Assembly (NCBI GenBank): GCA_964035545.1
Contig: OZ037772.1
Coordinates: 4,840,233-4,904,232, forward strand
From: Bugula neritina
Taxonomy: Eukaryota; Animalia; Bryozoa
Length of the DNA stretch: 64,000 bases
Reading direction: 5' to 3'
A program made the translations under genes and the position numbers. Position 1 is the first letter of the stretch, and each line of letters begins with the position of its first letter. Positions 1 to 64,000 of this stretch are shown here, one piece after another. A model generated the notes under the pieces. That model was not told where the DNA came from. It searched no databases and worked only from the letters and a program-made list of their open reading frames with translations.

Positions 1-47
<47 letters not shown>

Positions 48-75
48 TATATATAGGCCTATATATATATGTATG
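1..75. repeat. (TA)n microsatellite
   Basis: Directly visible. Confidence 0.95.
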
Positions 76-2161
76 TATTGTATGTATTCTGATATATGGA
101 CAGCAGCTGTTTTGGCATTTCTCCTCTCATCAGTACAAAACAGAATATTGTGGCTCCTGACTTTGCAATATTAGAGTTACGTTAGTATTGAAGTTGCTTC
201 AAAAGTTTTTGTAGGCGATGTTATTAATATATAGCTTAGTAATCTACAGATAAATATAAAAAATCGAATCTGAATTAATGAATAGCAAATTTTCAATCCA
301 ATAAAAAGTTATTAAATTATGCACACCTAGTTAATTTTATTCAGACATTTTTCATAAAGAAAGTATAATAAACAAAATTGTTCAAATTGCAATTTTATGC
401 TTGGTTTTATTAAATTTTGTTATTGTTTTGGTTTTTCCAGTTCGTAAGCAGTCGCTTTGAGGTTGCTAATTGAAATGACTGATTCTATATTGAGAATTTT
501 GGTCTCCTATCACTTTGAACGACTTTTTAGAATAGAAAATGCACTTAAAATGCTATTGACTAGTTAATTCAAGAGAAAAAACTTTTGTCACTCATTGGTA
601 ATTAAATAAAACCTATTACCAAAAGTTGAAGGCAAATTTCACAATAATTTCAAACAAGCCGTATTATTATGTAAATTTGAAGGTGGTAGCTTAAAGGTTA
701 ATAAAGGAGACCCAAAGCTTTTATCTGCCTTTCTTGACATCATCCAAGAAACCTGGAATATTGCTACAGTTCTTCAAAAAAAAACATTAAATAAAATATG
801 CCTTTGTGCATAATATCCATTGATGTTACTAACGCCGTTGACAATGTTGACTGGACTACTCTGTGGAAGATGCTCTTGAGGCTGAGATCTCCAGATCAAA
901 TTTTGCATTGCATCACTGATAAAATAATACCGTAAAAGAAGAGGCTCTAAAGCTATTCATATGTCAAAAGAAATTGTTTTTATTCTAACTCTACAAAACA
1001 GTTACCTTCATTTCAAAACTATAAACATGAAAGTTTGCAATTTAAACTTTGAAATCTGGCATTTTCTAGGAATTTTCTCAAAGCTTAGAGCAATGTGCAT
1101 ATACAAATGAATAAATTGTCAGAATTTTTTAGTTTTTTGATTTACTCATGTAAAATGTCCTAGGTGTCACTATTGCAAAAGATATGCTAGCAATTGTGGC
1201 TTATAACAAAAACATTTTGTGCTCTATAAAAATGAACAATAATTTAATAATACAGAAAAACAGCCTAATCAGTAACACTTAGCTTAAAGCATTAGCAAAT
1301 ATTTTTCTGATTTTTTAAAGATGATCCATTCAGTATATACTAAAACAATTTAGCTAACCGAATTGATTTAAACTTACTACATATATATCGCCTGTGACCT
1401 TTACACTTATCTTTTATTTTCTTGGTGATCTAATATTATATATAACTTTCAGCATATAACTGAGAAAATCTGGTTTCTCATGAATTGATAAATCAAAAAC
1501 TTAATGCCTGGCCTACAGCTGCAATTAAAAACTCAATCAAAACCATTCAGAAGTGTCAACATAATGTTAAACTTATGATAACCAGTGATGTTCTTAGGAC
1601 TAGCAAATTTCCCGGGTAACTTATAAAATTGTTGGTATAGCGTACCCATTATTATACTTGAAGTACACATAGTTAATCTGACATAAACAGTCTATTATAT
1701 AGAGCTGTATAGTATTTTATATACTCATCTAGGGTTTCACTGTTTTTCAAACTTTAATAGGTTTGTTGTTTTAAATTATGATTCATGTTTTTAGCATATC
1801 TACATGTATAGGTTTGTTTTAGTGTCATTGATTATTATATTCTACTTTATTAAATTGGACTGGATTTTAATTGTAAACCTGCTTGGAAATATGCTCCTAT
1901 AACAAGCGTTTTGCATGCTGTCTAAATTTGAAAATTTGTCAAAAAGCCGTACAGGTAGTGATTGAGTTTATCACAAGTAGCTATTATTTATATAATTGTA
2001 GACTATTCTTCAACGTCAATTGATACAACATTTAGCATCAAATGGTGTAATATAATAACATGGCATTTTAAATTTTCCTGAGTCGATATAGATATATATG
2101 CAACGCATATGATTCAATATCTATATATAAACGATGTAACTTGCTTCACAATACATTTTAA

Positions 2162-2512
2162 CCAATCACGTTAAATAATATTGTTAGACTAAACCAATAA
2201 TTCACCTTTTTATATATAAATTAACAAATATTCAAATAAAGTTTTAAGCAATCATATTGAGTTGATCCTGAAGTAGAGCCAATCAATGGCGTTGACTGAG
2301 GAGATTTGAATCACGTGATGCTGGCTCAGAATTGTTGCTTGAAGCCTAAATTTAGCGAAAGAGATAAGAGATAAGAGATAAGAAATAAGAGATACACTGC
2401 AATACATCATTAAAGATTCAGCAACAGCACACTAAAGGAACACCTGAGAAAAATTAAAAAACCAAACCAGATCAATTAATAGTCGAGCTTAGCTGTTTTA
2501 ATCTGTCTGCTG
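2162..2512 (+). promoter_or_regulatory. Candidate promoter and non-coding first exon of the LRR-ROCO-caspase gene
   Basis: CCAAT at 2162, 2194 and 2279; palindromic E-box TCACGTGA at 2311-2318; good donor CTG|GTAAGC after 2512; an acceptor follows at 3270. Motif inference only. Confidence 0.35.
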
Positions 2513-3122
2513 GTAAGCGTCATCCACTTTAAAAGATAATTTAGTCACAGAAGTCAAAGGTACAATTTATTTTTGTTGGATTTGTTGTTTTTAATTTACA
2601 CACGTTATAATTATTATATGGCATTGTTATATATATAGTCATGCTAGTATATCATGTAAGTGTATTTAAAGTTAGAGTTTGAACTGTACTCAGCTATAAT
2701 AAACCACCTGTTATCAGCTAATGCATGTAAACATTATTTAGAATATACTTTGATAAGATGACCTTTACTATAATCTGTTACTGTGTAGTTACAGTATACA
2801 CAGTGACACACACAGGCACACTGCAGTAGCAGGTAGGTGAGGCTACTGTTGAATTCTTAAACATTATAATATATAATAGTATATAATTATTATATCATGT
2901 TATATGTTATATATAGCATTTAGGATTGTTGTATTTCTGAGTTGAACAAGACTGATTAAAATATGTACAAAAAAGTTTTGTAAACATTGAATGGTAGTAT
3001 TAAGAAAACAACTATATATACATGTATATGTTTTGTGAATTCACCAGAATATTTGAAATAATGACATGAATGGGCTTACATATCACCACTAACTCTTATA
3101 TACCAGCTTATAACCAATTCTA

Positions 3123-3227
3123 TAGACACACAGACAGACTATTTACTGTAGACACACAGACAGACTAGTTATCGTAGACACACAGACAGACAGCTTACTG
3201 TAGACACGCAGACAGACTACTCACTGT
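3123..3227. repeat. 26-bp minisatellite, about 4 copies (tagacacacagacagactatttactg)
   Basis: Directly visible. Confidence 0.85.
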
Positions 3228-3358
3228 ATCATTGATACCTGAAATATTTCATTACCTTTTCTAATTGTAGATCATCTAATAATGGAAACACAAAACTAGA
3301 ACATCTTCAACTGCTACAGATAAAAGTCAACATTAAAAAAAGTGTGGAGAAACTAGAA

Positions 3359-3380
3359 ATGAGTCGAGACTCATCTACAG
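3359..3380 (+). CDS. Probable first coding exon (MSRDSST, phase 1)
   Basis: ATG at 3359; donor CAG|GTATTC after 3380; phase 1 matches the acceptor at 3529/3530; upstream acceptor ttgtag at 3270. Confidence 0.55.
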
Positions 3381-6300
3381 GTATTCCACCATGACTATAG
3401 GTTTCTCTTTCTTTCATATATTATGTTGAGTTGTTCACTGAACATGTATAAAACTACTAAAACTGTGCTACCAACAAAACATTTTAGCCGAGAATTTTTA
3501 TACTCTTCAACCATATCATATAATTACAGATACGTACAGTGTCTGGTTCAGACACTCTGGAGAAGATCCACCCGATTTGTCATGGTTTCAAAAAGACACA
3601 CAAAAATACACCGTAGATGATATAAAGGAAGAGGTTAAAGGTCACACAATCACCCACATGATAGTAAATGGTGCTCTACCAGATAATATTCATCTGCTGG
3701 CTCCAGAGTTGAGACACTTGAGAGTGAAGAATGTGAAATCTGTCTCTAACCTGTCTGAGTAAGTATCGGGTTATTATTAAATATATAAAGAAATATAAGA
3801 ATATCTTTAGTGGAGGTGACAACAAACACCAACGAGCTACCAATAGCTAGCAAAAAATTTAGCTCCCAAAAAAATTAACATATAAGCAGATTCTATATTA
3901 AAGTAATGTTTTTTCCCTCATATATATGATACTCTGTGTGTAATTTTGTAACATATCATCCATCTGATCTGCTTTGGTAGGCTTACATCTTGCCCAGGGT
4001 TTATAAAGTAAATGAGAAATAGTAAATAATACAGCATATATAATTTTAGAGTCTAAAGTCTAAACTCTCTATGAAGAATGTAGAATAACTCAATTTAAGA
4101 CCAATTGTTGAGCTATCTTACAAAATTACTTCCAACTATTAGGTTACATAGCTAGCTTCATTATGCTCATCTAAAATATTTCTAAATACAAGCAGAGGCC
4201 ATAGAGAATGCATAAAGTATAACAAAGTAATCTTTTCTGTTTTTATATTATTTACACTGTGCTGTGACCCTAATTCAAGCGTATTATGCTTGTATACCTT
4301 CATGTCCGGGCTGTCAGCGGATAGTTAAGGGCATCCTCACTAAGAATATCATAATTTTTTCTCAAAATGTAGTTTAGGTTCTTGAATAATACTACTCTGC
4401 GGGTGGCATGTGTGTTGCCTACTTGCAATTGTTTAGCCTCAGATCAAACTACAACCAATAAGCAGCAACCTCCATTAAGGCTGTGTTATCTATCAACATT
4501 CCATTATAGGCGCTTTATAAACAAAGCATCGAGCAAGCTATTCATTATAGCCTGCTAGCTAGCAAGCCTATAATTAGCATGTAAGGGCCAATATCTTCTC
4601 ATCCCTACGTGCTCATTGAAGCGTGAAGTGCTGTGCGCTGCTAATTTACTATGAAAAAATATGGCATTTTCAGTGTATAAATCACCAATTTGTGGGCAAT
4701 CTAGAAGAGTTATTGGAAAAAGAAAAAAATTTACCCTGGAAAAATATCTCAGGACTCCAGCAGTGCAATTTTTATTCAGATATCATGCTTTGCTGCTGAG
4801 ATATTTTACTGGTACTAAAAAGTCAGCTTTTCAAGCAAAATTGGCCAAAATTGGACAGTTTTTTGTCTATAACTTTGCAAAAAAAATGAAAATTGAAATT
4901 TCCAAAAACTTGTCCTGGAGAAAAAAAAGATCTACAGCATAGTTTTTAAATTTTGACTCTAGCACAATTGGGTGAGATTTTATTTTACTGGTACTGAATT
5001 CTTATATGATTACAATGCAAACCTCAGCAAGGCAGTTGCAGCTAAAAGGTTGCCCTTAACTATCCTGTGTAGGTACTTTATTAAAAGCATATGAGATGCA
5101 ATATTAGGCAGATTTTTGACCATTTGGCATCCATACTCTGGACCCTTACTAAACATTAGCCTATGTATTATATTGTAACATGTTAGTCATAGCGTCTTCT
5201 CCTAGTCTTCCCGTTTGGCATGCGGGAAGACAGTTTGACTGGTATATCCTGTGAAGCTACTGTCCGATCAGCTTGGATATAGGCACGTGACCTGACCCTT
5301 ATAAACAGTACCTTCCAGCGCGCAGAGCAGAATCGGCTAGGCTAGCAACTGGATAGAATGTATTCTTGTATTATTGTATTCTTGTGTTTTTTGACTCATG
5401 AAAAGCTTTTCCTAATTATATCTTATGTGTAAAACATATCTATTCTCTCACGTTCCTGACTACACATTTGACTATACATGTGATGCAATAATTGGCAACA
5501 TACAAAACATACCCACAAACTATAGTTTTGAAAACTATAACAATGGTGGCAGCGGTGAGATATTGCATGCAATGCAACTGCCATTGGGACAGTGAACCAG
5601 GATTAGCGTGGCAGAAATTGATTCCGGAGTACCCCTAGTGGCAGAAGGGCCGGCGCAGTCTCCATGACCTATGGAAAGTTAGCCTATACGTAAAATAGAT
5701 GAGAGGACCCCGTGCCACAAGGTGAGCAGGCGTACAGGTGTTGCCTGAAAGCACTTATCTTGACTGGCCAGGAGGATTTTGAACAGGTCACCCAGAAATT
5801 CAGCGATATAGTAGCCATTACACAATGGTCCCCCTGTGTGGCCCTGATACAGTTGTGGCTGGCGTTGGCAAAGAAGGCCAAGCACTATGGGCTAGGACCT
5901 AACGTCGACAAGATATTTGCTGCACTGTGAGCCTGCTTTGGCTCTCCGCTGTAGACGTCAGAGTCCGCCTGCAAGGGTTGCGGCGTGACCCACGTACGTC
6001 TCTCCAGGAACATGCGGTTACGGTTGAAAAGTTGGCACAGATCACGTATGGCGACTTGCCACCTGTTAACCAAGAGCGTTACACCTTTGATGCTTTTATT
6101 CAGTCCTTTAATGACCTAAGTCTCTATTACCAGCTTCTGGCAAGAAGAGTCGTGATGGCCGAGGACGCTTTGCGCGAAGGCGAGGCCAATCTATTAGATA
6201 CCCACCTTTGTGGGGGTCGCGTGAGTTCTCGACAGGTCAATGTAGATTAGAGAGAGGATCACTATGGCCATCCCCCACTCACGTAGCGGCAGCCTCGCAA

Positions 6301-9300
6301 GCTTTTCATCAGACGCAGAGGTTACCCATATGCATGAGAAGATGGGGAAGCCAGTGGCAGCCCTAGCTCAATCCAAGGCGTCAACTTCTGCCACGTGCTG
6401 GGATTGTGGCGGTCACGGACATCTCCACGAGGAGTGCCCAAGGATGAGAAGGGAGGTAAACTCTCGCGGCCCCCAAATGTTTCCCTTCACCAGGAGCCAC
6501 GAGTGAGGGACTTCTTATGGGGAAACTGTCAGCCGTCCAAACGGATGCAACAGACCACCCCGCAAAGATGGCAAGTGCCACGCAGGACAGATCGACCGTA
6601 TGATAGATCCGATACCTTTACCTTGCCACTCTACAATACCTTCGACGGGTTGTCTAAACCAGAATCTGAGGGAAGACAAGACTTAGCATCTGAGGGAATG
6701 TTTTCCCCCCTCAAACACCCACTTGTGGCCGCCAGAGGTCACATCAGTCGCAGCTCAAAGCGAGAGAGTTATCTCCTGCAGAGAAAAAGCACGCTAGGGG
6801 GAGTAGAGGTACAACCCTACAAAGGCAGCTACTTCTTACCAGGCAAAGTAGCCAACAACGTTGTCATCTTCTTGTTGGATTCAAAATGGACCACAAACCT
6901 CCTAAGTCGCTAACTCTTTGACACCCTCAGCGCTAGAGATAAGGCTGGGTTGCAACCGTACGACGGGGAACATGGCACGTTGGCAGACGGCTCATGTATG
7001 CCTTTTCATAGTATAGTCAAGTTGACAGAACATGTGCGGGATCAAGCTATCTAGGAAACTTTCATTGTCGGTCAACTCAGTGAGGATGCTAACTTCGGGA
7101 TGGCGTTCTTGAAGAGAAACGATTGTTATATTGACCTTAGCAAAATTGCGGTGGTTATGACTGGGCGTGAGCTCATCTGTGTCCACAAGTTTGGCAATGC
7201 TCTCAAAGGAGGCGTGCTGAGGCATTTTCAATAGATTGTAACATAGTGAGAAAATGCAGCTAACTGCTAATGTAAAATAGAGAACATTATATTGGCAGAA
7301 TTCCAATAGATTGCAAAGTTGTGCGAGAGGGTAATATGTTATTGTGATAGCGTCCAGAGCGGCAAATGTACTAGGAACGTTATAATTAGTGACAGGAGCG
7401 TAGCTAGAACCACCATATGCATAATCTAGATAATTGCAATAAAACTTTCATAATGGTATATGTTTTGACCAAATTGCAAAAAGCATAAACATAATTTTGA
7501 AGAACAAAGAAAGTATATTAGAGAAAACATAACAATGAATGTCAAGTTTAAAATTTAGACTTGCTAAAATGAATTCCCTGTGCTACAGCAGTGGAACATG
7601 GAGGGTGTTAAATTTTACTTATTGTGCAACAAATTTTTCAGAATTTCTTTTTTGAAAAATCAAAAAATATATGAAAGGGGAATGCAGGAGCTATCTTTTC
7701 ATGTTTAATTTGTTAATGTGAGACAAAAACTATTTGAGCTATCCCTCGAAAATAGAAGCTCTCTAGACCCTACTAAACATTAGCTTATGTATTATATTAT
7801 AATTTGTTAGTCAAAACGTTTTCTCTTAGTCTACCCGTTTGGCATAGGAGAAGAAAGCGTGACTGGTATATACTGTGGAGCTACTCTCTAATCAGCTTAA
7901 ATATGGACTTGATCCCATTCTCTCACATTTCTGACTACCCATTTGGTTGATTACATGATACACGTTTTTACTTGGGGAAATAAACAGTTCAAGCTTCATT
8001 GTGTAATATCCTGCAGACTAAAATCAATTGCGTTGAGTTAGCAATATATAATAGTAAATAAGTTTTTGGTTATATATATTTTGTATTATTTAATTTGTAT
8101 TATATAATTTACTGTCTGCTATAGCATGCCTAATCTGAAGAATCTGGAGACTCTTGATATGTCAAGTAATAAGTTCAGTGATGGATTACCGGATGTAGTC
8201 ACATCAATGACATCTCTTAAGGAGTTGATTATCAGTTTCTGTGAGCTACCAAATCTACCTGAAAGGTTAGTAAAACCAACTGAATATGAAATACAAATAA
8301 ACTGTTTTTATCTAGGGTTTTGCATAAATGTATTTTTCTAGACTCATATTTTTTGGTTGCTAAATATCTTGTGAAAATCTCTCAAGTTTCTTGCAATTTT
8401 TTGCAATATTATAACATAAATATGCAGATAAATATATGCTAATAAAGCAATGGTATGTATAAAATTATAACATGTGGCTAAATAGAATATATTATATGTG
8501 GGAAACGTTACAACATTTTAATTTTATATGCTTGAAATGAGTAAATTAGGTAAATTATAAGTTGACCTTATTAGCCTTTTCTTGAAAAATAAAAAGCATA
8601 AGTTTCAATATGTAATATCCTGTAGACTAAAATCATACTTTGATCTGCCAATATAATGTATATAACTGATATTTAAATAAGTCATACTGTCTTTTGCTAT
8701 ACTATAAGCAGTAATAAACTTTAATGAACGTGTTATAAACAATTAATCTGTATTTTGAAGCATAAAACAAAAGTGAATTATTTTAGCAAATTACCTGTAG
8801 CTATATATGTTAGATGTTAGATGGTTGTACTATACTATTTCATGTCTCAACTAGTATATGTTTACTATAGCATGTCTAATCTGAAGAATCTGGAGACTCT
8901 CGATACGTCAGGGAATAGGTTCAGGGAAGGGTTTCCTGAGGTATTAGCATCAATTACATCTTTAAGAAAGTTGGATATGCTTTACTGTGCGCTACCAACT
9001 CTACCTGAAAGGTTAGTAACAGCAACAAATATATATATAAAAGAAAAACAAACCAACTGAATATGAAATACAAATAAACTGTTTATCTAAGATTTTGAAT
9101 GCCTGCATTTTTCTAGACTCATATTTTTTGTTGCTAAATATTTTGTGACAATTTCTCAAAACTGTTAAAAATCTTGCTATAGTTACTATTACATAAAATG
9201 CACAACTAAGTGTACAATAATAAAGATATGCTATCTATAATATTATAAAATGTGGTTAACTGAATTTATATAATATATTGGAAACTTTACAATATTTTAA

Positions 9301-12300
9301 TTTCGTATCCTTGAAACGGGTAAAAGCTAGCAAGTTGAGTTGATTGGTTTTCCTTCATAGATAATAAAAAGCTCACGCTTCAATATGTAATATCATGCAG
9401 ACTAAAATCAGACTTTGATCTGGCAATATAATGTATAATTCATATTTAATTGAGTCATACAGTCATACAGTTATAAATTTTTTTGTTATGCTCTAAGCTT
9501 TAATATACTTTAAAGATTTAGAAACAATTATTTTGTATTTTGAAGTATGAAACAAAAATGGATTGTTTTCAAAAACTGCCAGTGATGATAGAAAACATTA
9601 TTATATATACTAATAAAATGTAAATTGTATAATTTGTATTCAGCTTAAGGTGTTGAAAAGAAGAACTCATGCAGTATATTTCACACACATATGTGAGAGT
9701 TATATCTAATAATGTTTTTTATTCCAACTTCATTCTCTATTGGATAAGATTTACCTATCAATAAAAAGATTTATGCTGAAATTACATTTATTTTACTTTA
9801 GATGGTTGTATTACTGTATGATGTCTCAACTGGTATATTTTTACTATAGCATGTCTAATCTAAAGAATTTGGAGACTCTTAATATGTCGGAGAATAACTT
9901 CAGTGAAGGATTACCTGATGTATTCACATCAATGACATCTCTAAGAGAGTTGCATATGAAGAACTGTAAACTAGAAACTCTACCTGAGAGGTTAGTGAAA
10001 GCAACTCAATATGAAATACAAATAAAATGTTTTTATCTGTAGTACACGACATCCAGGATTTGCCCCCAGTTCTTTAAACTTGAATTTTTTGCTGCCAAAC
10101 AATGTCTGAAAATTTTTCCAACCTGTTAAATTAGTCTTCCTATTTTGTATATAATGTGCAAACAAATATAGGCCAATAAAAAGAGTCTATGTAATATTAT
10201 GACATGTGGTTATAGATTATATAAGATATGTTACATTATTTTAGTTTCCTATAATGCTTGAATCAGGTAAAAGTTAAGGAGTGAGGTTCAGTATATAGTT
10301 TTTGTCTTGAAAAGATATACAGCTTAAGCTCTATTATATAATTTACTTGCAGACTAAAGTTGCGTTTATACCTTCACGATCTCGGTCAAAATTTCAATTT
10401 GGCCGGGTTGAAATTTTTCCGAGTTGCATTGCATTGTAAAAGCCACTTGTTGAAAATTTTGCACTGTGATAACGTAATCGGCCAATTTTAGAATAGGAGT
10501 AATAACTCCTTGTAAACATCGTTATTTAGTTATTACTTTGGCGATTAGACAACATACTTATACGGTTATGATTATATAGCCTACGCCTTCTCAATTATCG
10601 CTTTTAAGCTTTCCGCTTCACTAATTCACGACATTTACAAAGGGCATCAAATAGCTATTATGCGAGTCAAATTTCAATTTCAGAAAGTGAGCAACCGCAT
10701 CAATATAATTTCAACGAGTTTAAGTTTGACTATAAAGGGGTACCCGGAAAAGCGTTATTAACTTAAACTCGTTACTTTTTTCAGCAGAGGTATAAATGCA
10801 ACTTAAAACTAGCCATTGATCTGACAACATAACGTATAGCCTAATTGATATCTAAATTATACAGTTTTTTTATATACAATAAAAATATTCAATTTGACAA
10901 TCTTCAAATTTTATAGTAAAACAAAAACAAATTGTTTTAGCAAGTCACCTGTAATTATCAAAAAAAAATTTTAATTGGTGAGTAAAATTTAAATTGCACA
11001 TTTTATGTTTTACTCAGTTTTGTACAATAAACTCATGCTGCATGCAGTACATATTTCACATTCATATGTAATATCTACTGTTTATCTACTAATGTATTTT
11101 AATCCAACTTAATTTTCCATTCGATAAAATTTAAATACCAATCGACAATTTTGTGCTAGAATTACATTGCTTTAGCTTAAGATAGTTGTATTATTAAATG
11201 ATGCCTCAAATTTAGTAAGGAATTATACCTGATGTAGTCGAGGGGTATTGGGTATTGGATATCAATTACTGTGAACTACCAATTCTACCTGAGAGGTTTG
11301 TAAAAGCAACAATTTTATTTAATACAAATAAACTGTTTCTATCTGGGATTTTGCATAGCTGTATTTTTCTAGATTTAAATTTTTTGCTGCTTGATTTCTT
11401 GAAAAGAAGAACTCATGCACTATATTTCACACACATTTGGGAGATTTATATCTCATAATGTCTTTTATTCCAACTTCATTTTCCATTGAATGAAATTTAT
11501 ATATCAATAAAAAACTTACAGCTGGAATTAGATTTCCTTTGCTTTAAATGGTTTTATTACTATATGATGTCTCAACTGGTTTATGTTTACTATAGCATGT
11601 CTAATCTGAAGAATCTGGAGTTTCTTGATATGTCACAGAATAAGTTCAGTGATGGAGTACCTGATGTATTCACATCAATGACATCTCTAAGAGAGCTAGA
11701 TATGAGAAGCTGTGCACTGCCAACTCTACCTGAGAGGTTTGTAAAAGCAACAATCATAGGGAATACAAATTAACTGTTTCTATCTGGGATTTTGCAGGCT
11801 TGCCTTTGTTTAGACTTGCCAAATACTTTGTGAAAATTTCTCAAATCTATTAGGTACAAAAGCAACAATTATATGAAATACAAACAAACTGTTTCTATCT
11901 AGGGTTTTTAATGCCTGCCTTTATCTAGACTTGTCAAATACTTTGTGAGAATTTCTCAAGTGTATTAGGTACAAAATCTTGCCATAATTATTACATAAAA
12001 TAGGCATATAAATATACGCTAATAAAGACATGTTATGTATAATAATTATTATAACACATGTGGTTAAATAGAATATATTATTAATAGGAAACTTTACAAT
12101 GTTCTAATTTCCCATGCTTGAAACCAGTAAAAGTTAGTAAGTTGAGTAGTTATTAGCTTTTTCTTGAAAAAATATACTGTCTCTGCTTTATTATGTAATA
12201 TTCTGCAAACTACAGTGTGGCTTTGATCTTCCAATATAATATATAATTCATATTTAAATAAGGCATACAGTCTTTTTTTATACCTCAAGCAGTAATAAAC

Positions 12301-15300
12301 TTTCAAGTTTTAGAAACAAATAATCTGTATTTTGAAATATCAAACAAAAATGTATTATTTTCAAAAACTACCAATAACGATAGAAGATATAATTATATAT
12401 ACAAATATAATGTGAATTTCATAACTTGTATTCTGCTTAAAGTGTTAAAAGAAGAACTCATACATGCAGTATATTTCACACACATATGTGAAATTCATAT
12501 CTAACAATGTTTTTTATTCCAACTTTATTTTCCATTAGATGAAATTTATATATCAATAAGAAACTTTCCTTTGCTTCAGATGGTTTCATTACCATATGAT
12601 GTCTCAACTGGTATGTGTTTACAATAGCATGTCTAATCTGAAGAATCTGGAGACTCTTGATATGTCATGGAATAAATTCAGTGATGAATTACCTGATGTA
12701 TTCACATCAATGACATCTCTAAGGACGTTGTATATGCAGAACTGTGAACTACCAACTCTACATGAGAGGTTAGTGAAAGCAACTAAATATGAAACACACA
12801 TAAAATGTTTTTATCTGTAGTACACGACATCCAGGATTTGTCCGCATTTCTTTATACTTAAATTCTTTGCTGGCAAATAATTTCTGAAAATTTTTTTCAA
12901 ACCTGTGAAATTATTCTTGCTATATTGTATACAATATGCAAATAAATACAAGCCAATAATAAGATTCAATGTAGTATTATGACATATGGTTCTAGAATAT
13001 ATAAAAATGTTACAAATTTCAGTTTCCTATATTCCTTAACCCTTGAATTAAGTAAAAGTTAATGAGTTGTGTTCAGTATATAGTTTTTTTAAAAGATATA
13101 CAGCTTAAGCTCTATTATATAATATACTTGCAGACTAAAACTAGCCATTGATCTGACAACATATTGTATAATTGATATCAAAATTACACAGTTTTTTATT
13201 GAATGCAATAAAAATTGTTAATTTGATAATCTTTAAATTTTAAAGTATAACAAAAACAAATTATTTTAGCAAATCACTTGTAATTATCGAAAAGAAATTA
13301 TTTTATATGTGAATAAAACTTTAGTTGTACATCTGATGCTTTACTCAGTTTTGAAAATTAAGAGCTCATGCTGCAGTACATGTTTCACATGCATATGTAA
13401 TATCTACTGTTTATCTACTAATGTATTTTATTCTAACTTCATTTTCAATCGAATGAAATCTGTATGTCAATCGGCAATTTTATGCTAGAATTAAATTGCT
13501 TTAGCTTAAGATGGTTGTGTTACTATATGATGTCTCAACTGGTATATGTTTACTATAGCATGTCTAATATGGAGAATCTGGAGACTCTTGATATGTCAGT
13601 GAATAACTTCAGGGAAGGATTACCTGATGTATTCACATCAATGAAATCTCTAAGGACGTTGAATATGCAGAACTGTAAACTAACAACTCTACCTGAGAGG
13701 TTAGTGAGAATGCATTAAATAAAATGTTCATTAGTGTGAAGGATACAGTTATGCGAATAAAATTACTCATTTTTTATTAAAAGTATCTACAGGTTTTGAA
13801 GTTTTACCTTTTTACAAACTTGTTGCATTTCTCAAGTGCAATATATTAGGTTCACAGTAGAATCACAAATACCAGCTGTGTTACATACTTCCCATTGAAA
13901 GTCAACCACCGGCTTGCCAGCTGACGTTCTAGCCATTACACTCCAAGGGTAATCCTAACACTCCATGCAACCAGTTATTCTAAACTCTGTTGGTCCCCTT
14001 ACTACTCATTCAGTTTAGGCTTCCCGGCCTCTCAACTCTCTTGGCGTACTACCAAAATGCTATACTAAATGTGAAAGAGCTTGCTAACAATTACACACGG
14101 GTCACCAGGTGATCTCAACACCACACTAAGCTGTTCACGTGTGCATTCAGTTTCCTGCTACCACAAAGCTATTCACCTGCACTAACTGTCATGATGTAAG
14201 AACTTCAATTACAGGAGGTTGTAATTCTACATACCCCTCCTTTCAAATGGAAGGACATCACAATTACTAGACTTTAAATTATTATAAGCGCATTACAGAG
14301 ATTACTTGATTAGCATGTGAATAAAGTCTTATTTGTATCTTTTATGCTTCACTTGGTCTAATATATGAGCTGCACACTTGTATGACACAGTAGATGTGCA
14401 CAGCCATAATCTACTACCGTATTACTAAATGATGTTTCAATTACTATATTATGTTTACTATAGCATGTCTAATCTGGAGAATCTGGAGACCCTTGATATG
14501 TCAGGGAATAACTTCAGTAAAGGATTACCTGATGTATTCGCATCAATGACATCTCTAAGAGAGTTGCATATGAAGAGTTGTGAACTACCAACTCTACCTG
14601 AGAGGTTAGTGAAAACAACTCAATATGAAATGCAAATAAACTATTTTTCCTGTAATACACGACATCCAGGATTTGCCCGCATTTCTTTATACCTAAATTT
14701 TTTGCTGCCAAATAATTTCTGAAAATTCTTCAAACCTGTGAAATTATTCTTGCTATATTGTATATAATATGCAAATAAATACAAGCCAATAAAAAGAATA
14801 TATGTAGTATTATGGCATATGATTCTAGAAATATAAAAAATGTTACAATACTTTAATTTCCTATATTCCTTAACGCTCGAATTGAGTAAAAGTTAATGAA
14901 TTTAGTTCAGTATATAATTTTTTTTCAGAAGTTATACAGCTTAAGCTCTGTTATATAATATACCTGCAGGTTAAAACTAGCTATTGATCTGACAACATAA
15001 CGTATAATTGATATGTAAATTATACAGTCTTTTATTAAATGCAATAAAAATTGTTAATTTGACAATCTTTAAATTTCAAAGTATAACAAAAACAAACTAT
15101 TTAAGCAAATCACTTGTAATTATTGAAATGAATTGCTTTTATATGTGAATAAAACTTGAGTTGTACATCTGATGTTTCACTAAGTTTTAAAAAAAGCTCA
15201 TGCTGCAGTACATGTTTCACATGCATATGTAATATCTACTGTATATCTACTAATGTATTTTATTCTAACTTCATTTTCAATCGAATAAAGTCTGTATGTC

Positions 15301-18300
15301 AATAGGCAATTTCATGCTAGAATTACATTGCTTTAGCTTAAGATGGTTGTATTACTATATGATGTCTCAACTGGTATATGTTTACTATAGCATGTCTAAT
15401 CTGAAGAATTTGGAGACTCTTCGTATGTCAGGGAATAAGTTCAGTGAAGGATTACCTGATGTATTCACATCAATGACATCTCTAAGAGAGTTGAATATGC
15501 GGTACTGTGTGCTACCAACTCTACCTGAGAGGTTAGTGAAAGCAACCCAATATGAGATACAAACAAGAATTTTTTATCTGTAGTACACGACATCCAGGAT
15601 TTGTCCGCATTTCTTTATACTTAAATTTTTTGCTGCCAAATAATTTCTGAAAATTTTTCAAAACCTCTTAAATTATTCTTGCTATATTGTAAATAATATG
15701 CAAATAAGTAGAAGCCAATAAAAAGATTCTATGTAGTATTATGACATATGATTCTAGAATATATAAAACATGTTACAATACTTCAATTTCCTATATTCCT
15801 CAACGCTTGAATTGAGTAAAAGTTGATGAGTTAAGTTCAGTATATAGTTTTTTTCTTGAAAAGATATACAGCTTTAGCTCTATTATATAATATACCTGCA
15901 GACTAAAACTAGCCATTGATCTGACAACATAATGTATAATTGATATTTAAATTATACAGTCTTTTATTAAATACAATAAAATTGGTTACTTGACAATCTT
16001 CAAATTTTAAAGTATAACAAAAACAATTTATTTTGGCAAATCACCTGTAATTATCGAAAAAAAATGATTTTATATGTAAATAAAATTTTAGTTGTACATC
16101 TGATGCTTTACTCAGTTTTAAAAAAAAGCTCATGCTGCAGTACATGTTTCACATGCATATGTAATATCTACGGTTTATCTACTAGTAATGTATTTTATTC
16201 CAACTTCATTTTCAATCGAATGAAATCTGTATGTCAATCGGCAATTTTATGCTAGAATTAAATTGCTTTAGCTTAAGATGGTTGTGTTACTATATGATGC
16301 TTTAACTGGTATATGTTTACTATAGCATGTCTAATCTGAAGAATCTAGAGACTCTTTATATGTCACAGAATAAGTTCAGTGAAGGATTACCTGATGTATT
16401 CACATCAATGACATCTCTAACTACATTGTATATGCAGATCTGTGAACTACCAACTTTACCTGAGAGGTTAGTGAGAATGCATTAAATGAAATGTTCATAA
16501 GTGTGAAGGATATAGTTCTTTAATAGAAGTATTTTTTTTTAATAAAATAATCTACAGTTTTTAAAGTTCTACAGTTTTACAAACCTTTTGCATTTCTTAA
16601 GTGCAATATATTAGGTTCACAGTAGAATCACAAGTATCAACTGTGTTTCATACTTCCCATTGAAAGTCAACCATCAGCTTGCCAACTGACGCACTAACCA
16701 TTACACTACAAGGGTAATCCTAACACTCCATGCAACCAGTTATTCTAAACTCTATTGGTCCCCTTACTACTCATTCAGTTTAGGCTTCCCGGGCCTCTCA
16801 ACTCTCTTGGCGTACTACCAAAATGCTATACTAAATGTGAAAGAGCTTGCTAACAATTACACACGGGTCACCAGGTGATCTCAACACCCCACTAAGCTGT
16901 CCACATGTGCATTCAGCTCCCTGCTACCATAAAGCTATTCACCTGCACTAACCGTCATGATGTATAAACTTCAATTACAGGCGGTTGTAATTTTACATGC
17001 CCCTCCTTTCAAATGGAAGGACATCACAATTACTAGACATCAAATTATTATAAGCGCATTACAGAGATTACTTGATTAGCATGTGAATAAAATCTTAGTT
17101 GTATATTTTATGCTTCACTTGGTCTAATATATGAGCTACACACTTGTATGACACAGTAGATGTGCACAGCCATATTCTACTACCATATTACTAAATGATG
17201 TTTCAATTACTATATTATGTTTACTATAGCATGTCTAATCTGGAGAATCTGGAGACTCTTGATATGTCATGGAATAACTTCAGTGAAGGATTACCGAATG
17301 TATTCACATCAATGACATCTCTAAGAGAGTTGCATATGAAGAGTTGTGAACTATCAACTCTACCTGAGAGGTGAGTGAGAATGCATTAAATAAAAAGTTC
17401 ATTAGTGTGGAGGATATAGTTCTGCAGTAGAAGTACCTATTTTTCATTCAAATTATCTACAGGTTTTAAAGTTCTACAGTTTTACAAATTTTCTCCATTT
17501 CTTAAGTGCAATATATCAGATTCACAGTAGAATCACAAGTCCCAACTGTGTTACAAACTTCCAATTGAGTCAATAAGTCAACCACCGGCTTGCCAGCTGA
17601 CGTTCTAGCCATTACACTACAAGTGTAATCCTAACACTCCATGCAACCAGTTCTTCTAAACTCCGCTGGTCCCCTTACTACTCATTCAGTTTAGACTTCC
17701 CGGGCCTCTCAACTCTCTTGGCGTACTACCAAAATGCTATACAAAATGTGAAAGAGCTTGCTAACAATTACACATGAGTCACTTGGTAATCTCAACACCA
17801 CACTAAGGGATTCACATGTGCATTCAGCTCCCTGCTACCATAAAGCTATTCACCTGCACTAACCGTCATGATGTAAGAACTGCATTTACAGGAGGTTGTA
17901 ATTCTACATGCACCTACTTTCAAATGGAAAGACGTCACAATTACTAGACATCAAATTATTATAAGCGCATGACAGATATTACTTGATTAACATGTGAATA
18001 AAATCTTATTTGTATATTTTATGTTTCACTTGGTCTAATACATGAGCTGCACACTTGTATGACACAGCAGAGGTGCACAGCCAACATCTACTACAATATT
18101 ACCTAATGATGTTTCAGTTAGTATATTATGTTTACTATAGCATGTCTAGTTTAAAGAATCTGGAGACTCTTATTATGTCAGGGAATAACCTCCGAGAAGG
18201 ATTATCTGAGGTATTCACATCCATGACATCTCTAAGAGAGTTGCATATAGAGAACTGTAAACTACCAACTCTACCTGAGAGGTTAGTGAAAGCAACTCAA

Positions 18301-21300
18301 TATGAAATACAAATAAATTATTTTATCTGTAGTACATGATATCCAGGATTTGCCTGCATTTCTTTATACTTAAATTTTTTGCTGCCAAATAATTTCTGAA
18401 AATTCTTTAAACCTGTGAAACTATTCTTGCTATATTGTGTATAATATGCAAATAAATGCACGCCAATAAAAAGAATATATGTAGTATTATGACATATGAT
18501 TCTAGAAATATAAAAAATGTTACAATACTTTAATTTCCTATATTCCTTAAAGCTTGAATTGAGTAAAAGTTGATGAGTTAAGTTCAGTATAAAGTTTTTT
18601 TTAGAATATATACAGCTTAAGCTCTATTAAATAATATACCTGCAGGCTAAAACTAGCCATTGATCTGACAACATAACGTATAATTGATATGTAAATTATA
18701 CAGCCTTTTAATAAATACAATAAAAATTGTTAATTTGACAATCTTTAAATTTTTAAGTATAACAAAAACAAATTATTTTAGCAACTCACCTGTAGTTATC
18801 AAAAAGAAACTATTTCATATGTGAATAATATTTTAGTTGTACATCTGATGCTTTACTCAGTTTTGAAAAAAAGCTCATGCTGCATACAGTACATGTTTCA
18901 CATGCATATGTAACATCTACTGTTTTTTTTTTAATAATGTATTTTATTTCGACTTCATTCTCCATCGAATAAAATCTGTATGTCAATCGGCATTTTTATG
19001 CTAGAATTACATTGCTTTAGCTTAAGATGGCTGTATTACTTACTATACAATGTTTCAACTGGTATATGTTTACTATAGCACGTCTAATCTGAAGAAACTG
19101 GAGACTCTTAATATGACAGGGAATAAATTCAGTAAAGGATTACCTGAGGTATTCACATTATTGACATCTCTAAGGACGTTGTATATGCAGAGCTGTGAAC
19201 TATCAACGTTACCTGAGAGGTGAGTGAGAATGCATTGAATAAAAAGTTCATTAGTGTGGAGGATATAGTTCTGCAGTAGAAGTACCTATTTTTTATTCAA
19301 ATTATCTACAGGTTTTAAAGTTCTACAGTTTTACAAATTTTCTGCATTTCTTAAGTGCAATATATCAGGTTCACAGTAGAATCACAAGTCCCAACTGTGT
19401 TACAAACTTCCAATTGAGTCAATAAGTCAACCACCGGCTTGCCAGCTGACGTTCTAGCCATTACACTACAAGTGTAATCCTACACAGAGAGAAATATTAG
19501 TGTTAGAGTGAACATTAGCTGACAACTAAAACAGCTCGTTTTTTGGCTCCTAAATTGACCAGCAGTGAATAGAAATTAGTGTCAGGTACTGTTAACAGTG
19601 AATAGTATGTTAGATCAATGTTGATATAAAGAGTTGTGAAGTTGATTCTCTGTATTTATCACAATGAGCCAAGTTACGTTCAATGGTGATCTTATATAAT
19701 ATGTTCAATGGTGAGCTTATTTATGCTCAATAGTGATATTATATATGTTTAATAGTGATCTTATTTATGTTCAATAGTGATATTATATATTTTCAATGGT
19801 GATCTTATTTATGCTCAATAGTGATATTATATATGTTTAATGATGATCTTATTTCTGTTCAATGATGATCTTAGATATGCTCAATGCTGAACTAAGTTAT
19901 ATTCAAAGCTGAACTTATAAATGTTCCATGCTGCTCTAATTTTTGTTGGAAATAAGCTTCTGCAAAAATTATTACTGATCACTCTGAACTAACTTGTCAT
20001 AACTTCTAACCAGTATGAGAGTATAGTAATGTGGATTTTATTGTATATGATAGTTGAATATAAGAAATGCAACAAAAAATAACTTTTAAAGATTAAAATA
20101 AGAAAAAAAACATGAAAATAAGCATTTGCAGAACTTTTCTACGACTGTAAATTCAGTTAACTTTTCTCAATATTAGCAGAACCTGCTAAGACCATAGTGT
20201 GTGTCATTACATTCTTGCTCTGTAGTGTAGCGATAACCAAGCAGTTGTGGTGTGTAATGGTTAGCACACCTGTGATCAAGTCCGAGGTCTGTGATAGTAA
20301 CCCAAGTATGGGAGGGGGGAGGGGGAAGTTTTATAACTAATTCTAGCGGTTAGTAAAGTGTGGTAGAACTCCGAGAGGATTTGAGTGGTCAGGGAAGCTT
20401 GAAGGAGTAGTATAAAAAGGCAGCTGAGTTCTTGAAAAGTGGGTAAGGTGTAGTGTCGAGAGCACCCAGTGACGCTTGTAATGTAGTGGTGAGTGCGCCT
20501 GCTTGCAGGCTGAAGGTCTCAGCATGATTCAAAGTTTTGTAGCGGTCAAATTCTTTTTTGTGCTCCTATTCAGAATCCTTGAGTGCATGTTCTTAAAAAA
20601 TGTTATGGGATCTACAACAAAAGATAAAAGTTGGGTAATATTTAAACTGTATTAGTATGAACAGTAAACATTTGGTTAAGATATACAATCACAAGCAGCT
20701 TATAAATTAAGTTCAACTTTGAAGAAGCTGAAGTCTAAGGCCAAAACTAATAGTACCAATAATGTTAGCTATGAATCTTTCAGCATATTTTCAGCACCGT
20801 CGCACCAATCGTTTGATTCTGAATAACCATACAGGCTTTGACAAACTTATGATCATTATGTTGCGTAGTGTTTGGGTTAGTTTGAGCTTATCAAAATTTA
20901 GTTACAATTTTGGCCATTGTTTTATTTTACTTCTTTCCTAATTACAAATGCAAGAGCTAATGGGCATAATTAGTTTAGTTAATAGAAGCTTCTCTGCATT
21001 AAAAGTATCTCAAAATGTCAGTGAACCACAATTTAGGCTGGAGTCAGCATTTTATATAGACCCCTCATATCGAGATAACAGATATTGAGAAGTTTCAGCA
21101 TGTCTATAAATTGAAAAACAAATAAAGTACTACCAAGAAAAATATTGCTACTTATACATGTTTTTATATTTAATTGTGCTGTGCAAAGATAAATAAAAGA
21201 ATAAACTGGTGGCACGGAAGTTAATAAAAATTTTTGCCAACTCACCACTAATATTGGCATTTTGGTACTTAGCTATAAAACAAGAAGCTAGCTTGGCAGC

Positions 21301-24300
21301 TGCTTAAGGCTAATAACTACTAATAAACTGCATTATTAACAATACTTCTACAATGGGGGGGGGGGATTTAAATTAATGAATTTAGCACAAATTGCTAGAA
21401 GGTGAAGTGGAAATGAAACGCTAAATTTTTTGAAAATATATTGTTACAGGAAAACTTGTATCAAATTGATATAGGAACAGAGTAGTTTGGGAAATATCAG
21501 TTAATGTGGTCTCTTAAAAGTTATAGTTGCCCAAATTCAATTATCTGTCTACAGCAATAGTCATACTGTCATTGTGATATAAAATCAAAATGACAACGTT
21601 AAGCAAATGATTGAGCTTACCTTTTGCTGCAATGACAACTTCAGTTCCTAACTCTGAAAGAAAGTGATCATCTTCTATCTCTGAGAGGTAGCTGCAATCT
21701 TTACCCATGTGATGAAATGATTCAATGTTTTCCATGTTGTGAGGTTGTTTGGAAGCACAAATTCACTGAATTTCAAAGCACAACTTCTTAGTCTGAGCCT
21801 CTGGTGTTCACTATGCCGGCAGAATATTTCTTCTGTCAATAGCAGTGAATGAAAACTATGTGCTGTTATGTAATAACCTTTGTTTTGCTCTTTCGATGCT
21901 TGGTAAGCCAGTTTCTTGCTTTTGAATTACAATTTAAATATTTCCTTACTATAGCTCTGTTATGCAACATCTTCTTTTGTTCCACCAGGTAGTTTACACA
22001 AGGCTTTTGAAGTGGTTCACCTGATCCACAATTGACTATTCAGTAGCTTGTTTCATTGTTAATTTTAAGCTTCTTGTTTGAAACACATTTGCTGATAACT
22101 GAGTACATTGGAGTTTAATGGTGCATCTCCCTGATTTCTCTTTTACACACATTTTAAATTAGTTGGCTTTCCTTTCCATGAATGAAATTGACTAGTGAAG
22201 CCTAAACTACCTATGCAAGAAATATGTGCAGTTGAAATTTTTTGTTGATAAATTCAGCTTAAGTGTTTGATTAACGGAGTGGGGTAATGTTTAATAGTAG
22301 TCTGGTAACAAGCTATTTGAAAATGTCTTGGGTTCAAAAAAATTTCGAAATCATAAACAGCTAGTAGGTTGAAGGAGTTTCATTCCACTTATATGCCCCC
22401 CAGTTAGGTTGTATTTTTTGTTTTGGTACTAAGTATTATATACCTATATACCCTTATATAACTTTCATATCAATTGCTAAACATAAAATAACCATTAATA
22501 TGATATATTTGCAATAATATTTAAATTTTTCCAAATTTGTGTTGAAAAAAAAGCATTAAATGCATTAATAATAACATTTTTTCAAAAAACAAAAAATATA
22601 GAAAATGCAAAATTAATAGGTTTATGCAGAGCAAGGAAATTTATTTGTGTGCCAATTATAAAAAGCAATTGACTCAAATTTATTTAAATGCACATATATT
22701 TCAATAGTATTCAAATAAATTGCACGTAAAATGTATAAATAGCATCTAACTGGGAAGCACCAATCGAAATGACCCAAATGTCGGGTTCAACTCTATCCTA
22801 GCTTCCTATAAAGGTTTGTGATCATCATTAGTGCACATGTGAACGAATAATGTTGTTAGGTGAACAACTGCCGATTGTTCCATAATTCTTATGTAAATAG
22901 AATTTTGCTTGAACATATGTAGTTGTAGCATTGATCTCACTTTCTGCTCCTATCAATTACTGTTTAGCTTCATTAAGACCTATAGTCTAGAAGTAACCTT
23001 CCAAAAAGTGCTCAAAAAATTGGCTTATTACACTTTATTAGGTGGCCACTAAAAAAAAATTGTTTCTAGATCAGAATTTTGTGCTGATTCTTAATCTACA
23101 AACTCTAGAATTCTATTTCTACCCAAACTCAAGTTATTGCAAAAAAACAAATCGACATTTTGGATGGGTGATAAAAAGAAATGCGGATTGTGCAAAATAG
23201 TATCCAATTTTATCAAGCTATCTTGAAAAAAAAAATTTATTTGCTGAAATATCAAAAATAATTGCCTCTTTCTTAGAATTATATGCTGATACTGAATTTA
23301 AAGACTGCAAGACGCTATCTCAAATTAAAACCAAGTTGTTTATATAAACATATATGTTTGTTATGAATCGACATATTGCATGCGGCATAAGCATGCAGAA
23401 TAATTGTATGACCAAGCTATTTATACAAAAATAAAAAAATTCATGCTGATGTGTGAAAAAAACTATATTTATAAAATTATAGTACAAAATAATTAATGTT
23501 GAAATAAATAAGTATTGAAATCTTTTGAGCACAGTCCAAGTGAATCATTTGCTAGTCTGTCAGTATAGCCGTTAAACGTCTGCAAAAATCAACAAGATTC
23601 TGTAAAATTATTTAGAGAAACAGAAGCATGAGAGATGATCAAAATTAAATTGGTTGCAGCAAAATATATAACAAATGTCTAAAAATAGTGCTTTATTATG
23701 AAAAAGTATTCTCGCCATCATTGTCACTGCCGTCAGTCTCATCAGCTTCTTCCCCAATATAGAGCTTCTTTTCAGACAATCCTTACATTGACAAACATCA
23801 GTGCATGCACTGCATTTGAGACTTCTGACATCCACATCTTGATATGTTGCAGCTGGTCTTACAGGAGCAGTTTAAACTTTACAATATACATGTTCAGGTG
23901 CGGAAGCTTGAATCATCTACTTTATATTTATGCTGCCATGATTCTCAACAATCTTTTCATAATGTTTTGGGGGTGGTGCATCAATATAGGCTGTTGTCAC
24001 CCTTCTCCAAATGGCTGCCTGATAATTTGCTCTTTTTACGTGCAAATTTAATTCATCTTTTGTTGGAGGCAAACTGTTTTAAGTTATTTTAGACGGTGAA
24101 TGAAATACAGTGTATCAGACATTATCTATATTTGAATTTCCTGCTCCATAAAGTTTATAGACAAATAACAAATTGTTCTACTAATTCAGCCGCTGTAATG
24201 GCTTACAGCTTAAAATACTTCCTAAGGTGTTCAAAGCTTCCCATACACTATGGATATTTTCCCAAAAGAGAGTAGGCTATGCGCCATCCTTTTTCATAAG

Positions 24301-27300
24301 AAGCACTATAGTCCAATAACAACCTGTTAAAGCATGAAATCCAGTAAGTGCTGCACACAACTGCAGTCCAGATTTATTTGCTGCAATGTTTACTTCCAAA
24401 TACCTTATATGATTATGGTTTTCTCCCAGATAGACCCTGTTTTTATTTTGTTACCATATATATATATATATAATAATATTACCTATATAACTGTTGTATT
24501 GATTGCTAAATAGCTAATATGCTAATAGCTATAGCAGCTAACATGAATTATCTAGAATAATATTCTATTATTTTTACGAATTTGTGTGAGGCAAAAAGTA
24601 GTAATACATTAATAATAGACACTATCTTTAATGGATACTTATTAACTAAATATTTTTTCAAACAACAGGCAAGATGTATAAAATATACAAAATTACTAGG
24701 TTAATGCAAATTAAAGGAATTTATTTATGTGCTAAATAACAAGCAATTGATCCAAGTTTATTTAGATATACATATATTTCAATAATATTAAAGGAAGTTG
24801 CACATGAAAATACATTTTACCAAAATAAATAACTAGGGTCTATGTAGGAAATTTAGCCTAGCCTGATCTATCTATAATATAATATACTATAATATATTAA
24901 TATAATATAATTGGTAAGAAGGTAATGTTTTGCAAACAGCGAGACTTGAGATGAAAACATCAGTGTCTTAAGATTTGATTATTACACGTAGGATTATGAT
25001 GTTCATAAAATACTTTGCATGTAACAAAGTTTGTGTACCTGCCTTCTCATGATCTAATTGTAAGCATTTGAGTTCTGCTTTCTTAGGAATTCCACCATGT
25101 TTGAAAAATTGTAGCTGAACGCAATTTTTTTGGGTATGCAACAACTATAATAACAATATTTTTACTTCATATTTCACACAAAAATGCACCAGTCTCAAAT
25201 TCAGCTTGTTTTATTTGCTGATAAGAAATTATTATTTTTGTGACAAATGGCACACATAAAAAAAGTACATGCCTATGATCTTTGAATAAGGCAGCCCAAG
25301 ATCATTTTGCTAATGGGTGGCCTAAATGTAACCATATATATTTTAAATTATAGGGAAGCTTTAGGGTATTCCTTCTGTAACTATAACTGAGCTAAATTGA
25401 CTCTAGAGTCATTCTATCAAGATAGTATAAAAATATCCATTTAATTTAACCAATAGCATTGTTTTAAAAACCAAATTGCTTATTTATATATAGTTCAGCC
25501 TAAATTTATTGGCAAAGCTTGATTGCACACGTTTAAAATATTTTGTTCCGGAGTCCAGATCAACCTGCTCATGCTTTTCATTACTTTTTTTGTAAAAGTA
25601 ATTATCATAATAACAATCGTGAAAAAAATCATTACTAGACACAGATTTACTTATAATTCGGCTTTTTTATAGCCGATCAATAATAATGTTTGCCTTATAA
25701 CTGAAAAACCCATTCCTTTGCTTGTTTTCGTCCATATAGTCCACTTTTTTTCAGATTTTTAGACAAGAAAATCACTAGAATTAAACTCAGAGAAGTGAAA
25801 AGCACATCTATGAATATCTGCAAAAGTTTTTGCTTGTACATATAATAAACTAGCTTCAATAATTTCAAGATAATATTTAATAGATTTGGACAAAGTTGTG
25901 GGGAAACAACTCCTGTAAAATTTTAAAGAGTTTTTGTGACTAACTAGGTGGATAGAAAAATTTAGAGTTTTTATAACAGAATAGTGAAAAGAGCATCTAT
26001 AATTATCAGCAAAATTATTTTGCTTATATAAAATAAATTAGCTTGAATAATTCCAAGATATTTAGCTGATTCACAAAAACGTTAAGAGAAAACAACTCCT
26101 GATCAATTTTAAAAGTTTAAAGCACTTTTGTGGCTAGCTGGGTGCACAGAAGAGTCTAGAGTTTTCACAGATTAATTAGGACCCTACAAACTCTCCATTT
26201 CGAAAAAAATTGCGTGGCCACCTCTCGGAGTGTAATGAGTGAAAGATAATTGGAGGTTACTTCTAGACTACTAGGGATGATAATTATGTAATACTTGTGA
26301 AAAGTAGCGTTGACTTAACAACTAAGTGGTTTCAGAGCTACTACAAAATATTTTTCAGCTTACACTAATCGGATTAATTTTCAATTTCATCAAAATAAGT
26401 GCAGGTCTAACAACTATTAGAGGTGTGGTGCAGGCTATACCGACAATAAAAGGCTCTTTGAACAACTTTAGTGCAAGCACTGCACTAATATTTCTCTCTG
26501 TGTAACACTCCATGCAACCAGTTCTTCTAAACTCTGCTGGTCCCCTTACTACTCATTCAGTTTAGACTTCCCGGGCCTCTCAACTCTCTTGGCGTACTAC
26601 CAAAATGCTATATAAAATGTGAAAGAGCTTGCTAACAATTACACATGGGTCACTTGGTAATCTCAACACCACACTAAGGGATTCACATGTGCATTCAGCT
26701 CCCTGCTACTATAAAGCTATTCACCTGCACTAACCGTCATTATGTAAGAACTTCATTTACAGGAGGTTGTAATTCTACATGCACCTACTTTCAAATGGAA
26801 GGACATCACAATTACTAGACATCAAATTATTATAAGCGCATGACAGATATTATACTTGATTAACATGTGAATAAAATCTTATTTGTATATTTTATGTTTC
26901 ACTTGGTCTAATACATGAGCTGCACACTTGTATGACACAGCAGAGGTGCACAGCCAAAATCTACTAAAATATTACCTAATGATGTTTCAATTAGTATATT
27001 ATGTTTACTATAGCATGTCTAGTTTAAAGAATCTGGAGACTCTTATTATGTCAGGGAATAACCTCCGAGAAGGATTACCTGAGGTATTCACATCCATGAC
27101 ATCTCTAAAAGAGTTGCATATAGAGAACTGTAAACTACCAACTCTACCTGAGAGATTAGTGAAAGCAACTCAATATGAAATACAAATAAAATAATTTTAT
27201 CTGTAGTACCAACATCCTGGATTTGCCTGCATTTCTTTATACTTAAATTTTTTGCTGCCAAATAATTTCTGAAAATTTTTCGAACCTGTGAAATTATTGT

Positions 27301-30300
27301 CGCTATATTGTATATAATATGCAAATAAACACAAGCCAATGAAAAGATTTTATGTAGTATTTTGACATAAGCTTCTAGAATATATAAAAATGTTACAATA
27401 CTTTAGTTTCCTATATTCTTTAACGCTTGAATTAAGTAAAAGTTGATGAGTTAAGTTCAGTATATAGTTTTTTTTAGAAGATATACAGCTTCAGCTCTAT
27501 TATATAATATACTGGCAGACTGAAACTAGCCATTGATCTGACAACAGAACGTATAATTGATATCTAAATTATACAGCCTTTTATTAAATACAATAAAAAT
27601 TGTTAATGTAATTAATTGGAATGCCAGTGAAATTTCCTGCTCTCATCAAAACAAACAAAGTTAACCAATGTGCCTATAATTAGAAAACCATTGCATTAGT
27701 CATGTATATGTAGCTGTTTTGCTTTTATGGCTATGACAATTTTGCACACGACAGTCAACATGATTTCCTCATGTGTACGATTTCACTATGACTAAGTTAT
27801 ATAAATAGTTTTTTACACCATCAGCTTCCGGAAATGATTCATTCATTGAAGTATAGTTTACTCTCAGCTCTCCTTTTATGCTACACTTTCAGTCAGCTAA
27901 CATGTAGCATAAACTGCTGAGTAACCTTTCACTTAGGTTATGTTAAAACTTTTGTTGCACAGTTGGTTTAAGGTCATACTTTTCATTTTCTGGCTCTTTG
28001 CCAGGTGCTTTATGTTCTATATGAACAATGTTCCACTGATAGCTCGAACAGGTTGAATGTCACAGGAACAAAAAAAATATGAAAAGATAAAGAAACTCAT
28101 GTTCTCCAATATACTTTTTTATTTTTTTCAAAAGCCAATTCATGTTTAAGTTATAGCTTGTTGAAAAACATAGTCCCCCTTCCACATTCTTTTCAATTTA
28201 TACGCTCCTGACTTGTTATTGTGTCTCAATAATATGCCTTGTATTTGAGTGCTTGTTAGTCTCGCTTCACTAACTTTGCCTATACTTCACAAGTGCCAGT
28301 GCTGCTGGCTCAAAAGCTAAATGTTATAAACTGTCAGCTAAAACCCAATCTTGTATTCCTAGGTTGGTTGGCCTAAATAAAACAATAGTCAAATCATGAT
28401 TTCATGTTTTAAAAATTTACTCTATTCTAACCTGCTGCCTAGCTAGTTCTCTTTTTGATGTATAATTACAAAATTTGTGATACATTTTTTTGGCAACCAT
28501 GTGATTTATAAAATGCAGTAATGGTACTTATAATATTATATTATTATCATTATAATATATTATATAGTATTATGTGTGTTTTTATTATACTGCATAATAT
28601 CTATTTTATTATTGTTGTTGCGCAAACAAGTTCAATTAACCTAGTTTTCAAAATGTACCTCTAAATTATCAGAATATCAGTTTAGATATTTTCATGCTTT
28701 GTTAGGTAAACCTAAAAAAAGAGGCTGTATTCCCAAAGTAAAGGGTGTTGAACTATGAACTATATTAGATTAGCCACTCTGCTACCAAGTGCATCAGTAT
28801 AATATTATATGAATAGCTCTGATGCTTTGTCTCCGGTGGCTGGCTGCGATATGATAACTTGGCCAACTTCCAAGAGTTTAAAATTGGCGCAATTATTCAA
28901 GAGGTTACATGCTGCACAGAGCTAGCAGTGATAGTAACCTTGCTATTGGCAGTACTTATTACAACTGCCAGCATATAAGCTGCATTGTAGAATGCTGTTG
29001 GGGTAGGCTAGTAAAACCAAATTCTGCTCTCTAATATACCTAAGACACAATGCAGCAACATAATTGTTCATTTCAAATTACATTGCCACCCTTACATGAG
29101 CTGTGGGCTTCATAAAGATTCATATGATTAGAGATTTATGCTATAGGCTAGCTATGATGAAAATAACACACCATTGTCAAAGTTAACTTCAAGTATGTTG
29201 TTTTCCAGAAACTCAGTAATGTCCATTTATCTCTCGCATACAAATACTTATGTAATACCATACAGTTTAAGTTTTATTTTAGAGCACATCTGCAAACTCT
29301 ACAATAAGAGCTTGCTTTACCAGTCTATTTCAGACCTGTTTTTGTAGCTAGTAATACGCAAGCTACTTATTTTTAAACTTTTGGGTTATTTGTTCAAAAC
29401 CATTTGCTTTGACTGCTATCAACATGAATTGACAGCCTAATAATTATAACCCATTTGCGCGCGAAATATTTATGTAATGATAGTCACTCAAATAGTGCAC
29501 GTTTTAGAAGCATGACTGCGTGGTCCAGAGGTTAGAGGCGTCAGCGACGAGTTGGTTGGTCATGGTTCAACCCTGTTTTGTTGCAATTTTTTTTGTCAAC
29601 TTATGCAAATCCTACGCATGTATAATAAATATGGCTATAATTGTAAAGTTTTTTTTTAACTTTTGTTCAACAGTAAGACAACATACATGCATAATAATTA
29701 GATACTGAACACTAGACTAAACCTTAAATTGATCTTATAGAATACAATGTACTTAAAATAATCATATGTGAATTAGAGAAACTGAAAGTATACACCTGCT
29801 GCGCTATAGACAGACCTTTACTGACAAGACTGCAAAGTGAAGTGATTTAGCTGAAATTAACTCTGCCAAACAAACAAAGAATTATGTTGTGCTGAGGCAT
29901 TTTCAATATATTATTGTAACATAGTGAGATGATTCAGCTAAGTGCTAATGTAAAACAGGGAACATTATATTGGCAGAAATCCAATAGATTGCCAATTTGT
30001 GCGAGAGGGTACTATATGTTATTGTGATAGCGCAGAGCGGCAAACGTACTAGGAATGTTATAATTAGTCACAGGAGCGTAGCTAGAACCACCATATGAAG
30101 AATTTAGAAAATTGCAGTGAAACTTGCAAAATGGTGTATGTTTTTACCAAATTGTGAAGAGCATAAACAGAATTTCAAAAAACAAAGAAAGTATATTAGA
30201 GAAAACATATCAAGGAATGTCAAGTTTAACTTTTAGACTTTATAAAATGAATCCCCTGTGCTACAGCAGTGGAACATGGAGGGTGTAAAATTTTACTTAT

Positions 30301-33300
30301 TATGCAACAACTTTCTCAGAAATTTTTTTATTGAAAAATTAAAAAAGTATATGAAAGAGGAATGCAAGAGCTATCTTTTCATGTAAAATTTGTTAATGTG
30401 AGACAAAAACTGTTCGAGCTATCCCCTGGAAACCGTTTATATATAACATAAAGCAGTGCATGAATCTGGAAAGTAATGACCTTAAACTAACTGTGTGCAT
30501 TTAAATCAATATTATCAAAGTAGGAAATAAATACCTACTACATTAACATCAAAGTTATAAGCTCCATTCCTGGATGGTCTAACAAGGTAATTATTGTTAT
30601 TGTAGTATTTTTGACAATCATTTATGGCATTTGTATTATCTTTTTTAATATCAAGTTTAATAATTTAGATGGTGTATACTGATTTTTATAGCAAGACTTG
30701 TTCTTCACTTGAAGCTTATTAGTTAGTGTCAAGTTATCACTGATAAAAGTTTTATCACATATTATCATTCATTATGGCATATTCACAATTTCATTAATTG
30801 TAGTTTTAACGACAGTTTTACCAATAAAACATCAGTAGAGACTGAAGACCACATTGTGCCTGTTTACAAACCAGGGATGATAGTTTACAGTGAAAACTTG
30901 CGACTGGAGTAAACAGCTTACTACAACCAGTGGCTTGCGCTAACTTGAGACCAGCGAGACGAACAGCAGCTAGAAAAGACAACTACTGATCCAGCCCCAG
31001 CATTGTTAGATCAGTATAGCATCCATCAACTCTACTGCCAAGTCTTCGGCATTGTCAACAATAGCTACACTGCCAACCACTATAGTAACCAGCACTCACA
31101 CTCCTGTCATACATACAAGTTACAGCTAAGTAACCATTACTTCTAAGAATTCATTCACTGCTAATCACACAAATTAGCAGTATCAGACTCATTGGAATTC
31201 AGTAGAACGTTGCTAGCTTTGATCAAACATTACACAGAAACTTCTTTTTATCACACGAGACTTGATTAAAAAATAATTTATTTTCTGGGTATTGAAAATA
31301 TTTGTCTTTTTGTAGTCATAGGGAATCATTTCCTTATGCTCATTCTGTAAATCTGTTCTTTATATTATTTATCACTAGACACTAGGTATCAAATTTACTT
31401 GTGTAATAGTGAAATCATACATATAGAGGCAGTCTTATACTGAAAGTAGGTGCATTATTCATTATTCAAATTTAGCTACATATATTAGACAAATACTACT
31501 TAGTTCGCATGCACTATTGCACAATCATACATTAGAAACTTTTTGAGAGCAATTAATTTCATTGGTTGGCACTCAAATTTAGTAGCCTATGAGTCATTAT
31601 CATAGCACACGGCTGCGTGTTCAACAACACTTAAAGCATATAAAAATATCATTAGAAATTATTAGTGAATTCCATTTGCTAATAACTCGAGAATTGGTGG
31701 ACAACATTACATTAATTCGTGCAAAAGAGCTGCAAAAACAGCTTCTAAACAATCAAACTGTACAAGAAGCCGAACAACATTTAACAGAAGCTCGCGGTTT
31801 AGGTATAAGTGAGGAGAAGCTGCAAAATATACTGCGTGAATTTGATCAGATTGCAGGCGATAGAAAAACTATTTTAACAAAACTTGAGCATTGGCTTCAT
31901 ACAACGGACGCCAATAGTTCTGACGGCAAAAATAGCACTTTCAAAATAGCAAAAGTTGTTGTGAGATCTCGCGTGTTACCATCCATCTCTCCCTCAGATA
32001 TTTCAAAAATTGTCAAAACGCACGCAAAAGCTAGTCATTCCTCTAGTAAGTCAAAAAATTCAGTCAAGTCGGAACACGCTGGACCTGCAAAATCCGTCAG
32101 CTTACATAGTTTTTATTATCAATCTAATCACTCCAAGTCTAAGAAATCGCATTATTTTAGTCACCATATTGGCAATTCCAGACATTCTGAAGCTAGTGAC
32201 ATATCCTCATCTCATGCACCTGATTCTGCTAGTAGCACTTGGAAAACAAGAGCTACTGGTACGTCTAGATCCTCCAAATCTGATGCATCATACTATAAAG
32301 CTCAATTAGCTAAATATGTGGCTAAAGTTGCTGCTGCTGAAGCAAAGTTTCAAGCAGAGTGTGAAGCTCGGCAGGTTGAAGAGGAAATACAGAGTTTTGA
32401 GCTCAAGCACAAAGAGCAAATCCTCACTCGCAAAGGCCACATTGCCGAGCTGAAACTCAAAGCTGAAATCGATGCAGAGAAAGCTCAGCTCAATGCATTT
32501 CAGCAAGCCCTAGACGATGAGCTTGAAACTGAGCTTAGAGATACTCTCATGAGACCCCCTTCTAGAGCATCTCATAACTCATTGAAGCCTTCACCATTTC
32601 TGCAATCTCCACATCATATTGACCTCTCAAATCAATTCCCATCAACTGGAGGTCAACCAGTTCTCGGTATAAAGCAGTCTTTAATGACTAAGGAGGAGTT
32701 GCCTCACCAAAGCCCAGTTATCCACGAAGATCCTTATGAAAAATATCCACAAGTCAACTCAGCTGCTCATCTTCCCACACACCAAAATACTCATCCCACA
32801 CTTACACACTTGCAATCACCTAACCCACTTACTAATCTGACCACTACAGATTTATCTGCTGCTATAGGGAAGAGTATAGGTGACTCAATGGCCGCCGCTA
32901 TGACAATGCAAGCCAATCATCTTCCCACTCTTGACAAGTTTACTGGTGATCCGGTTGGGTACGCAGATTGGAAGCTGGCCTTTGATGGTTTGATTGGTTC
33001 TTGTCCATATACCGATTTACAGAAGCTCCATTTGTTGAGAGAGTATGTGGATGGCGATGCCAAGCAGGCTATAAGGGGCTATTTCTCATTGCAAAGTCCA
33101 AATGCGTATCAAAATGCATTACATGCTCTCGAAACTGAGTTTAATTCGGAAGAGCTAATTGAAGAGCAGTTTCTAGATCGACTAGAAGCATGGCCTAGAG
33201 TAACTGATGCCAAATCTCTCAAGAGTTACAGTTACTTCTTAACCCTTTCGCGATCAACTTTGAAGTTACGTAATTTTATGCCTCGTTTGAGTTTATCGCG

Positions 33301-36300
33301 AATTTTGCTAGCAAATTTTGCATAACTTTCAATTTCATTATTAAAAGTTACACTTGCTTTTGGCCTTAAATAAACTGGTTATTATATTTCTAAGAGTATT
33401 TTATATTATAAAAAAAAATTCTTAAAGTGACGGGAGACCTTAATTCTAGCTAAAATCAGTCATTTTAATTTGACCTCTCAGAACCGCCATTTTGAAATTG
33501 AAAAATTAAAAAGATAAAATTAATTTATAATATGATTCAAAGTATAGTGACTTTAACATTTCTGTATATTTAAATGTTCTTCTAAATGTTATCTGAATAA
33601 AATAAACTTGCTCTCTATAATTTGACAGCAGTTTCTTGCATTTGAAAGTAGCGTTAAAATTTAGTGATAATTTTAAAATTTAAGGATTAAATTGAAAAGC
33701 AACTAGCTGGCTTGCTAGCTAATAATTTAATCAATTTTAATGGCTATAATTATCCAAAAATTACCAAGCTGTACTATCAGCAACAATTACAAAAACTTTT
33801 AGGCTGTCCGGTTGAAAACTTGAAGTTTAAAGTAAGCGCTATTGTTTGTTTACCTAAAAGACCATATATGATCCATTGATCTGTGGATAGTGTCGCTTTG
33901 AGGGACATATATGGTCCATTGATCGCGTAAGGGTTAAACCAATGTCTATCTGCCTCAAGGCAGATATCTGGTTTGGAAGTCCTGGACAGAAAACGGGAGA
34001 ACAAAAAGCTAGCGAGTGTTCTGCCCAACAACCTTTAAGAACGATGATTAAAACACGCCATTGCAGAGGAGGAAAAGAGGAAAGTGTTCCCATCCTTTCA
34101 TAAATTTGCAGACTTTGTAGCACATGAGGCTAAAATTTCTTGTAGTAATTTGAGAGAAAAATGTAAAAGTGGGCCCAGTAAAACTGCATTCAAGCCAATT
34201 ACCAAACAAAACAACAGTAAACACTCAATTACATTAAAATCTGAAACAACATTACCAGCACCAAATATTTCAAAGACTTCAGAATCAGTCATAAATCAAC
34301 AAAAACATGCTAATAAGTCACAACACACTGACAACCAGTCAGCAAAACAACAAAACAGCCTGTCATTTGACCAAAAGCAGAGAAAAGAACCAGAATGTGC
34401 ATATTGCCTCTCAAACAAAAAACCCAGATGGAAACATCACACTGCTCACTGCTAGAATTTAGCAAAACTTTCTGCTCAACAAGTAAATGACTTCCTTGCT
34501 AGCAACAGCTTATGTTTCAAATGTGCCGTAAGCGGTCACAGCTACAAAAACTGCAACATGAAACCAGTATGCGAGATTTGTAAGCAAGCTCATTCCACAA
34601 TATTTCACCAGAAATACACTTCACAACCCACAAAGCAAGCAGATGAAAGTAAAATGCAATGTTCAAACCAAAATAAAAATAGCACTGTATGCAATAATTT
34701 TTCCATAAACACATCACAAACACTCATGTCTATGACTCTTCCTGTCTGGGTTTCTTCTGTCAAAGATCCACACACAAAAGTATTAACATATGCCAATCTT
34801 GACTCAGGCAGCGACTCATGTTATATAACCAATTCTATTGTTGAACAACTCACATGCATCAAAAAACCAACTAAACTGCCAATGGCAGCAATGACACACC
34901 AAAACTTTGAGCTAGATACAATGGTAACCGATGACCTAATCATCAAAGGATATAGCTGCAATAAGGAGGTGAAACTTCCTAATGTGTATTCTGCAGAAGA
35001 AATACCTGCCAAGTATGAGTCTATTCCACAGGCGGGTGCTCTTACCACCTGGCCACATTTACGAGACTTATCAGAAAACATGGTCAAAGGACAAAAAATC
35101 TCAGTAGGTCTACTCATTGGAGGCAATTGCCCATTAGCCTTCAAACCTAGAGAGGTACTAGTGGGAAACGACGCAGACGATGAACCATTTGGCGTACGTA
35201 CTGACCTAGGGTGGGTTATCATGGGTAGTCTAGCTACAAATAACACACATGATGACAATTCAGGCAAGAAAACAACAATAGTCAATAAAACCGTAACTCA
35301 ATCACTCAAGAAAGCTAAAACCACAGTATCTTTCAAATGTCAAACTGAAACATCAAAACAAATAACCAAAATAATAAATATATTAGCTCAAGATTTCAAG
35401 GAATGTGTAACAGACAAAAAAGCGGCTTCTGTAGAAGACCGAGCATTTTTGTCTCTCATGAAACAAGAAACAAAGATTATTGATGGTCATGTCACCATGC
35501 CTTTACCTTTCAAACACAAACCACCGCAAAATAACAGTTTTAAAACAGCAAAAAATCGATGCAATTCACTACTAAAAAAGTTTTCTAAGAACCAAAACTT
35601 GAAAAACCAGTACACAGAGTTCATGAAAGACCCCATTAGCAAGGGTGAGGCTGAAATTGTTCCACAAGACGTAGCTAGCCATGAGGACAACACATGGTGC
35701 ATACCACATTTCGAAGTATGGCATCCAAAGAAGCCAGACAAGATTAGAGTAGTTTTCGATGGTGCTGCAAAGACAGATGGAAAGTGCATAAACGACTATC
35801 TCATGACAGGTCCAGATCATCTTAACAGTCTCACTGGTATTCTCCTTCGCTTCCACCAGGAACAGATTGCTGTTACATGTGATATTGAGCGAATGTTTCA
35901 CCAATTTCGTGTTGCAACGGAAGATACAGATTATCTCCGATTTTTCTGGCTAGATGAACGTGGTGAAATAGCAGTGTTCTGCATGAAAGTGCATGTGTTT
36001 GGAGCGACCTCATCTCCTGCATGTGCAACATATGGCCTACGTTATCTGGCTGACCAATACAGCACAGATGATCCATCAAGTCAACAAGCTCGAAACTTCG
36101 TTAGAAATCAGTTCTATGTGGATGATGGCTTACTTAGTATGCCTGACGCAACATCTGCAACAAAAGTACTTACTGAGGCAATGGGAATTTGCCAACAAGG
36201 TAAAGTACACTTGCACAAGAGTCTTTCTAACGAGAAAGAAGTATTAAATTAATTCCCCAAATCTGAACAATTGGCAACTCTGCATGATCTTGACCTAAAC

Positions 36301-39300
36301 TCTGACTGTCTTCCAACTGAAAGAACTTTGGGATTGATGTGGAATTCTGAGCAAGATTCCTTTCGGTTTCAAGTTAATCTCGCTGATAAGCCCAACACTA
36401 GACGAGGTTTGCTCTCAAATGTAGCCTCGGTCTTTGATCCACTTGGTCTCATATCACCGGTTGTACTGCAAGGTAAAATGGTTCTCCATGATCTTTGCAG
36501 AAAACATTTGGACTGGGATGATCCTTTAGATGAAGGCATGCTGGCAAAATGGTTGCCATAGAAACAAGGCCTCAAAGTTCTTGAACACCTATCAATTCCT
36601 AGAAACTACATACCATCATCATTTGGAACACCTGCTAAGGTGGAGGTCCATACCTTTAGCTAAGCGAGTACAATGGGCTACGGCCAATGCTCCTACTTGC
36701 AATTTGTAAGCCCAGGCAAACATGTGCATGTTGCTTTAATCTGTAGCAAAGGTCGTGTCACTCCGCTCAAAGCTATTACTGTTCCTAGATTGGAACTTCA
36801 AGCAGCACGTGGGGCTGTAGATTTAAGCCTCAAGGCTGCAGAAGAGCTAGGTATGGACCATGTAGCTCAGTACTTTTATTCTGACTCAGAAGTAGTTCTT
36901 GGTTATATAAAGCACACACAGGCTAGATATCACACATTTGTTGCAAATCGAGTTCAGCAAATCCGTGACAGCTCCAATGCCGACAACTGGTTTCATGTCT
37001 CGACTAAACTCAACCCTGCATATCATGCATCACAAGGGTTATCACCAAAGCAAATTTTCTCTCCTGAGTGCAATTGGTTCACAGGACCAGACTTCTTGTG
37101 GAATGAACTTCTTATACTCCCTCATCAGAAAAAGTTCACCAACTCACATGACGAACAAGAAGTGAAAGTTTCATTAGCCACTCAACACATCTTTGCTCCT
37201 CTTAGTCAGCGTATAACCATTTTCTCTGACCTAGATTACACTCTTAAGGTTATCGCTAGAATCCAAACAGCACTATGCAAAACCCCTCTCACTCAGCAGG
37301 AGAAACGCCAAAAAGCGTTACACTCTTTGGTCAAGTCAGTTCAATCAGAATTTTTCACTCCAGAAATCAAGCAACTCCAACAAACTCAGACTACATCCAA
37401 GCATAGCTCCATTGCAAAACTATACCCATTTCTAAATAAGACGGGTCTGCTCAGGGTGGGAGGAAGGCTACAAAACAGTAAATTGCTATCATTCGAAGAT
37501 AAACATCCTTTACTCTTACCTAAGCATAGTCATTTCACTACGCTTATCATAAATGACACACATGCTAAACTAGGACACCTTGGCTTAGAGTATACCCTGT
37601 CTAAAATAAGATCACAGGGATTTTGGATCATCGGTGGTAAATCCACAATTTCATCAAAGTTACGTCTCTGTGTAACATGGAAAAGAATCAAAGCTAAACC
37701 CTTGACACCACAACTGGCAACATTACCATCAGTGAGAGTTAACGAAGCCCCTCCTTTCACCCACTGTGGATTATATTGTTTCGGCCCTTTTATTGTCAAG
37801 GACGGTAGAAAAGAATCGAAACGATATGGCTTGATAGTCACATGTATGGCTTCACGAGCTGTTCACATTGAACTTTTAGAGGACATGACTACTGACAGCT
37901 TTATAAACGCTATCAGGACTGTGGTAGCCATCAGGGGTCCAATTCAGACAATTCAATCAGACCAAGGTACCAACTTCATTGGTGATGCGAGTCTTCTACA
38001 AAGTGATGGGACCGACAGCAAACTTAAATCTATGAACATCACAATGAATTTCAACCCTCCTCACTCTAGCAATTTTGGAGGAGTGTGGGAAAGGCAGATA
38101 AGGATTATCCGTTCTGTGCTACAGGGCCTTGGAACAAGACATGGTGGGAGGCTCTCTACCTCTTTGCTACAAACTTTGTTTTATGGAGTGATGGCCATCA
38201 TAAACTGTCGACCATTAACCTCAACAACTGATGACATGCCTCTAATCACCCCAAACATGTTGTTGACTATGAAGTCTGACGTTGTTCTACCACCTCCAAG
38301 CACATTTGAGGAGGCAGACATATATGCGAGGAAGCGTTGGAGAGTGGTCCAGCAGTTGGCAAATGAATTTTGGACAAGCAATACTTGCTTTATTTACAGT
38401 CGCGGCAAAATGGGTAAATAAAGTACCAGAGATCAGGGTGGGGGATATCGTTATATTGTGTGACAACAATGCAGTAAGAAATCAGTGGCCTTTAGCACAT
38501 GTTGTAGAATGCAACCTGTCTTATGACAGCGTTGTTAGATTAGTTAAGGTGCTTGTTGTTAGTAAAACATACCCCAAAGACTCCAATAAAAGAGTCTATT
38601 TAACTCGACCAATATCAAAATTAGTTGTACTAGTCTGATCGAACTAGACATACATTCAAAATTGCAAGTCACTTCTAGAAATTTCAGGTGGGAGTGTAAT
38701 TAATTGGAATGCCAGTGAAATTTCTTGCTCTCATCAAAACAAACAAAGTTAACCAATGTGCCTGTAATTAGGAAACCATTGCATTAGTCATGTATATGTA
38801 GCTGTTTTGCTTTTATGGCTATGACAATTTTGCACACGACAGTCAACATGATTTCCTCATGTGTACGATTTCACTATGACTAAGTTATATAAATAGTTTT
38901 TTACACCATCAGCTTCAGGAAATGATTCATTCATTGAAGTATAGTTTACTCTCAGCTCTCCTTTTATGCTACACTTTCAGTCAGCTAACATGTAGCATAA
39001 ACTGCTGAGTAACCTTTCACTTAGGTTATGTTAAAATTTTTGTTGCATTTAAATCAATATTATCAAAGTAGGAAATAAATATCTACTACATTAACATCAA
39101 AGTTATAAGCTCCATTCCTGGATGGTCAAACAAGGTAATTATTGTTATTGTAGTATTTTTGGCAATCATTTATGGCATTTGTATTATCTTTTTTAATATC
39201 AATTTTAATAATTTAGATGGTTTATACTGATTTTTATAGCAAGACTTGTTCTTTACTTGAAGCTTATTAGTTATAGTGTCAAATTATCACTGATAAAAGT

Positions 39301-42300
39301 TTTATCACATATTATCATTCATTATGGCATATTCACAATTTCATTAATTGTAGTTTTCACCGACAGTTTTACCAATAAAACATCAGTAGAGACTGAAGAC
39401 CACATTGTGCCTGTTTACAAACCAGGGATGATAGTTTACAGTTAATTTGACAATCTTTAAATTTTCAAGTATAACAAAAACAATTTATTTTAGCAAATCA
39501 CCTGTAATTATCGAAAAGAAATTATTTCATATGTGAATAAAATTTTAGTTGTACATCTGATGCTTTACTCAGTTTTGAAAAAAAGGCTAATGCTGCATGC
39601 AGTACATGTTTCACATGCATATGTAACATCTACTGTTTATCTACTAATGTATTTTATTCCGACTTCATTTTCCATCGAATAAAATCTGTATGTCAATCGG
39701 CAATTTTATGCTAGAATTAAATTGCTTTAACTTAAGATGGTTGTATTACTATGTGATGCTTCAACTGGTATATGTTTACTATAGCATGTCTAATCTGAAG
39801 AATCTAGAGGCTCTTCATACGCGAGAGAATAACTTCAGTGAAGGATTACCTGATGTAGTCACTTCAATGACATCTCTAAGGATGTTGGATATGCATATCT
39901 GTGAACTACCAACTCTACCTGAGAGGTTAGTGAGAATGCATTAAATAAAGTGTGCATTAGTGTGAAGGATATAGTTCTGCAATAGAAGTACTTATTTGTT
40001 TATTAAAATTATATACAGTTTTTAAAGTTCTACAGTTTTACATTTGTTCTGCATTTCTTAAGTGCAGTATATTAGGTTCACAGTAGAATCACAAGTACCA
40101 ACTTTGTTACATACTTCCCATTGAAAATCAACCAACAGCTTGCCAGCTGACGCACTAACTATTACACTACAAGGGTAATCCTAACACTCCATGCAACCAG
40201 TTATTCTAAACTCTGCTTGTCCCCTTACTACTCATTCAGTTTAGGCTTCCTGGGCCTCTCAACTCTCTTGGCGTACTACCAAAATGCTATACTAAATGTG
40301 AAAGAGCTTGCTAACAATTACACATGGGTCACTGGGTAATCTCAATACCCCACTAAGCTGTTCACATGTGCATTCAGCTCCCTGCTACCATAAAGCTATT
40401 CATGTGCACTAACCGTCATGATGTATAAGTTTCAATCACAGGTTGTAATTCTACACGCTCTTACTTTCAAATGGAAGGACATCACAATTACTAGACATCA
40501 AATTATTATAAGCACATTACAGGGAGCCTCAATGAAATAAAATATTAGAATATAATTATATCATCGTTATTTATGCAGTTATGTGTTGCAAGAAAACCTA
40601 ATCTTTATGATGGTTAGAGAGTAAACAGTTATACAGGATTTATCAAATTGCATTTCATTGGTTTGTAACACATGAACATTTATATAGTATAATGGCTGTA
40701 CACAGTTGTAACTTTTGACTGAGAAATTTAAAGAAAGTTGCTTTTTTGAGGCCGCAGATATTTCTGCAAATTAATAGACATCAAATAAATATGAACTAAG
40801 TATATGCAGCCTTTCGTGAAATAAATTACAAAAAAATATAATCATTTTTATTATTATCATTATTATCATAGTAGGTCAGGTCACATAGAATGCCTGCTAC
40901 CGGATAACCATGAAAACCGGTACAACCTGTTTCATGGGTCGAGTGGTCAGCGACTAAACTGACAAGTGGGTTAGACTGGACATCCTTAGGTCTGTAGTGT
41001 GGGGGGGGAGGGTGGCTACGCCTGTCATTGTGAGGTGACACATACTCCCAGAAGAGCAGGGGTTAACATACCTATCTCTTGGTCAGTCCCTGCCGATTGT
41101 GGGTTTTTGATCATGCAAAAGCCAGTAGTACCTTAATTCCTTTGCAAGCAGTTTTCATGAAGTGGTCTGTCAATAGCACATTCATGCCGGCTCGGACATC
41201 GCTTGGAAGAACAAGGTCGGCACCAATCTGTTCTCACTCCGGCAGTAAGCAAAAAGTGTGCTAGGAGTAGGAAGAAAAAAAGGAAGAGATGTTCCTTTAT
41301 ATGTAAAAGAATGGAATGTACAAGCACTAATAGATTGATCACAATCCCAGAGTTCAGAGAGACAGACTGCTTTTATAGCCATAGAGATAGAGAGTTATGG
41401 CATCGATGTGGCTACACTTAGTGAAATAATTTTGTCAGGCTATAATAGCTTAGTAGATGATGGGTATACTTTCTACTGGAGTGGATAGTCAGCTGATAAA
41501 AGAAGAGAAGCAGAGATAGAATTTGTCATCAAAAACGAGGTTGCTCTTCACCTTGGGTGAAGGACCAACTCCTATAAAATATCGAATCTTGACAATGAGG
41601 CTTCCTCTTCAAAGGAGATTTCACGCGACTTTTATTAGTGTATATACTTCTACTACGACAAATACTGAAGGACTAAATAAACAGTTTAACAATGATCTGA
41701 GAGACAAGATCAATTTTGTTCTAGTTAATAATGAATTGATACTGATTGATGATTTTATTGCAAAGATAGGCTCAGTTTCTGAGAAATGGAAAGGAGTACT
41801 TTGTAGTCATTTTGTAAGTAAGTGCAATGGAAATAGAGAATTTCTTCTAGCTTTCTGTTTAGAGTACAGTCTTGTGATAACTAATACCATCTTTAAACAC
41901 AAGGAATCACACAAGATTACATAAATAGAAGAGATGCAGATCTGTTTGATGTTACTCATTTTAAGTCTATAACTAAAACTACTACGGAGTTGGTGAAAAA
42001 CTTGCTAATTGCCGGTGATAGTGCTTTAATTGTTTATCATTCTGATGATATACAGACTCCAGTTAACAGTTTTTCTCATTCTGCAAAAGATTGTAGCTTT
42101 AAAATTTACATGAAAAAGAGAGAACGCCTTTATCAGCCTCCAAAATTTCAAAGTGCAACATGTCAGCCAAACCGTATAGCCATCAAATGAAAACCTTTGA
42201 AAAGGTGTCAGACATTTAAGTACCTTAGAAGAACAGAAGCTGTAGACGCTAAACTAAATAATGAAAGTTTCTTGAGAATAGGAAGTGCTAGTGCAGTGCA

Positions 42301-45300
42301 TGTAAAGTTGAGCACAAGACTTTGAACTTATTGTAATGTTTAAATCAAAATCAAGTGTCAGGTGTATAGTGCTACGGTATGCGTTGCCTTACTCCATGGT
42401 GCTGAAACCTGGAACATATACAGTGTGCAAGCAGACGGACTGCAAACATATTTAATTCGACATCTCCACTCAATTATGGGTATCTTTTGAAGGGACAAGA
42501 ATACTAACAAATAATTACTGAACAGAGCTAGTTTATCATCGCTAAAATCTATCCTCATGTATATAAATTTGAGACAGCCAGGAGATCTTGAGAGGGTAGA
42601 TCATAGTCACTTACTTGGACAACTTTTTTATTTGCAGCTGAAAAAAAGTAAGCAAAACCAAGGAAGGCTCCGATTGAAATTTAAAACTACTCTAAAGTGA
42701 AATATTAAAAAGATAGACATGGTCAGAGATAACTGGCAAAAGATGGCTGAATGTAGAAAAGGATGGAAATGTTTGATTAAACCAAATTGAAAACAGCCAT
42801 TGTCGCACCGAAAAACTGCTATGATGATGATTCTCCTTGTTATTGTTCACAGGATAGTTAAGGGCATCCTCACTAAGAATATCATAAATTTCTCTCAAAA
42901 TGTAGTTTAGGTTCTTGAATAATATTGCTCTGCGTGTGGCATGAGTGTTGCCTACTTGCAATTGTTTAGTCTAAGATCAAACTACATTAGCAAACTACAA
43001 GCAACCTTCATTAGGGCTGCGTTATCTATTAACATTCCATTATAGGCGCTACATAAACAAGGTACAAAACAAGCTATTCATTGTAGCCTGTCGGCTAGCA
43101 AGCCTGTAATTAGCATGTACGCGCCAATATCTTCTCATCCCTACGTGCTCATTGAAGCGTGAAGCACTGCGCGCTGCTAATTTACTATGAAAAAATATGG
43201 TATTTTCAGTGTATAAATCACCAATTTATAGACAATCTAGAAGAGTTATTTGAAAAAGAAAAAAACTTACCCTGGAGAAATATCTCAGGATTCCAGCAGT
43301 GCAATTTTTTATTCAGATATCATGTTTTGCTGCAGAAATATTTTACTGGTACTGAAAAGTCAGCTTTTCAGGCAAAATTTGCCAAAATTGGGCAGTTTTT
43401 TGTCTATAACTTTGCAAAAAAAATGAAAATTGAAATTTCCAAAAAAAGTTGCACTGGGGAAAAACAAGATCTACAACATAGTTTTTAAATTTTGACTCTA
43501 GCACAATTAGGTGAGATTTCATTTTACTGGTACTGAATTCTTATATGATTACAATGCAAACCTCAGCAAGGCAGTTGCAGCTAAAAGGTTGCCCTTAACT
43601 ATCCTGTGTTGTTATTTTACCATAATAAAAAAATTGACATTTGATTTTTTTATTAGAAAACAGTTGGGTTTCATTTATCAAATCATATTTCGTAATATTT
43701 TGTTGCATTTAGTTTACTTATAAGTGATGCAGAAACATTTCTACAGTAAAGAAGTTGTGTAGAGTTGAATTTTTTTAAACTACGTCTTTGAGAAAAGGTG
43801 CCTGTCATAAATTTACAGACATTTTTTAAATGTATTACAGTTTGAAATAAGTCTGGGGTTGAGATTGTGGGATACTTCTGAACATCTTTGAAAGCTATCT
43901 ACAAAAGCAATATATTAGCTAGATTCAGACTTATTATATATCCTATTTTGTCTGGATTACAGTTTGCAGTATTTGGAGGAACTACAATATCTGAATATTA
44001 TACGAAACAAAATCACTACAATTCCAGAGGCTGTCTGCAACTTGGAGAAATTAGACACACTACAAGTTTATGGATGCAAAGCTCTAACCACTCCGCCTTA
44101 TGAAGTCTGTATACAAGGATTATCAGCTATCAGACAGTACTACAGAGATCTTGCTAAAGGTAAAGGTGAAAGTCTTCCCCTAGTCACCATTGCTGTGATC
44201 GGTCACACAATGGCAAAGAAAACGAGTCTCATTAGAACATTGCAGAGTGAAGAGAGAAAGCGAGTGCTGACAAATCGTGGACCTGAGGTTGCCGTTGACG
44301 AAACAACTAAAGTCTTTAAAGTCGAAGAGTTGGAAGTAAATAATACAGTTTTGAGACTAATTGACATGGGAGGACAACCAGTGTATCACATGACATACCA
44401 GCTAACACTTAAACAAAACTGCATGCCGATAGTAGTGGTGAACATGGCGCACTATGATCAGCTGGCACAAGAAAAGGGAGAAAGAGAGGCTGTGAGAAGA
44501 CTGGCTTTTGATTGGCTGGCTCATTTATACGTGGCAAATCCTGGAATTGGGCAACCAAAACTGGTGTTCACTCACAAAGACAAATTTGATCAGGAAAAAT
44601 TCATAAAACTGACTGTTAATTTCACCAACACAGCCAATCTACTGAAAGATGAAATTATCAGAGAAGAGAAACAACTTGACCAAAGTATAGCAGAGATAGA
44701 ACATTTCCATCAACACAAAGAGCTGTTCCTGCGTGAGGATATCTACTCAGTAGGGAAAGAAGATAATTATGAAGTTTTTGAGAATATGAAATTTGCCATC
44801 TTCGATTCAGCTCAAAACTTTGTAAAAGTGTTGCCAAAGCTGTGGGAAGATGTGAATGGGAAGGTTTTAGGATTGCAAACAGCATTCAGTACATTTGATG
44901 AGATACTTTATGCAGTGCAGCAAGTAGATAGAAGTATCACACCTGATCACCTCACCACAATCCTCACCTACATGCATGATTGTGGTAAAGTCTTGTGGTA
45001 CAAGAATATTGAGGAGTTGAACCAGATTATTTTTCACAAAATTGAGGAAGTCACCAAACTACTCACAGTGTTGTTTCATCACGATGAAGATGTGTGGCAG
45101 ACTCGGCGAACAAGTTTCAAACCACAGCTTTTGACTAACGGAGCTTTTCTTGAGGAAGAACAGTTTGAGAAACTTGTAGGAGATTTCTTGTCAGCGGGAA
45201 TCATGGGAAGCCAACTTTTAGAATATTTACTCAAAGCTGAGACAGCATTCTTTGATGCAAAAGCATATCAACTTGCTGCCATTTTGTTACAGAAATTCAG

Positions 45301-48300
45301 CATACTTTACGGACCAATTGATCTGGAATCGAGGAGCTGTTTTATTGTACCCTTCCACTCTCCTGATTACCTAGAGAACACTCTCAGCACTGATCAAGAC
45401 GTCATTCTCCATGCTGAGATCATGTTCAAAGGTCTCTCAATCCCACAATATGTCTACCAACAAATGAGTGTTGTTGTTTTGAAGCTGTTCTCAGATGAGA
45501 CAAGTGCTCCCCTTGTTAAAAAAAATGGTGTAAAGGTTTTTCACGATGATGTCTCTGTGCGTCTTGTCTATGATGGCCTCTCAAGGAAGGCAGATGTTAC
45601 AGTGTCTGGAGCAGCAGAAAGAGTCACAGACTGTTGGGAGCACATGGTCAGCATAACCAGGAACATCTCCAATGAAATTCGCAGTTCATGGCCTGCCAGC
45701 AGAATGGTCCATAAGTCTAGTTGTACACACTGCATACTGAAAGGTGAATCAAGTCCTAAAGTTCAGGTAACTCCCAGCTGGTGTCATGACTTTCAAACTG
45801 AGAAAGCTTATGAGCAGTTCCAGAAGAAGATGGTGACAGTTATCTGCGGAGAAGATAAGATCCCAAGCCCATTCATGCACCCGTGTAAGTTGGTAATAAA
45901 ATAGTGCTGTGACTTGAAAACTGAAAATATCTAAATTTAGATATTATTATGTTGAATTTTCTTAGTTAGCTAAATGCATTTTAGTTTTCTAAATAAGTCA
46001 AGGTAACTAAAAGTATGCATATGTTTTATGAGCTTTGTCTATTTATAATAATAATAATTATAAAATTAGATGCAGCCACTATTTTTGTTAACAAGATAAG
46101 CATTATCCATCATTCACTAATAAAACTTGAGATTTAATTGTAGGTAAACCTTTGACTGAGTCTAACCTAAAGGAACTGAAGGCAATACTGAAAAAGTTAA
46201 AGATGCAGCAGAAGTATTGGAAGAAAGAGAAAGATGAATCAGGTATATTATACACTCAAGACTTGAGTGTTCTGCAGTTGTGTCTCCTTGAAGATCAAGA
46301 AAGGAAGTGTTGTGTTAAACAGACAGATAAAGTGTAATATGTTACAGAGACAAGCGAGCCCACACTCACTACATCTATAACTCCTCTCCTACGACCAGCA
46401 GTACAGCAGACTGTGACAGACGGAGAGAGTGACCTCTCTGATGATGATGACTACATGGAACCTGCTGATGACCTCGAGAGACAACTGGTATCTCTCAGAC
46501 AGGCAGTTCTACCAACTACTAGGAAGGACATTCGGAGATTATTCTACAACACAGATAAAGTGGGACATCACAATATCTTCTCAATAGTACTCTGGTTATC
46601 TTATATGGCTACGATTTTACACTAGCAACACACTATACATTAACTTTGACAAACAATATTCAGATATTCCAAGTTAAAGTTTTTATATAATTATGTTTTA
46701 ATAAAGGGAGTGGGATATATGTTTACGGAATCACATTAAGCACCATTTCTTTGTATAATAATGCCAAAACTATGCTACAGTAAATTCGTACCCAGGCCAT
46801 GTTCATTCAAAATCACGTAATATATTAGCTATTCCATAGTTTGAAACACAGTTTCTAATATATTATAAGCCAGTTTAACTAACTTAATACTTTCTATGTG
46901 TTTGTTTCATTTGAGTTTCACTTCAAGTTCTACAGAAACATTGCAATTATCAAAATATTTTACACAAACAACTAAATAGATCAAGTGTTTACGTAACTTA
47001 GATTTCATTTTTAATAACTGCAGGTGTTTTCAATGACAAAGAAACGAGGAAGAGCTCTGATAATCAACAACAGAGAGTTTCCCAATTGCCAGAAAAGACT
47101 TGGCTCTGATGTTGATGTCGGAAATCTAAAAGAAATGTTAGAAACATTTAAATTTACAACAGAAGTGCTTGAGAACATCAGTTCTGAGGTATTAAAGCTT
47201 ATGTATATAACAAAACAGTTTTTATGGGCAAAACTGTAGTGTTCCTGTCAACAGCTAGTACAAAAAGAATATTGGATAGATGCTTTTCATTCTAGCAGCC
47301 CTATATTTTTGCATACTTCTTTGATAATTAGCTTCATGTGACCCAATTCTACGATGCAGCAAGTTACATAAATTCACTGCATACTTGAAATGAGGGTAAA
47401 CTAAAAGTTCACTTTAGTTCCAACTTTCAGAGAGAATTAAATCTGTTGTAGGACGTGTTGCATGTGATAAAGAATGAGGTTGGAAACAGACATCATGCTG
47501 AGTCTGGAGTATTCTGGTTGGCTATTCTAAGTCATGGAACTAAGGCTAATCACATCTATGGCTCTGATGGTGTTCTGGTTAACCTAAAGGATGTGTATGA
47601 TCTTCTTTCACCAATTAACTTTCCTCTAATGGCTGAGAAGCCAAAAGTAGTCGTGATTCAAGCTTGTAGTGGAAGTGAGTATCACACAATATCAATAACT
47701 GCTTGCCTCTATAGCACCTTATTACTATAATAAGCTCATCTGAAGGCTTTTGACCAAATCATAAACGTGTAACTATATTCAGTACTGTTCATCTTCAATA
47801 CATTTGCTAGATAGAGTAGATGGAGGCGAGAAAGGAATCTTTCCAGCCAATCAGATTGATAATACAGTTACTGACCAACATTTGGTAGTCAAGGCTGTCA
47901 GATCAGCAGCAGGAGAACCTTTGGGAGGAGACAAATTAGAGAAACTCAACTGTGACAATCTGTTAATATTAAAGTCCAGCTTTGAATGTAAGTAAATAGC
48001 ATAATATTCCTTCTCTGAACATTACAAAACTATTTCTGCATATAACAATAAAAAACATAATTTATTTGTACTGTTTTCTAAAATAAGAATGAATCAGGTC
48101 TCTACCAGATTCAGGAAAATTAGAAAATGAAGATAAGATTTGAAAGTAGAAAAACAAAATAATATTATGGCTCTATGATATATTGACAGTCTCAAAAATA
48201 CTTTGTTTTTTAGTCACAAATTTAACTTACAGTCAAATATTAGCAACATAATAGTTTATGCTGAAAAGGCATTTGCCCTTCATTTCCGAATAAAATATTA

Positions 48301-48808
48301 TATTTTTAAGACTTCTATTGCAGCATTTGTGTCTAAACGTCACCCTGTTTACGGATCTCTAGCAATCAGATGTCTGGTTCAAACTATGTACAGACACGCA
48401 TGTCACAGAGATGTCTATGAAATATTTAGGATTGTAAGTATATATCCAAAAAAACAGCATGTGTGGATATTTAGTGCATATGTGAACATACATCTGATAA
48501 ATTTGATTACTTGCTTGGCTATTACCAATTCTTATAATTATCTGCAGGTACAGCACAGAGTGAGAAAATTTTGCATTCAGAGAAATCTTGAAAATGGTCA
48601 GACAGTGATTGCTATAGATACTCTGACACATCTGAGAAAGCTCTACCTGTTTCCTGGATACAATGGCTCTACAAGGAGTTCTGAGCAATCAAGTAACACG
48701 AGACAACAAGTAGAGAGAGAAGCAAAGTCAAGTAACACGAGACAACAAGTAGAGAGAAAATCAGACTCAAGTAACACAAGACAACAAGTAGAGAGAGAAA
48801 CAGAGTGA
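3359..48808 (+). CDS. Multi-exon gene encoding an LRR-array / ROC-COR (ROCO GTPase) / caspase fusion protein, about 1750 aa if all 13 intact LRR exons are used
   Basis: Proposed join: 3359-3380, 3530-3758, 13 x 141-nt LRR exons (starts 8125, 8871, 9850, 11596, 12628, 13559, 14464, 15391, 16326, 17230, 18141, 19079, 39785), 43963-45884, 46144-46242, 46348-46559, 47024-47188, 47452-47674, 47811-47987, 48324-48433, 48548-48808. All introns are GT-AG, phases match at every junction, total 5253 nt = 1751 codons. Motifs: LxxLxLxxN/C LRRs, PPYEVCIQG..AIRQY pre-ROC cap, DMGGQ, THKD, SHG, QACSG. Confidence 0.85.
3530..3758 (+). CDS. Coding exon 2: N-terminal cap and degenerate first LRR (..DNIHLLAPELRHLRVKNVKSVSNLS)
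   Basis: Acceptor ttacag|, open frame, donor GA|GTAAGT in phase 2, the phase required by the LRR exons (GA+C = Asp). Confidence 0.75.
4315..5069. mobile_element. MITE, copy 1 (same family as 42848-43608)
   Basis: TIR GGATAGTTAAGGGCA..TGCCCTTAACTATCCTGTG; interior highly similar to 42848-43608; left terminus slightly decayed. Confidence 0.85.
5174..7216 (+). mobile_element. Truncated, degenerate Ty3/Gypsy-like LTR retrotransposon (LTR, PBS, gag with CCHC knuckle, protease start)
   Basis: TGTAAC..ATAACA at 5174-5542; PBS TGGTGGCAGCGGTGAGAT at 5544-5561 (tRNA-Leu-type); frameshifted gag with CWDCGGHGHLHEEC; FLLDSKWTTNLLS protease-like motif. A decayed copy of the 5141-5470 region lies at about 7767-7945. 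Confidence 0.8.
7217..7750. repeat. Dispersed repeat of about 530 bp (second copy about 29892-30432)
   Basis: Both copies run from ctgaggcattttcaata..gtaacatagtgag to gagacaaaaact..gagctatccc with high similarity. Confidence 0.85.
8125..8265 (+). CDS. LRR cassette exon (MPNLKNLETLDMSSNKFSDGLPDVVTSMTSLKELIISFCELPNLPE)
   Basis: ctatag|C ... GAAAG|gttagt, 141 nt, phase 2-2. Confidence 0.9.
8871..9011 (+). CDS. LRR cassette exon (MSNLKNLETLDTSGNRFREGFPEVLASITSLRKLDMLYCALPTLPE)
   Basis: ctatag|C ... GAAAG|gttagt, 141 nt. Confidence 0.9.
9850..9990 (+). CDS. LRR cassette exon (MSNLKNLETLNMSENNFSEGLPDVFTSMTSLRELHMKNCKLETLPE)
   Basis: ctatag|C ... GAGAG|gttagt, 141 nt. Confidence 0.9.
10358..10803. 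mobile_element. PIF/Harbinger-type (Tourist-like) MITE, 446 bp
   Basis: taa|AGTTGCGTTTATACCT ... AGGTATAAATGCAACT|taa (TIR 15/16, TSD TAA). The empty site 'gcagactaaaactagcc' is present in sister introns (e.g. near 13130 and 15900). Confidence 0.88.
11211..11295 (+). pseudogene. Decayed LRR pseudo-exon (5' half and acceptor deleted; ..PDVV..LDINYCELPILPE remains)
   Basis: The intron repeat runs into 'atgcctcaaa tttagtaagg' without the tactatag|CATGTCT acceptor; the 3' end GAGAG|gtttgt is retained. Confidence 0.8.
11596..11736 (+). CDS. LRR cassette exon (MSNLKNLEFLDMSQNKFSDGVPDVFTSMTSLRELDMRSCALPTLPE)
   Basis: ctatag|C ... GAGAG|gtttgt, 141 nt. Confidence 0.88.
12628..12768 (+). CDS. LRR cassette exon (MSNLKNLETLDMSWNKFSDELPDVFTSMTSLRTLYMQNCELPTLHE)
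   Basis: caatag|C ... GAGAG|gttagt, 141 nt. Confidence 0.9.
13559..13699 (+). CDS. LRR cassette exon (MSNMENLETLDMSVNNFREGLPDVFTSMKSLRTLNMQNCKLTTLPE)
   Basis: ctatag|C ... GAGAG|gttagt, 141 nt. Confidence 0.9.
14464..14604 (+). CDS. LRR cassette exon (MSNLENLETLDMSGNNFSKGLPDVFASMTSLRELHMKSCELPTLPE)
   Basis: ctatag|C ... GAGAG|gttagt, 141 nt. Confidence 0.9.
15391..15531 (+). CDS. LRR cassette exon (MSNLKNLETLRMSGNKFSEGLPDVFTSMTSLRELNMRYCVLPTLPE)
   Basis: ctatag|C ... GAGAG|gttagt, 141 nt. Confidence 0.9.
16326..16466 (+). CDS. LRR cassette exon (MSNLKNLETLYMSQNKFSEGLPDVFTSMTSLTTLYMQICELPTLPE); absent from the ORF track
   Basis: ctatag|C ... GAGAG|gttagt, 141 nt, translated by hand. Confidence 0.9.
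17230..17370 (+). CDS. LRR cassette exon (MSNLENLETLDMSWNNFSEGLPNVFTSMTSLRELHMKSCELSTLPE); absent from the ORF track
   Basis: ctatag|C ... GAGAG|gtgagt, 141 nt, translated by hand. Confidence 0.9.
18141..18281 (+). CDS. LRR cassette exon (MSSLKNLETLIMSGNNLREGLSEVFTSMTSLRELHIENCKLPTLPE)
   Basis: ctatag|C ... GAGAG|gttagt, 141 nt. Confidence 0.9.
19079..19219 (+). CDS. LRR cassette exon (TSNLKKLETLNMTGNKFSKGLPEVFTLLTSLRTLYMQSCELSTLPE); absent from the ORF track
   Basis: ctatag|C ... GAGAG|gtgagt, 141 nt, translated by hand. Confidence 0.9.
22399..22754. mobile_element. Small AT-rich MITE-like element with CCCAG termini; related diverged copy at about 24425-24848
   Basis: CCCAGTTAG ... CTAACTGGG; the interior aligns by eye with 24480-24810, which is bounded by CCCAGATAGACCCT ... 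AGGGTCTATGTAGG. Confidence 0.5.
22983..26270 (-). mobile_element. Degenerate Academ-like DNA transposon nested in the 7-kb element
   Basis: cta|TAGTCTAGAAGTAACCT(T)CCAA ... TTGGAGGTTACTTCTAGACTA|cta (TAG..CTA termini, 3-bp TSD). Minus-strand relics at 23770-24390: ALTGFHALTGC (XPG-like), LPPTKDELNLHVKRANYQAAIWRR, CSCKTSC..RCGC..CTDVCQCKDC (Cys-rich finger). Confidence 0.82.
27014..27154 (+). pseudogene. LRR cassette exon with a mutated 5' splice site (near copy of exon 18141-18281), probably skipped
   Basis: Open 141-nt frame and intact acceptor, but the donor reads GAGAG|ATTAGT instead of GAGAG|GTTAGT. Confidence 0.75.
27958..30495. mobile_element. 2538-bp CACAG-ended non-autonomous DNA transposon inserted in the 5' LTR, 2-bp TSD (TG)
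   Basis: tg|CACAGTTGGTTTAAGGTCAT ... ATGACCTTAAACTAACTGTG|tg; the 3' LTR shows the empty site 'tgttgcatttaaatc'. Confidence 0.88.
31589..38638 (+). pseudogene. BEL/Pao gag-pol polyprotein, disrupted
   Basis: One reading frame after removing the 33243-33933 insertion and one TTAA, but with in-frame stops (about 34035, 34044, 34453, 36250, 36559, 36661) and a frameshift near 38375. Confidence 0.92.
33243..33933. mobile_element. piggyBac-type MITE (691 bp) inserted in BEL/Pao gag
   Basis: ttaa|CCCTTTCGCGATCAA ... TTGATCGCGTAAGGG|ttaa; excision restores the gag frame (YSYFLNQCLSASRQISGLEVLD). Confidence 0.92.
39785..39925 (+). CDS. Last LRR cassette exon (MSNLKNLEALHTRENNFSEGLPDVVTSMTSLRMLDMHICELPTLPE)
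   Basis: ctatag|C ... GAGAG|gttagt, 141 nt. Confidence 0.9.
40870..42830 (+). mobile_element. Degenerate, internally deleted RTE-like LINE
   Basis: APE endonuclease relics (GYTFYWSG, RILTMRLPL, LVITNTIFKHK), RT C-terminal relics (LLIAGDSAL, FKYL, LLHGAETW), (ATG)n tail at 42821-42830; the 5' boundary is approximate. Confidence 0.75.
42848..43608. mobile_element. MITE, copy 2, with CACAG termini and 2-bp TSD (TT); CMC/EnSpm-like
   Basis: tt|CACAGGATAGTTAAGGGCATCCT ... AGGTTGCCCTTAACTATCCTGTG|tt. Confidence 0.85.
43963..45884 (+). CDS. Large exon: terminal LRRs and cap, ROC GTPase domain and COR region
   Basis: Acceptor ttacag|T (phase 2), donor T|GTAAGT (phase 1). LTTPPYEVCIQGLSAIRQY, G1 VIGHTMAKKTSL, G2 ETT, G3 LIDMGGQPVY, G4 FTHKD, COR-like LPKLW..V and LTYMHDCGKVLWY. 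Confidence 0.92.
46144..46559 (+). CDS. Two linker exons (46144-46242; 46348-46559): basic helix followed by an acidic TDGESDLSDDDD stretch
   Basis: ttgtag|GT..CAG|gtatat (phase 1-1) and ttacag|AG..GATAAA|gtggga (phase 1-0). An alternative phase-0 donor exists after 46487, so the second exon end is less certain. Confidence 0.7.
47024..48808 (+). CDS. Caspase (peptidase C14A) domain exons of the fusion gene: 47024-47188, 47452-47674, 47811-47987, 48324-48433, 48548-48808
   Basis: RGRALIINN, RLGSDVD, ILSHG, KPKVVVIQACSG, SKRHPVYGS, TL..RKLYLFPG; canonical splice sites in matching phases. Confidence 0.92.
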
Positions 48809-49270
48809 AGTCACATGAGACAACAAGTAGAGAGAGAAGCAGAATCAAGTAACATGAGACAACAAGTAGAGAGAGAAGCAGAGTCAAGTAACACCAGACA
48901 AGTAGAGAGAGAAGCAGAATCAAGTAACACGAGACAACAAGTGGAGAGAGAAGCAGAATCAAGTAACACGAGACAACAAGTAGAGAGAGAAGCAGAGTCA
49001 AGTAACATGGGACAACAAGTAGAGAGAGAAGTAGAGTCAAGTAACATGAGACAACAAGTAAAGAGAGAATCAGAGTCAAGTAACATGACACAACAAGTGG
49101 AGAGAGAAGCAAAGTCAATTAACACAAGACAACAAGTAGAGAGAAAAGCAGAGTCAAGTAACACGAGACAACAAGTAGAGAGAATAGCAGAGTCAAGTAA
49201 CCCGAGACAACAAGTAGGGAGAGAAGCAGAATCAAGTAACATGAGACAACAAGTAGAGAGAGAAGCAGAG
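48689..49270 (+). repeat. 39-bp minisatellite, 15 copies, encoding SSN(T/M)RQQVEREAE; it straddles the stop codon
   Basis: Unit TCAAGTAACAYGAGACAACAAGTAGAGAGAGAAGCAGAR; copy 4 begins TGA instead of TCA (48806-48808); one copy lacks a CAA codon. Confidence 0.95.
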
Positions 49271-50095
49271 TCAAAAGTTAAACAGTAATCCAGAATAGAG
49301 TAGGGATAGCAAGCAAGCAAAATACCAAAAGTTTGAGCGATGTTAAATTTTACAGATTGAATTACATGCCTCAGTTAACTTCTTTACTCATCCAAGAACT
49401 TTGAGTGGTTACACGTCGTATTATTGTTATTGTTCCTTCTACTCTCTAAAGGTTGATTGAACTATTAGTCAACCTGAGTTTATTTCTAAAATTACGTGTA
49501 ATGTATTATATGTTACGTATTATTTAAATATTGTAATATTTTAATTTGGGCAACTCGATTTGGCGTTAATTTAAGATTTTACTTGACATAATCAGATGAC
49601 CTGGTTTGATGTTGCCCTCACTATTAACTGAAGAATAGAAGATGTTTGTTACACATCCTTATATAATGCTAAGCTTATATATATACATTAGTAGCAAATG
49701 TAATAATTTAACCATTATAGTTTACTGACATTTCATGCTATGCAATGACAATATTTACCATATTTTAAGCTAATAATATAATATTATTATGTGTGTAGTT
49801 CATCAACCTTAGTTTTACACTAATTCCAATGTACTTGTGATTACAATAAAGGCAATAATTATCATTAGTATGAAGACATTTTTAACTTTCAATTGGTTGA
49901 TCCCTATCATAAGCATGCAGCATAAATAAAATAGAAATTATGCCCTGACAAGATAACGGCCTAAATATTAAAAAAAAGTGAAACGGTATTTATGAAGTTG
50001 TGACAATATATAAAATGATCAATTTCTTCATTCTTGTGATGTGATTGGCCCATGGCATTCAATTATTGAAAACAGCTCCATGCACTTAAATAAAA

Positions 50096-50279
50096 GTGTG
50101 TGTGTGTGTGTGTGGTGAGTCTATGTGTGTGTGTGTGCCAGTTTGTGTGTGGTGTGTGTGGTTATGTGTGCATGTGTGCGAGTTTGTGTGCGTATGCGTT
50201 GGTGTGTGTGCGTACGTGCGTGTGTGTGTGTGTGTTCGTTCGTGCATGCTTTCGTGTGTGTGCGTGTGTGTGTGTGTGT
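50096..50279. repeat. Imperfect (TG)n microsatellite
   Basis: Directly visible. Confidence 0.95.
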
Positions 50280-50951
50280 ACATGAATTTGAATATGATGA
50301 CAATTTCATGAGATTGAGAGTGTTATGTATAGTACTAGTATAGCTGCAGTTCCTCTAAGTAGAATAGCATGTTTGTTGAGCTAGTGTTGGAAATGGATAC
50401 CAGATAAAGTGAAACTACCAGGATAAAAGCACATTAAGGCTCCAGCATTTTTTCACCTTTTATTTACTTTGAGAGTGAGACTTCAATATAGAATCTTTTT
50501 TATTAGAAAAGATTTTTATGCTCATAATGGCTTTCAACATCTGCTCACTCTTGCAGTTTGTATTAAATGGAATTATTAATATAATCATGTTAAACACTGG
50601 CAGTTATCTGCTCTGGCCAGAATGAAATGCAAGATAAGGTAACTTCTCTTTTACTGTTGAATTTCTAAAAAAATTTTAACAAGTATACAGCTGTAGTAGA
50701 CGTTGATTAGAGTTTTGATTATGTTTATTTTTTGACTTAAAGAAATCTTTGATGTTATATTGAGGTTACTCCTGTTGCTGGATATTGCTAGTTTAATATA
50801 AAGAACTAATACTACAAGCTGATGCTGTAGCTATTTGCAGACAAGCTGCTACCTATAATAACAGTAACTGCTTGTTTCAGTATGGACACAATAGAGGTGA
50901 CATGATGAACTAATTCTAACTATGGTCGAAACACATATGTATATTGAGATA

Positions 50952-52480
50952 CAGTGCTGTAAAAAGGTTTAAGGACGCCTCACTGTTTTTCATAATAGCA
51001 AAGTTCCAAGCTAATTTTTTAAGACATATCAAAAGCTTTTTCATAGGCATGATGCCTATCAAAACGTTCCTCAAAATCTCCTTATCGTATCTCATTTATA
51101 TAAATTATTAGTGTTTTTTTTATTTCCTTCCAAAAGTTGGGTAAAACAATGAGACATATATGGGAATTATTCAATGTTTTCACAATTTGTGTGTACTGTA
51201 AGACATCGGAATATTTTACTGGAAACATAGAAAAATATTATATGTGATGTGTTATACACATTATAGCAGCAATGCAACACACAGTGCTTTTAATTTTAGT
51301 ATCAATGTTTTGTTGGCCAGTCTTTACTTTCAATCACAAGTCGGCAGCGACGAGGCATTGACTCGTACAGATTCTCTAACTCGTTTTCACTCACCACATG
51401 ATGCCATGCATGAATTACAGGCTCTATGAGTGTCACCTTAGTTGTTGGCTTCTGTGAAGAAACTGTTTTAGCCATTCTTGACCATAAATTTTTGTAGGAC
51501 TTAAGTCCCGGCTGTGTGCTGGCCAGTTAAGTGTTGAGACCCTCTGCTTTTTCATCCACTCTTTAATAGTTTTTGCTTAATGGCATGGTGCATTGTCATT
51601 TTCAAATATGGTAATTTCGTTTAAAAAGAAGTTTTTTATGATTGGAAGAAATTTAGCATTGAGATTATCTATATATTTTTGAGCATTAACATCATTCCAG
51701 AGCAATTACTGAGTCGACTTACACCTTTTGATATTATACAACCCCAAAATATAACACCCATAGGGTGCCCAATTGTTCAAAAAATACATTAGGGGTTATA
51801 TTTCTTATACTGGTATCTTCTAACCAAACAGGTTCCAGAATGATTGTTTACATTAAATATGGATTCATCTGAAATAATCAATTTTTCTAAGCATTCACTG
51901 TCTAACTACCATGCTCCTTGGCCCACCGTAACCGGTTTTTTGCTACTTCTCTGTTAGTATAGGCTTCCTTCTTGCTTTGCAGCTACGTAGACCAAGGGTC
52001 AATAATCTTGGGATCTATCAGCAATCTTGGCTCAGCTATCTATAAGGATGTCTAAGCCGCTGTTCCTGTTGATTCTGAGAATTCTTTGCCAACTCAGAAC
52101 TTGTTTTATGACGATTATTTTTGCTGATCCTAATGAGAACCTTGTCATCTCTGGGTGTGCTTATTCTTGGTTGCCCACTTCCAGGTTGATCTGCTACACT
52201 GCCAACCTCCATAAACTTTTCGATAATTTGATGTACAGTTGTCTTTGCTTTGCCAACCTTTTCAGATATTTTCCCAATTGCATAACCTTCGTTATACAAG
52301 AAAGTTATTGCAAACCTTGCTTTTGAAGTAAGCTTAACAGCTCTCATTTTGTCTATGCGCAGCACCTAAGTGGACACCATGTAAACGCTTACAGCTAAAT
52401 AAGAAATTTTAAATTATGGACATGCACATATAAAATTTCACTGTTTGGCTAACTTTACTTAATTTAGTACACACTGAACA
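50952..52480 (-). mobile_element. Tc1/mariner transposase relic
   Basis: ORF 52036-52365 resembles the Tc1 paired-like HTH (SGQPRISTPRDDKVLIR); downstream minus-strand relics ISDES and DNAPCH; TA|CAGTG at 50950-50956; the opposite TIR was not found, so boundaries are approximate. Confidence 0.75.
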
Positions 52481-52676
52481 CCTCAGGTTTTCAGCTATTT
52501 CTTGGAGTTTAGCTACCCATACAAATAATTTTTTGCAATAAATCAATAAAATATTAACAAATGCAACTAATTATTCAAGTTTTTTTCAATATTGCTTCAT
52601 TTCTTGTGTTTTTTCTTTACTTTTTCAATAAAAAACCGGGATTTTAGTTACGTTTTTTATAACAATGTTTCAATAG

Positions 52677-53870
52677 TGTAGTAGCCAGTGAAGCATAAGT
52701 GCCACGTGCTCACAAACCAATCCTCATTAAGCACGTGATTTCCCCCCCCCCCACCCCGGCAAAGCAGAAAGGGTTCCGGCCAGTTTATATAATACAATTT
52801 AGTTAGAGCGTGAAGCTGATTGTACTAGGATAGGTGTTTTATATATGTGTACTACTCAAATTGTACTACTTTTACTTGTGTACTTGGTGTGTTAAATAAA
52901 TCTTCTTCTCTCTTAATTACTCGTTTAGTGCATAGCAATGCAACGTTGATAATTACAGTATACACGAATCCCCATACTTATTATAATTGTGAAAATTATA
53001 ACAGTGGTGGCAGCGGTGGAAACTCTATATACAAGCACGAATGCAACCTAACTGACGGCCACGACGAAGATGGCAAGAGAATCAGCTCGACAGAGAGAAG
53101 GTGAACCTGATATTAAAATAACCCCATAAGGTCCGATGTTACAAGGAGAGGAGGCTTATCGGTACCGATTGAAAGCTCCTACCTTTACCAAATTGGAAGA
53201 TGTGGAGCAGTTCATACAGGAAATCAGAGAGGTGATAGACCTTGCTCAATGGCCACCCAGAGTGGCCCTTATTCAGCTACGAAGAGCATTGAAGGAGCAG
53301 GCCAGGCCGTACGGACTAGGAACTAACATAGGCGGGATATTTGCTGCGCTGCGGGCTCGTTTTGATATCTTTGCAGTAGACGCCAGGGCCCGCCTGCAGA
53401 AGTTGTGCCGCACTCCGCGGACTTCGCTACAACAGCATGCAGCCACGGTGAAGAGACTGGCGCAGATTGCGTACGGCGACTTACCAGTACAACACCAAGA
53501 GCGCTATACCTATGATGCGTTTGTCCAGTCGGTAAAGACTTGGGTCTACACCATCAATTGCAAGCCAAAGTAGTGACCACGGTGGAGAACACCCTATGAC
53601 CCGGAGAGGCTTACCTACTAGCTACTCAACTACATAAGGGACAAGGAAACCCACCACCAGTTGGAATAAACGTCGCGGAAGGATACGCGGCATCGCTACC
53701 ACTCTCTCACATGACAGCGGCCCCGAAAGCCTCTTCCCTGGATGTGGAAGTGAATCGCATGGCGGGGATGTTAAAACAGTTGGTAGCGATTCTCGCTCAT
53801 ACCAATCCGATCCAACCACCGCAGAGGTCCCCGCAGTTGCCTCTGGCATATGCGACTGTCTCCTCATTCC
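52677..53870 (+). mobile_element. Truncated Gypsy-like element (LTR, PBS, gag), same family as 5174-7216
   Basis: TGTAG..ATAACA at 52677-53003; PBS TGGTGGCAGCGGTGG at 53005; gag QGEEAYRYRLKA..QIAYGDLP..QERYTYDAFVQS matches 5712-6250. Confidence 0.8.
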
Positions 53871-56800
53871 TACTAGGTAACTATTTTTATTTTATAATTT
53901 AAAATATTTCTAATATAAACTTAGTTTGATGTGCATTGTTACCAGTTTCTAATTTAAGATTTTGATTTAAGATAATCTTATTAAAATATATTATAATAAA
54001 CTATTACTTTTGTTTGCTTTAGCAGTTGGTTCATAATGCATTTAATCATTTATTTAAACCGCTTCTATTTATTTTACAGGAATGTCTCTAAATTACATGG
54101 GCAGGGCTGATGGAGTTTGTATATATATGTGTACTTATTGTATATAATAAATTGTATATGGTATGTATATAACTGCAAACAAGTTGCTTGTATTTTATTA
54201 GTTCAAAAATAAATGAGTGTTAGAAACCATTCTGATTTATTTTTTTGCAGTCGATTTATGAACTTATACAATTGAGCACTTTAATTTTAATACGGTATAA
54301 GCAGCGCTAAGTTCAGGCAAGCTGCTCTATCAGATGATGCATCAATTACTGAGCATCAGTTATAACAGAAAACTGTTTCCACATATATTTTTTTAAAAAA
54401 GTCACACCCACCAAGAGTAGAAGTAGTTTCCAAAAATAAAAAGTTTAACTTTAGGATAAAATATGTGCAATATAATAACGGCAGCTAAATTATTTTAAGA
54501 GGTAATGATGTCGCTACGACTGTTGACCCCTTTTAGCTAATCAACAAACATGACTTAAGTTTTAATGCTGAAATAACTATTAAAATGTTGTTTCAACAAA
54601 ATTTATTGTTAGGCCTGCTGATTTGAGATAAACTGCAATTTCGCTCATATGACGACGACGTTGCGCTTTACTGCTGCATAACCCCCTTTTAGCCTTTTTT
54701 GCTTTGCATATTCAGAATCAGCACATTTTCAGAAATTTTGAACATTCTTGAATTTTTGGTCATAAATTGCTGATGTGTACTTAAGTAAGTAAATTGAGCC
54801 ATGTAAGGATTTTAAAATTGCATGAATTTTGCTAACAAATATTACAGTAATTTTGTACTCAGCTGACACTATTTATATTTCAACTCTTTCAATTCCAGTT
54901 TTTACCTTTATAACTTGCATTGTCTTGAGAACAGCAATTGAGATTCCAAATTGAAACATTTTTCAGGCCAATAAGATGTGCGACTTAAAATACAATGATT
55001 CTCCATCTTATTATTTAATTATATACATCATGATGTAGTGCGAACCATTATAATAATCCTATAGTAGAAGAGAATCAATAAAAAATTGAAGATGTTTATG
55101 CGTTTCTAATAAAACAGGGCTGGGTAAGTTTTTGGCATGTTGCCCGATTTAACTTTGAGAAATAAATATTATTTGAAAAGAGCAGGCAAAATTTAATATA
55201 GGTATTTTAAAAACACAAACATGCACACACACATGCACGCACACGAGCACACACGCACACACCCGGCGAGCACATGCATGCATGCATGCAGGCACGCAAT
55301 AGTTATTATTATGACCTACTATATTATTTAATTTGATTAGTATCACTCACTATTTTAGTATAAATATGCAACTCAGTGGCTGACTTTAACCTTGTCTTTG
55401 TATCTTTAAAGAGTAACATGCTGATTGCACTGGAATGTGACAGCAAGAAGTCAAAAAGTGACCTCCTTAAAGAAGAAATAGCGAAAGAAGAAGATGCCAA
55501 AATAACTGCTGCTATAGACGCTGATCTTGCAGCAGCTACAGATGGTGAGCTAGCTGCTGTCACAGATGGTGAACTAGCTGCTGCTACAGATAATGTTGCT
55601 GCTGCCAACGAAACAGTCTTAAACGCTGAATCTGATTAGAAAATCGATTATTATTTGTATGAAGTATGACATTCTTTTTAAAAACATTTCAGAGGGAAAG
55701 CAAGTCATTACTCTTTCAGTATGCAATGCCAAACTATGTCTATTCACATTCTAAACAGAAATCATGGAAAACTGTTGAGAATCAAAACAAATTGGCGTTT
55801 TTCAATTTTCTTTCTAGTTTCCGACCTCAAACGTTCAACTCAACAGTCTCAAAATAAACTTATTGTCATTTCAATATTCACAAATTGACACTGCAGATCA
55901 AACTAAACATGTAAATGTCTCAGTCAAAACTTTATTTTATAGAATAAAATTATGAAGCAAAGTAAAATTTTTTACTCATTTTAGATTCAAAAGGAAACTC
56001 ATGACACCTTCTAGATACAATGAATTTGTGAACATAAAAAGACAAAATAAGAAAAAGTATACGCAAATAACTATTTAATTAAATGTAAGGTTTAACAACA
56101 AAACATAAGCAAATGCAATCAACTGCAGTGACTTCTGTATGTATGATTTGTACAAGCATAAAACCAAATTAAATAGTTGTTGAAGTGTCGAAAAGTAATT
56201 TCTTATTTTAAAATTATATTAATACTCATTTATATAATTTTGTTTCAAACCTGGTATTTATGTAACTAAAACAACATAGATAACAAACATAAACTTGAAA
56301 CATAATCAGGCGAGTGAAAGAAACTCACCAAATATGTCACTTTTTGACAATGCATACAATAGATGCCGTAAGGATCTGTTTAAGATTTGTGTTGAATAAA
56401 GTCTGGCTAAAACAATTGTGCATGATAAAAAAAATTTCTTGTAGGCAATTTTTTATTAAAGAAACTTCGATAATACCTTTTTGACTCATATTAGTGTAGA
56501 AACTGGTTCAATTGCACAGAACACAACTCCTATGCCCACACTTTATTCCATAATTGATATTTAATAATCAGTTAAAAAAGCAGCTAATATTTGAATAAAC
56601 TTAGTAAACTATCCAAATGAATCTTCAGTCACTGGAATAGTTATAATTCTCAATACAATACTTATAGGCAAATTTTTTTAGATTTCACAGTTTATACACA
56701 TGCTAAATTGTAAGATGATGCTCAAATAATATGAAATATATATATGAAAATGTATGTATAATAAATGTAAATCGACTGATTAAACATTTAAATTACAGCT

Positions 56801-59427
56801 TCTATTTGATATTGAATAGTTTTATACTTTTGTCATGTCATCAGCCTTTGTTATATATATAAATGACAAAGCTTTTATAGATATTGCAGATGTTGTAAAC
56901 TTACTCAAGTTTATTTGTCATTGAAGAAATAGCACCCACTGTATTTTATATAAAATGTTTTCGAAATTATACCAAGTCATCAAAGAGCATCATAGCAAAG
57001 GAAATCGGTCAGAATCACACTTAATTTATGTTAAGATGTAAATAAAAGACTACATCACATTTATTGATTGTAAAGAATGATAATGTTAGTGTTCTTCAAA
57101 TAAGTTGCCAGCATTTTTTTGTGATTAGAAAGTAGAATAAGAAAGAAAGACTGGGACTCTAATAATGGTGATTACTTTACAAATACAACAGGTTTGTCCG
57201 CTACTTCAGTGCATTTATCTTGTTTACAGGCAACGCTATGCGTAAAGGATATTATGTAAGTTTGAACTGTGGTGCATACTTGTCTGTAATCAGAGTCAGT
57301 GATTTGATGGCTGTGCTGCCACTTGTAAAACTGTAAACATTTTAGCTTTATTCAAGTTACTTAGAATTATTCCATTGCCTAAATCTACTTTTTTCACCAA
57401 GTAGAAATATTGTAATTCTATTGTTTTCTTTACATTAATCAGATGTTAGTGCATCCCTAATAGACATTATTCAACAATTGTGGAGCGCTTCTGGAGATGC
57501 TTACACTAGAACTAAGAATAGTTCAAGTAGAAAATATTTTGTTATTTATTGAACTTGAAAACTATTTTGGTTTAGAATACTTAAGTGGAGAAAATTTTTG
57601 AGGATACTTGTAAGTTGTCAGCTCTTGTAATAAATGTGTTTCATAGAACATTGCAACTAGGCAGTTAAATGCAAATAATGATACTCAAACTCGCATGCCA
57701 AGTTTTCCAATAATAACCAGTATTAGCAACTTAAATAATTATAAAATTAGCCAGGCTTCAACGCAGGGTTATTGAACCAATTTATTCTTCATAGCTTTAC
57801 TAAAACTCGTTGAAAACAAGATGATTTAGAAGTCTACTTTTTATCAGGGAAATGGGATTTATCTAATTACTATTTATGGCCTTCTTGTGAAAACGCAACG
57901 CATTATTAATTGTGACAGCATAAAAGCAATAAGTGAAAGCTGATATATTGGCCTTTGTAGCTAGGGCATTATAATGTAGTTGCCATAAATACAAATATCT
58001 ACCAGGAGTTATCATCCTTTGTAATAATCGTTATACGATCAACCAAATAAGCAATGACAGTGCAAGCATTTTGGCGAGTGGCTTTTAACGATACAATGCA
58101 ACTCCAAGAAATTTCAACTCTGTCAAATTGAACAATTAGGACTAAAATTTGTGTAGGTATAAATGCAACTCTGCATCATTCTGTTTGACATTTAACATCA
58201 TAATTATAATTGTCCACATCAGTTTTAGTAATAGTAAGAATTTATTTTACCCACTGATTTAAGCTAATGTCTTTCTTCTTTTGACATGTAATTTCAAACT
58301 ACACATTTTGTAAGTTTTGCTATCATCATCATTATGCTATCACCATCATTTTTCAAAAATAAATTAGTGCACTGCTTGGAAATTCTTTGATAAAGTTCAA
58401 ACAACTATTCAAACTTATTCTTCAAACAATTTTTCAAAAAATTCAGACATTTCTCCAACAAATCAGTGTAAATAACAACAGTTATAGAATATATTGATAG
58501 ACTCATTCAGGCTTGATTAAACCGGCACACTCTGATCATTTCATACATTATGATCATCATGCACTTGCACTATTACAGTTTATATGTTGAGCAACAGCAC
58601 AATGTAGTTGAACTATAATCAACACAGAGCTAGTTTCATTTTCTTTTGGTTCAGATGTGTAAAAGTTGTTTACACAACATAATAAAACATAAAATATGCG
58701 CGTGCAATTTTATAGTCATCATCCCTGTGAGAAACCCCTGAAGAAAAGAGTTTTTTTCGATGCAAACTAAGGACTTATTCAGATGAGACACAAATGAACC
58801 CTCGAATCCATAGCCTCATGTTTAAGCAAACAATCCAACCCTTAAACAATGGCTGCTCCTATAGTAATAAAACATAGATTTCACAAACAATTAAAAGGGA
58901 AGTAAAACATTTGTTATACCAATTTGTGCTACTTGCTTCATTATTTTGAAAAAATTTTTTAATCACATCGAAGTTATAAGAGTAAAATAGGTAAAAACTA
59001 CAATATTCACCCACATGCTTCATTGATGTAGCTTATTTAGATGTGATTAGTAAAAAAAGGATATTAATCTAGCATCAGTTATACCCAAAGACTGTTGCAG
59101 AAGTATCTGAAAAATAAAACCTTTGTATTTGTATAACATATTTCTAAGCATATAAATTTTGGCAAAGTTTCCAAATATAAATACTAATTGAAGCGTCATG
59201 TGTTTCAATATTTTGATCAGATTTCCAAACACTCATTAAAGTTCTTATAGATCAAATGAGTTTATATTATTCAATCAACTTGCATGGATGTCCATTTAAT
59301 TTTCATCCCTACTATGAGCTGCCTTTCTTATGTTACTTTGATATAAATACAAAAACACTGACATATTATGCATGTATAAAAGCTTGTTTGCAAACACAGT
59401 CGGGCACACACCTAGATACACCTGTAA

Positions 59428-59442
59428 ACAGAGACACATACA

Positions 59443-59483
<41 letters not shown>

Positions 59484-59546
59484 ACGCACACACACAAGCA
59501 CACACACACGCACATGCACACACACACACACACACACACATACACT

Positions 59547-59583
<37 letters not shown>

Positions 59584-59801
59584 ACACACACAAGCACACA
59601 CACACGCACATGCACACACACACACACACTTACACACACACACACACACCCACGCATACACACACACGCGCGCACACACCCACGCATACACACCCACACT
59701 TACATGCACACACGCATACACACACAGACACACACAGACACACACACAGACACACACACACACACACACACACATACACACACCAACGCACACACCCACA
59801 C
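59428..59801. repeat. Imperfect (CA)n microsatellite
   Basis: Directly visible. Confidence 0.95.
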
Positions 59802-61490
59802 CAAAATCAAGACTCAATTCACACTCACTTTGCACCTGGCACCCAGTATATGTACACCTACTTAAACATTTTTAGTAGTGTACAGAAATTGTGTAAAGAA
59901 TGTCATGATCCGAGCAAAGTCATGCTTAAAACTCTTACATGTAATCTTTTCATGATTGTCATTCATATAGAGATGGGCGTTTGCGGCATTCCCTCATAGT
60001 TCTAAGCTACATTAAAGATGTTTTTGGCAGTTATACAGAGCGGCCATATTGAATATGGCCAACACTCTTTGTCAAGGTGTGATAAGTTTTATTGATTGTC
60101 TCTCCCAAAATAAAACAGTATCTTATATTAAATGACTGCTCCTCTAACCTAACTACTTGTTCTTACACTTTATTCACTAAAAAATTTTGTTTTCACACCG
60201 TATACCTATCGAGCTTAGCTTCTATCATAATGAGGTTTCCTGATTGCAACTTCTGCTTTTGCTATACTCCCTTCATTGGACTATGCTGATTTCATCACAC
60301 TCAATTTTTTCAGCTCAATAAACAGTGCATTTATTTTTCTGCAATACTAATTATGTTGGCCAAAAGAAATATTCCCTTGTCATTTTAATTTATACATAAT
60401 TTTAATAATATAAAAATCTGAAAAGCAAAATTCATGCTTGAAAACGAATGTTTATGTATTCATCACGAACTAAGATTTATTAATCTACACCAGCTCAAAA
60501 ATGGTATGACTTCACTGCATTTTGATTCTTTCAAACATATCCATCCTCTGGTTTATTTTAAGACCACTTCTAAAATTGAAATGTATATTGCAATTTATTG
60601 GCAAACTCCTTCAAATTGTTTTTGAGAGCCCGAAGAAGTGAAACATTCAATTTGGCACAGATTATTGTCATAATGAGTGATGTACAAGTATGCACTGTTT
60701 TAATAGTTTGTATATTGCATGATGATTGCATACAAATGAAATTAATTTCATACACTAAACTAACTCTCTAGTGAGAGTTATGAGAGTTTATTGATGTTGA
60801 GCTCTATTTCTTATCCACTTGTTAATTGGCATTTATTCCTAGCAATATATTTCCACTAGCAAATTATCTGTAGATAAGTTAACATGAGTGAATTATCTGC
60901 AGTCCAAAATGCTCTGTAACAACATTTGGGTCTTGTTTGTTATACAAATAAATACATATTATCTTTTAAAAAAAATTATAAAAAATTCTTTTACAAGTCT
61001 TCAGGCTTATCATCATATTATTATTACAACTTACATTGTAAAACTTAAATTTGATTGATCTGGATACAGATTGGTGGTTATATTGAAAAAAACATGATCA
61101 TATAATTTAAATAAATGAGTTATGTCAAACAATTCAATAACAATGTTTATCAATTTTTAGACGTTTTAAATTTTTGATAAAACAGTGTATGTTATATCTG
61201 AGGTTCTTTATTTGCTAATTTTTCATTTTCTTAGCTGATAAGTACATTATCACTTGCTGCTTAGAGAAAGTTAACTGTTTCTTACAGAGTTATACAAAGC
61301 CTTCAAAATTACTAAAAAATACATTCGAAATCTTAATTTAAAAATATTTGTACTAGTTTTGTCTTATTATAATTATGAAAACATTTGTTATTAGTTTAGC
61401 TTCCTAATGTGCCTTTGTTATTCTTTATGGCTATATGTTCTGATTTTAGCATTATTAGGTAAAGTGCTGAACTTTTTTTATTCCCATCAG

Positions 61491-63312
61491 GTGTTTAGTA
61501 TGACAATGCCAAGAGGAACCGCTTTGATAATCAACAATAAGAAGATAACCAACTTCCCAGACAGAGAAGGTTCTGAAGTTGATGTTCAAAATCTGAGTGA
61601 CATGCTACAATCCTTTCATTTCAATATTGAGACGAAAACAAATCTCACAGCTGAGGTAACAGTTATGAAAAGTTTTGTTCTTTTCATTGCCTTATTTTCA
61701 GCTATATAATCACAAGTGTTGTTTTAAGCAAATCCCCTCAAATAATATAATCTAAGCTGAATGTAAATGTTCTTACTTTTACTGATTTACAAGTTTAAAG
61801 TTACACTTGCGATTTTCAGTTGCTTTGACGTACTTAAGTATTTGAATCATTTTACAAAAGCTCACAGCATTTACACAAATATGCTTATTATTTCCAATTT
61901 TTATTAAACATACAGGAAATATACCAGACGGTTAAAGCAGAAATTAACAACAGCAGAAATTCTGACCATGGAATGTTCTTCCTGTTTATTGGCTCTCACG
62001 GAGTTGAGAATCATGTCTATGGATCAAATGGAGAGTTGGTGAAACTGACAGACCTTTATGACTTGCTATCCGTGCCTCAGAATCCAGTGGTTGCTGATAA
62101 ACCTAAACTGGTTGTCATCCAAGCTTGCAACACGGGTGAGTTTTTTTCTAAATCGCATCTTACTGTAAGCCCAGGTAGTTCAGCATCAACAAAATTTTTT
62201 CCTAATCAAATGCAATGTATGAATAATTTAGATCTACCTAAATCTGAGAAAGCAGAGCACACTTATGCTGAGACTGCTACACGTTCAGTTTCTGCTGCTA
62301 GTACCAGAGACAGAAGTCTGCTAGAGAGACGCCATGGTGAAAATTTGTATGTTATGAAAGCTAGCTTTCTGTGTGAGTAAAAAAATCTCATTTTTGGTAT
62401 ACTATGCTCTCTGTATATTATATGTATGCTTTACAACTAAACATAAAGCTGTTCCGTCTGTGCTAACTTTTCCACAAATAACCAAAATATTGTGTTCCAG
62501 TTTATGTCAGTTTGTAGAGTAATATTCACATTATTGACTATATATAGCTATTCAAGTACTAAAAGTTCAGCTTTGTTGCATGTTATGTAGCTTATAGTGC
62601 CTGGAGATTTTCTGACTGTGGATCTCTTTTCATCAGATGCTTCGTCAGAACCATGTACCGACATGCCTGTCACAGAGACATGCATGAGATCTACAAAATT
62701 GTGAGTGTGCTACTTTTCATCTGATATAATATAATAACATATAGCTTCTTTCAAAACTTGTTAATGTATTCTGTGTCTCATCTCTTTTGTTTTCATAACG
62801 TGAAAGACCATAGTAATTAAGTGAAAATAACTCAGAAAGGAATAGAAACACTGATTATGTTGACTTCCTCATGCTGAATTTATTTCTAAATTATGTTTCA
62901 ACTTACATTTAAGTCTAAGTAATTTTTTTGGGGTGACATGTTGCATTATTTTATGTAGGTACAAAATTGGGTTAGAAAATTTTGTACAGAGAAAAGACTT
63001 CCTCTTGGACAACTACCAGTTGCTATAGACACTCTGACACACCATAGAAAACTCTACCTGTTTCCAGGATATGATGGAAGTTCTGGTCGAGAGAAGGAGC
63101 TGAGTTTACTTCAACTCAGAAAGATATGTCAACATCCTTCATCCAAGCCGCTTCTGTCCCGTCTAGCTGCACAGTCCACACTGTCAGAGTCAGCTAGCAC
63201 TTCACAGCAGGCAGAGAGTGGGCAAGGCAGCAAATCAAATATCCAGAAGAGAAAATTGGACTTCAGCAAGGATAGCATCCAAATTATAAAACACAAAAAA
63301 TTGAGTGAATAA
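61491..63312 (+). CDS. Second caspase module (paralog); exons 61491-61655, 61916-62135, 62232-62372, 62591-62700, 62959-63312; 5' end not identified
   Basis: PRGTALIINN, REGSEVD, IGSHG, KPKLVVIQACNT, SAWRFSDCGS, MYRHACHRD, RKLYLFPG. Intron positions and phases match the first module (165-nt and 110-nt exons are the same size); TAA at 63310-63312. Confidence 0.88.
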
Positions 63313-64000
63313 ATTTGGATGCAGGCTTTATAAAAATATTTGAGTATCTATATTGGCATGTCTTGGGTTTTTGTACAGCTCAAAACAAACACTAGATGTT
63401 GCTAAAACCATTGAGCATGGCTGACAAAAAGTGCTTGGAAAAAGTATTCAATATGATTCACACACATCACTATGTTTGCTAATATTTGTGTGAATTCACT
63501 GCAATTATAAGTAATGCCAGCAAGTTTCTTTTTTAAACTATATTATATTATTAACCAGTTTCATATTCTACTAACTTAAATAATTATATAGTGTCAGCTT
63601 TTAAAAAGGACTATCAGCTTAGTTAATGTTCCAAATTCATGAGATAATTTACCTTCCAAATATGTTATAAGGCTGCATATTCAGGACCAATATTTTTTTG
63701 TCTATATAATCTGTTAGAGTCATATTAAACTTTTTACCACTATGATAAGATGTTACGTGTTATTATTATCATTAGCTCCTAGCATACAATTGTTCTACTT
63801 GCTGTTATTTTGTATCCCTACCCTTTTACTTGATGTATGTTACTATTTGGACTCTATTATTAATTCTGTCTGTTTGAACTCTGATACTATTGTTTAGTGT
63901 GCTTTGCTATATAATTAAAAAATTCAAATTTTTTTTAAAACTTATATGCCTATTTCTTGTGAACAAAATATAATATTATGTGAAAAGTCACAGTTCAAGA

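What the first reader, a model, noticed from the sequence alone, without database searches (positions are those of the whole stretch)
3359..48808. Single-chain LRR-array / ROC-COR / caspase protein: candidate sensor-switch-protease immune or death receptor
Seen: phase-consistent GT-AG exons join about 28 LRRs, a ROC-COR module and a caspase with intact catalytic His (SHG) and Cys (QACSG) into one frame of about 1750 aa. Established: ROCO proteins (LRRK1/2, MFHAS1, DAPK1) couple LRR or other domains to ROC-COR, which can dimerise, and initiator caspases are activated by induced dimerisation. The well-known animal ROCO effectors are kinase or death domains; I do not know of a characterised ROCO-caspase fusion, but could not search. 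Inference: ligand binding by the LRRs drives ROC-COR dimerisation and direct caspase activation, a one-protein analogue of an NLR inflammasome or apoptosome.
Basis: partly seen in the sequence, partly recalled or inferred. Interest (0 to 1): 0.95.

Follow-up and report, generated by a model that had tools for sequence, protein, structure and literature searches.

The report
Bryozoan sensor–switch–caspase fusion gene family
This is a real, spliced gene of a moss animal (bryozoan) that joins a variable recognition surface, a GTP-binding switch module and a cell-death protease in one protein; similar fusions were already noted in bacteria and amphioxus, but this expanded animal family, which appears to swap its parts, has not been tested or, in the papers searched, described.

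Summary
Confirmed, with corrections. 23 GT-AG exons (3359-48808) give an open 1750-aa frame: 26 cassette LRRs plus two more, ROC-COR (folds like LRRK1 and C. tepidum Roco) and a caspase with His, Cys and Asp-pocket residues intact. Spliced contigs from three probable RNA runs join the COR exon to the caspase. The LRR-to-ROC join was not tested. Corrections: one of the 14 LRR exons lacks its GT donor, and this copy's P-loop has Lys for a Gly kept in all 170 other proteins scored. The gene belongs to a bryozoan expansion (Bugula-type contigs; about ten Watersipora RefSeq models called MFHAS1 homolog or uncharacterized). Amphioxus has about a dozen models with the same architecture, apparently of separate origin. 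The architecture is not new in kind: bacterial LRR-Roc-COR-caspase (PMC8195603) and amphioxus LRR-caspase hybrids (PMC2575513) are published, without functional tests in the passages read. Added here: variation concentrated at exposed LRR positions, and signs of a caspase swap, since the closest relatives carry the orphan caspase at 61491-63312 instead. Likely function: a cytosolic receptor whose dimerisation activates its own caspase (inferred). The scan noted at least three paralogs elsewhere in this genome.

The parts
3359..3380 (+). Predicted first coding exon (ATG, 22 nt, phase-1 donor)
   Evidence: prediction only, no reads
3530..3758 (+). N-terminal exon (about 76 aa, no Pfam family); homologous exon precedes the LRR exons in paralogs
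   Evidence: (L003, L005 34% identity)
8125..19219 (+). Twelve tandem 141-nt phase 2-2 LRR cassette exons (starts 8125, 8871, 9850, 11596, 12628, 13559, 14464, 15391, 16326, 17230, 18141, 19079), two LRRs each; a decayed partial copy lies near 11255-11295
   Evidence: variability
27014..27154 (+). LRR cassette exon with AT instead of GT donor; probably skipped, frame unaffected
27607..39445 (+). Intronic BEL/Pao-type LTR retroelement (LTRs 27607-30894 with a nested insert, and 38695-39445; 97-99% alike; pol interrupted by stops). Not part of the protein
39785..39925 (+). Last LRR cassette exon
43963..45884 (+). Large exon: last LRRs, ROC GTPase domain, COR-A, COR-B and a conserved Cys cluster
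44201..44227 (+). Walker A with Lys780 in place of the conserved Gly (codon AAG at 44216-44218; GGG in the closest relative)
46144..46242 (+). Linker exon 1 (basic helix)
46348..46559 (+). Linker exon 2 with the conserved acidic motif SDLSD; phase-0 donor
47024..48808 (+). Caspase 1 in five exons (47024-47188, 47452-47674, 47811-47987, 48324-48433, 48548-48808); His codon 47533-47535, Cys codon 47665-47667; ends in the first units of a 39-nt tandem repeat
61491..63312 (+). Orphan caspase 2 cassette, five exons at the same intron positions, 45% identical to caspase 1, QACNT motif; the type that follows ROC-COR in the closest relatives; in frame with the 46559 donor

Best explanation
One member of an expanded bryozoan family of cytosolic LRR-ROC-COR-caspase proteins that act as self-contained danger or pathogen receptors. 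Shown: the fusion gene, its splicing from COR into the caspase, intact catalytic residues, family expansion, variable exposed LRR residues. Inferred steps: (1) the LRR solenoid, built from in-phase cassette exons, binds a cytosolic ligand and differs between copies; (2) binding shifts ROC-COR from monomer to COR-mediated dimer, which in the one well-studied Roco protein is the GDP or nucleotide-free state, so GTP-bound would be off; (3) the caspases, tethered by a flexible acidic linker, dimerise as initiator caspases do, cut their inter-subunit linker and perhaps the conserved SDLSD site, and cleave death or immune substrates. This particular copy may bind GTP poorly because of its P-loop change, so it may run without the nucleotide timer.
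For: Open frame and junction contigs. ROC-COR fold. Caspase residues. Family: same layout in L002, L003, L005, L009, L011, L012 and fused Watersipora models such as XP_067947674 and XP_067948342. Exposed LRR positions pN 0.33 against 0.08 elsewhere, permutation p<1e-5; dN(exposed)/dS(all) 2.0, bootstrap 1.2-3.3. Model of the Watersipora protein has folded ROC-COR and caspase joined by a low-confidence linker. Related ROCOs carry CARD, death, TIR, OTU or GT4 domains at the same position. Nucleotide-dependent dimer cycle of C. tepidum Roco (PMC5714945). Caspase activation by forced dimerisation is established knowledge and is cited in PMC2575513.
Against: No ligand, substrate, activity or expression-on-challenge data. 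The LRR-to-ROC junction has no read support. dN/dS within the exposed codons alone is only about 1.2, and pairwise counts among gene-converting exons are not independent. The dimer cycle comes from a bacterial protein about 14% identical. The altered P-loop may mark a decaying allele. The caspase could not be placed as initiator or effector type.
Confidence: 0.6

Rival explanations
1. The family is functional, but this copy is decaying or a modulator (pseudo-GTPase or decoy).
For: Gly-to-Lys in Walker A seen in none of 170 other proteins; one dead donor; large transposon load in introns; orphan second caspase; L012, a close relative, has frame breaks in ROC-COR.
Against: 1750-aa frame has no stop; near-identical spliced contigs in three runs; P-loop Lys-Thr, G2, G3, G4 motifs and all caspase residues kept.
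Confidence: 0.15
2. The proteins control programmed tissue turnover or colony self/non-self recognition (polypide regression, fusion) through host ligands, not microbes.
For: Caspase output fits cell removal; variable LRRs fit allorecognition as well as pathogen sensing; an unchecked scan note places Bcl-2 genes nearby (s1-444477).
Against: No signal peptide or membrane segment was seen in the model by eye, which fits a cytosolic sensor; repeated expansion with swapped conflict-type effectors in amphioxus and bacteria points to anti-invader roles.
Confidence: 0.13
3. The caspase has a non-lethal role: it cleaves itself off or processes a signalling substrate, and ROC-COR signals as MFHAS1 does; caspase-less isoforms are the main product.
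For: Several Watersipora models end just before or inside the caspase, one by an alternative acceptor 121 bp upstream of a separately annotated caspase; conserved acidic Asp motif in the linker.
Against: Joint 46559>47024 appears in all three RNA-like runs and no stop-before-caspase form was listed; truncated RefSeq models may be annotation errors.
Confidence: 0.09
4. The LRR array and the ROC-COR-caspase part are separate transcripts or an assembly join.
Against: L012 shares the same intron sequence between its last LRR exon and ROC exon; L003 and L005 hold N-terminal exon, LRR exons, ROC-COR and caspase within about 11 kb; the ROC exon has no start of its own and opens in phase 2.
Confidence: 0.03

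Closest known systems
Bacterial LRR + AP-GTPase (Roc) + COR + variable effector proteins (Kaur et al. 2021, PMC8195603)
   Same: Same domain order; caspase is named among at least 24 C-terminal effectors; proposed anti-invader role; several paralogs per genome.
   Different: Here a metazoan QACxG caspase with Asp-pocket arginines, an intron-rich gene with cassette LRR exons, and a bryozoan clade that does not group with the bacterial rows sampled.
Amphioxus LRRs-caspase hybrids (Zhang et al. 2008, PMC2575513) and Branchiostoma LRR-ROC-COR-caspase models such as BRAFLDRAFT_67388
   Same: LRRs and an active-looking caspase in one chain, proposed shortcut from recognition to apoptosis; about 12 Branchiostoma models have Roc, COR and Peptidase_C14.
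   Different: The paper does not mention Roc or GTPase, and I could not confirm that its models are these. Amphioxus ROC-CORs sit in their own clade, mixed with GT4, OTU and death-domain forms; one clade of all caspase-bearing ROCOs is rejected (p-AU 2.7e-6).
MFHAS1 / group-1 ROCO proteins (LRR-ROC-COR)
   Same: LRR-ROC-COR core; RefSeq names the Watersipora relatives MFHAS1 homologs; best full-length Atlas shape match is an MFHA1 cluster (TM 0.54).
   Different: MFHAS1 has no enzymatic effector; the three-group ROCO scheme of PMC6337361 lists no protease form.
Brown-algal ROCO genes with shuffling LRR exons (PMC11378527, PMC3341825)
   Same: Phase-2 symmetric LRR exons in tandem, diversifying selection, candidate immune receptors.
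   Different: Algal exons are 72 nt (one LRR), here 141 nt (two); algal shuffling ROCOs lack a caspase (a small group has a trypsin-like peptidase); alternative LRR splicing is shown there and untested here.
NLR inflammasome / Apaf-1 apoptosome
   Same: Sensor repeats, nucleotide switch and caspase activation by proximity (works-like comparison).
   Different: Switch is a ROC GTPase, not a STAND ATPase; caspase is fused, with no CARD, DED or PYD adaptor; a dimer, not a ring, is expected.

Membership tests
ROCO proteins | Roc domain directly followed by COR domain | tested here: met
   Pfam Roc, COR-A, COR-B in order, below cut-off; model matches 8e05, 6hlu, 3dpu at E 6e-21 to 9e-17
ROCO proteins | Intact GTPase motifs G1-G4 | tested here: inconclusive
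   G2 Thr, G3 DxGG, G4 THKD kept; G1 has Lys for the conserved Gly in this copy only
ROCO proteins | GTP binding, hydrolysis and nucleotide-dependent dimerisation | not testable with these tools
   needs purified protein
Metazoan caspases (C14A) | His-Cys dyad in SHG and QACxG | tested here: met
   His1522, Cys1566; Peptidase_C14 above cut-off
Metazoan caspases (C14A) | Asp-specific S1 pocket (Arg, Gln, Arg) and large plus small subunit | tested here: met
   Arg1464, Gln1564, Arg1633 correspond by motif to the positions aligned with caspase-3/6 in the Watersipora relative
Initiator caspases | Death-fold prodomain (CARD or DED) | tested here: not met
   No CARD/DED hit in linker exon 2 or in full-length relatives; LRR-ROC-COR stands in its place
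Initiator caspases | Monomeric zymogen activated by dimerisation | not testable with these tools
   subfamily could not be assigned by sequence
NLR / STAND receptors | NACHT or NB-ARC ATPase domain | tested here: not met
   No such Pfam or fold match; the nucleotide domain is Roc
LRRK1/2 and DAPK1 | Protein kinase domain | tested here: not met
   No kinase in the model or in relatives
MFHAS1 orthologs | Clade with mollusc/chordate MFHAS1-type proteins | tested here: inconclusive
   Bryozoan clade has a long stem and no supported sister; no vertebrate MFHAS1 row was available
Exon-shuffling ROCO receptors (brown-algal type) | Tandem symmetric phase-2 LRR exons with variable exposed residues | tested here: met
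Exon-shuffling ROCO receptors (brown-algal type) | Alternative splicing of LRR exons | not tested

The most novel reading that the evidence does not exclude
Bryozoans evolved, apart from amphioxus and bacteria, a large family of one-chain receptors in which a Roco GTPase dimer cycle directly switches a caspase, and they diversify it at both ends: LRR cassettes vary and may be skipped in any combination, and caspase modules are exchanged between paralogs or chosen by alternative 3' splicing (caspase 1 or caspase 2 at this locus). That would be a GTP-driven counterpart of NLR inflammasomes and the simplest natural read-out of Roco dimerisation.
Probability: 0.35. Interest if true: 0.85.

Novelty: new variant of a known kind. 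Interest (0 to 1): 0.63.

Why it matters
How the Roco monomer-dimer cycle controls an effector is still debated for LRRK2. A natural Roco with a caspase attached gives a direct protease read-out of that cycle, so the question becomes testable with a peptide assay. For invertebrate immunity it points to a cytosolic receptor class beside NLRs that is hidden in databases under the name MFHAS1 homolog, has arisen or expanded more than once, and gives a concrete candidate family for bryozoan immunity. The value is reduced by the fact that the architecture and the shortcut idea are already in print for bacteria and amphioxus and that no function is shown here.

Tried and rejected
Caspase transcribed apart from ROC-COR: rejected by spliced joints in three runs. 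Categorically new architecture: rejected by PMC8195603, PMC2575513 and the Branchiostoma and Watersipora models. One shared origin of all caspase-bearing ROCOs: rejected by AU test, which cannot tell gain from loss. Assigning the caspase to caspase-2, -3, -8 or -9: PDB searches gave close, weak scores; left open. Search for linker or ROC exons upstream of caspase 2 (49.3-61.4 kb): none found. Search of metagenome contigs for another allele of the P-loop: only two distant loci, so allele versus fixed change is unresolved. Ten literature searches found no paper on a bryozoan or animal ROCO-caspase; subscription papers are mostly not covered, and one attempt to fetch a 2008 amphioxus immune-repertoire paper by a remembered id failed. 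The spliced 1750-aa protein has no tool reference, so it was not folded or searched whole; its exons and a Watersipora relative were used instead. Six rows without a matched P-loop were left out of the first tree, and bacterial and algal rows out of the second. The intronic retroelement was only described.
Full report
Observation. The window is AT-rich animal DNA (34% GC). A search with one LRR exon finds 14 copies of a 141-nt exon between 8125 and 39925, each with an AG acceptor and phase 2 at both ends. Thirteen have GT donors; the copy at 27014-27154 has AT. Joining an ATG exon (3359-3380), an N-terminal exon (3530-3758), the LRR exons, a 1922-nt exon (43963-45884), two linker exons and five caspase exons gives an open frame of 1797 aa, or 1750 aa without the dead-donor exon. 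The large exon scores weakly on Roc, COR-A and COR-B in the right order. Its AlphaFold model (pLDDT 87.9, pTM 0.86) has LRRK1, C. tepidum LRR-Roc-COR and LRRK2 as its best structural matches, so the ROC-COR call is secure. The caspase keeps the His-Cys dyad and the Arg, Gln and Arg of the aspartate pocket.

Transcripts. Of four public runs laid on 43900-49400, three have no depth over the larger introns and show the predicted joints. The COR-to-linker joint is in X2 and X3, the linker-to-linker joint in X1 and X2, and the linker-to-caspase joint 46559>47024 in all three. One 1327-nt contig of X2 carries linker exon 2 and caspase exons at about 97% identity; its first 265 nt and the matching depth of 11.3 imply that it starts in the last 170 nt or so of the COR exon. 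The tool marks these runs as RNA by guess, and contigs are not single molecules, but every joint is spliced and in frame. They come from another allele or a near-identical paralog. The 5' half was not tested.

Family and organism. The large exon finds some 45 relatives at 26-83% identity. The closest lie on JGI contigs labelled AY690838, an accession that occurs in the Bugula neritina mitochondrial genome paper, so the window is most likely a Bugula-like cheilostome bryozoan (inference). In all six Bugula-type contigs with enough flank, caspase exons follow the ROC-COR exon within about 1.5 kb, and LRR exons of the same phase precede it where the contig reaches. Watersipora subatra RefSeq has fused models, for example XP_067947674 (1419 aa) and XP_067948342 (1413 aa), about ten in all, named MFHAS1 homolog or uncharacterized. 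One Watersipora locus is split by the annotation into a ROCO and a caspase 121 bp apart, although a phase-0 join like the window's is available.

Other lineages. Branchiostoma has about twelve LRR-Roc-COR-Peptidase_C14 models, including BRAFLDRAFT_67388, among paralogs that end in GT4, OTU or death domains; Lingula ROCOs end in CARD; Aplysia has ROCO-TIR proteins (PMC9334734). An unnamed ENA contig encodes Roc-CARD-caspase in one open frame. In ROC-COR trees the bryozoan proteins form one long-stemmed clade (100/100) and the amphioxus caspase forms are mixed with other amphioxus effectors. Holding all caspase-bearing ROCOs together is rejected (p-AU 2.7e-6). Separate fusions or repeated swapping is the simplest reading; the test cannot order gains and losses.

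Signs of a recognition role. Across the 14 exons, the 12 x positions of the two LxxLxLxxN/CxL motifs, chosen from the motif, have pN 0.33 against 0.08 for the other 34 codons; no random set of 12 in 100,000 reached that value. dN at those sites is 2.0 times dS over the whole exon (bootstrap 1.2-3.3), while other sites give 0.41. Within the exposed codons alone the ratio is about 1.2, and the exons exchange sequence, so this is suggestive and not a formal selection test. The design resembles brown-algal ROCO genes (PMC11378527).

First, Walker A has Lys where all 170 other proteins scored have Gly; the closest relative has GGG where the window has AAG. GTP binding by this copy may be weak. Second, the orphan caspase at 61491-63312 has the same intron positions as caspase 1 but only 45% identity. 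The three closest relatives (L009, L011, L012; ROC-COR exon 69-88% identical in DNA) carry this second type after their linker exons (84-88% protein identity in L009 and L012, with matching introns from 61278 on), and only 40-58% to caspase 1. So near-identical ROC-CORs are paired with different caspases. Either a linker-caspase 1 module came in between ROC-COR and caspase 2, or a tandem sister gene lost its 5' part. The donor at 46559 is in frame with 61491 (1769 aa), so an alternative effector isoform is possible but untested. A conserved acidic motif, [DE]SD[LVI]SD or a close variant, lies in the COR-caspase linker of most bryozoan members, in a stretch that the Watersipora model leaves unstructured; it may be a self-cleavage or phosphorylation site (inference).

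Mechanism. The most likely working is ligand-driven dimerisation. C. tepidum Roco is a dimer without nucleotide or with GDP and a monomer with GTP (PMC5714945). If that holds here, the resting GTP-bound monomer keeps the caspase apart, and ligand binding or hydrolysis brings two caspases together. This direction, GTP as off, differs from the usual small-GTPase picture and is a testable prediction. None of these steps is shown.

Comparison with what is known. Kaur et al. 2021 describe bacterial LRR-AP-GTPase-COR proteins with at least 24 C-terminal effectors, caspase among them. Zhang et al. 2008 report amphioxus LRRs-caspase hybrids as shortcuts from recognition to apoptosis, without mention of Roc. 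A 2019 ROCO review lists no protease-bearing group. No paper found covers the bryozoan family. The gene is a ROCO and a caspase by tested features, not an NLR or LRRK, and works like an inflammasome only by inference.

Verdict. Real, expressed at least from COR to caspase, a new variant of a known kind. Interest 0.63: an untested but testable receptor class with independent expansions and module exchange, tempered by prior description of the architecture and the lack of functional data.

Noticed in passing
window 61491-63312: Orphan caspase cassette of the type that follows ROC-COR in the closest relatives; QACNT active-site motif; no upstream exons of its own found.
   Followed up: yes
window 27607-39445: BEL/Pao-type LTR retroelement in an intron, LTRs 97-99% alike, a roughly 2.5-kb insert with inverted ends (27958-30495) in the 5' LTR, pol interrupted by stops. 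Described only.
   Followed up: partly
window 48689-49274: 39-nt tandem repeat (15 copies) that runs through the stop codon at 48808; the repeat frame stays open to 49285 after the stop, so tail length may vary between alleles.
   Followed up: no
window 5700-6900 and 53130-53900: Two decayed gag-like retroelement remnants, 68% alike; Tc1/mariner-like transposase fragment at 52039-52365 (minus); LINE-like fragment near 41520-41921.
   Followed up: no
L001 30040-30619 (Watersipora subatra OY755165.1): RefSeq ends a ROCO model through an acceptor about 120 bp upstream of a caspase exon, giving a short stop; possible caspase-less isoform or annotation split.
   Followed up: partly
L006 5001-7784 (ENA ERZ20067936): Single open frame with Roc, CARD and the start of a caspase, from an unnamed organism; a further Roc-caspase architecture.
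   Followed up: partly
proteins P0113, P0102, P0119, P0212-P0240 (Branchiostoma): Large amphioxus LRR-ROC-COR family with interchangeable GT4, OTU, death and caspase C-termini on closely related ROC-CORs.
   Followed up: partly
window 45722-45884: Conserved CxHC...WC...C...PC cluster at the end of COR-B in bryozoan and amphioxus members; possible zinc site.
   Followed up: no
L012 6754-8673: Close Bugula-type relative of this gene with frame breaks in the ROC-COR exon, in line with birth-and-death turnover.
   Followed up: partly

What the first reader, a model, noticed from the sequence alone, without database searches (positions are those of the whole stretch)
8125..39925. Hypervariability confined to solvent-exposed LRR positions
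Seen: framework codons (TCT AAT CTG AAG AAT, ACA TCA ATG ACA TCT CTA, CTA CCT GAG) are almost invariant even at silent sites, while the x positions of LxxLxLxxN/C vary radically. LRR-A residue after LExL: D/N/R/Y/I/H; residue before N: S/G/E/Q/W/V. LRR-B strand: KELIISF, RKLDMLY, RELHMKN, RELDMRS, RTLYMQN, RTLNMQN, RELHMKS, RELNMRY, TTLYMQI, RELHIEN, RTLYMQS, RMLDMHI. Established: these positions form the concave ligand-binding face and diversify in plant NLRs and VLRs. Inference: diversifying selection for recognition of varied non-self ligands.
Basis: partly seen in the sequence, partly recalled or inferred. Interest (0 to 1): 0.85.

Follow-up and report, generated by a model that had tools for sequence, protein, structure and literature searches.

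The report
Fast-evolving binding face of LRR receptor
A marine animal (probably a bryozoan) gene builds its leucine-rich-repeat sensor from 14 near-identical 141-base exons in which only the seven residues on the predicted binding face change, about 3-4 times faster than neutral DNA. This marks it as a likely fast-evolving recognition receptor, a pattern I found described only in brown algae.

Summary
The window holds 14 tandem 141-nt, phase-2 exons on the + strand, each encoding 47 aa (two LRRs). One of them (27014) has lost its GT donor. Variability above 2 bits is confined to codons 11 and 14 (LRR-A) and 33, 35, 37, 38 and 40 (LRR-B). These are motif positions 3, 5, 7, 8 and 10 of LxxLxLxxN/C.

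The same holds in 68 cassettes from the six closest paralogues. Amino-acid identity is 23% at these sites and 82% elsewhere.

- Site models reject neutrality (M7/M8 2ΔlnL 137.6; window alone p=4.6e-4), with ω about 3.4 at exactly these sites.
- In 21 independent cassette pairs, replacement divergence there is 0.31, against 0.089 in flanking introns and 0.104 at silent sites.
- In a fold model of a homologue these residues lie on or just after the β-strands.

One correction: silent-site conservation reflects recent spread of the exons (dS≈intron K≈0.11), not silent-site constraint.

The gene is LRR–Roc–COR with caspase exons just downstream. It belongs to a family of at least 68 genes (233 candidates). 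The closest known analogue is the exon-shuffled LRR-ROCO family of brown algae. Ligand and immune role are inferred. Other first-stage notes flag the same family elsewhere in this genome.

The parts
3577..3758 (+). Leader exon (open frame) immediately upstream of the cassette array. The donor is GA|GTAAGT after 3758, phase 2.
   Evidence: Sequence. A loose end of an RNA-like contig in front of a cassette start is identical to 3729-3758. One paralogue carries the same 30-mer.
8125..8265 (+). LRR cassette exon 1 (141 nt, 47 aa, two LRRs)
8871..9011 (+). LRR cassette exon 2
9850..9990 (+). LRR cassette exon 3
11225..11293 (+). Degenerate half cassette inside the long third intron; a remnant of a dead exon
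   Evidence: Weak tblastn match to cassette residues 22-47
11596..11736 (+). LRR cassette exon 4
12628..12768 (+). LRR cassette exon 5
   Evidence: RNA-like contigs lie on it and not on the introns.
13559..13699 (+). LRR cassette exon 6
14464..14604 (+). LRR cassette exon 7
15391..15531 (+). LRR cassette exon 8 (alpha-type intron on both sides)
16326..16466 (+). LRR cassette exon 9
17230..17370 (+). LRR cassette exon 10 (beta-type intron on both sides)
18141..18281 (+). LRR cassette exon 11
19079..19219 (+). LRR cassette exon 12
27014..27154 (+). Disabled cassette: a 99% copy of exon 11 with an AT donor instead of GT. It lies inside the 20.5-kb intron.
   Evidence: upstream flank 98% and downstream flank 91% identical to those of 18141
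39785..39925 (+). LRR cassette exon 13 (last spliceable cassette)
43963..45884 (+). Large exon encoding terminal LRRs, the Roc GTPase and COR. The acceptor is AG|T (phase 2) and the donor is T|GTAAGT. The P-loop reads GHTMAKKTS.
47024..47239 (+). Caspase (Peptidase_C14) exon, N-terminal part of the large subunit (limits are those of the open frame)
   Evidence: Pfam 39.6 bits against a cut-off of 21.4
47455..47730 (+). Caspase exon carrying the SHG and QACSG motifs (limits are those of the open frame)
   Evidence: Pfam 46 bits; translation

Best explanation
The region is the sensor domain of an LRR-Roc-COR gene, with caspase exons directly downstream, in a marine animal that is probably a bryozoan.

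The sensor is encoded by an array of 141-nt, phase-2 cassette exons, each carrying an N-type and a C-type LRR. The array grew recently by tandem duplication and by recombination anchored in the exons. That is why framework codons, silent sites and same-type introns are all only about 10% diverged.

After each duplication, positive (diversifying) selection replaced amino acids at seven positions per cassette. These are motif positions 5 and 8 of LRR-A and positions 3, 5, 7, 8 and 10 of LRR-B. Their side chains point out of the β-sheet on the concave face and its ascending edge. Nearly every cassette therefore presents a different binding patch on an unchanged scaffold.

Shown here: the exon anatomy, the site-specific excess of replacement over both neutral yardsticks, the β-strand register, transcription and splicing of the cassette type, and the Roc-COR and caspase neighbours.

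Inferred: that the face binds varied (non-self or allogeneic) ligands, and that binding switches Roc-COR and activates the caspase.
For: - Anatomy.
- Variability profile in the window and in 68 cassettes.
- ω by class under Nei-Gojobori counting: concave x positions 1.23-1.44, framework 0.13-0.41.
- Global ω 1.28.
- My likelihood code reproduces IQ-TREE's lnL of -2842.01.
- M1a/M2a 2ΔlnL 123 and M7/M8 137.6, with sites 11, 14, 33, 35, 37, 38, 40.
- Pooled β/α is 2.15 for the concave class fixed beforehand (p=3.5e-5) and 0.40 for the framework.
- Window alone: M7/M8 p=4.6e-4.
- Exon halves with their own trees give the same result.
- Intron yardstick: K_intron 0.112, dS 0.123, dN at the hypervariable sites 0.50, dN elsewhere 0.081.
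- 21 disjoint pairs: 0.089 (intron), 0.104 (silent), 0.308 (HV replacement), 0.073 (other replacement).
- Codon 35 is NAT with all four first bases common and the third base invariant in all 68 cassettes.
- Strand register in the AF2 model of the homologue P0049, which has a SHOC2 / Roco-LRR type fold.
- RNA-like contigs lie only on exons, with cassette-to-cassette and leader-to-cassette junctions at the predicted borders.
- Roc-COR and caspase context.
- Family size.
Against: - No codeml/HyPhy or GARD run was possible. The site models are my own implementation on a fixed, poorly resolved tree of 138-nt sequences. Recombination is evident and is known to inflate such tests.
- With site-specific synonymous rates, sites 11, 37 and 40 are not individually significant.
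- The hypervariable set was chosen after seeing the data, although the class fixed beforehand gives the same answer.
- Comparisons are among paralogous repeats, not alleles or orthologues. They show rapid divergence after duplication, not an ongoing arms race.
- No ligand, no expression change on challenge and no population data are available.
- This copy has a non-canonical P-loop (G to K) and a 20-kb intron filled with a retrotransposon, so it could be decaying.
- The caspase exons are not shown to be in the same transcript.
Confidence: 0.75

Rival explanations
1. Concerted evolution plus preserved old diversity. The hypervariable residues are old differences among ancient cassette lineages. 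Exon-anchored recombination or gene conversion keeps homogenising framework and silent sites, while selection only prevents homogenisation of the binding residues. The ω>1 signal would then reflect maintained diversity, not accelerated substitution.
For: Exon silent divergence is almost independent of intron homology: pS is 0.113, 0.116 and 0.132 for pairs with both, one or neither flank alignable. Intron types are reassorted around exons. Replacement divergence at concave sites is already near its plateau in the youngest pairs (0.296 against 0.331).
Against: Conversion tracts cannot skip single codons. In pairs with homologous introns, dS equals intron K, so the exons are not extra-homogenised there. 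There are 65 distinct 7-residue signatures among 68 cassettes. This rival still requires selection for diversity at the same sites.
Confidence: 0.15
2. Relaxed constraint only. Surface x positions are simply free to drift, and the pattern is the ordinary contrast between LRR scaffold and surface.
For: In every LRR protein the x positions are the least conserved. Sites outside the hypervariable set also have a high ω (about 0.7-0.9).
Against: Replacement divergence at the hypervariable sites is 3.4 times intron divergence and 3 times silent divergence in independent pairs (p=1.6e-31 and 1.6e-15). ω is 3.4 in the site models. Neutral drift cannot exceed the neutral rate.
Confidence: 0.05
3. Local mutational hot spots or targeted hypermutation at these codons.
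For: The pooled synonymous rate at hypervariable codons is about twice that of other codons (α 1.85 against 0.88). Third-position diversity is 0.27 against 0.11.
Against: Diversity is highest at first and second codon positions (0.62 and 0.37). At codon 35 the third base is invariant in 68 cassettes while all four first bases are common. β/α is still 2.4 with the local α. Many third-position changes in these codons are themselves replacements.
Confidence: 0.03
4. Not a recognition receptor. The LRR arc is a scaffold for endogenous partners (as in SHOC2 or MFHAS1), and the repeats differ because each contacts a different part of a fixed partner.
For: The best structural matches are SHOC2 and bacterial LRR scaffolds. 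The only named homologue is annotated as an MFHAS1 homologue.
Against: A fixed partner predicts purifying selection at contact residues between recent paralogues, not ω>1. The family has at least 68 members (233 candidates) with cassette birth and death. Caspase exons lie downstream.
Confidence: 0.1

Closest known systems
Exon-shuffled LRR-ROCO genes of brown algae (Ectocarpus, Saccharina; Zambounis et al. 2012, PMC3341825; Teng et al. 2024, PMC11378527)
   Same: - LRR-Roc-COR architecture.
- The LRR domain is built from equal-sized, phase-2, frame-preserving exons.
- Disabled LRR exons sit inside introns.
- The arrays are rearranged between recent paralogues.
- PAML-type positive selection falls at the same motif positions (3, 5, 7, 8 of LxxLxLxxN) on the concave face.
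(searches compared)
   Different: - The host here is an animal, so the origin is independent.
- The exon unit is 141 nt and holds two LRRs (N-type plus C-type), not 72 nt with one LRR.
- No cassettes were found on the non-coding strand in the window.
- Caspase exons follow COR.
- The family is larger than the 9-47 genes reported there (one search compared).
- Alternative splicing could not be tested here.
Plant NLR and receptor-like-protein LRR domains
   Same: Hypervariable, positively selected x residues of the xxLxLxx strand on a conserved scaffold. Tandem clusters with birth and death and unequal crossing-over. This rests on established knowledge.
   Different: The switch domain here is a Roc-COR GTPase, not NB-ARC. 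The repeats are separate symmetric exons, not one large LRR exon.
Lamprey and hagfish variable lymphocyte receptors (VLR)
   Same: LRR cassettes whose concave-face residues carry the diversity.
   Different: VLR cassettes are non-spliceable donor segments copied somatically into an incomplete gene. Here every cassette is an ordinary exon with AG/GT in transcriptional order, and there is no evidence of somatic change.
Fungal NLR-like (HET-E/NWD) WD40, ANK and TPR repeat arrays
   Same: Highly similar tandem repeats with a few hypervariable, positively selected positions on the binding surface, together with repeat reshuffling. Established knowledge; see also PMC13449251, listed.
   Different: A different repeat fold, repeats within one exon, and a STAND NTPase instead of Roc-COR.
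MFHAS1/MASL1 (animal LRR-Roc-COR) and SHOC2-type LRR arcs
   Same: Domain order LRR-Roc-COR. The only named homologue is an 'MFHAS1 homolog' (31% identity, E=7.6e-92). The LRR fold is closest to SHOC2, Leptospira LRR proteins and the C. tepidum Roco LRR.
   Different: MFHAS1 is single-copy in vertebrates and was reported only from deuterostomes (PMC4104024). Here there is a family of at least 68 genes with cassette exons, ω>1 and an adjoining caspase.

Membership tests
Leucine-rich repeat (typical LxxLxLxxN/CxL) | Tandem 23-24-residue repeats with L at positions 1, 4, 6 and 11 and N or C at position 9, forming a β-strand/loop solenoid | tested here: met
   Each cassette has the consensus LETLxMSxNxF followed by LRxLxMxxCxL. 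Pfam LRR_8 and LRR_14 hit the homologue P0049. The AF2 model is a solenoid with pLDDT 82, and its best PDB matches are LRR proteins.
ROCO proteins | Roc (Ras of complex) GTPase domain | tested here: met
   Pfam Roc gives E=1.4e-4 at 22.5 bits, which is below the 27-bit cut-off. However, 44 full-length homologues with E from 0 to 1.8e-53 mostly carry PF08477.
ROCO proteins | COR domain directly after Roc | tested here: inconclusive
   COR-A (17 bits) and COR-B (18.5 bits) match in the right order but below their cut-offs. Several homologues carry PF16095.
ROCO proteins | Canonical P-loop GxxxxGK[ST] | tested here: not met
   The window gene has GHTMAKKTS. 20 of 32 homologues with a recognisable P-loop have GNTMAGKTS, and all of them have the GK.
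Exon-shuffled LRR-ROCO candidate immune receptors (brown-alga type) | Each repeat unit is one symmetric exon of constant length and phase | tested here: met
   141-nt exons, phase 2, in all 14 copies. The same holds in another species' homologue, L052. The unit is two LRRs rather than one.
Exon-shuffled LRR-ROCO candidate immune receptors (brown-alga type) | Inactivated or extra LRR exons in introns, including on the non-coding strand | tested here: inconclusive
   A disabled copy at 27014 and a half copy at 11225 are present. Paralogues carry truncated or stop-containing copies. None lies on the minus strand in the window.
Exon-shuffled LRR-ROCO candidate immune receptors (brown-alga type) | Positive selection at concave-face x positions | tested here: met
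Exon-shuffled LRR-ROCO candidate immune receptors (brown-alga type) | Alternative splicing of LRR exons | tested here: inconclusive
   The RNA-like data are short contigs (40-108 nt) that fit several cassettes. The junctions lie at the predicted borders, but the order of exons cannot be read.
NLR (NACHT or NB-ARC plus LRR) | STAND NTPase domain (NACHT / NB-ARC) | tested here: not met
   Pfam finds Roc and COR but no NACHT or NB-ARC in the large exon.
VLR-type somatically assembled LRR receptor | Cassettes are non-spliced donor segments flanking an incomplete germline gene | tested here: not met
   The cassettes are exons with AG/GT, in order on the coding strand, and they are spliced in RNA-like contigs.
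Caspase (Peptidase_C14) as C-terminal effector | C14 domain with the His/Cys dyad, in the same transcript as Roc-COR | tested here: inconclusive
   The domain and the SHG / QACSG motifs are present 1.1-1.8 kb downstream on the same strand. The same adjacency occurs in a paralogue contig and in another species. Joint transcription was not tested.

The most novel reading that the evidence does not exclude
Bryozoans carry a very large (about 70 to over 200 genes) germline repertoire of single-chain LRR-Roc-COR-caspase receptors. This would be a ROCO-based counterpart of NLR/inflammasome sensors. Binding faces would be diversified by shuffling of symmetric two-LRR exons plus positive selection, and possibly further multiplied by combinatorial exon inclusion. 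The receptors would serve pathogen, symbiont or colony allorecognition and trigger cell death directly.
Probability: 0.3. Interest if true: 0.85.

Novelty: new variant of a known kind. Interest (0 to 1): 0.62.

Why it matters
Hypervariable concave-face residues on a conserved LRR scaffold are the classic mark of recognition receptors. Finding that mark here, with formal support, in an animal ROCO family has three consequences.

1. It suggests a third NTPase-switch architecture (Roc-COR, beside NACHT and NB-ARC) recruited for large receptor repertoires in animals.
2. It is a striking convergence with brown algae, down to phase-2 repeat exons and the same selected motif positions.
3. It gives a concrete candidate gene family for the unexplained immunity and allorecognition of colonial bryozoans.

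The size of the family also bears on two statements in the papers read. One is that brown algae hold the largest ROCO repertoires (PMC11378527). The other is that MFHAS1-like genes are confined to deuterostomes (PMC4104024).

Tried and rejected
- codeml, HyPhy and GARD are not installed. I wrote MG94-type FEL, M1a/M2a and M7/M8 code with a fixed topology and proportional branch lengths. Its M0 lnL equals IQ-TREE's.
- The per-site test with site-specific synonymous rates left sites 11, 37 and 40 non-significant. I therefore relied on pooled classes and on the intron yardstick.
- The representative-library search with one cassette returned mostly generic LRR proteins at 30-48% identity. Only P0049, P0084 and P0118 looked related.
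- Folding the window's own spliced LRR domain was left out. No coordinates were returned, so no solvent-accessibility calculation was done.
- The RNA evidence consists of short Logan contigs. Exon order, exon skipping and gene-specific expression could not be resolved. The leader-exon 30-mer is shared with one paralogue.
The family-wide claim therefore rests on six close paralogues plus one other species.
- Literature searches for bryozoan LRR or ROCO expansions and for ROCO-caspase fusions found nothing specific.

Full report
**What is there**

The window is G000:C8:4840233-4904232 of a 216-Mb assembly. Between 8125 and 39925 the + strand carries 14 copies of a 141-nt unit. Each is bounded by an AG acceptor and, in 13 of the 14, a GT donor. 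Each unit reads as 47 codons, with the first codon split AG|C (Ser), so every intron is in phase 2 and any subset of exons keeps the frame.

Each unit encodes two LRRs:
- LRR-A: NLETLxMSxNxFSEGLPDVF, with Asn at motif position 9.
- LRR-B: TSMTSLRxLxMxxCxLPTLPE, with Cys at motif position 9.

The copy at 27014 is a 99% duplicate of exon 18141 with its flanks, but it has AT in place of the GT donor. A degenerate half unit lies at 11225-11293.

**The variability pattern**

I number codons 1-46 from exon nt 2, so the residue number within the cassette is the codon number plus 1.

- Within the window, amino-acid entropy exceeds 2 bits only at codons 11, 14, 35, 37 and 38. It is 1.5-1.7 bits at codons 33 and 40. 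The L, N and C framework positions are invariant.
- I then took the arrays of the five closest paralogous genes (Roc-COR exons 81-84% identical). In 68 distinct intact cassettes the same seven codons, and only these, exceed 2 bits, with 7-14 residue types each.
- These sites are motif positions 5 and 8 of LRR-A and positions 3, 5, 7, 8 and 10 of LRR-B.
- Six of the seven fall in the ten 'x' positions (2, 3, 5, 7, 8 of each repeat) that I fixed before looking (p=1.4e-4). Pairwise identity is 23% at the seven sites and 82% at the other 39. The 68 cassettes carry 65 different seven-residue signatures.

**Is it selection?**

Nei-Gojobori counts by site class:

| Data set | Concave class ω | Framework ω |
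|---|---|---|
| Window | 1.23 | 0.13 |
| 68 cassettes | 1.44 | 0.41 |

IQ-TREE's MGK+F3X4 model gives a global ω of 1.28. codeml and HyPhy were not available, so I implemented the codon likelihood myself. It reproduces IQ-TREE's lnL (-2842.01).

Site models with fixed topology and proportional branch lengths:

| Data set | M1a vs M2a | M7 vs M8 | ω of selected class | Empirical-Bayes sites |
|---|---|---|---|---|
| 68 cassettes | 2ΔlnL 123 | 2ΔlnL 137.6 | 3.45 (about 23% of sites) | 11, 14, 33, 35, 37, 38, 40 (42 marginal) |
| Window's 13 spliceable exons | p=0.0026 | p=4.6e-4 | 2.8 | 11, 14, 35, 37, 38 |

Recombination is evident in this array, so I repeated the test on each half of the exon with its own tree. 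The same sites came out, plus codons 25 and 42.

A per-site test that also frees the synonymous rate gave these results:
- Significant for positive selection: 14, 16, 25, 33, 35, 38, 42.
- Not individually significant: 11, 37, 40.
- Significant for purifying selection: the framework codons 4, 7, 15, 31, 41, 44.

Pooled over classes, β/α is 2.15 for the concave class fixed beforehand (p=3.5e-5), 2.37 for the seven sites and 0.40 for the framework.

**A tree-free yardstick**

The introns fall into types. Alpha and beta introns alternate, with two exceptions. This agrees with another first-stage note on exon-anchored crossovers.

For 129 cassette pairs whose 300-nt flanks on both sides are at least 80% identical:

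| Measure | Value |
|---|---|
| Intron K | 0.112 |
| Exon dS | 0.123 |
| dN at the seven sites | 0.50 |
| dN elsewhere | 0.081 |

In 21 disjoint, hence independent, pairs the proportions are:

| Class | Proportion different |
|---|---|
| Intron | 0.089 |
| Silent sites | 0.104 |
| Seven hypervariable sites, replacement | 0.308 |
| Other sites, replacement | 0.073 |
| Concave class fixed beforehand, replacement | 0.254 |

Fisher tests give p=1.6e-31 (seven sites against intron), p=1.6e-15 (seven sites against silent) and p=4e-26 (concave class fixed beforehand against intron). Replacement change at the binding positions thus runs 3-4 times faster than two independent neutral measures. That excludes mere relaxation of constraint.

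A local mutational hot spot is also unlikely. Diversity in these codons is highest at first and second positions (0.62 and 0.37, against 0.27 at the third). Codon 35 is NAT, with all four first bases common and the third base invariant in all 68 cassettes.

**The silent sites**

It is not constraint, because silent divergence equals intron divergence wherever the introns are homologous.

What is notable is that exon silent divergence barely depends on intron homology. pS is 0.113, 0.116 and 0.132 for pairs with both, one or neither flank alignable. The exon, not the exon-plus-intron unit, is therefore what has spread or been homogenised recently.

This leaves room for a variant reading: conversion homogenises the scaffold while selection preserves diversity at the binding sites. 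I list it as the main rival. It still requires selection for diversity at the same positions.

**Structure**

The spliced protein of the window has no reference, so I folded a homologue, P0049:1-470. It comes from the NCBI assembly GCA_963576615.1 and has the same 47-residue cassettes. The model has pLDDT 82 and pTM 0.81.

- DSSP places the strands at cassette residues 10-14 and 34-38.
- Hypervariable residues 12, 34, 36 and 38 alternate with the core L/M residues inside the strands.
- Residues 15, 39 and 41 lie directly after the strands, on the ascending edge.
- The best PDB matches are SHOC2, Leptospira LRR proteins and the LRR of the C. tepidum Roco protein.
- No coordinates were returned, so accessibility was not computed. 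The concave-face assignment rests on strand register and standard LRR geometry.
- Codon 25 (F/V) lies in the helix, so 'confined to the concave face' is slightly too strong.

**Gene context**

- A leader exon ends at 3758 (GA|GTAAGT, phase 2).
- The last cassette (39785-39925) is followed by an exon at 43963-45884, with a phase-2 acceptor. It encodes terminal LRRs, Roc and COR.
- Two exons at 47024-47239 and 47455-47730 encode a caspase domain with SHG and QACSG motifs.
- The same Roc-COR-then-caspase adjacency is seen on a metagenome contig of a paralogue and in the other species.
- In that species the cassettes are also 141-nt phase-2 exons, with introns of only about 85 nt. The cassette architecture is therefore older than this genome's expansion.
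- The 20.5-kb intron between 19219 and 39785 holds the disabled cassette and a BEL/Pao retrotransposon.
- This copy's P-loop reads GHTMAKKTS, where the family has GNTMAGKTS. Its GTPase may be impaired.
- All 13 spliceable cassettes and the 640-codon exon are nonetheless intact.

**Expression**

Contigs from four RNA-type runs of four studies lie on the cassette exons and nowhere in the introns of 12550-18350. Their loose ends join cassette ends to cassette starts, and the leader exon to a cassette, exactly at the predicted borders.

The contigs are 40-108 nt long and often fit several cassettes. The leader 30-mer also occurs in one paralogue. This shows that the cassette type is transcribed and spliced. 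It does not show which exons of this gene are used.

**Family and organism**

- The genome holds at least 858 candidate cassette matches, of which 150 were scored, all with E≤4.1e-10.
- It holds 233 candidate Roc-COR exons. The 68 that were scored have E<1e-188, and nearly all have open frames.
- The only named homologue is an 'MFHAS1 homolog' of the bryozoan Watersipora subatra. The host is therefore probably a bryozoan.

**Comparison with what is known**

The closest described system is the LRR-ROCO family of brown algae. It has 72-nt phase-2 exons with one LRR each, intronic dead exons, shuffled arrays and PAML-positive sites at the same motif positions on the concave face (PMC3341825, PMC11378527).

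The present case differs in several ways:
- It is in an animal.
- Its exon unit holds two LRRs.
- A caspase adjoins COR.
- The family is larger than the 9-47 ROCO genes called the largest reported.
- MFHAS1-type genes were thought to be confined to deuterostomes.

I found no paper on bryozoan ROCO or LRR expansions. Other first-stage notes of this scan flag the same family elsewhere in this genome. None had been followed up.

**Verdict**

The immune or allorecognition role, and the sensor-switch-caspase mechanism, are plausible inferences that remain untested. I rate it a new variant of a known kind.

Noticed in passing
window 27014-27154: A cassette that is 99% identical to exon 18141, with flanks 98% and 91% identical, has an AT donor instead of GT. 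It is a recently duplicated and disabled exon inside the 20.5-kb intron.
   Followed up: partly
window 8266-19078 (introns): The introns come in mutually unalignable types that alternate: alpha after exons 12628, 14464, 15391 and 18141; beta after 13559, 16326 and 17230. Exon 15391 is flanked alpha/alpha and exon 17230 beta/beta. This implies a two-exon duplication unit plus crossovers in or near exons.
   Followed up: partly
window 44201-44227: The Roc P-loop reads GHTMAKKTS. 20 of 32 homologues have GNTMAGKTS, and all of them keep the Gly-Lys. This copy may not bind GTP normally.
   Followed up: partly
window 31589-38421: A BEL/Pao-type LTR retrotransposon (DUF1759 gag, RT, Peptidase_A17, integrase) with long open frames, inserted in the large intron in the same orientation as the gene.
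   Followed up: partly
window 61973-62380: A second caspase (Peptidase_C14, QACNTG) open frame 14 kb downstream of the first caspase exons. Whether it is an alternative 3' end or a separate gene is unknown.
   Followed up: no
window 5712-6250 and 53136-53573: Two related gag-like open frames (MPQGEQAYRCCLKA... and MLQGEEAYRYRLKA...) with no Pfam match. They are probably fragments of one retroelement family flanking the gene.
   Followed up: no
window 48689-49274: A 39-nt tandem repeat of 15 copies (88% matches), open in several frames, just downstream of the caspase exons.
   Followed up: no
window 11743-11976: A 115-nt tandem duplication inside the intron after exon 11596.
   Followed up: no
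L052 (NCBI GCA_963576615.1, OY755161.1) 3001-20096: A homologous gene in another species has the same 141-nt phase-2 cassette exons, but with introns of about 85 nt. A separately annotated Peptidase_C14 gene starts only 38 nt after its end, so the two models may be one gene.
   Followed up: partly
C8a (G000:C8:4800001-4840000), cassettes at local 7216 and 11875: The upstream paralogue's array contains one truncated cassette and one with an in-frame TGA among otherwise intact cassettes.
   Followed up: no

Follow-up and report, generated by a model that had tools for sequence, protein, structure and literature searches.

Among the brown algae, Ectocarpus and Saccharina carry LRR-ROCO genes with shuffled 72-nt exons that encode one repeat each, and for these genes both splicing and somatic-change hypotheses have been raised earlier (Zambounis 2012, PMC3341825; Teng 2024, PMC11378527). 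The 171-bp exon of the vertebrate NLRP/ribonuclease-inhibitor (NLRP/RI) genes encodes two LRRs, of 28 + 29 amino acids (Hoss 2019, PMC6642158). We analysed a stretch of 64,000 nucleotides from Bugula neritina (hereafter, the window) that contains an array of LRR exons within a predicted LRR-Roc-COR-caspase gene. This gene resembles the brown-algal genes in its LRR-Roc-COR organization, in its tandem, equal-sized, symmetric exons of phase 2, in the variation of exon number among paralogues, and in the location of variable, perhaps positively selected, sites on the concave face. It differs from them in that the exon is 141 nt long and encodes two repeats (24 aa, Asn-type, and 23 aa, Cys-type) rather than 72 nt with one repeat, and in having an animal host and a C-terminal caspase. 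Alternative transcripts are documented for Ectocarpus but not for the window gene. Hallmarks of shuffled LRR exons that were found are equal-sized symmetric exons, a unit number that ranges from 4 to 14, recombinant units, and a tree in which units of different arrays interleave.

Comparison with the NLRP/RI genes shows that both systems use a symmetric exon that encodes two alternating LRR types, with borders at a constant structural position; in both, exon skipping that keeps the frame presupposes this modularity. Both are also sensors inside the cell with a link to caspase activation, a role that for the window gene is predicted from its domains. However, the LRR class and the unit length differ, and the switch is NACHT in one case and Roc-COR in the other. 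Furthermore, NLRP proteins recruit the caspase and their array is old and stable, whereas in the window gene the caspase appears to be fused and the array is young, with a unit number that is still changing. Three RefSeq records of Watersipora subatra (XP_067936773, XP_067947170 and XP_067935480, named lrrA-like or MFHAS1 homologue), which are computer gene models and not studied proteins, also contain 47-aa LRR pairs encoded by 141-nt phase-2 exons, with Roc-COR after the LRR array and a caspase gene called directly downstream. These models are 31-49% identical and have 4-8 units, with array introns of 84-85 nt vs. ~790 nt in the window. A protein search with one exon peptide against 1.84 billion representatives yielded only generic LRR proteins with at most 50% identity and the Watersipora models, and when metagenomes were scanned with the exon alignment, four loci were recovered (45-54% identity). 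The spliced product of the host species was not found in the protein or contig collections searched, and a description of this gene family was not found by full-text search of PubMed Central and bioRxiv.

The array spans 31.8 kb (8125-39925) and consists of 14 exons of exactly 141 nt each on the + strand, numbered here 1 to 14: 8125-8265, 8871-9011, 9850-9990, 11596-11736, 12628-12768, 13559-13699, 14464-14604, 15391-15531, 16326-16466, 17230-17370, 18141-18281, 19079-19219, 27014-27154, and the array's last, 39785-39925. The exons are 78-99% identical to each other (blastn E-values from 4e-31 to 9e-52 against exon 3). All 14 start with C, end with AG and have an open frame from base 2, with introns of phase 2 on both sides, so that AG+C rebuilds a Ser codon at each junction between cassettes. 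Each exon encodes one LRR pair with the motif L7xxL10xM12xxN15xF17 followed by L31xxL34xM36xxC39xL41; when the exon peptides were searched singly, Pfam LRR_8 matched 14 of the 14, and LRR_1 and LRR_4 matched 13. Coordinates, frames and Pfam matches thus agree with the original prediction of 14 symmetric (phase 2-2) exons of 141 nt, each with an Asn-type and a Cys-type repeat and with Ser at every cassette junction. The near-identical splice contexts that it also described hold for most exons: the acceptor context is tttactatag in 12 and tttacaatag in one, the 3' exon end is GAGAG in 12 and GAAAG in two, and 13 of the 14 have GT donors, mostly gttagt. The exceptions are exon 1, of the first-unit type, the acceptor context of which is tctgctatag, and exon 13, a 99% twin of exon 11 with an open frame, the donor of which is attagt (AT for GT) and therefore not a usable GT donor. 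Judging from these signals, exon 13 is probably skipped with the frame kept; if included, it would truncate the product. A dead unit that had been overlooked, a 5'-truncated exon at ~11215-11295 (+ strand), has lost the acceptor and ~60 nt but retains its donor.

Upstream of the array, an exon of the pre-LRR region (3530-3758, + strand) ends in GA followed by the donor gtaagt in phase 2, so that it joins in frame with any 141-nt exon, and matches its counterpart in a paralogue on chromosome 1 at 80% of amino acids. This is the most 5' exon found for the array gene, and the start codon was not located. Downstream, a large exon of 640 codons (43963-45884, + strand) encodes the last LRRs followed by Roc GTPase, COR-A and COR-B regions; it is preceded by an ag acceptor of phase 2, and its junction with the array (AG+T) again encodes Ser. 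The Pfam matches of this exon are all below the gathering cut-offs (E = 1.5e-4 for Roc, 7e-3 for COR-A, and 2e-3 for COR-B), and its homologues, with up to 82% identity, carry PF08477 and PF16095; on these weak scores and homologues together, Roc is directly followed by COR in one polypeptide, as in ROCO proteins. The P-loop in the window reads GHTMAKKTS and so lacks the intact GxxxxGK[ST] pattern, with GK[TS] present in 37 of the 37 homologues that have the motif. The array gene is by descent a member of the ROCO family, with GTP binding made doubtful by AKKT in place of GK[TS]. Further downstream, the caspase (Peptidase_C14) exons (47018-47727, + strand) match PF00656 above the Pfam cut-off (E = 6.5e-10 and 9.1e-12) and contain the catalytic His (SHG) and Cys (QACxG, here QACSG). 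From this arrangement, the array is predicted to be the LRR arm of a single LRR-Roc-COR-caspase gene that comprises exon 3530-3758, the array, the Roc-COR exon, and the caspase exons.

Paralogous genes contain 4, 5-6, 9, 10, 11 and 14 units. Across three genomic regions, we identified 82 exons of the same subtype, and of 73 family exons sampled, 68 were intact with AG/GT borders. Some of the neighbouring arrays in the cluster contain units with frameshifts or stops, and some lack the Roc exon. In a tree of the units, exons of different arrays interleave, and the first units of different arrays cluster together.

The unit of repetition within the window is an exon plus intron of ~920 bp, and self-comparison yields blocks of 1.1-2.7 kb at 85-95% identity. 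The array introns (~790 nt) are of two types, alpha and beta, that are 90-96% identical within type and unrelated to each other except for ~45 nt at the acceptor. Switches between intron types fall exactly at exon edges, as could be expected from unequal crossing-over: exon 6 has an alpha intron upstream and a beta intron downstream, exon 7 has beta upstream and alpha downstream, exon 8 has alpha introns on both sides, marking a recombinant unit, and exon 10 has beta introns on both sides. The unit of exon 10 is likewise recombinant, with a breakpoint at the exon 3' edge: its upstream intron and exon resemble the unit of exon 7 (96% and 93-97% identity, respectively), and its downstream intron resembles that of exon 12 (97%). 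Exon 9 is part of a 2-kb stretch collinear with another array 145 kb off (91-93% identity), and a recent unit copy is apparent in the 95% identity of 17632-18734 to 26503-27607. Recombination is shown at the level of units only; inside exons, a PHI-type test gave no significant signal, whether applied to 14 exons (p = 0.39) or to 70 (p = 0.62).

Two large insertions interrupt the introns. An unclassified 7.0-kb insertion (19483-26502) splits a beta-type intron, as shown by flank homology (16721/16722 corresponds to 19482/26503); terminal repeats were not found in it, and a 22-nt tandem repeat was the only feature seen. The second is an 11.8-kb BEL/Pao-type LTR retrotransposon in an alpha-type intron (27608-39440, + strand; RVT_1, Peptidase_A17, rve, DUF1759). 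Its LTR halves (27607-27959 and 38695-39047, the 5' LTR being itself interrupted) are 98.6% identical, which indicates that this insertion is young. We also considered whether the alpha and beta introns are merely different transposons; alpha is confined to these arrays and beta contains short pieces of a dispersed repeat, so that a transposon origin is at most a partial explanation of the intron types.

Across the family, conservation extends over ~35-45 nt on the acceptor side and ~10-26 nt on the donor side. The near-identity of the splice contexts is accounted for by duplication of whole exon-plus-intron units, as reflected in the similarity of introns within each type, together with this ordinary conservation, and does not require the design for interchangeability that was originally proposed. 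Nor are the units fully interchangeable, given that the first unit differs in acceptor context and groups with the first units of other arrays. In contrast, the predicted germline change in unit number is borne out by the range of unit counts among paralogues, the 95% identical unit copy, the type switches at exon edges, the deleted exon and the dead donor, and the sequence comparisons as a whole support a germline modular evolution of the array.

Amino acid change in the exons is concentrated at the x positions within the LxxLxLxxN/C pattern, which are predicted to form the binding face, whereas the framework is conserved. The hypervariable positions of the 47-aa unit are 11, 14, 33, 35, 37, 38 and 40; taken singly, positions 14 and 42 reach significance. 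The dN/dS values (NG86) for x positions chosen a priori vs. framework positions were 1.08 vs. 0.50 for the window exons and 1.42 vs. 0.74 for 69 exons, in both cases from pairs that are not independent. On the tree, x positions accumulated 247.5 nonsynonymous against 36.5 synonymous changes (ratio ~1.5), compared to 0.69 in the framework, and whole-exon dN/dS in the chromosome-1 arrays was 1.5-3.6. The framework value of 0.50 indicates past purifying selection. The x-position value of ~1 in the window array fits relaxed constraint as well as positive selection.

Taken together, we consider it fairly probable that the array is the modular LRR sensor arm of an LRR-Roc-COR-caspase gene, built in the germline by unit duplication and spliced through all competent exons. 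Because each exon is a complete LRR pair, with its borders at one fixed place in the solenoid and in phase 2, units can be gained or lost with frame and fold unbroken; phase 2-2 throughout, the exons are symmetric modules in structural register. The array has grown in the germline as ~920-bp units, starting from a two-unit alpha/beta higher-order repeat, underwent tandem duplication and unequal crossing-over; the two large insertions, the deletion of one exon, and the loss of one donor site came later. Splicing through every competent exon in order would yield 13 units (26 repeats), with the donor-dead exon 13 skipped and the frame retained; receptor diversity would then lie mainly between germline paralogues or alleles rather than among the transcripts of one cell, and ligand sensing by the LRR arm may act through the Roc-COR switch on the fused caspase. 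A distinctly less likely reading is that the window copy is a decaying or silent family member, its array a relic of germline duplication that serves no function today. The Gly to Lys change in the P-loop, the 7.0-kb and 11.8-kb insertions, the loss of 2 of 15 units (one truncated, one donor-dead), the start codon that was not located, and the damaged arrays nearby all fit such decay. However, 13 exons are open and intact, as are the Roc-COR exon and the catalytic motifs of the caspase, the framework bears the mark of past purifying selection, and the 11.8-kb insertion is young, intronic transposons being not necessarily harmful in any case.

The predominantly germline origin of diversity under the favoured reading has to be weighed against combinatorial or stochastic alternative splicing, in which transcripts omit different subsets of the 141-nt exons and one gene produces many LRR arms. 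Symmetry in every exon and flanking exons that accept any partner in frame would permit this, the splicing machinery would find little in the near-identical signals to distinguish units, an intact product requires the skipping of exon 13, and small-scale precedents exist in Ectocarpus ROCO genes (PMC11378527) along with human NLRP3 lacking exon 5 (PMC6642158). In addition, the array donors have T at +3 (gttagt), compared to gtaagt in the two flanking exons checked, which could favour exon skipping. However, duplication suffices to explain why the splice contexts are uniform, consecutive units are joined in the Watersipora gene models, and mutually exclusive choice is structurally unlikely because LRR arms need many units; we therefore regard such splicing as improbable. 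Arthropod Dscam is also a candidate recognition receptor with tandem copies of similar exons, but there one exon per cluster is chosen via docking-selector RNA pairing, whereas the window units are additive solenoid modules. In a crude exact-match search for such docking, no complementary 12-mer was common to at least 5 array introns and the flanking introns, except for one AT-rich 13-mer. Less probable still is that the array changes somatically, whether units are gained and lost or assembled by copy choice in the style of lamprey VLRs, a reading to which we attach almost no probability. The 920-bp tandem units, at 85-95% identity, are good substrates for unequal recombination, and germline recombinants have breakpoints at exon edges. 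Lamprey VLRs also use LRR cassettes as units of diversity, but there the germline gene is incomplete, and the cassettes beside it, which have no splice sites, are copied into it somatically. The window cassettes, in contrast, are ordinary AG/GT exons, ordered, uniformly oriented and bracketed by flanking exons that keep the frame, within an intact gene, an anatomy unlike that of VLR loci; moreover, the somatic idea still awaits confirmation in brown algae more than 10 years on (PMC11378527).

These findings extend a modular LRR-exon design known from brown-algal ROCO and vertebrate NLRP/RI genes to an animal ROCO gene that, as predicted here, is fused to a caspase and belongs to a clustered family with ongoing gain and loss of units. 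The window copy displays the evolution of the arm, in its two-unit alpha/beta repeat, its exon-edge crossovers and a young unit copy, and its symmetric design can absorb both the deletion of an exon and the death of a donor. We see only a slim chance that single cells or zooids differ in which of the 13 competent exons they express, or alter unit number somatically; if they did, one ROCO-caspase gene would provide a repertoire of sensor arms wired to a death protease, an animal counterpart, possibly in immunity or colony allorecognition, of the adaptive-like system that has been proposed but never shown in brown algae. If the transcripts are combinatorial, the locus would exemplify a new way in which invertebrates diversify their receptors; if they are not, it would still serve well as a model for the birth-and-death evolution of a sensor arm in the germline.

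Pattern search and blastn identified exactly 14 full-length 141-nt units in the window, the number that the original prediction had claimed, all on the plus strand and starting at 8125, 8871, 9850, 11596, 12628, 13559, 14464, 15391, 16326, 17230, 18141, 19079, 27014 and 39785; a 15th unit, at ~11215-11295, is an exon remnant in which the acceptor and ~60 nt of the 5' end are missing. All 14 exons have C as the first base, AG as the last bases and an open frame from base 2, so that both flanking introns are in phase 2, and AG+C encodes the predicted Ser at each exon-exon junction. The assignment of one 24-aa Asn-type and one 23-aa Cys-type repeat to each exon is upheld by the motif L7xxL10xM12xxN15xF17, followed by L31xxL34xM36xxC39xL41, and by matches of 14 of 14 peptides to Pfam LRR families. 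Near-identical splice contexts had also been predicted; this holds for the acceptor context tttactatag, common to 12 of the 14 exons, and for the GT donors (mostly gttagt) of 13, but not for exon 27014, in which the donor is dead (attagt, not GT).

Upstream of the array, an exon at 3530-3758 (plus strand) ends in GA followed by gtaagt, that is, in phase 2. Downstream, a large exon on the same strand (43963-45884, ~640 codons, ag acceptor, phase 2) covers the final LRRs together with Roc, COR-A and COR-B; its own Pfam matches to Roc/COR are weak, but the Roc family is present in homologues sharing up to 82% identity. Next come caspase exons at 47018-47727, which score above the Peptidase_C14 cut-off and contain the SHG and QACSG motifs. 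Given this in-phase upstream exon, the Roc-COR exon and the caspase exons, the array is the sensor arm of a single LRR-Roc-COR-caspase gene. Among the homologues, a species name is given only for RefSeq models from the bryozoan Watersipora subatra, and we found no description of bryozoan ROCO-caspase genes in PubMed Central or bioRxiv full text. Directly after the caspase exons lies a 39-nt tandem repeat (48689-49274, 15 copies, 88% matches), which would encode a 13-aa unit in its one open frame and may represent a repetitive tail or a minisatellite of the 3' UTR. A second caspase exon set (61488-62155; 47-54% amino acid identity to the first) is not preceded by LRR or Roc exons.

In the window gene, 13 of the array exons are intact, as are the Roc-COR exon and the motifs of the caspase; no start codon was found. 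The Roc P-loop, ~80 codons into exon 43963-45884, reads GHTMAKKTS, with Lys in place of the invariant Gly before Lys; all 37 homologues in which the motif is detectable have GK[TS]. The window copy may thus be a GTP-binding-deficient or decaying family member, decay being rather unlikely in our judgement.

Among 264 kb sampled from two clusters, we identified 73 LRR-pair exons of the array type, of which 68 are intact with AG/GT sites. Genome-wide, a 27-nt pattern (≤3 mismatches) detected 82 such exons, all within chromosome 8:4.80-5.03 Mb, chromosome 1:35.2-35.5 Mb and chromosome 1:31.74 Mb. Genes with a Roc-COR exon contain 4, 5-6, 10, 11 or 14 units, the window array being the largest among those sampled; one array, the Roc exon of which lay outside the sample, has 9, and some arrays have no Roc exon. 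At chromosome 8:4980001-5040000 (sampled loci L005-L010), 21 LRR-pair exons, including three of first-unit type and one frameshifted unit, lie upstream of one sampled Roc-COR exon and resemble orphan or fused arrays that lack a Roc exon of their own. The tree of family exons is poorly resolved: first units group together and exons from different arrays interleave. Exon 16326 pairs with an exon 145 kb away and sits in a 2-kb stretch that is collinear at 91-93% identity.

Self-comparison of the window shows that the repeating unit is the whole exon plus intron (~920 bp); the repeated blocks measure 1.1-2.7 kb and are 85-95% identical. Duplication of such complete units explains the similarity of the splice contexts. 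The introns are of two types, alpha (~790 nt) and beta (~765 nt), 90-96% identical within a type and unrelated between types save for the last ~45 nt. After exon 12628 they run alpha, beta, alpha, alpha, beta, beta, alpha, beta, alpha, beta, which amounts to an irregular higher-order repeat of two units. In unit 17230, the upstream intron (96%) and the exon (93-97%) match those of unit 14464, whereas the downstream intron is 97% identical to that of unit 19079 and 45% to that of unit 14464; unit 15391 has an alpha-type intron on either side. Hence the intron-type switches fall at exon edges, the position that unequal crossing-over would produce if the conserved exon served as homology. The unit at 17632-18734 recurs at 26503-27607 with 95% identity (exons 99% identical). 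Two insertions, of 7.0 kb (19483-26502) and of 11.8 kb (27608-39440, a BEL/Pao LTR retrotransposon with LTR halves 98.6% identical), extended the array from ~12.9 kb to 31.8 kb.

Other repeats lie nearby. Copies of a ~760-bp repeat at 4319-5080 and 42852-43619 are 91% identical, and the repeat recurs in at least 7 places in the neighbouring 100 kb, in either orientation (88-94% identity); it probably represents a mobile element of non-autonomous type and no part of the gene. Gag-like ORFs with a CCHC-type knuckle, in the first intron between direct repeats at 5136-5280 and 7761-7904 (83% identical), and a related downstream ORF (53130-53570) mark regions 5136-7904 and 53130-53900 as further retroelement remnants.

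Introns of different type cannot be aligned, although their exons stay alike. Exons beside unrelated introns are barely more diverged (pS 0.19, nucleotide difference 0.165) than those with the same flanking intron types (pS 0.13, nucleotide difference 0.136); example regions are window 12769-14463 and chromosome 1:35.22-35.33 Mb. The alpha intron is restricted to these arrays (83-93% identical in those on chromosome 8, ~70% on chromosome 1, where the exons are ~88% identical), and the beta intron contains short pieces of a dispersed repeat. Across the family, conservation beside the exon extends over only ~35 nt on the acceptor side and ~10 nt on the donor side. This decoupling therefore reflects either exon-centred exchange keeping exons alike or constraint on synonymous sites; a PHI-type test for recombination inside exons was not significant.

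Amino acid entropy peaks at positions 11, 14, 33, 35, 37, 38 and 40 of the 47-aa unit, with a lesser peak at 42; these are x positions of LxxLxLxxN/C. With 12 x positions and 34 framework positions partitioned before the computation, NG86 dN/dS was 1.08 vs. 0.50 in the window array, and 1.42 vs. 0.74 across 69 family exons; whole-exon values in the chromosome 1 arrays were 1.5-3.6. At x positions, parsimony counting on the tree yielded 247.5 nonsynonymous against 36.5 synonymous changes (ratio ~1.5, framework 0.69), positions 14 and 42 being individually significant. In unit pairs sharing intron types, pN was 0.128, pS 0.114 and intron divergence 0.088. The pattern fits diversification of the predicted binding face; the window array alone may show merely relaxed constraint.

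Alternative splicing and somatic change of the array, central to the original prediction, are hypothetical sources of receptor diversity. Three indirect points speak against Dscam-like choice among exons: a crude, exact-match search detected no docking/selector complementarity, the units are additive solenoid modules, and consecutive units are joined in Watersipora gene models. Some exon skipping may take place: the exons are symmetric, with near-identical splice signals and gttagt donors, and an intact product requires exon 27014 to be left out. Searching array exons one at a time, we found no spliced product of the species in the protein and contig collections.

The closest precedents are brown-algal LRR-ROCO genes and vertebrate NLRP/RI genes. 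The algal genes, named as a parallel in the original prediction, have phase-2 exons of 72 nt with one LRR each, show shuffling and positive selection, and yield some alternatively spliced transcripts (PMC3341825, PMC11378527); exons of the array are 141 nt with two repeats. NLRP/RI exons, exon 5 of NLRP3 being skipped, are 171 nt (28 + 29 aa; PMC6642158) vs. 141 nt (24 + 23 aa) here, and the array anatomy is unlike that of lamprey VLR loci. In Watersipora subatra, five consecutive 141-nt exons with near-identical intron ends are present at 3629-8987 of sampled locus L021, a modular design shared with the window array but reduced to minimal introns. Because 141-nt exons in phase 2 also make up the Watersipora homologues, where introns measure 84-85 nt, this exon design is older than the split of the two lineages.

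Follow-up and report, generated by a model that had tools for sequence, protein, structure and literature searches.

How a caspase module with no visible sensor comes to lie behind a gene that already ends in a caspase of its own, and what such a module might do, is the question raised by a locus on chromosome 8 of Bugula neritina. The window, by which we mean the whole stretch of DNA that was analysed (64,000 nt; G000:C8:4840233-4904232), comes from a 216-Mb, AT-rich, intron-bearing animal genome. Throughout, B denotes the module at 61491-63312 and A the fused caspase at 47024-48808. The original prediction offered two readings of B, as either (a) an alternative effector end for the sensor of the upstream ROCO gene or (b) a prodomain-less caspase with a start of its own. 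The parts of the cassette, all on the plus strand, are these:

61264-61490, plus strand: putative remnant of the last intron of a lost parent gene; the acceptor at its end, tttttttattcccatcag, has a strong polypyrimidine tract
61491-61655, plus strand: caspase B exon 1 (E1), 165 nt, phase 0 to 0, opening with GTGTTT directly after the acceptor cag; ALIINN strand and RxGS motif conserved
61500-61502, plus strand: candidate start ATG within E1
61916-62135, plus strand: caspase B exon 2 (E2), ending in phase 1; GSHG carries the catalytic His and QACNT the catalytic Cys; RNA joints 61653>61914 and 62133>62231
62232-62372, plus strand: caspase B exon 3 (E3), phase 1 to 1, variable inter-subunit linker region
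62591-62700, plus strand: caspase B exon 4 (E4), 110 nt, phase 1 to 0, where the small subunit begins; contains the WR..GS motif; RNA joint 62700>62959 with GT..AG ends
62959-63312, plus strand: caspase B exon 5 (E5), end of the caspase fold and a Ser/Gln-rich tail; stop TAA at 63310-63312

As had been predicted, five exons with the boundaries of the fused caspase and a phase-0 acceptor are all present, and their phases are identical to those of A; E1 and E4 are also the same length in the two modules. All five exons are open, their AG/GT borders and eight internal splice sites are canonical without exception, and the resulting 990-nt open reading frame is intact, having no stops, frameshifts or lost splice sites. 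An AATAAA at 63308-63313 overlaps the stop codon. Intron 2 (62136-62231) is 96 nt long, stop-free and in frame, such that its retention would add 32 residues right after the active-site Cys; it is spliced out in RNA of a sister lineage, which we describe below. A frame is also open from ATG 61407 through the old intron (window 61407-61709), giving a 28-residue hydrophobic extension (MCLCYSLWLYVLILALLGK...); the same frame is closed by a TAG at the acceptor in the upstream paralogue, called up below, and its openness here is probably a matter of chance in T-rich sequence.

The module is recognizable as a caspase by several measures. When exons were scanned singly against Pfam PF00656 (cut-off 21.4 bits), E1 and E2 of both modules each scored above the cut-off, at 37-44 bits (39 bits for E1 and 37.2 bits for E2 of B), and E2 of B matched solved chains of caspase-2, CED-3 and caspase-1/3/8 in the PDB with E values of 1e-6 to 1e-3. 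The catalytic dyad, read directly in E2, is kept (His in GSHG, Cys in QAC), and paralogue alignment places Arg residues, candidates for binding the P1 Asp, in a DREGS motif in E1 and an AWRFS motif in E4. The canonical QACxG pentapeptide is not found in B, which has QACNT, without the usual Gly; A and the copy at C1:35238941 retain QACSG, the full-length sisters of B have QACSI, and expressed copies in the sister lineage have QACST. The B-type clade as a whole thus reads QAC(S/N)(T/I) rather than QACxG, and is nonetheless expressed in the sister lineage. At the protein level B and A are about 50% identical overall (53, 49, 31, 58 and 52% for E1 to E5).

The gene upstream of B has a 3' end of its own, comprising the following features:

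43919-45901, plus strand: LRR-ROC-COR exon of the upstream gene; its homology with the B-type paralogues ends at 45899-45912
46348-46559, plus strand: linker exon of the upstream gene, with its phase-0 donor at 46559; collinear with a paralogue on chromosome 1 (C1)
47024-48808, plus strand: caspase A, the native five-exon 3' end of the upstream ROCO gene (exons 47024-47188, 47452-47674, 47811-47987, 48324-48433 and 48548-48808); its stop, TGA 48806-48808, falls within an array of 39-nt repeats

Window positions 43607-52420 are collinear, at 82-84% identity, with C1:35334044-35354449 across the ROC-COR exon, linker exon, caspase A and 3' flank, and E2 of A is 95% identical to that of the C1:35334589 copy. 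Behind the C1 paralogue there is neither a B module nor a copy of the spacer repeat described below. The upstream gene (ROCO, linker, caspase A) is complete without B. We dropped the idea that B was the ancestral end of the window's ROCO gene and that A had been inserted ahead of it, since the C1 paralogue is collinear across 43.6-52.4 kb.

Several other features of the upstream gene were apparent. The tail of A runs into an array of ~15 copies of a 39-nt repeat (SSNTRQQVEREAE; window 48690-49290), in the third of which TGA 48806-48808 stops the protein where sister repeats read TCA; past it the same frame is open for 159 further codons, to 49285, and the TGA looks like a recent nonsense change that shortened the tail. 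Gag/pol-like open frames of 579, 598 and 585 aa (window 31586-38635, plus strand) lie between LRR exons of the gene in the same orientation, a retroelement-like fragment (41520-42187, plus strand) is likewise inside it, and a repeat of ~760 bp recurs in and around ROCO genes (window 4319-5070 and 42837-43609) at 88-93% identity.

A search of the genome gave at least 134 places with a match to caspase exon 2, as well as 113 candidate ROC-COR exons, of which 75 were scored. In paired cases the ROC-COR exon lies 1.2-3.7 kb ahead of the caspase, and in all six close paralogues it lies 1.2-1.7 kb ahead. The nearest ROC-COR exon to B ends 15.6 kb upstream (~16 kb) and belongs to the gene of A. The closest relatives of B are at C8:4,823,153 (79 kb upstream, hereafter up) and C8:5,042,360 (140 kb downstream, hereafter dn), with E2 sequences 94% identical to that of B. 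Both match window 43607-45900 at ~86% and then, ~630 bp further on, match window 61296-64000 at 83-90%. The ~630 bp contain a linker exon (...SDLSDDDEY...NTEK) whose donor is in phase 0, followed by ~200 nt of intron and a first caspase exon that begins VFGM.... From the layout of up and dn, a B-type caspase normally forms the 3' end of the ROCO gene to which it is fused. What is new here is that two full-length paralogues on the same chromosome carry a B-type caspase directly behind their ROC-COR and linker exons.

Up, dn and the A-type gene at C1:35334589 have one caspase module each; the gene at C1:35235875 has a second, broken one. Because the C1 paralogue of the upstream gene has neither B nor the spacer repeat behind it, comparison of these loci indicates that the two-caspase layout is not a conserved design. 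The original prediction was correct in its arithmetic when it noted that donor 46559 could join in frame to either 47024 or 61491, the donor and both acceptors being phase 0. However, linker donors and first caspase exons are in phase 0 throughout the family, so the match of 46559 with 61491 is inherited; the description of B as a module without a sensor stood, whereas the use of the frame fit as support for option (a) did not.

The stretch between A and B was described in the original prediction as lacking LRR, ROC or death-fold exons, and this held up. No ROCO-like coding similarity was found in 49.3-61.49 kb by tblastn with 169 plus-strand open segments drawn from 7-46.6 kb, and a Pfam scan of open reading frames in the same interval returned only a transposase-like HTH on the minus strand. 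The interval contains the tail of the 39-nt array, (CA)n tracts, the transposase-like HTH (minus strand), a gag-like open reading frame and a repeat that we call X:

58709-61263, no strand assigned: spacer repeat X, found only in the chromosome-8 array, where it follows every unit; it abuts the intron remnant ahead of B

There are two copies of X after up, one after dn, one before B and one after B (at window-equivalent 65551-67657). Because X is confined to the chromosome-8 array, we rejected the reading of X as a transposon. A 36-nt stretch at the head of X (58705-58741) is covered by RNA contigs at 40-60x in all four of the RNA runs aligned, with flanks that differ on both sides; this is a short motif common to many transcripts. 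As a candidate hammerhead or retrozyme the segment was rejected, since Rfam gave no match at either threshold.

The homology of B to its paralogues starts at 61278 (dn) or 61296 (up), that is, 15-33 nt into the paralogue intron and ~200-230 nt before E1. The linker exon is absent ahead of B, although up to ~10 nt of its end may survive, and B is likewise without the LRR and ROC-COR exons that lie 1.2-1.7 kb upstream in the same gene elsewhere. The promoter and 5' exons of the parent gene of B are lost, and neither a promoter nor a first exon could be identified for B. That homology starts inside the paralogue intron, directly after the end of X at 61263, argues that B is very probably a 5'-truncated copy, the 3' remnant of a full-length B-type ROCO-caspase gene. 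Either a tandem unit may have lost its ROCO half by deletion, or a caspase-plus-X segment may have been copied in a partial tandem duplication. Option (b) of the original prediction survives insofar as a prodomain-less start at ATG 61500 is possible, but the prediction had missed both the origin of the module by truncation and the full-length sisters that flank the window.

Evidence from RNA bears on how B-type modules are used. Six runs that we guessed to be RNA contained only 5-7% of the sampled words, and four of them were aligned to window 58001-64000. Spliced RNA contigs confirmed all four introns of the cassette (61655 to 61916, 62135 to 62232, 62372 to 62591 and 62700 to 62959) and used the acceptor of E1. 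The loose ends that these contigs carry before 61491 are ends of linker exons; they have no match at up to two mismatches in the assembled genome, and are identical to linker-exon ends of two JGI contigs (L058 and L060). From this combination of absence from the assembly and exact agreement with L058 and L060, we conclude that the runs derive from a diverged sister lineage. At diagnostic sites covered in E1-E3, the whole contig depth of the four runs, being from this diverged lineage, carries the non-B letter. Two pieces match B perfectly, one a contig of 73 nt (63052-63124) and the other a stretch of 39 nt (61489-61527), each of which spans only 1-4 diagnostic sites. The upstream partners that RNA shows at the acceptor of E1 are exclusively B-type linker exons from other genes, and B-type caspases are expressed as ROCO-linker-caspase chains in the sister lineage. 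In these runs from a diverged lineage, contigs that join 46559 to 61491 numbered zero, and because of that divergence neither option (a) nor option (b) is refuted.

Contigs L058-L066, from host-associated metagenomes (JGI 3300002729 and 3300003318), are bryozoan nuclear contigs with at least five copies of the B-type caspase. They are 81-91% identical to the assembly at B-type loci, and public RNA runs labelled as the same organism match them rather than the assembly. These comparisons suggest a cryptic sister lineage under one species name.

Cassettes that have lost their sensor half occur elsewhere in the family. At C1:35246384-35249448 (found as L006 and L016) a second B-like caspase lies behind a close paralogue, C1:35235875, which has its own caspase at C1:35238941; this orphan has no ROC-COR exon before it, carries an in-frame TAA in exon 1, and has an exon 5 of more than 590 residues of (ETASTSQQA)n that is still open at the end of the locus. 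In the sister lineage, the B-type caspase of L063 is preceded by array spacer and not by ROCO exons, the truncation falling 42 nt short of where the linker exon ends; its decay includes the loss of 12 nt across the acceptor of exon 2, a further deletion of 64 nt that removes the His region, and a Cys-to-Ser change. Since both orphans are broken, orphaning appears to recur in the ROCO-caspase family and usually to end in decay. A further B-like copy of the sister lineage, L062, has a ~760 bp repeat or transposon inserted 95 nt before exon 1 (L062:1-150), where the contig ends.

The history of B itself is mosaic. Up and dn agree with each other at 97%, and in its 5' half, which runs from the intron remnant through intron 3, B matches each of them at ~85%. 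Over the 3' half and flank of B, identity to up is 97-98%, and the copy of X that follows B shares 94% with the second of the two copies behind up. The identity of the 3' half to up indicates that sequence exchange with that full-length gene, 79 kb away, was recent. We then scored changes private to B by comparison with six B-type sequences (up, dn and four sister-lineage contigs), with codons counted exon by exon and split codons left out. In E1-E4, B has 10 nonsynonymous and 9 synonymous private changes, or 2.0% versus 6.7% per site, and private changes in its introns run at 6.6%, matching the synonymous rate. The corresponding dN/dS on the private branch is ~0.3, and the binomial P is 0.011, 0.029 or 0.084 for a neutral nonsynonymous share of 0.78, 0.75 or 0.70, respectively. 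Pairwise dN/dS is 0.23-0.38, in the same range as among full-length genes. Of 74 residues conserved in the family, 8 are changed in B, compared with 7 in dn and 6 in up, and relaxed constraint in B was rejected because there is no excess over the full-length sisters at these residues. The two deviations unique to B are YGSDG to YGSNG and QACS to QACN, and YGSNG also occurs in the sister-lineage contig L062, which has intron features in common with B as well. Taken together, the private counts, the pairwise ratios and the conserved-residue counts indicate that the B lineage was constrained through most of its private history, a signal that may predate the truncation.

If B is a working gene, its transcription would begin at a new site within the spacer or the intron remnant, and translation from ATG 61500 would yield a caspase of 326 residues with almost no prodomain and a Ser/Gln-rich tail. 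Having neither a sensor nor a recruitment domain, it could act through the protease fold alone. It might be an unattached partner of the neighbouring ROCO-caspases, whose caspase domains would pair with it or cleave it, in the role of either a downstream effector or a cFLIP-like modulator. That B is a functioning stand-alone, short-prodomain caspase starting at ATG 61500 falls, in our judgement, a little short of an even chance. In its favour are the intact 990-nt open reading frame, the eight good splice sites and the dN/dS of ~0.3; against it are the missing 5' part, the two decayed sister orphans, the QACNT pentapeptide without its Gly (a departure common to the expressed B-type clade) and, with little weight since the runs are from a diverged lineage, the lack of supporting RNA. 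The constraint signal may also weigh against it insofar as it dates from before the truncation, and since the 3' half is 97-98% like up, gene conversion could hold that half open without selection. The broader reading, in which the family sheds sensor-less cassettes and B has been selected as a partner (effector or cFLIP-like) or as a swappable second effector end, we regard as unlikely and put forward tentatively.

The same observations can be read as those of a young, silent relic that recently lost its promoter and sensor exons, is unexpressed, and has not yet acquired a disabling mutation, with conversion from up helping to keep it open. This is quite possible, if still improbable on balance. 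B is without upstream exons and ROCO sequence, the four diverged-lineage runs yielded no RNA contig specific to B, the other two orphan modules are broken, and the 3' half and flank have recently been homogenized with up (97-98%; 94% between the X copy after B and the second X after up). It fits less well with a private dN/dS of ~0.3 alongside a synonymous rate equal to the intron rate, and with a private branch that amounts to ~6.6% at neutral sites, given which chance survival of the 990-nt frame and its eight splice sites would need a truncation in about its last 1% (a rough estimate). Nor does the 5' half (E1-E3) amount to a recent conversion tract, being 85% identical to both paralogues.

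Two further explanations would leave B attached to a sensor. In one, transcripts of the upstream ROCO gene pass A and splice 46559 to 61491, so that the same sensor carries B and not A. The shared strand, the phase-0 donor and acceptor, the full acceptor with its strong polypyrimidine tract and the whole of the old intron, the constraint on the cassette, and the fact that the upstream gene already tolerates introns with multi-kb transposons all speak for such an arrangement. It would, however, need read-through of the terminal exon of A and of 12.7 kb of transposon- and microsatellite-rich spacer; the frame fit is inherited and not special, the A-type C1 paralogue and both B-type paralogues have one module each, and RNA partners at this acceptor are only B-type linker exons of other genes. 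We consider it improbable. The other explanation is that the sensor-less state is an assembly error or the property of one haplotype, and that a full-length ROCO-B allele exists in the species. Tandem arrays of 80-95% identical units are hard to assemble, and one 100-nt RNA contig has the nucleotide A found in B at 61497, joined to a B-type linker exon; yet that contig covers 39 nt of E1 and one diagnostic site, and comes from the diverged lineage. Moreover, the X ahead of B differs by ~15% from all other copies, as does the 5' half of B, which places the junction of X with the intron in unique sequence. We hold this to be the most improbable of the explanations considered here.

ROCO-caspase genes of Bugula neritina look like a large class of single-chain death or immune receptors that has gone undescribed, and a literature search returned no description of ROCO-caspase fusions in bryozoans. 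The locus displays how the array evolves, its units recombining unequally, undergoing mosaic gene conversion and losing the sensor half time and again, and amounts to a natural test of what a caspase end can do without its sensor. If B is expressed, it would be the first candidate for a free partner or effector of this receptor family and could serve as a way into biochemical reconstitution; if silent, it would be an ordinary by-product of tandem-array turnover, not to be annotated as a second effector of the neighbouring gene.

Among known systems, B is closest to the bryozoan LRR-ROC-COR-caspase genes, with which it shares caspase exons, phases, last intron and 3' flank (85-98% identity in DNA and 80-100% in protein per exon to the fused caspases at C8:4.82 Mb and C8:5.04 Mb), but it differs from them in being without the family's defining LRR, ROC-COR and linker exons. 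The short-prodomain caspases-3/6/7 resemble B in the caspase fold, in the His and Cys, and in having next to no N-terminal recruitment domain if B starts at M4; B is nevertheless no orthologue of these, appearing to have been born by truncation of a sensor-fused caspase, and has QACNT and a C-terminal Ser/Gln-rich tail of ~60 residues. Like cFLIP, B is a tandem paralogue beside sensor-linked caspases and could conceivably pair with their protease domains; unlike cFLIP, which keeps its DED domains and lost the catalytic Cys, B lost all recruitment parts and keeps the Cys. Finally, B is akin to the partial gene duplicates of tandem immune-gene arrays in having a breakpoint inside its parent gene and no promoter, in belonging to an array that is likewise recombining with mosaic gene conversion, and in having sister orphans that decayed, but it differs from them in carrying no disabling mutation and in a private-branch dN/dS of ~0.3.
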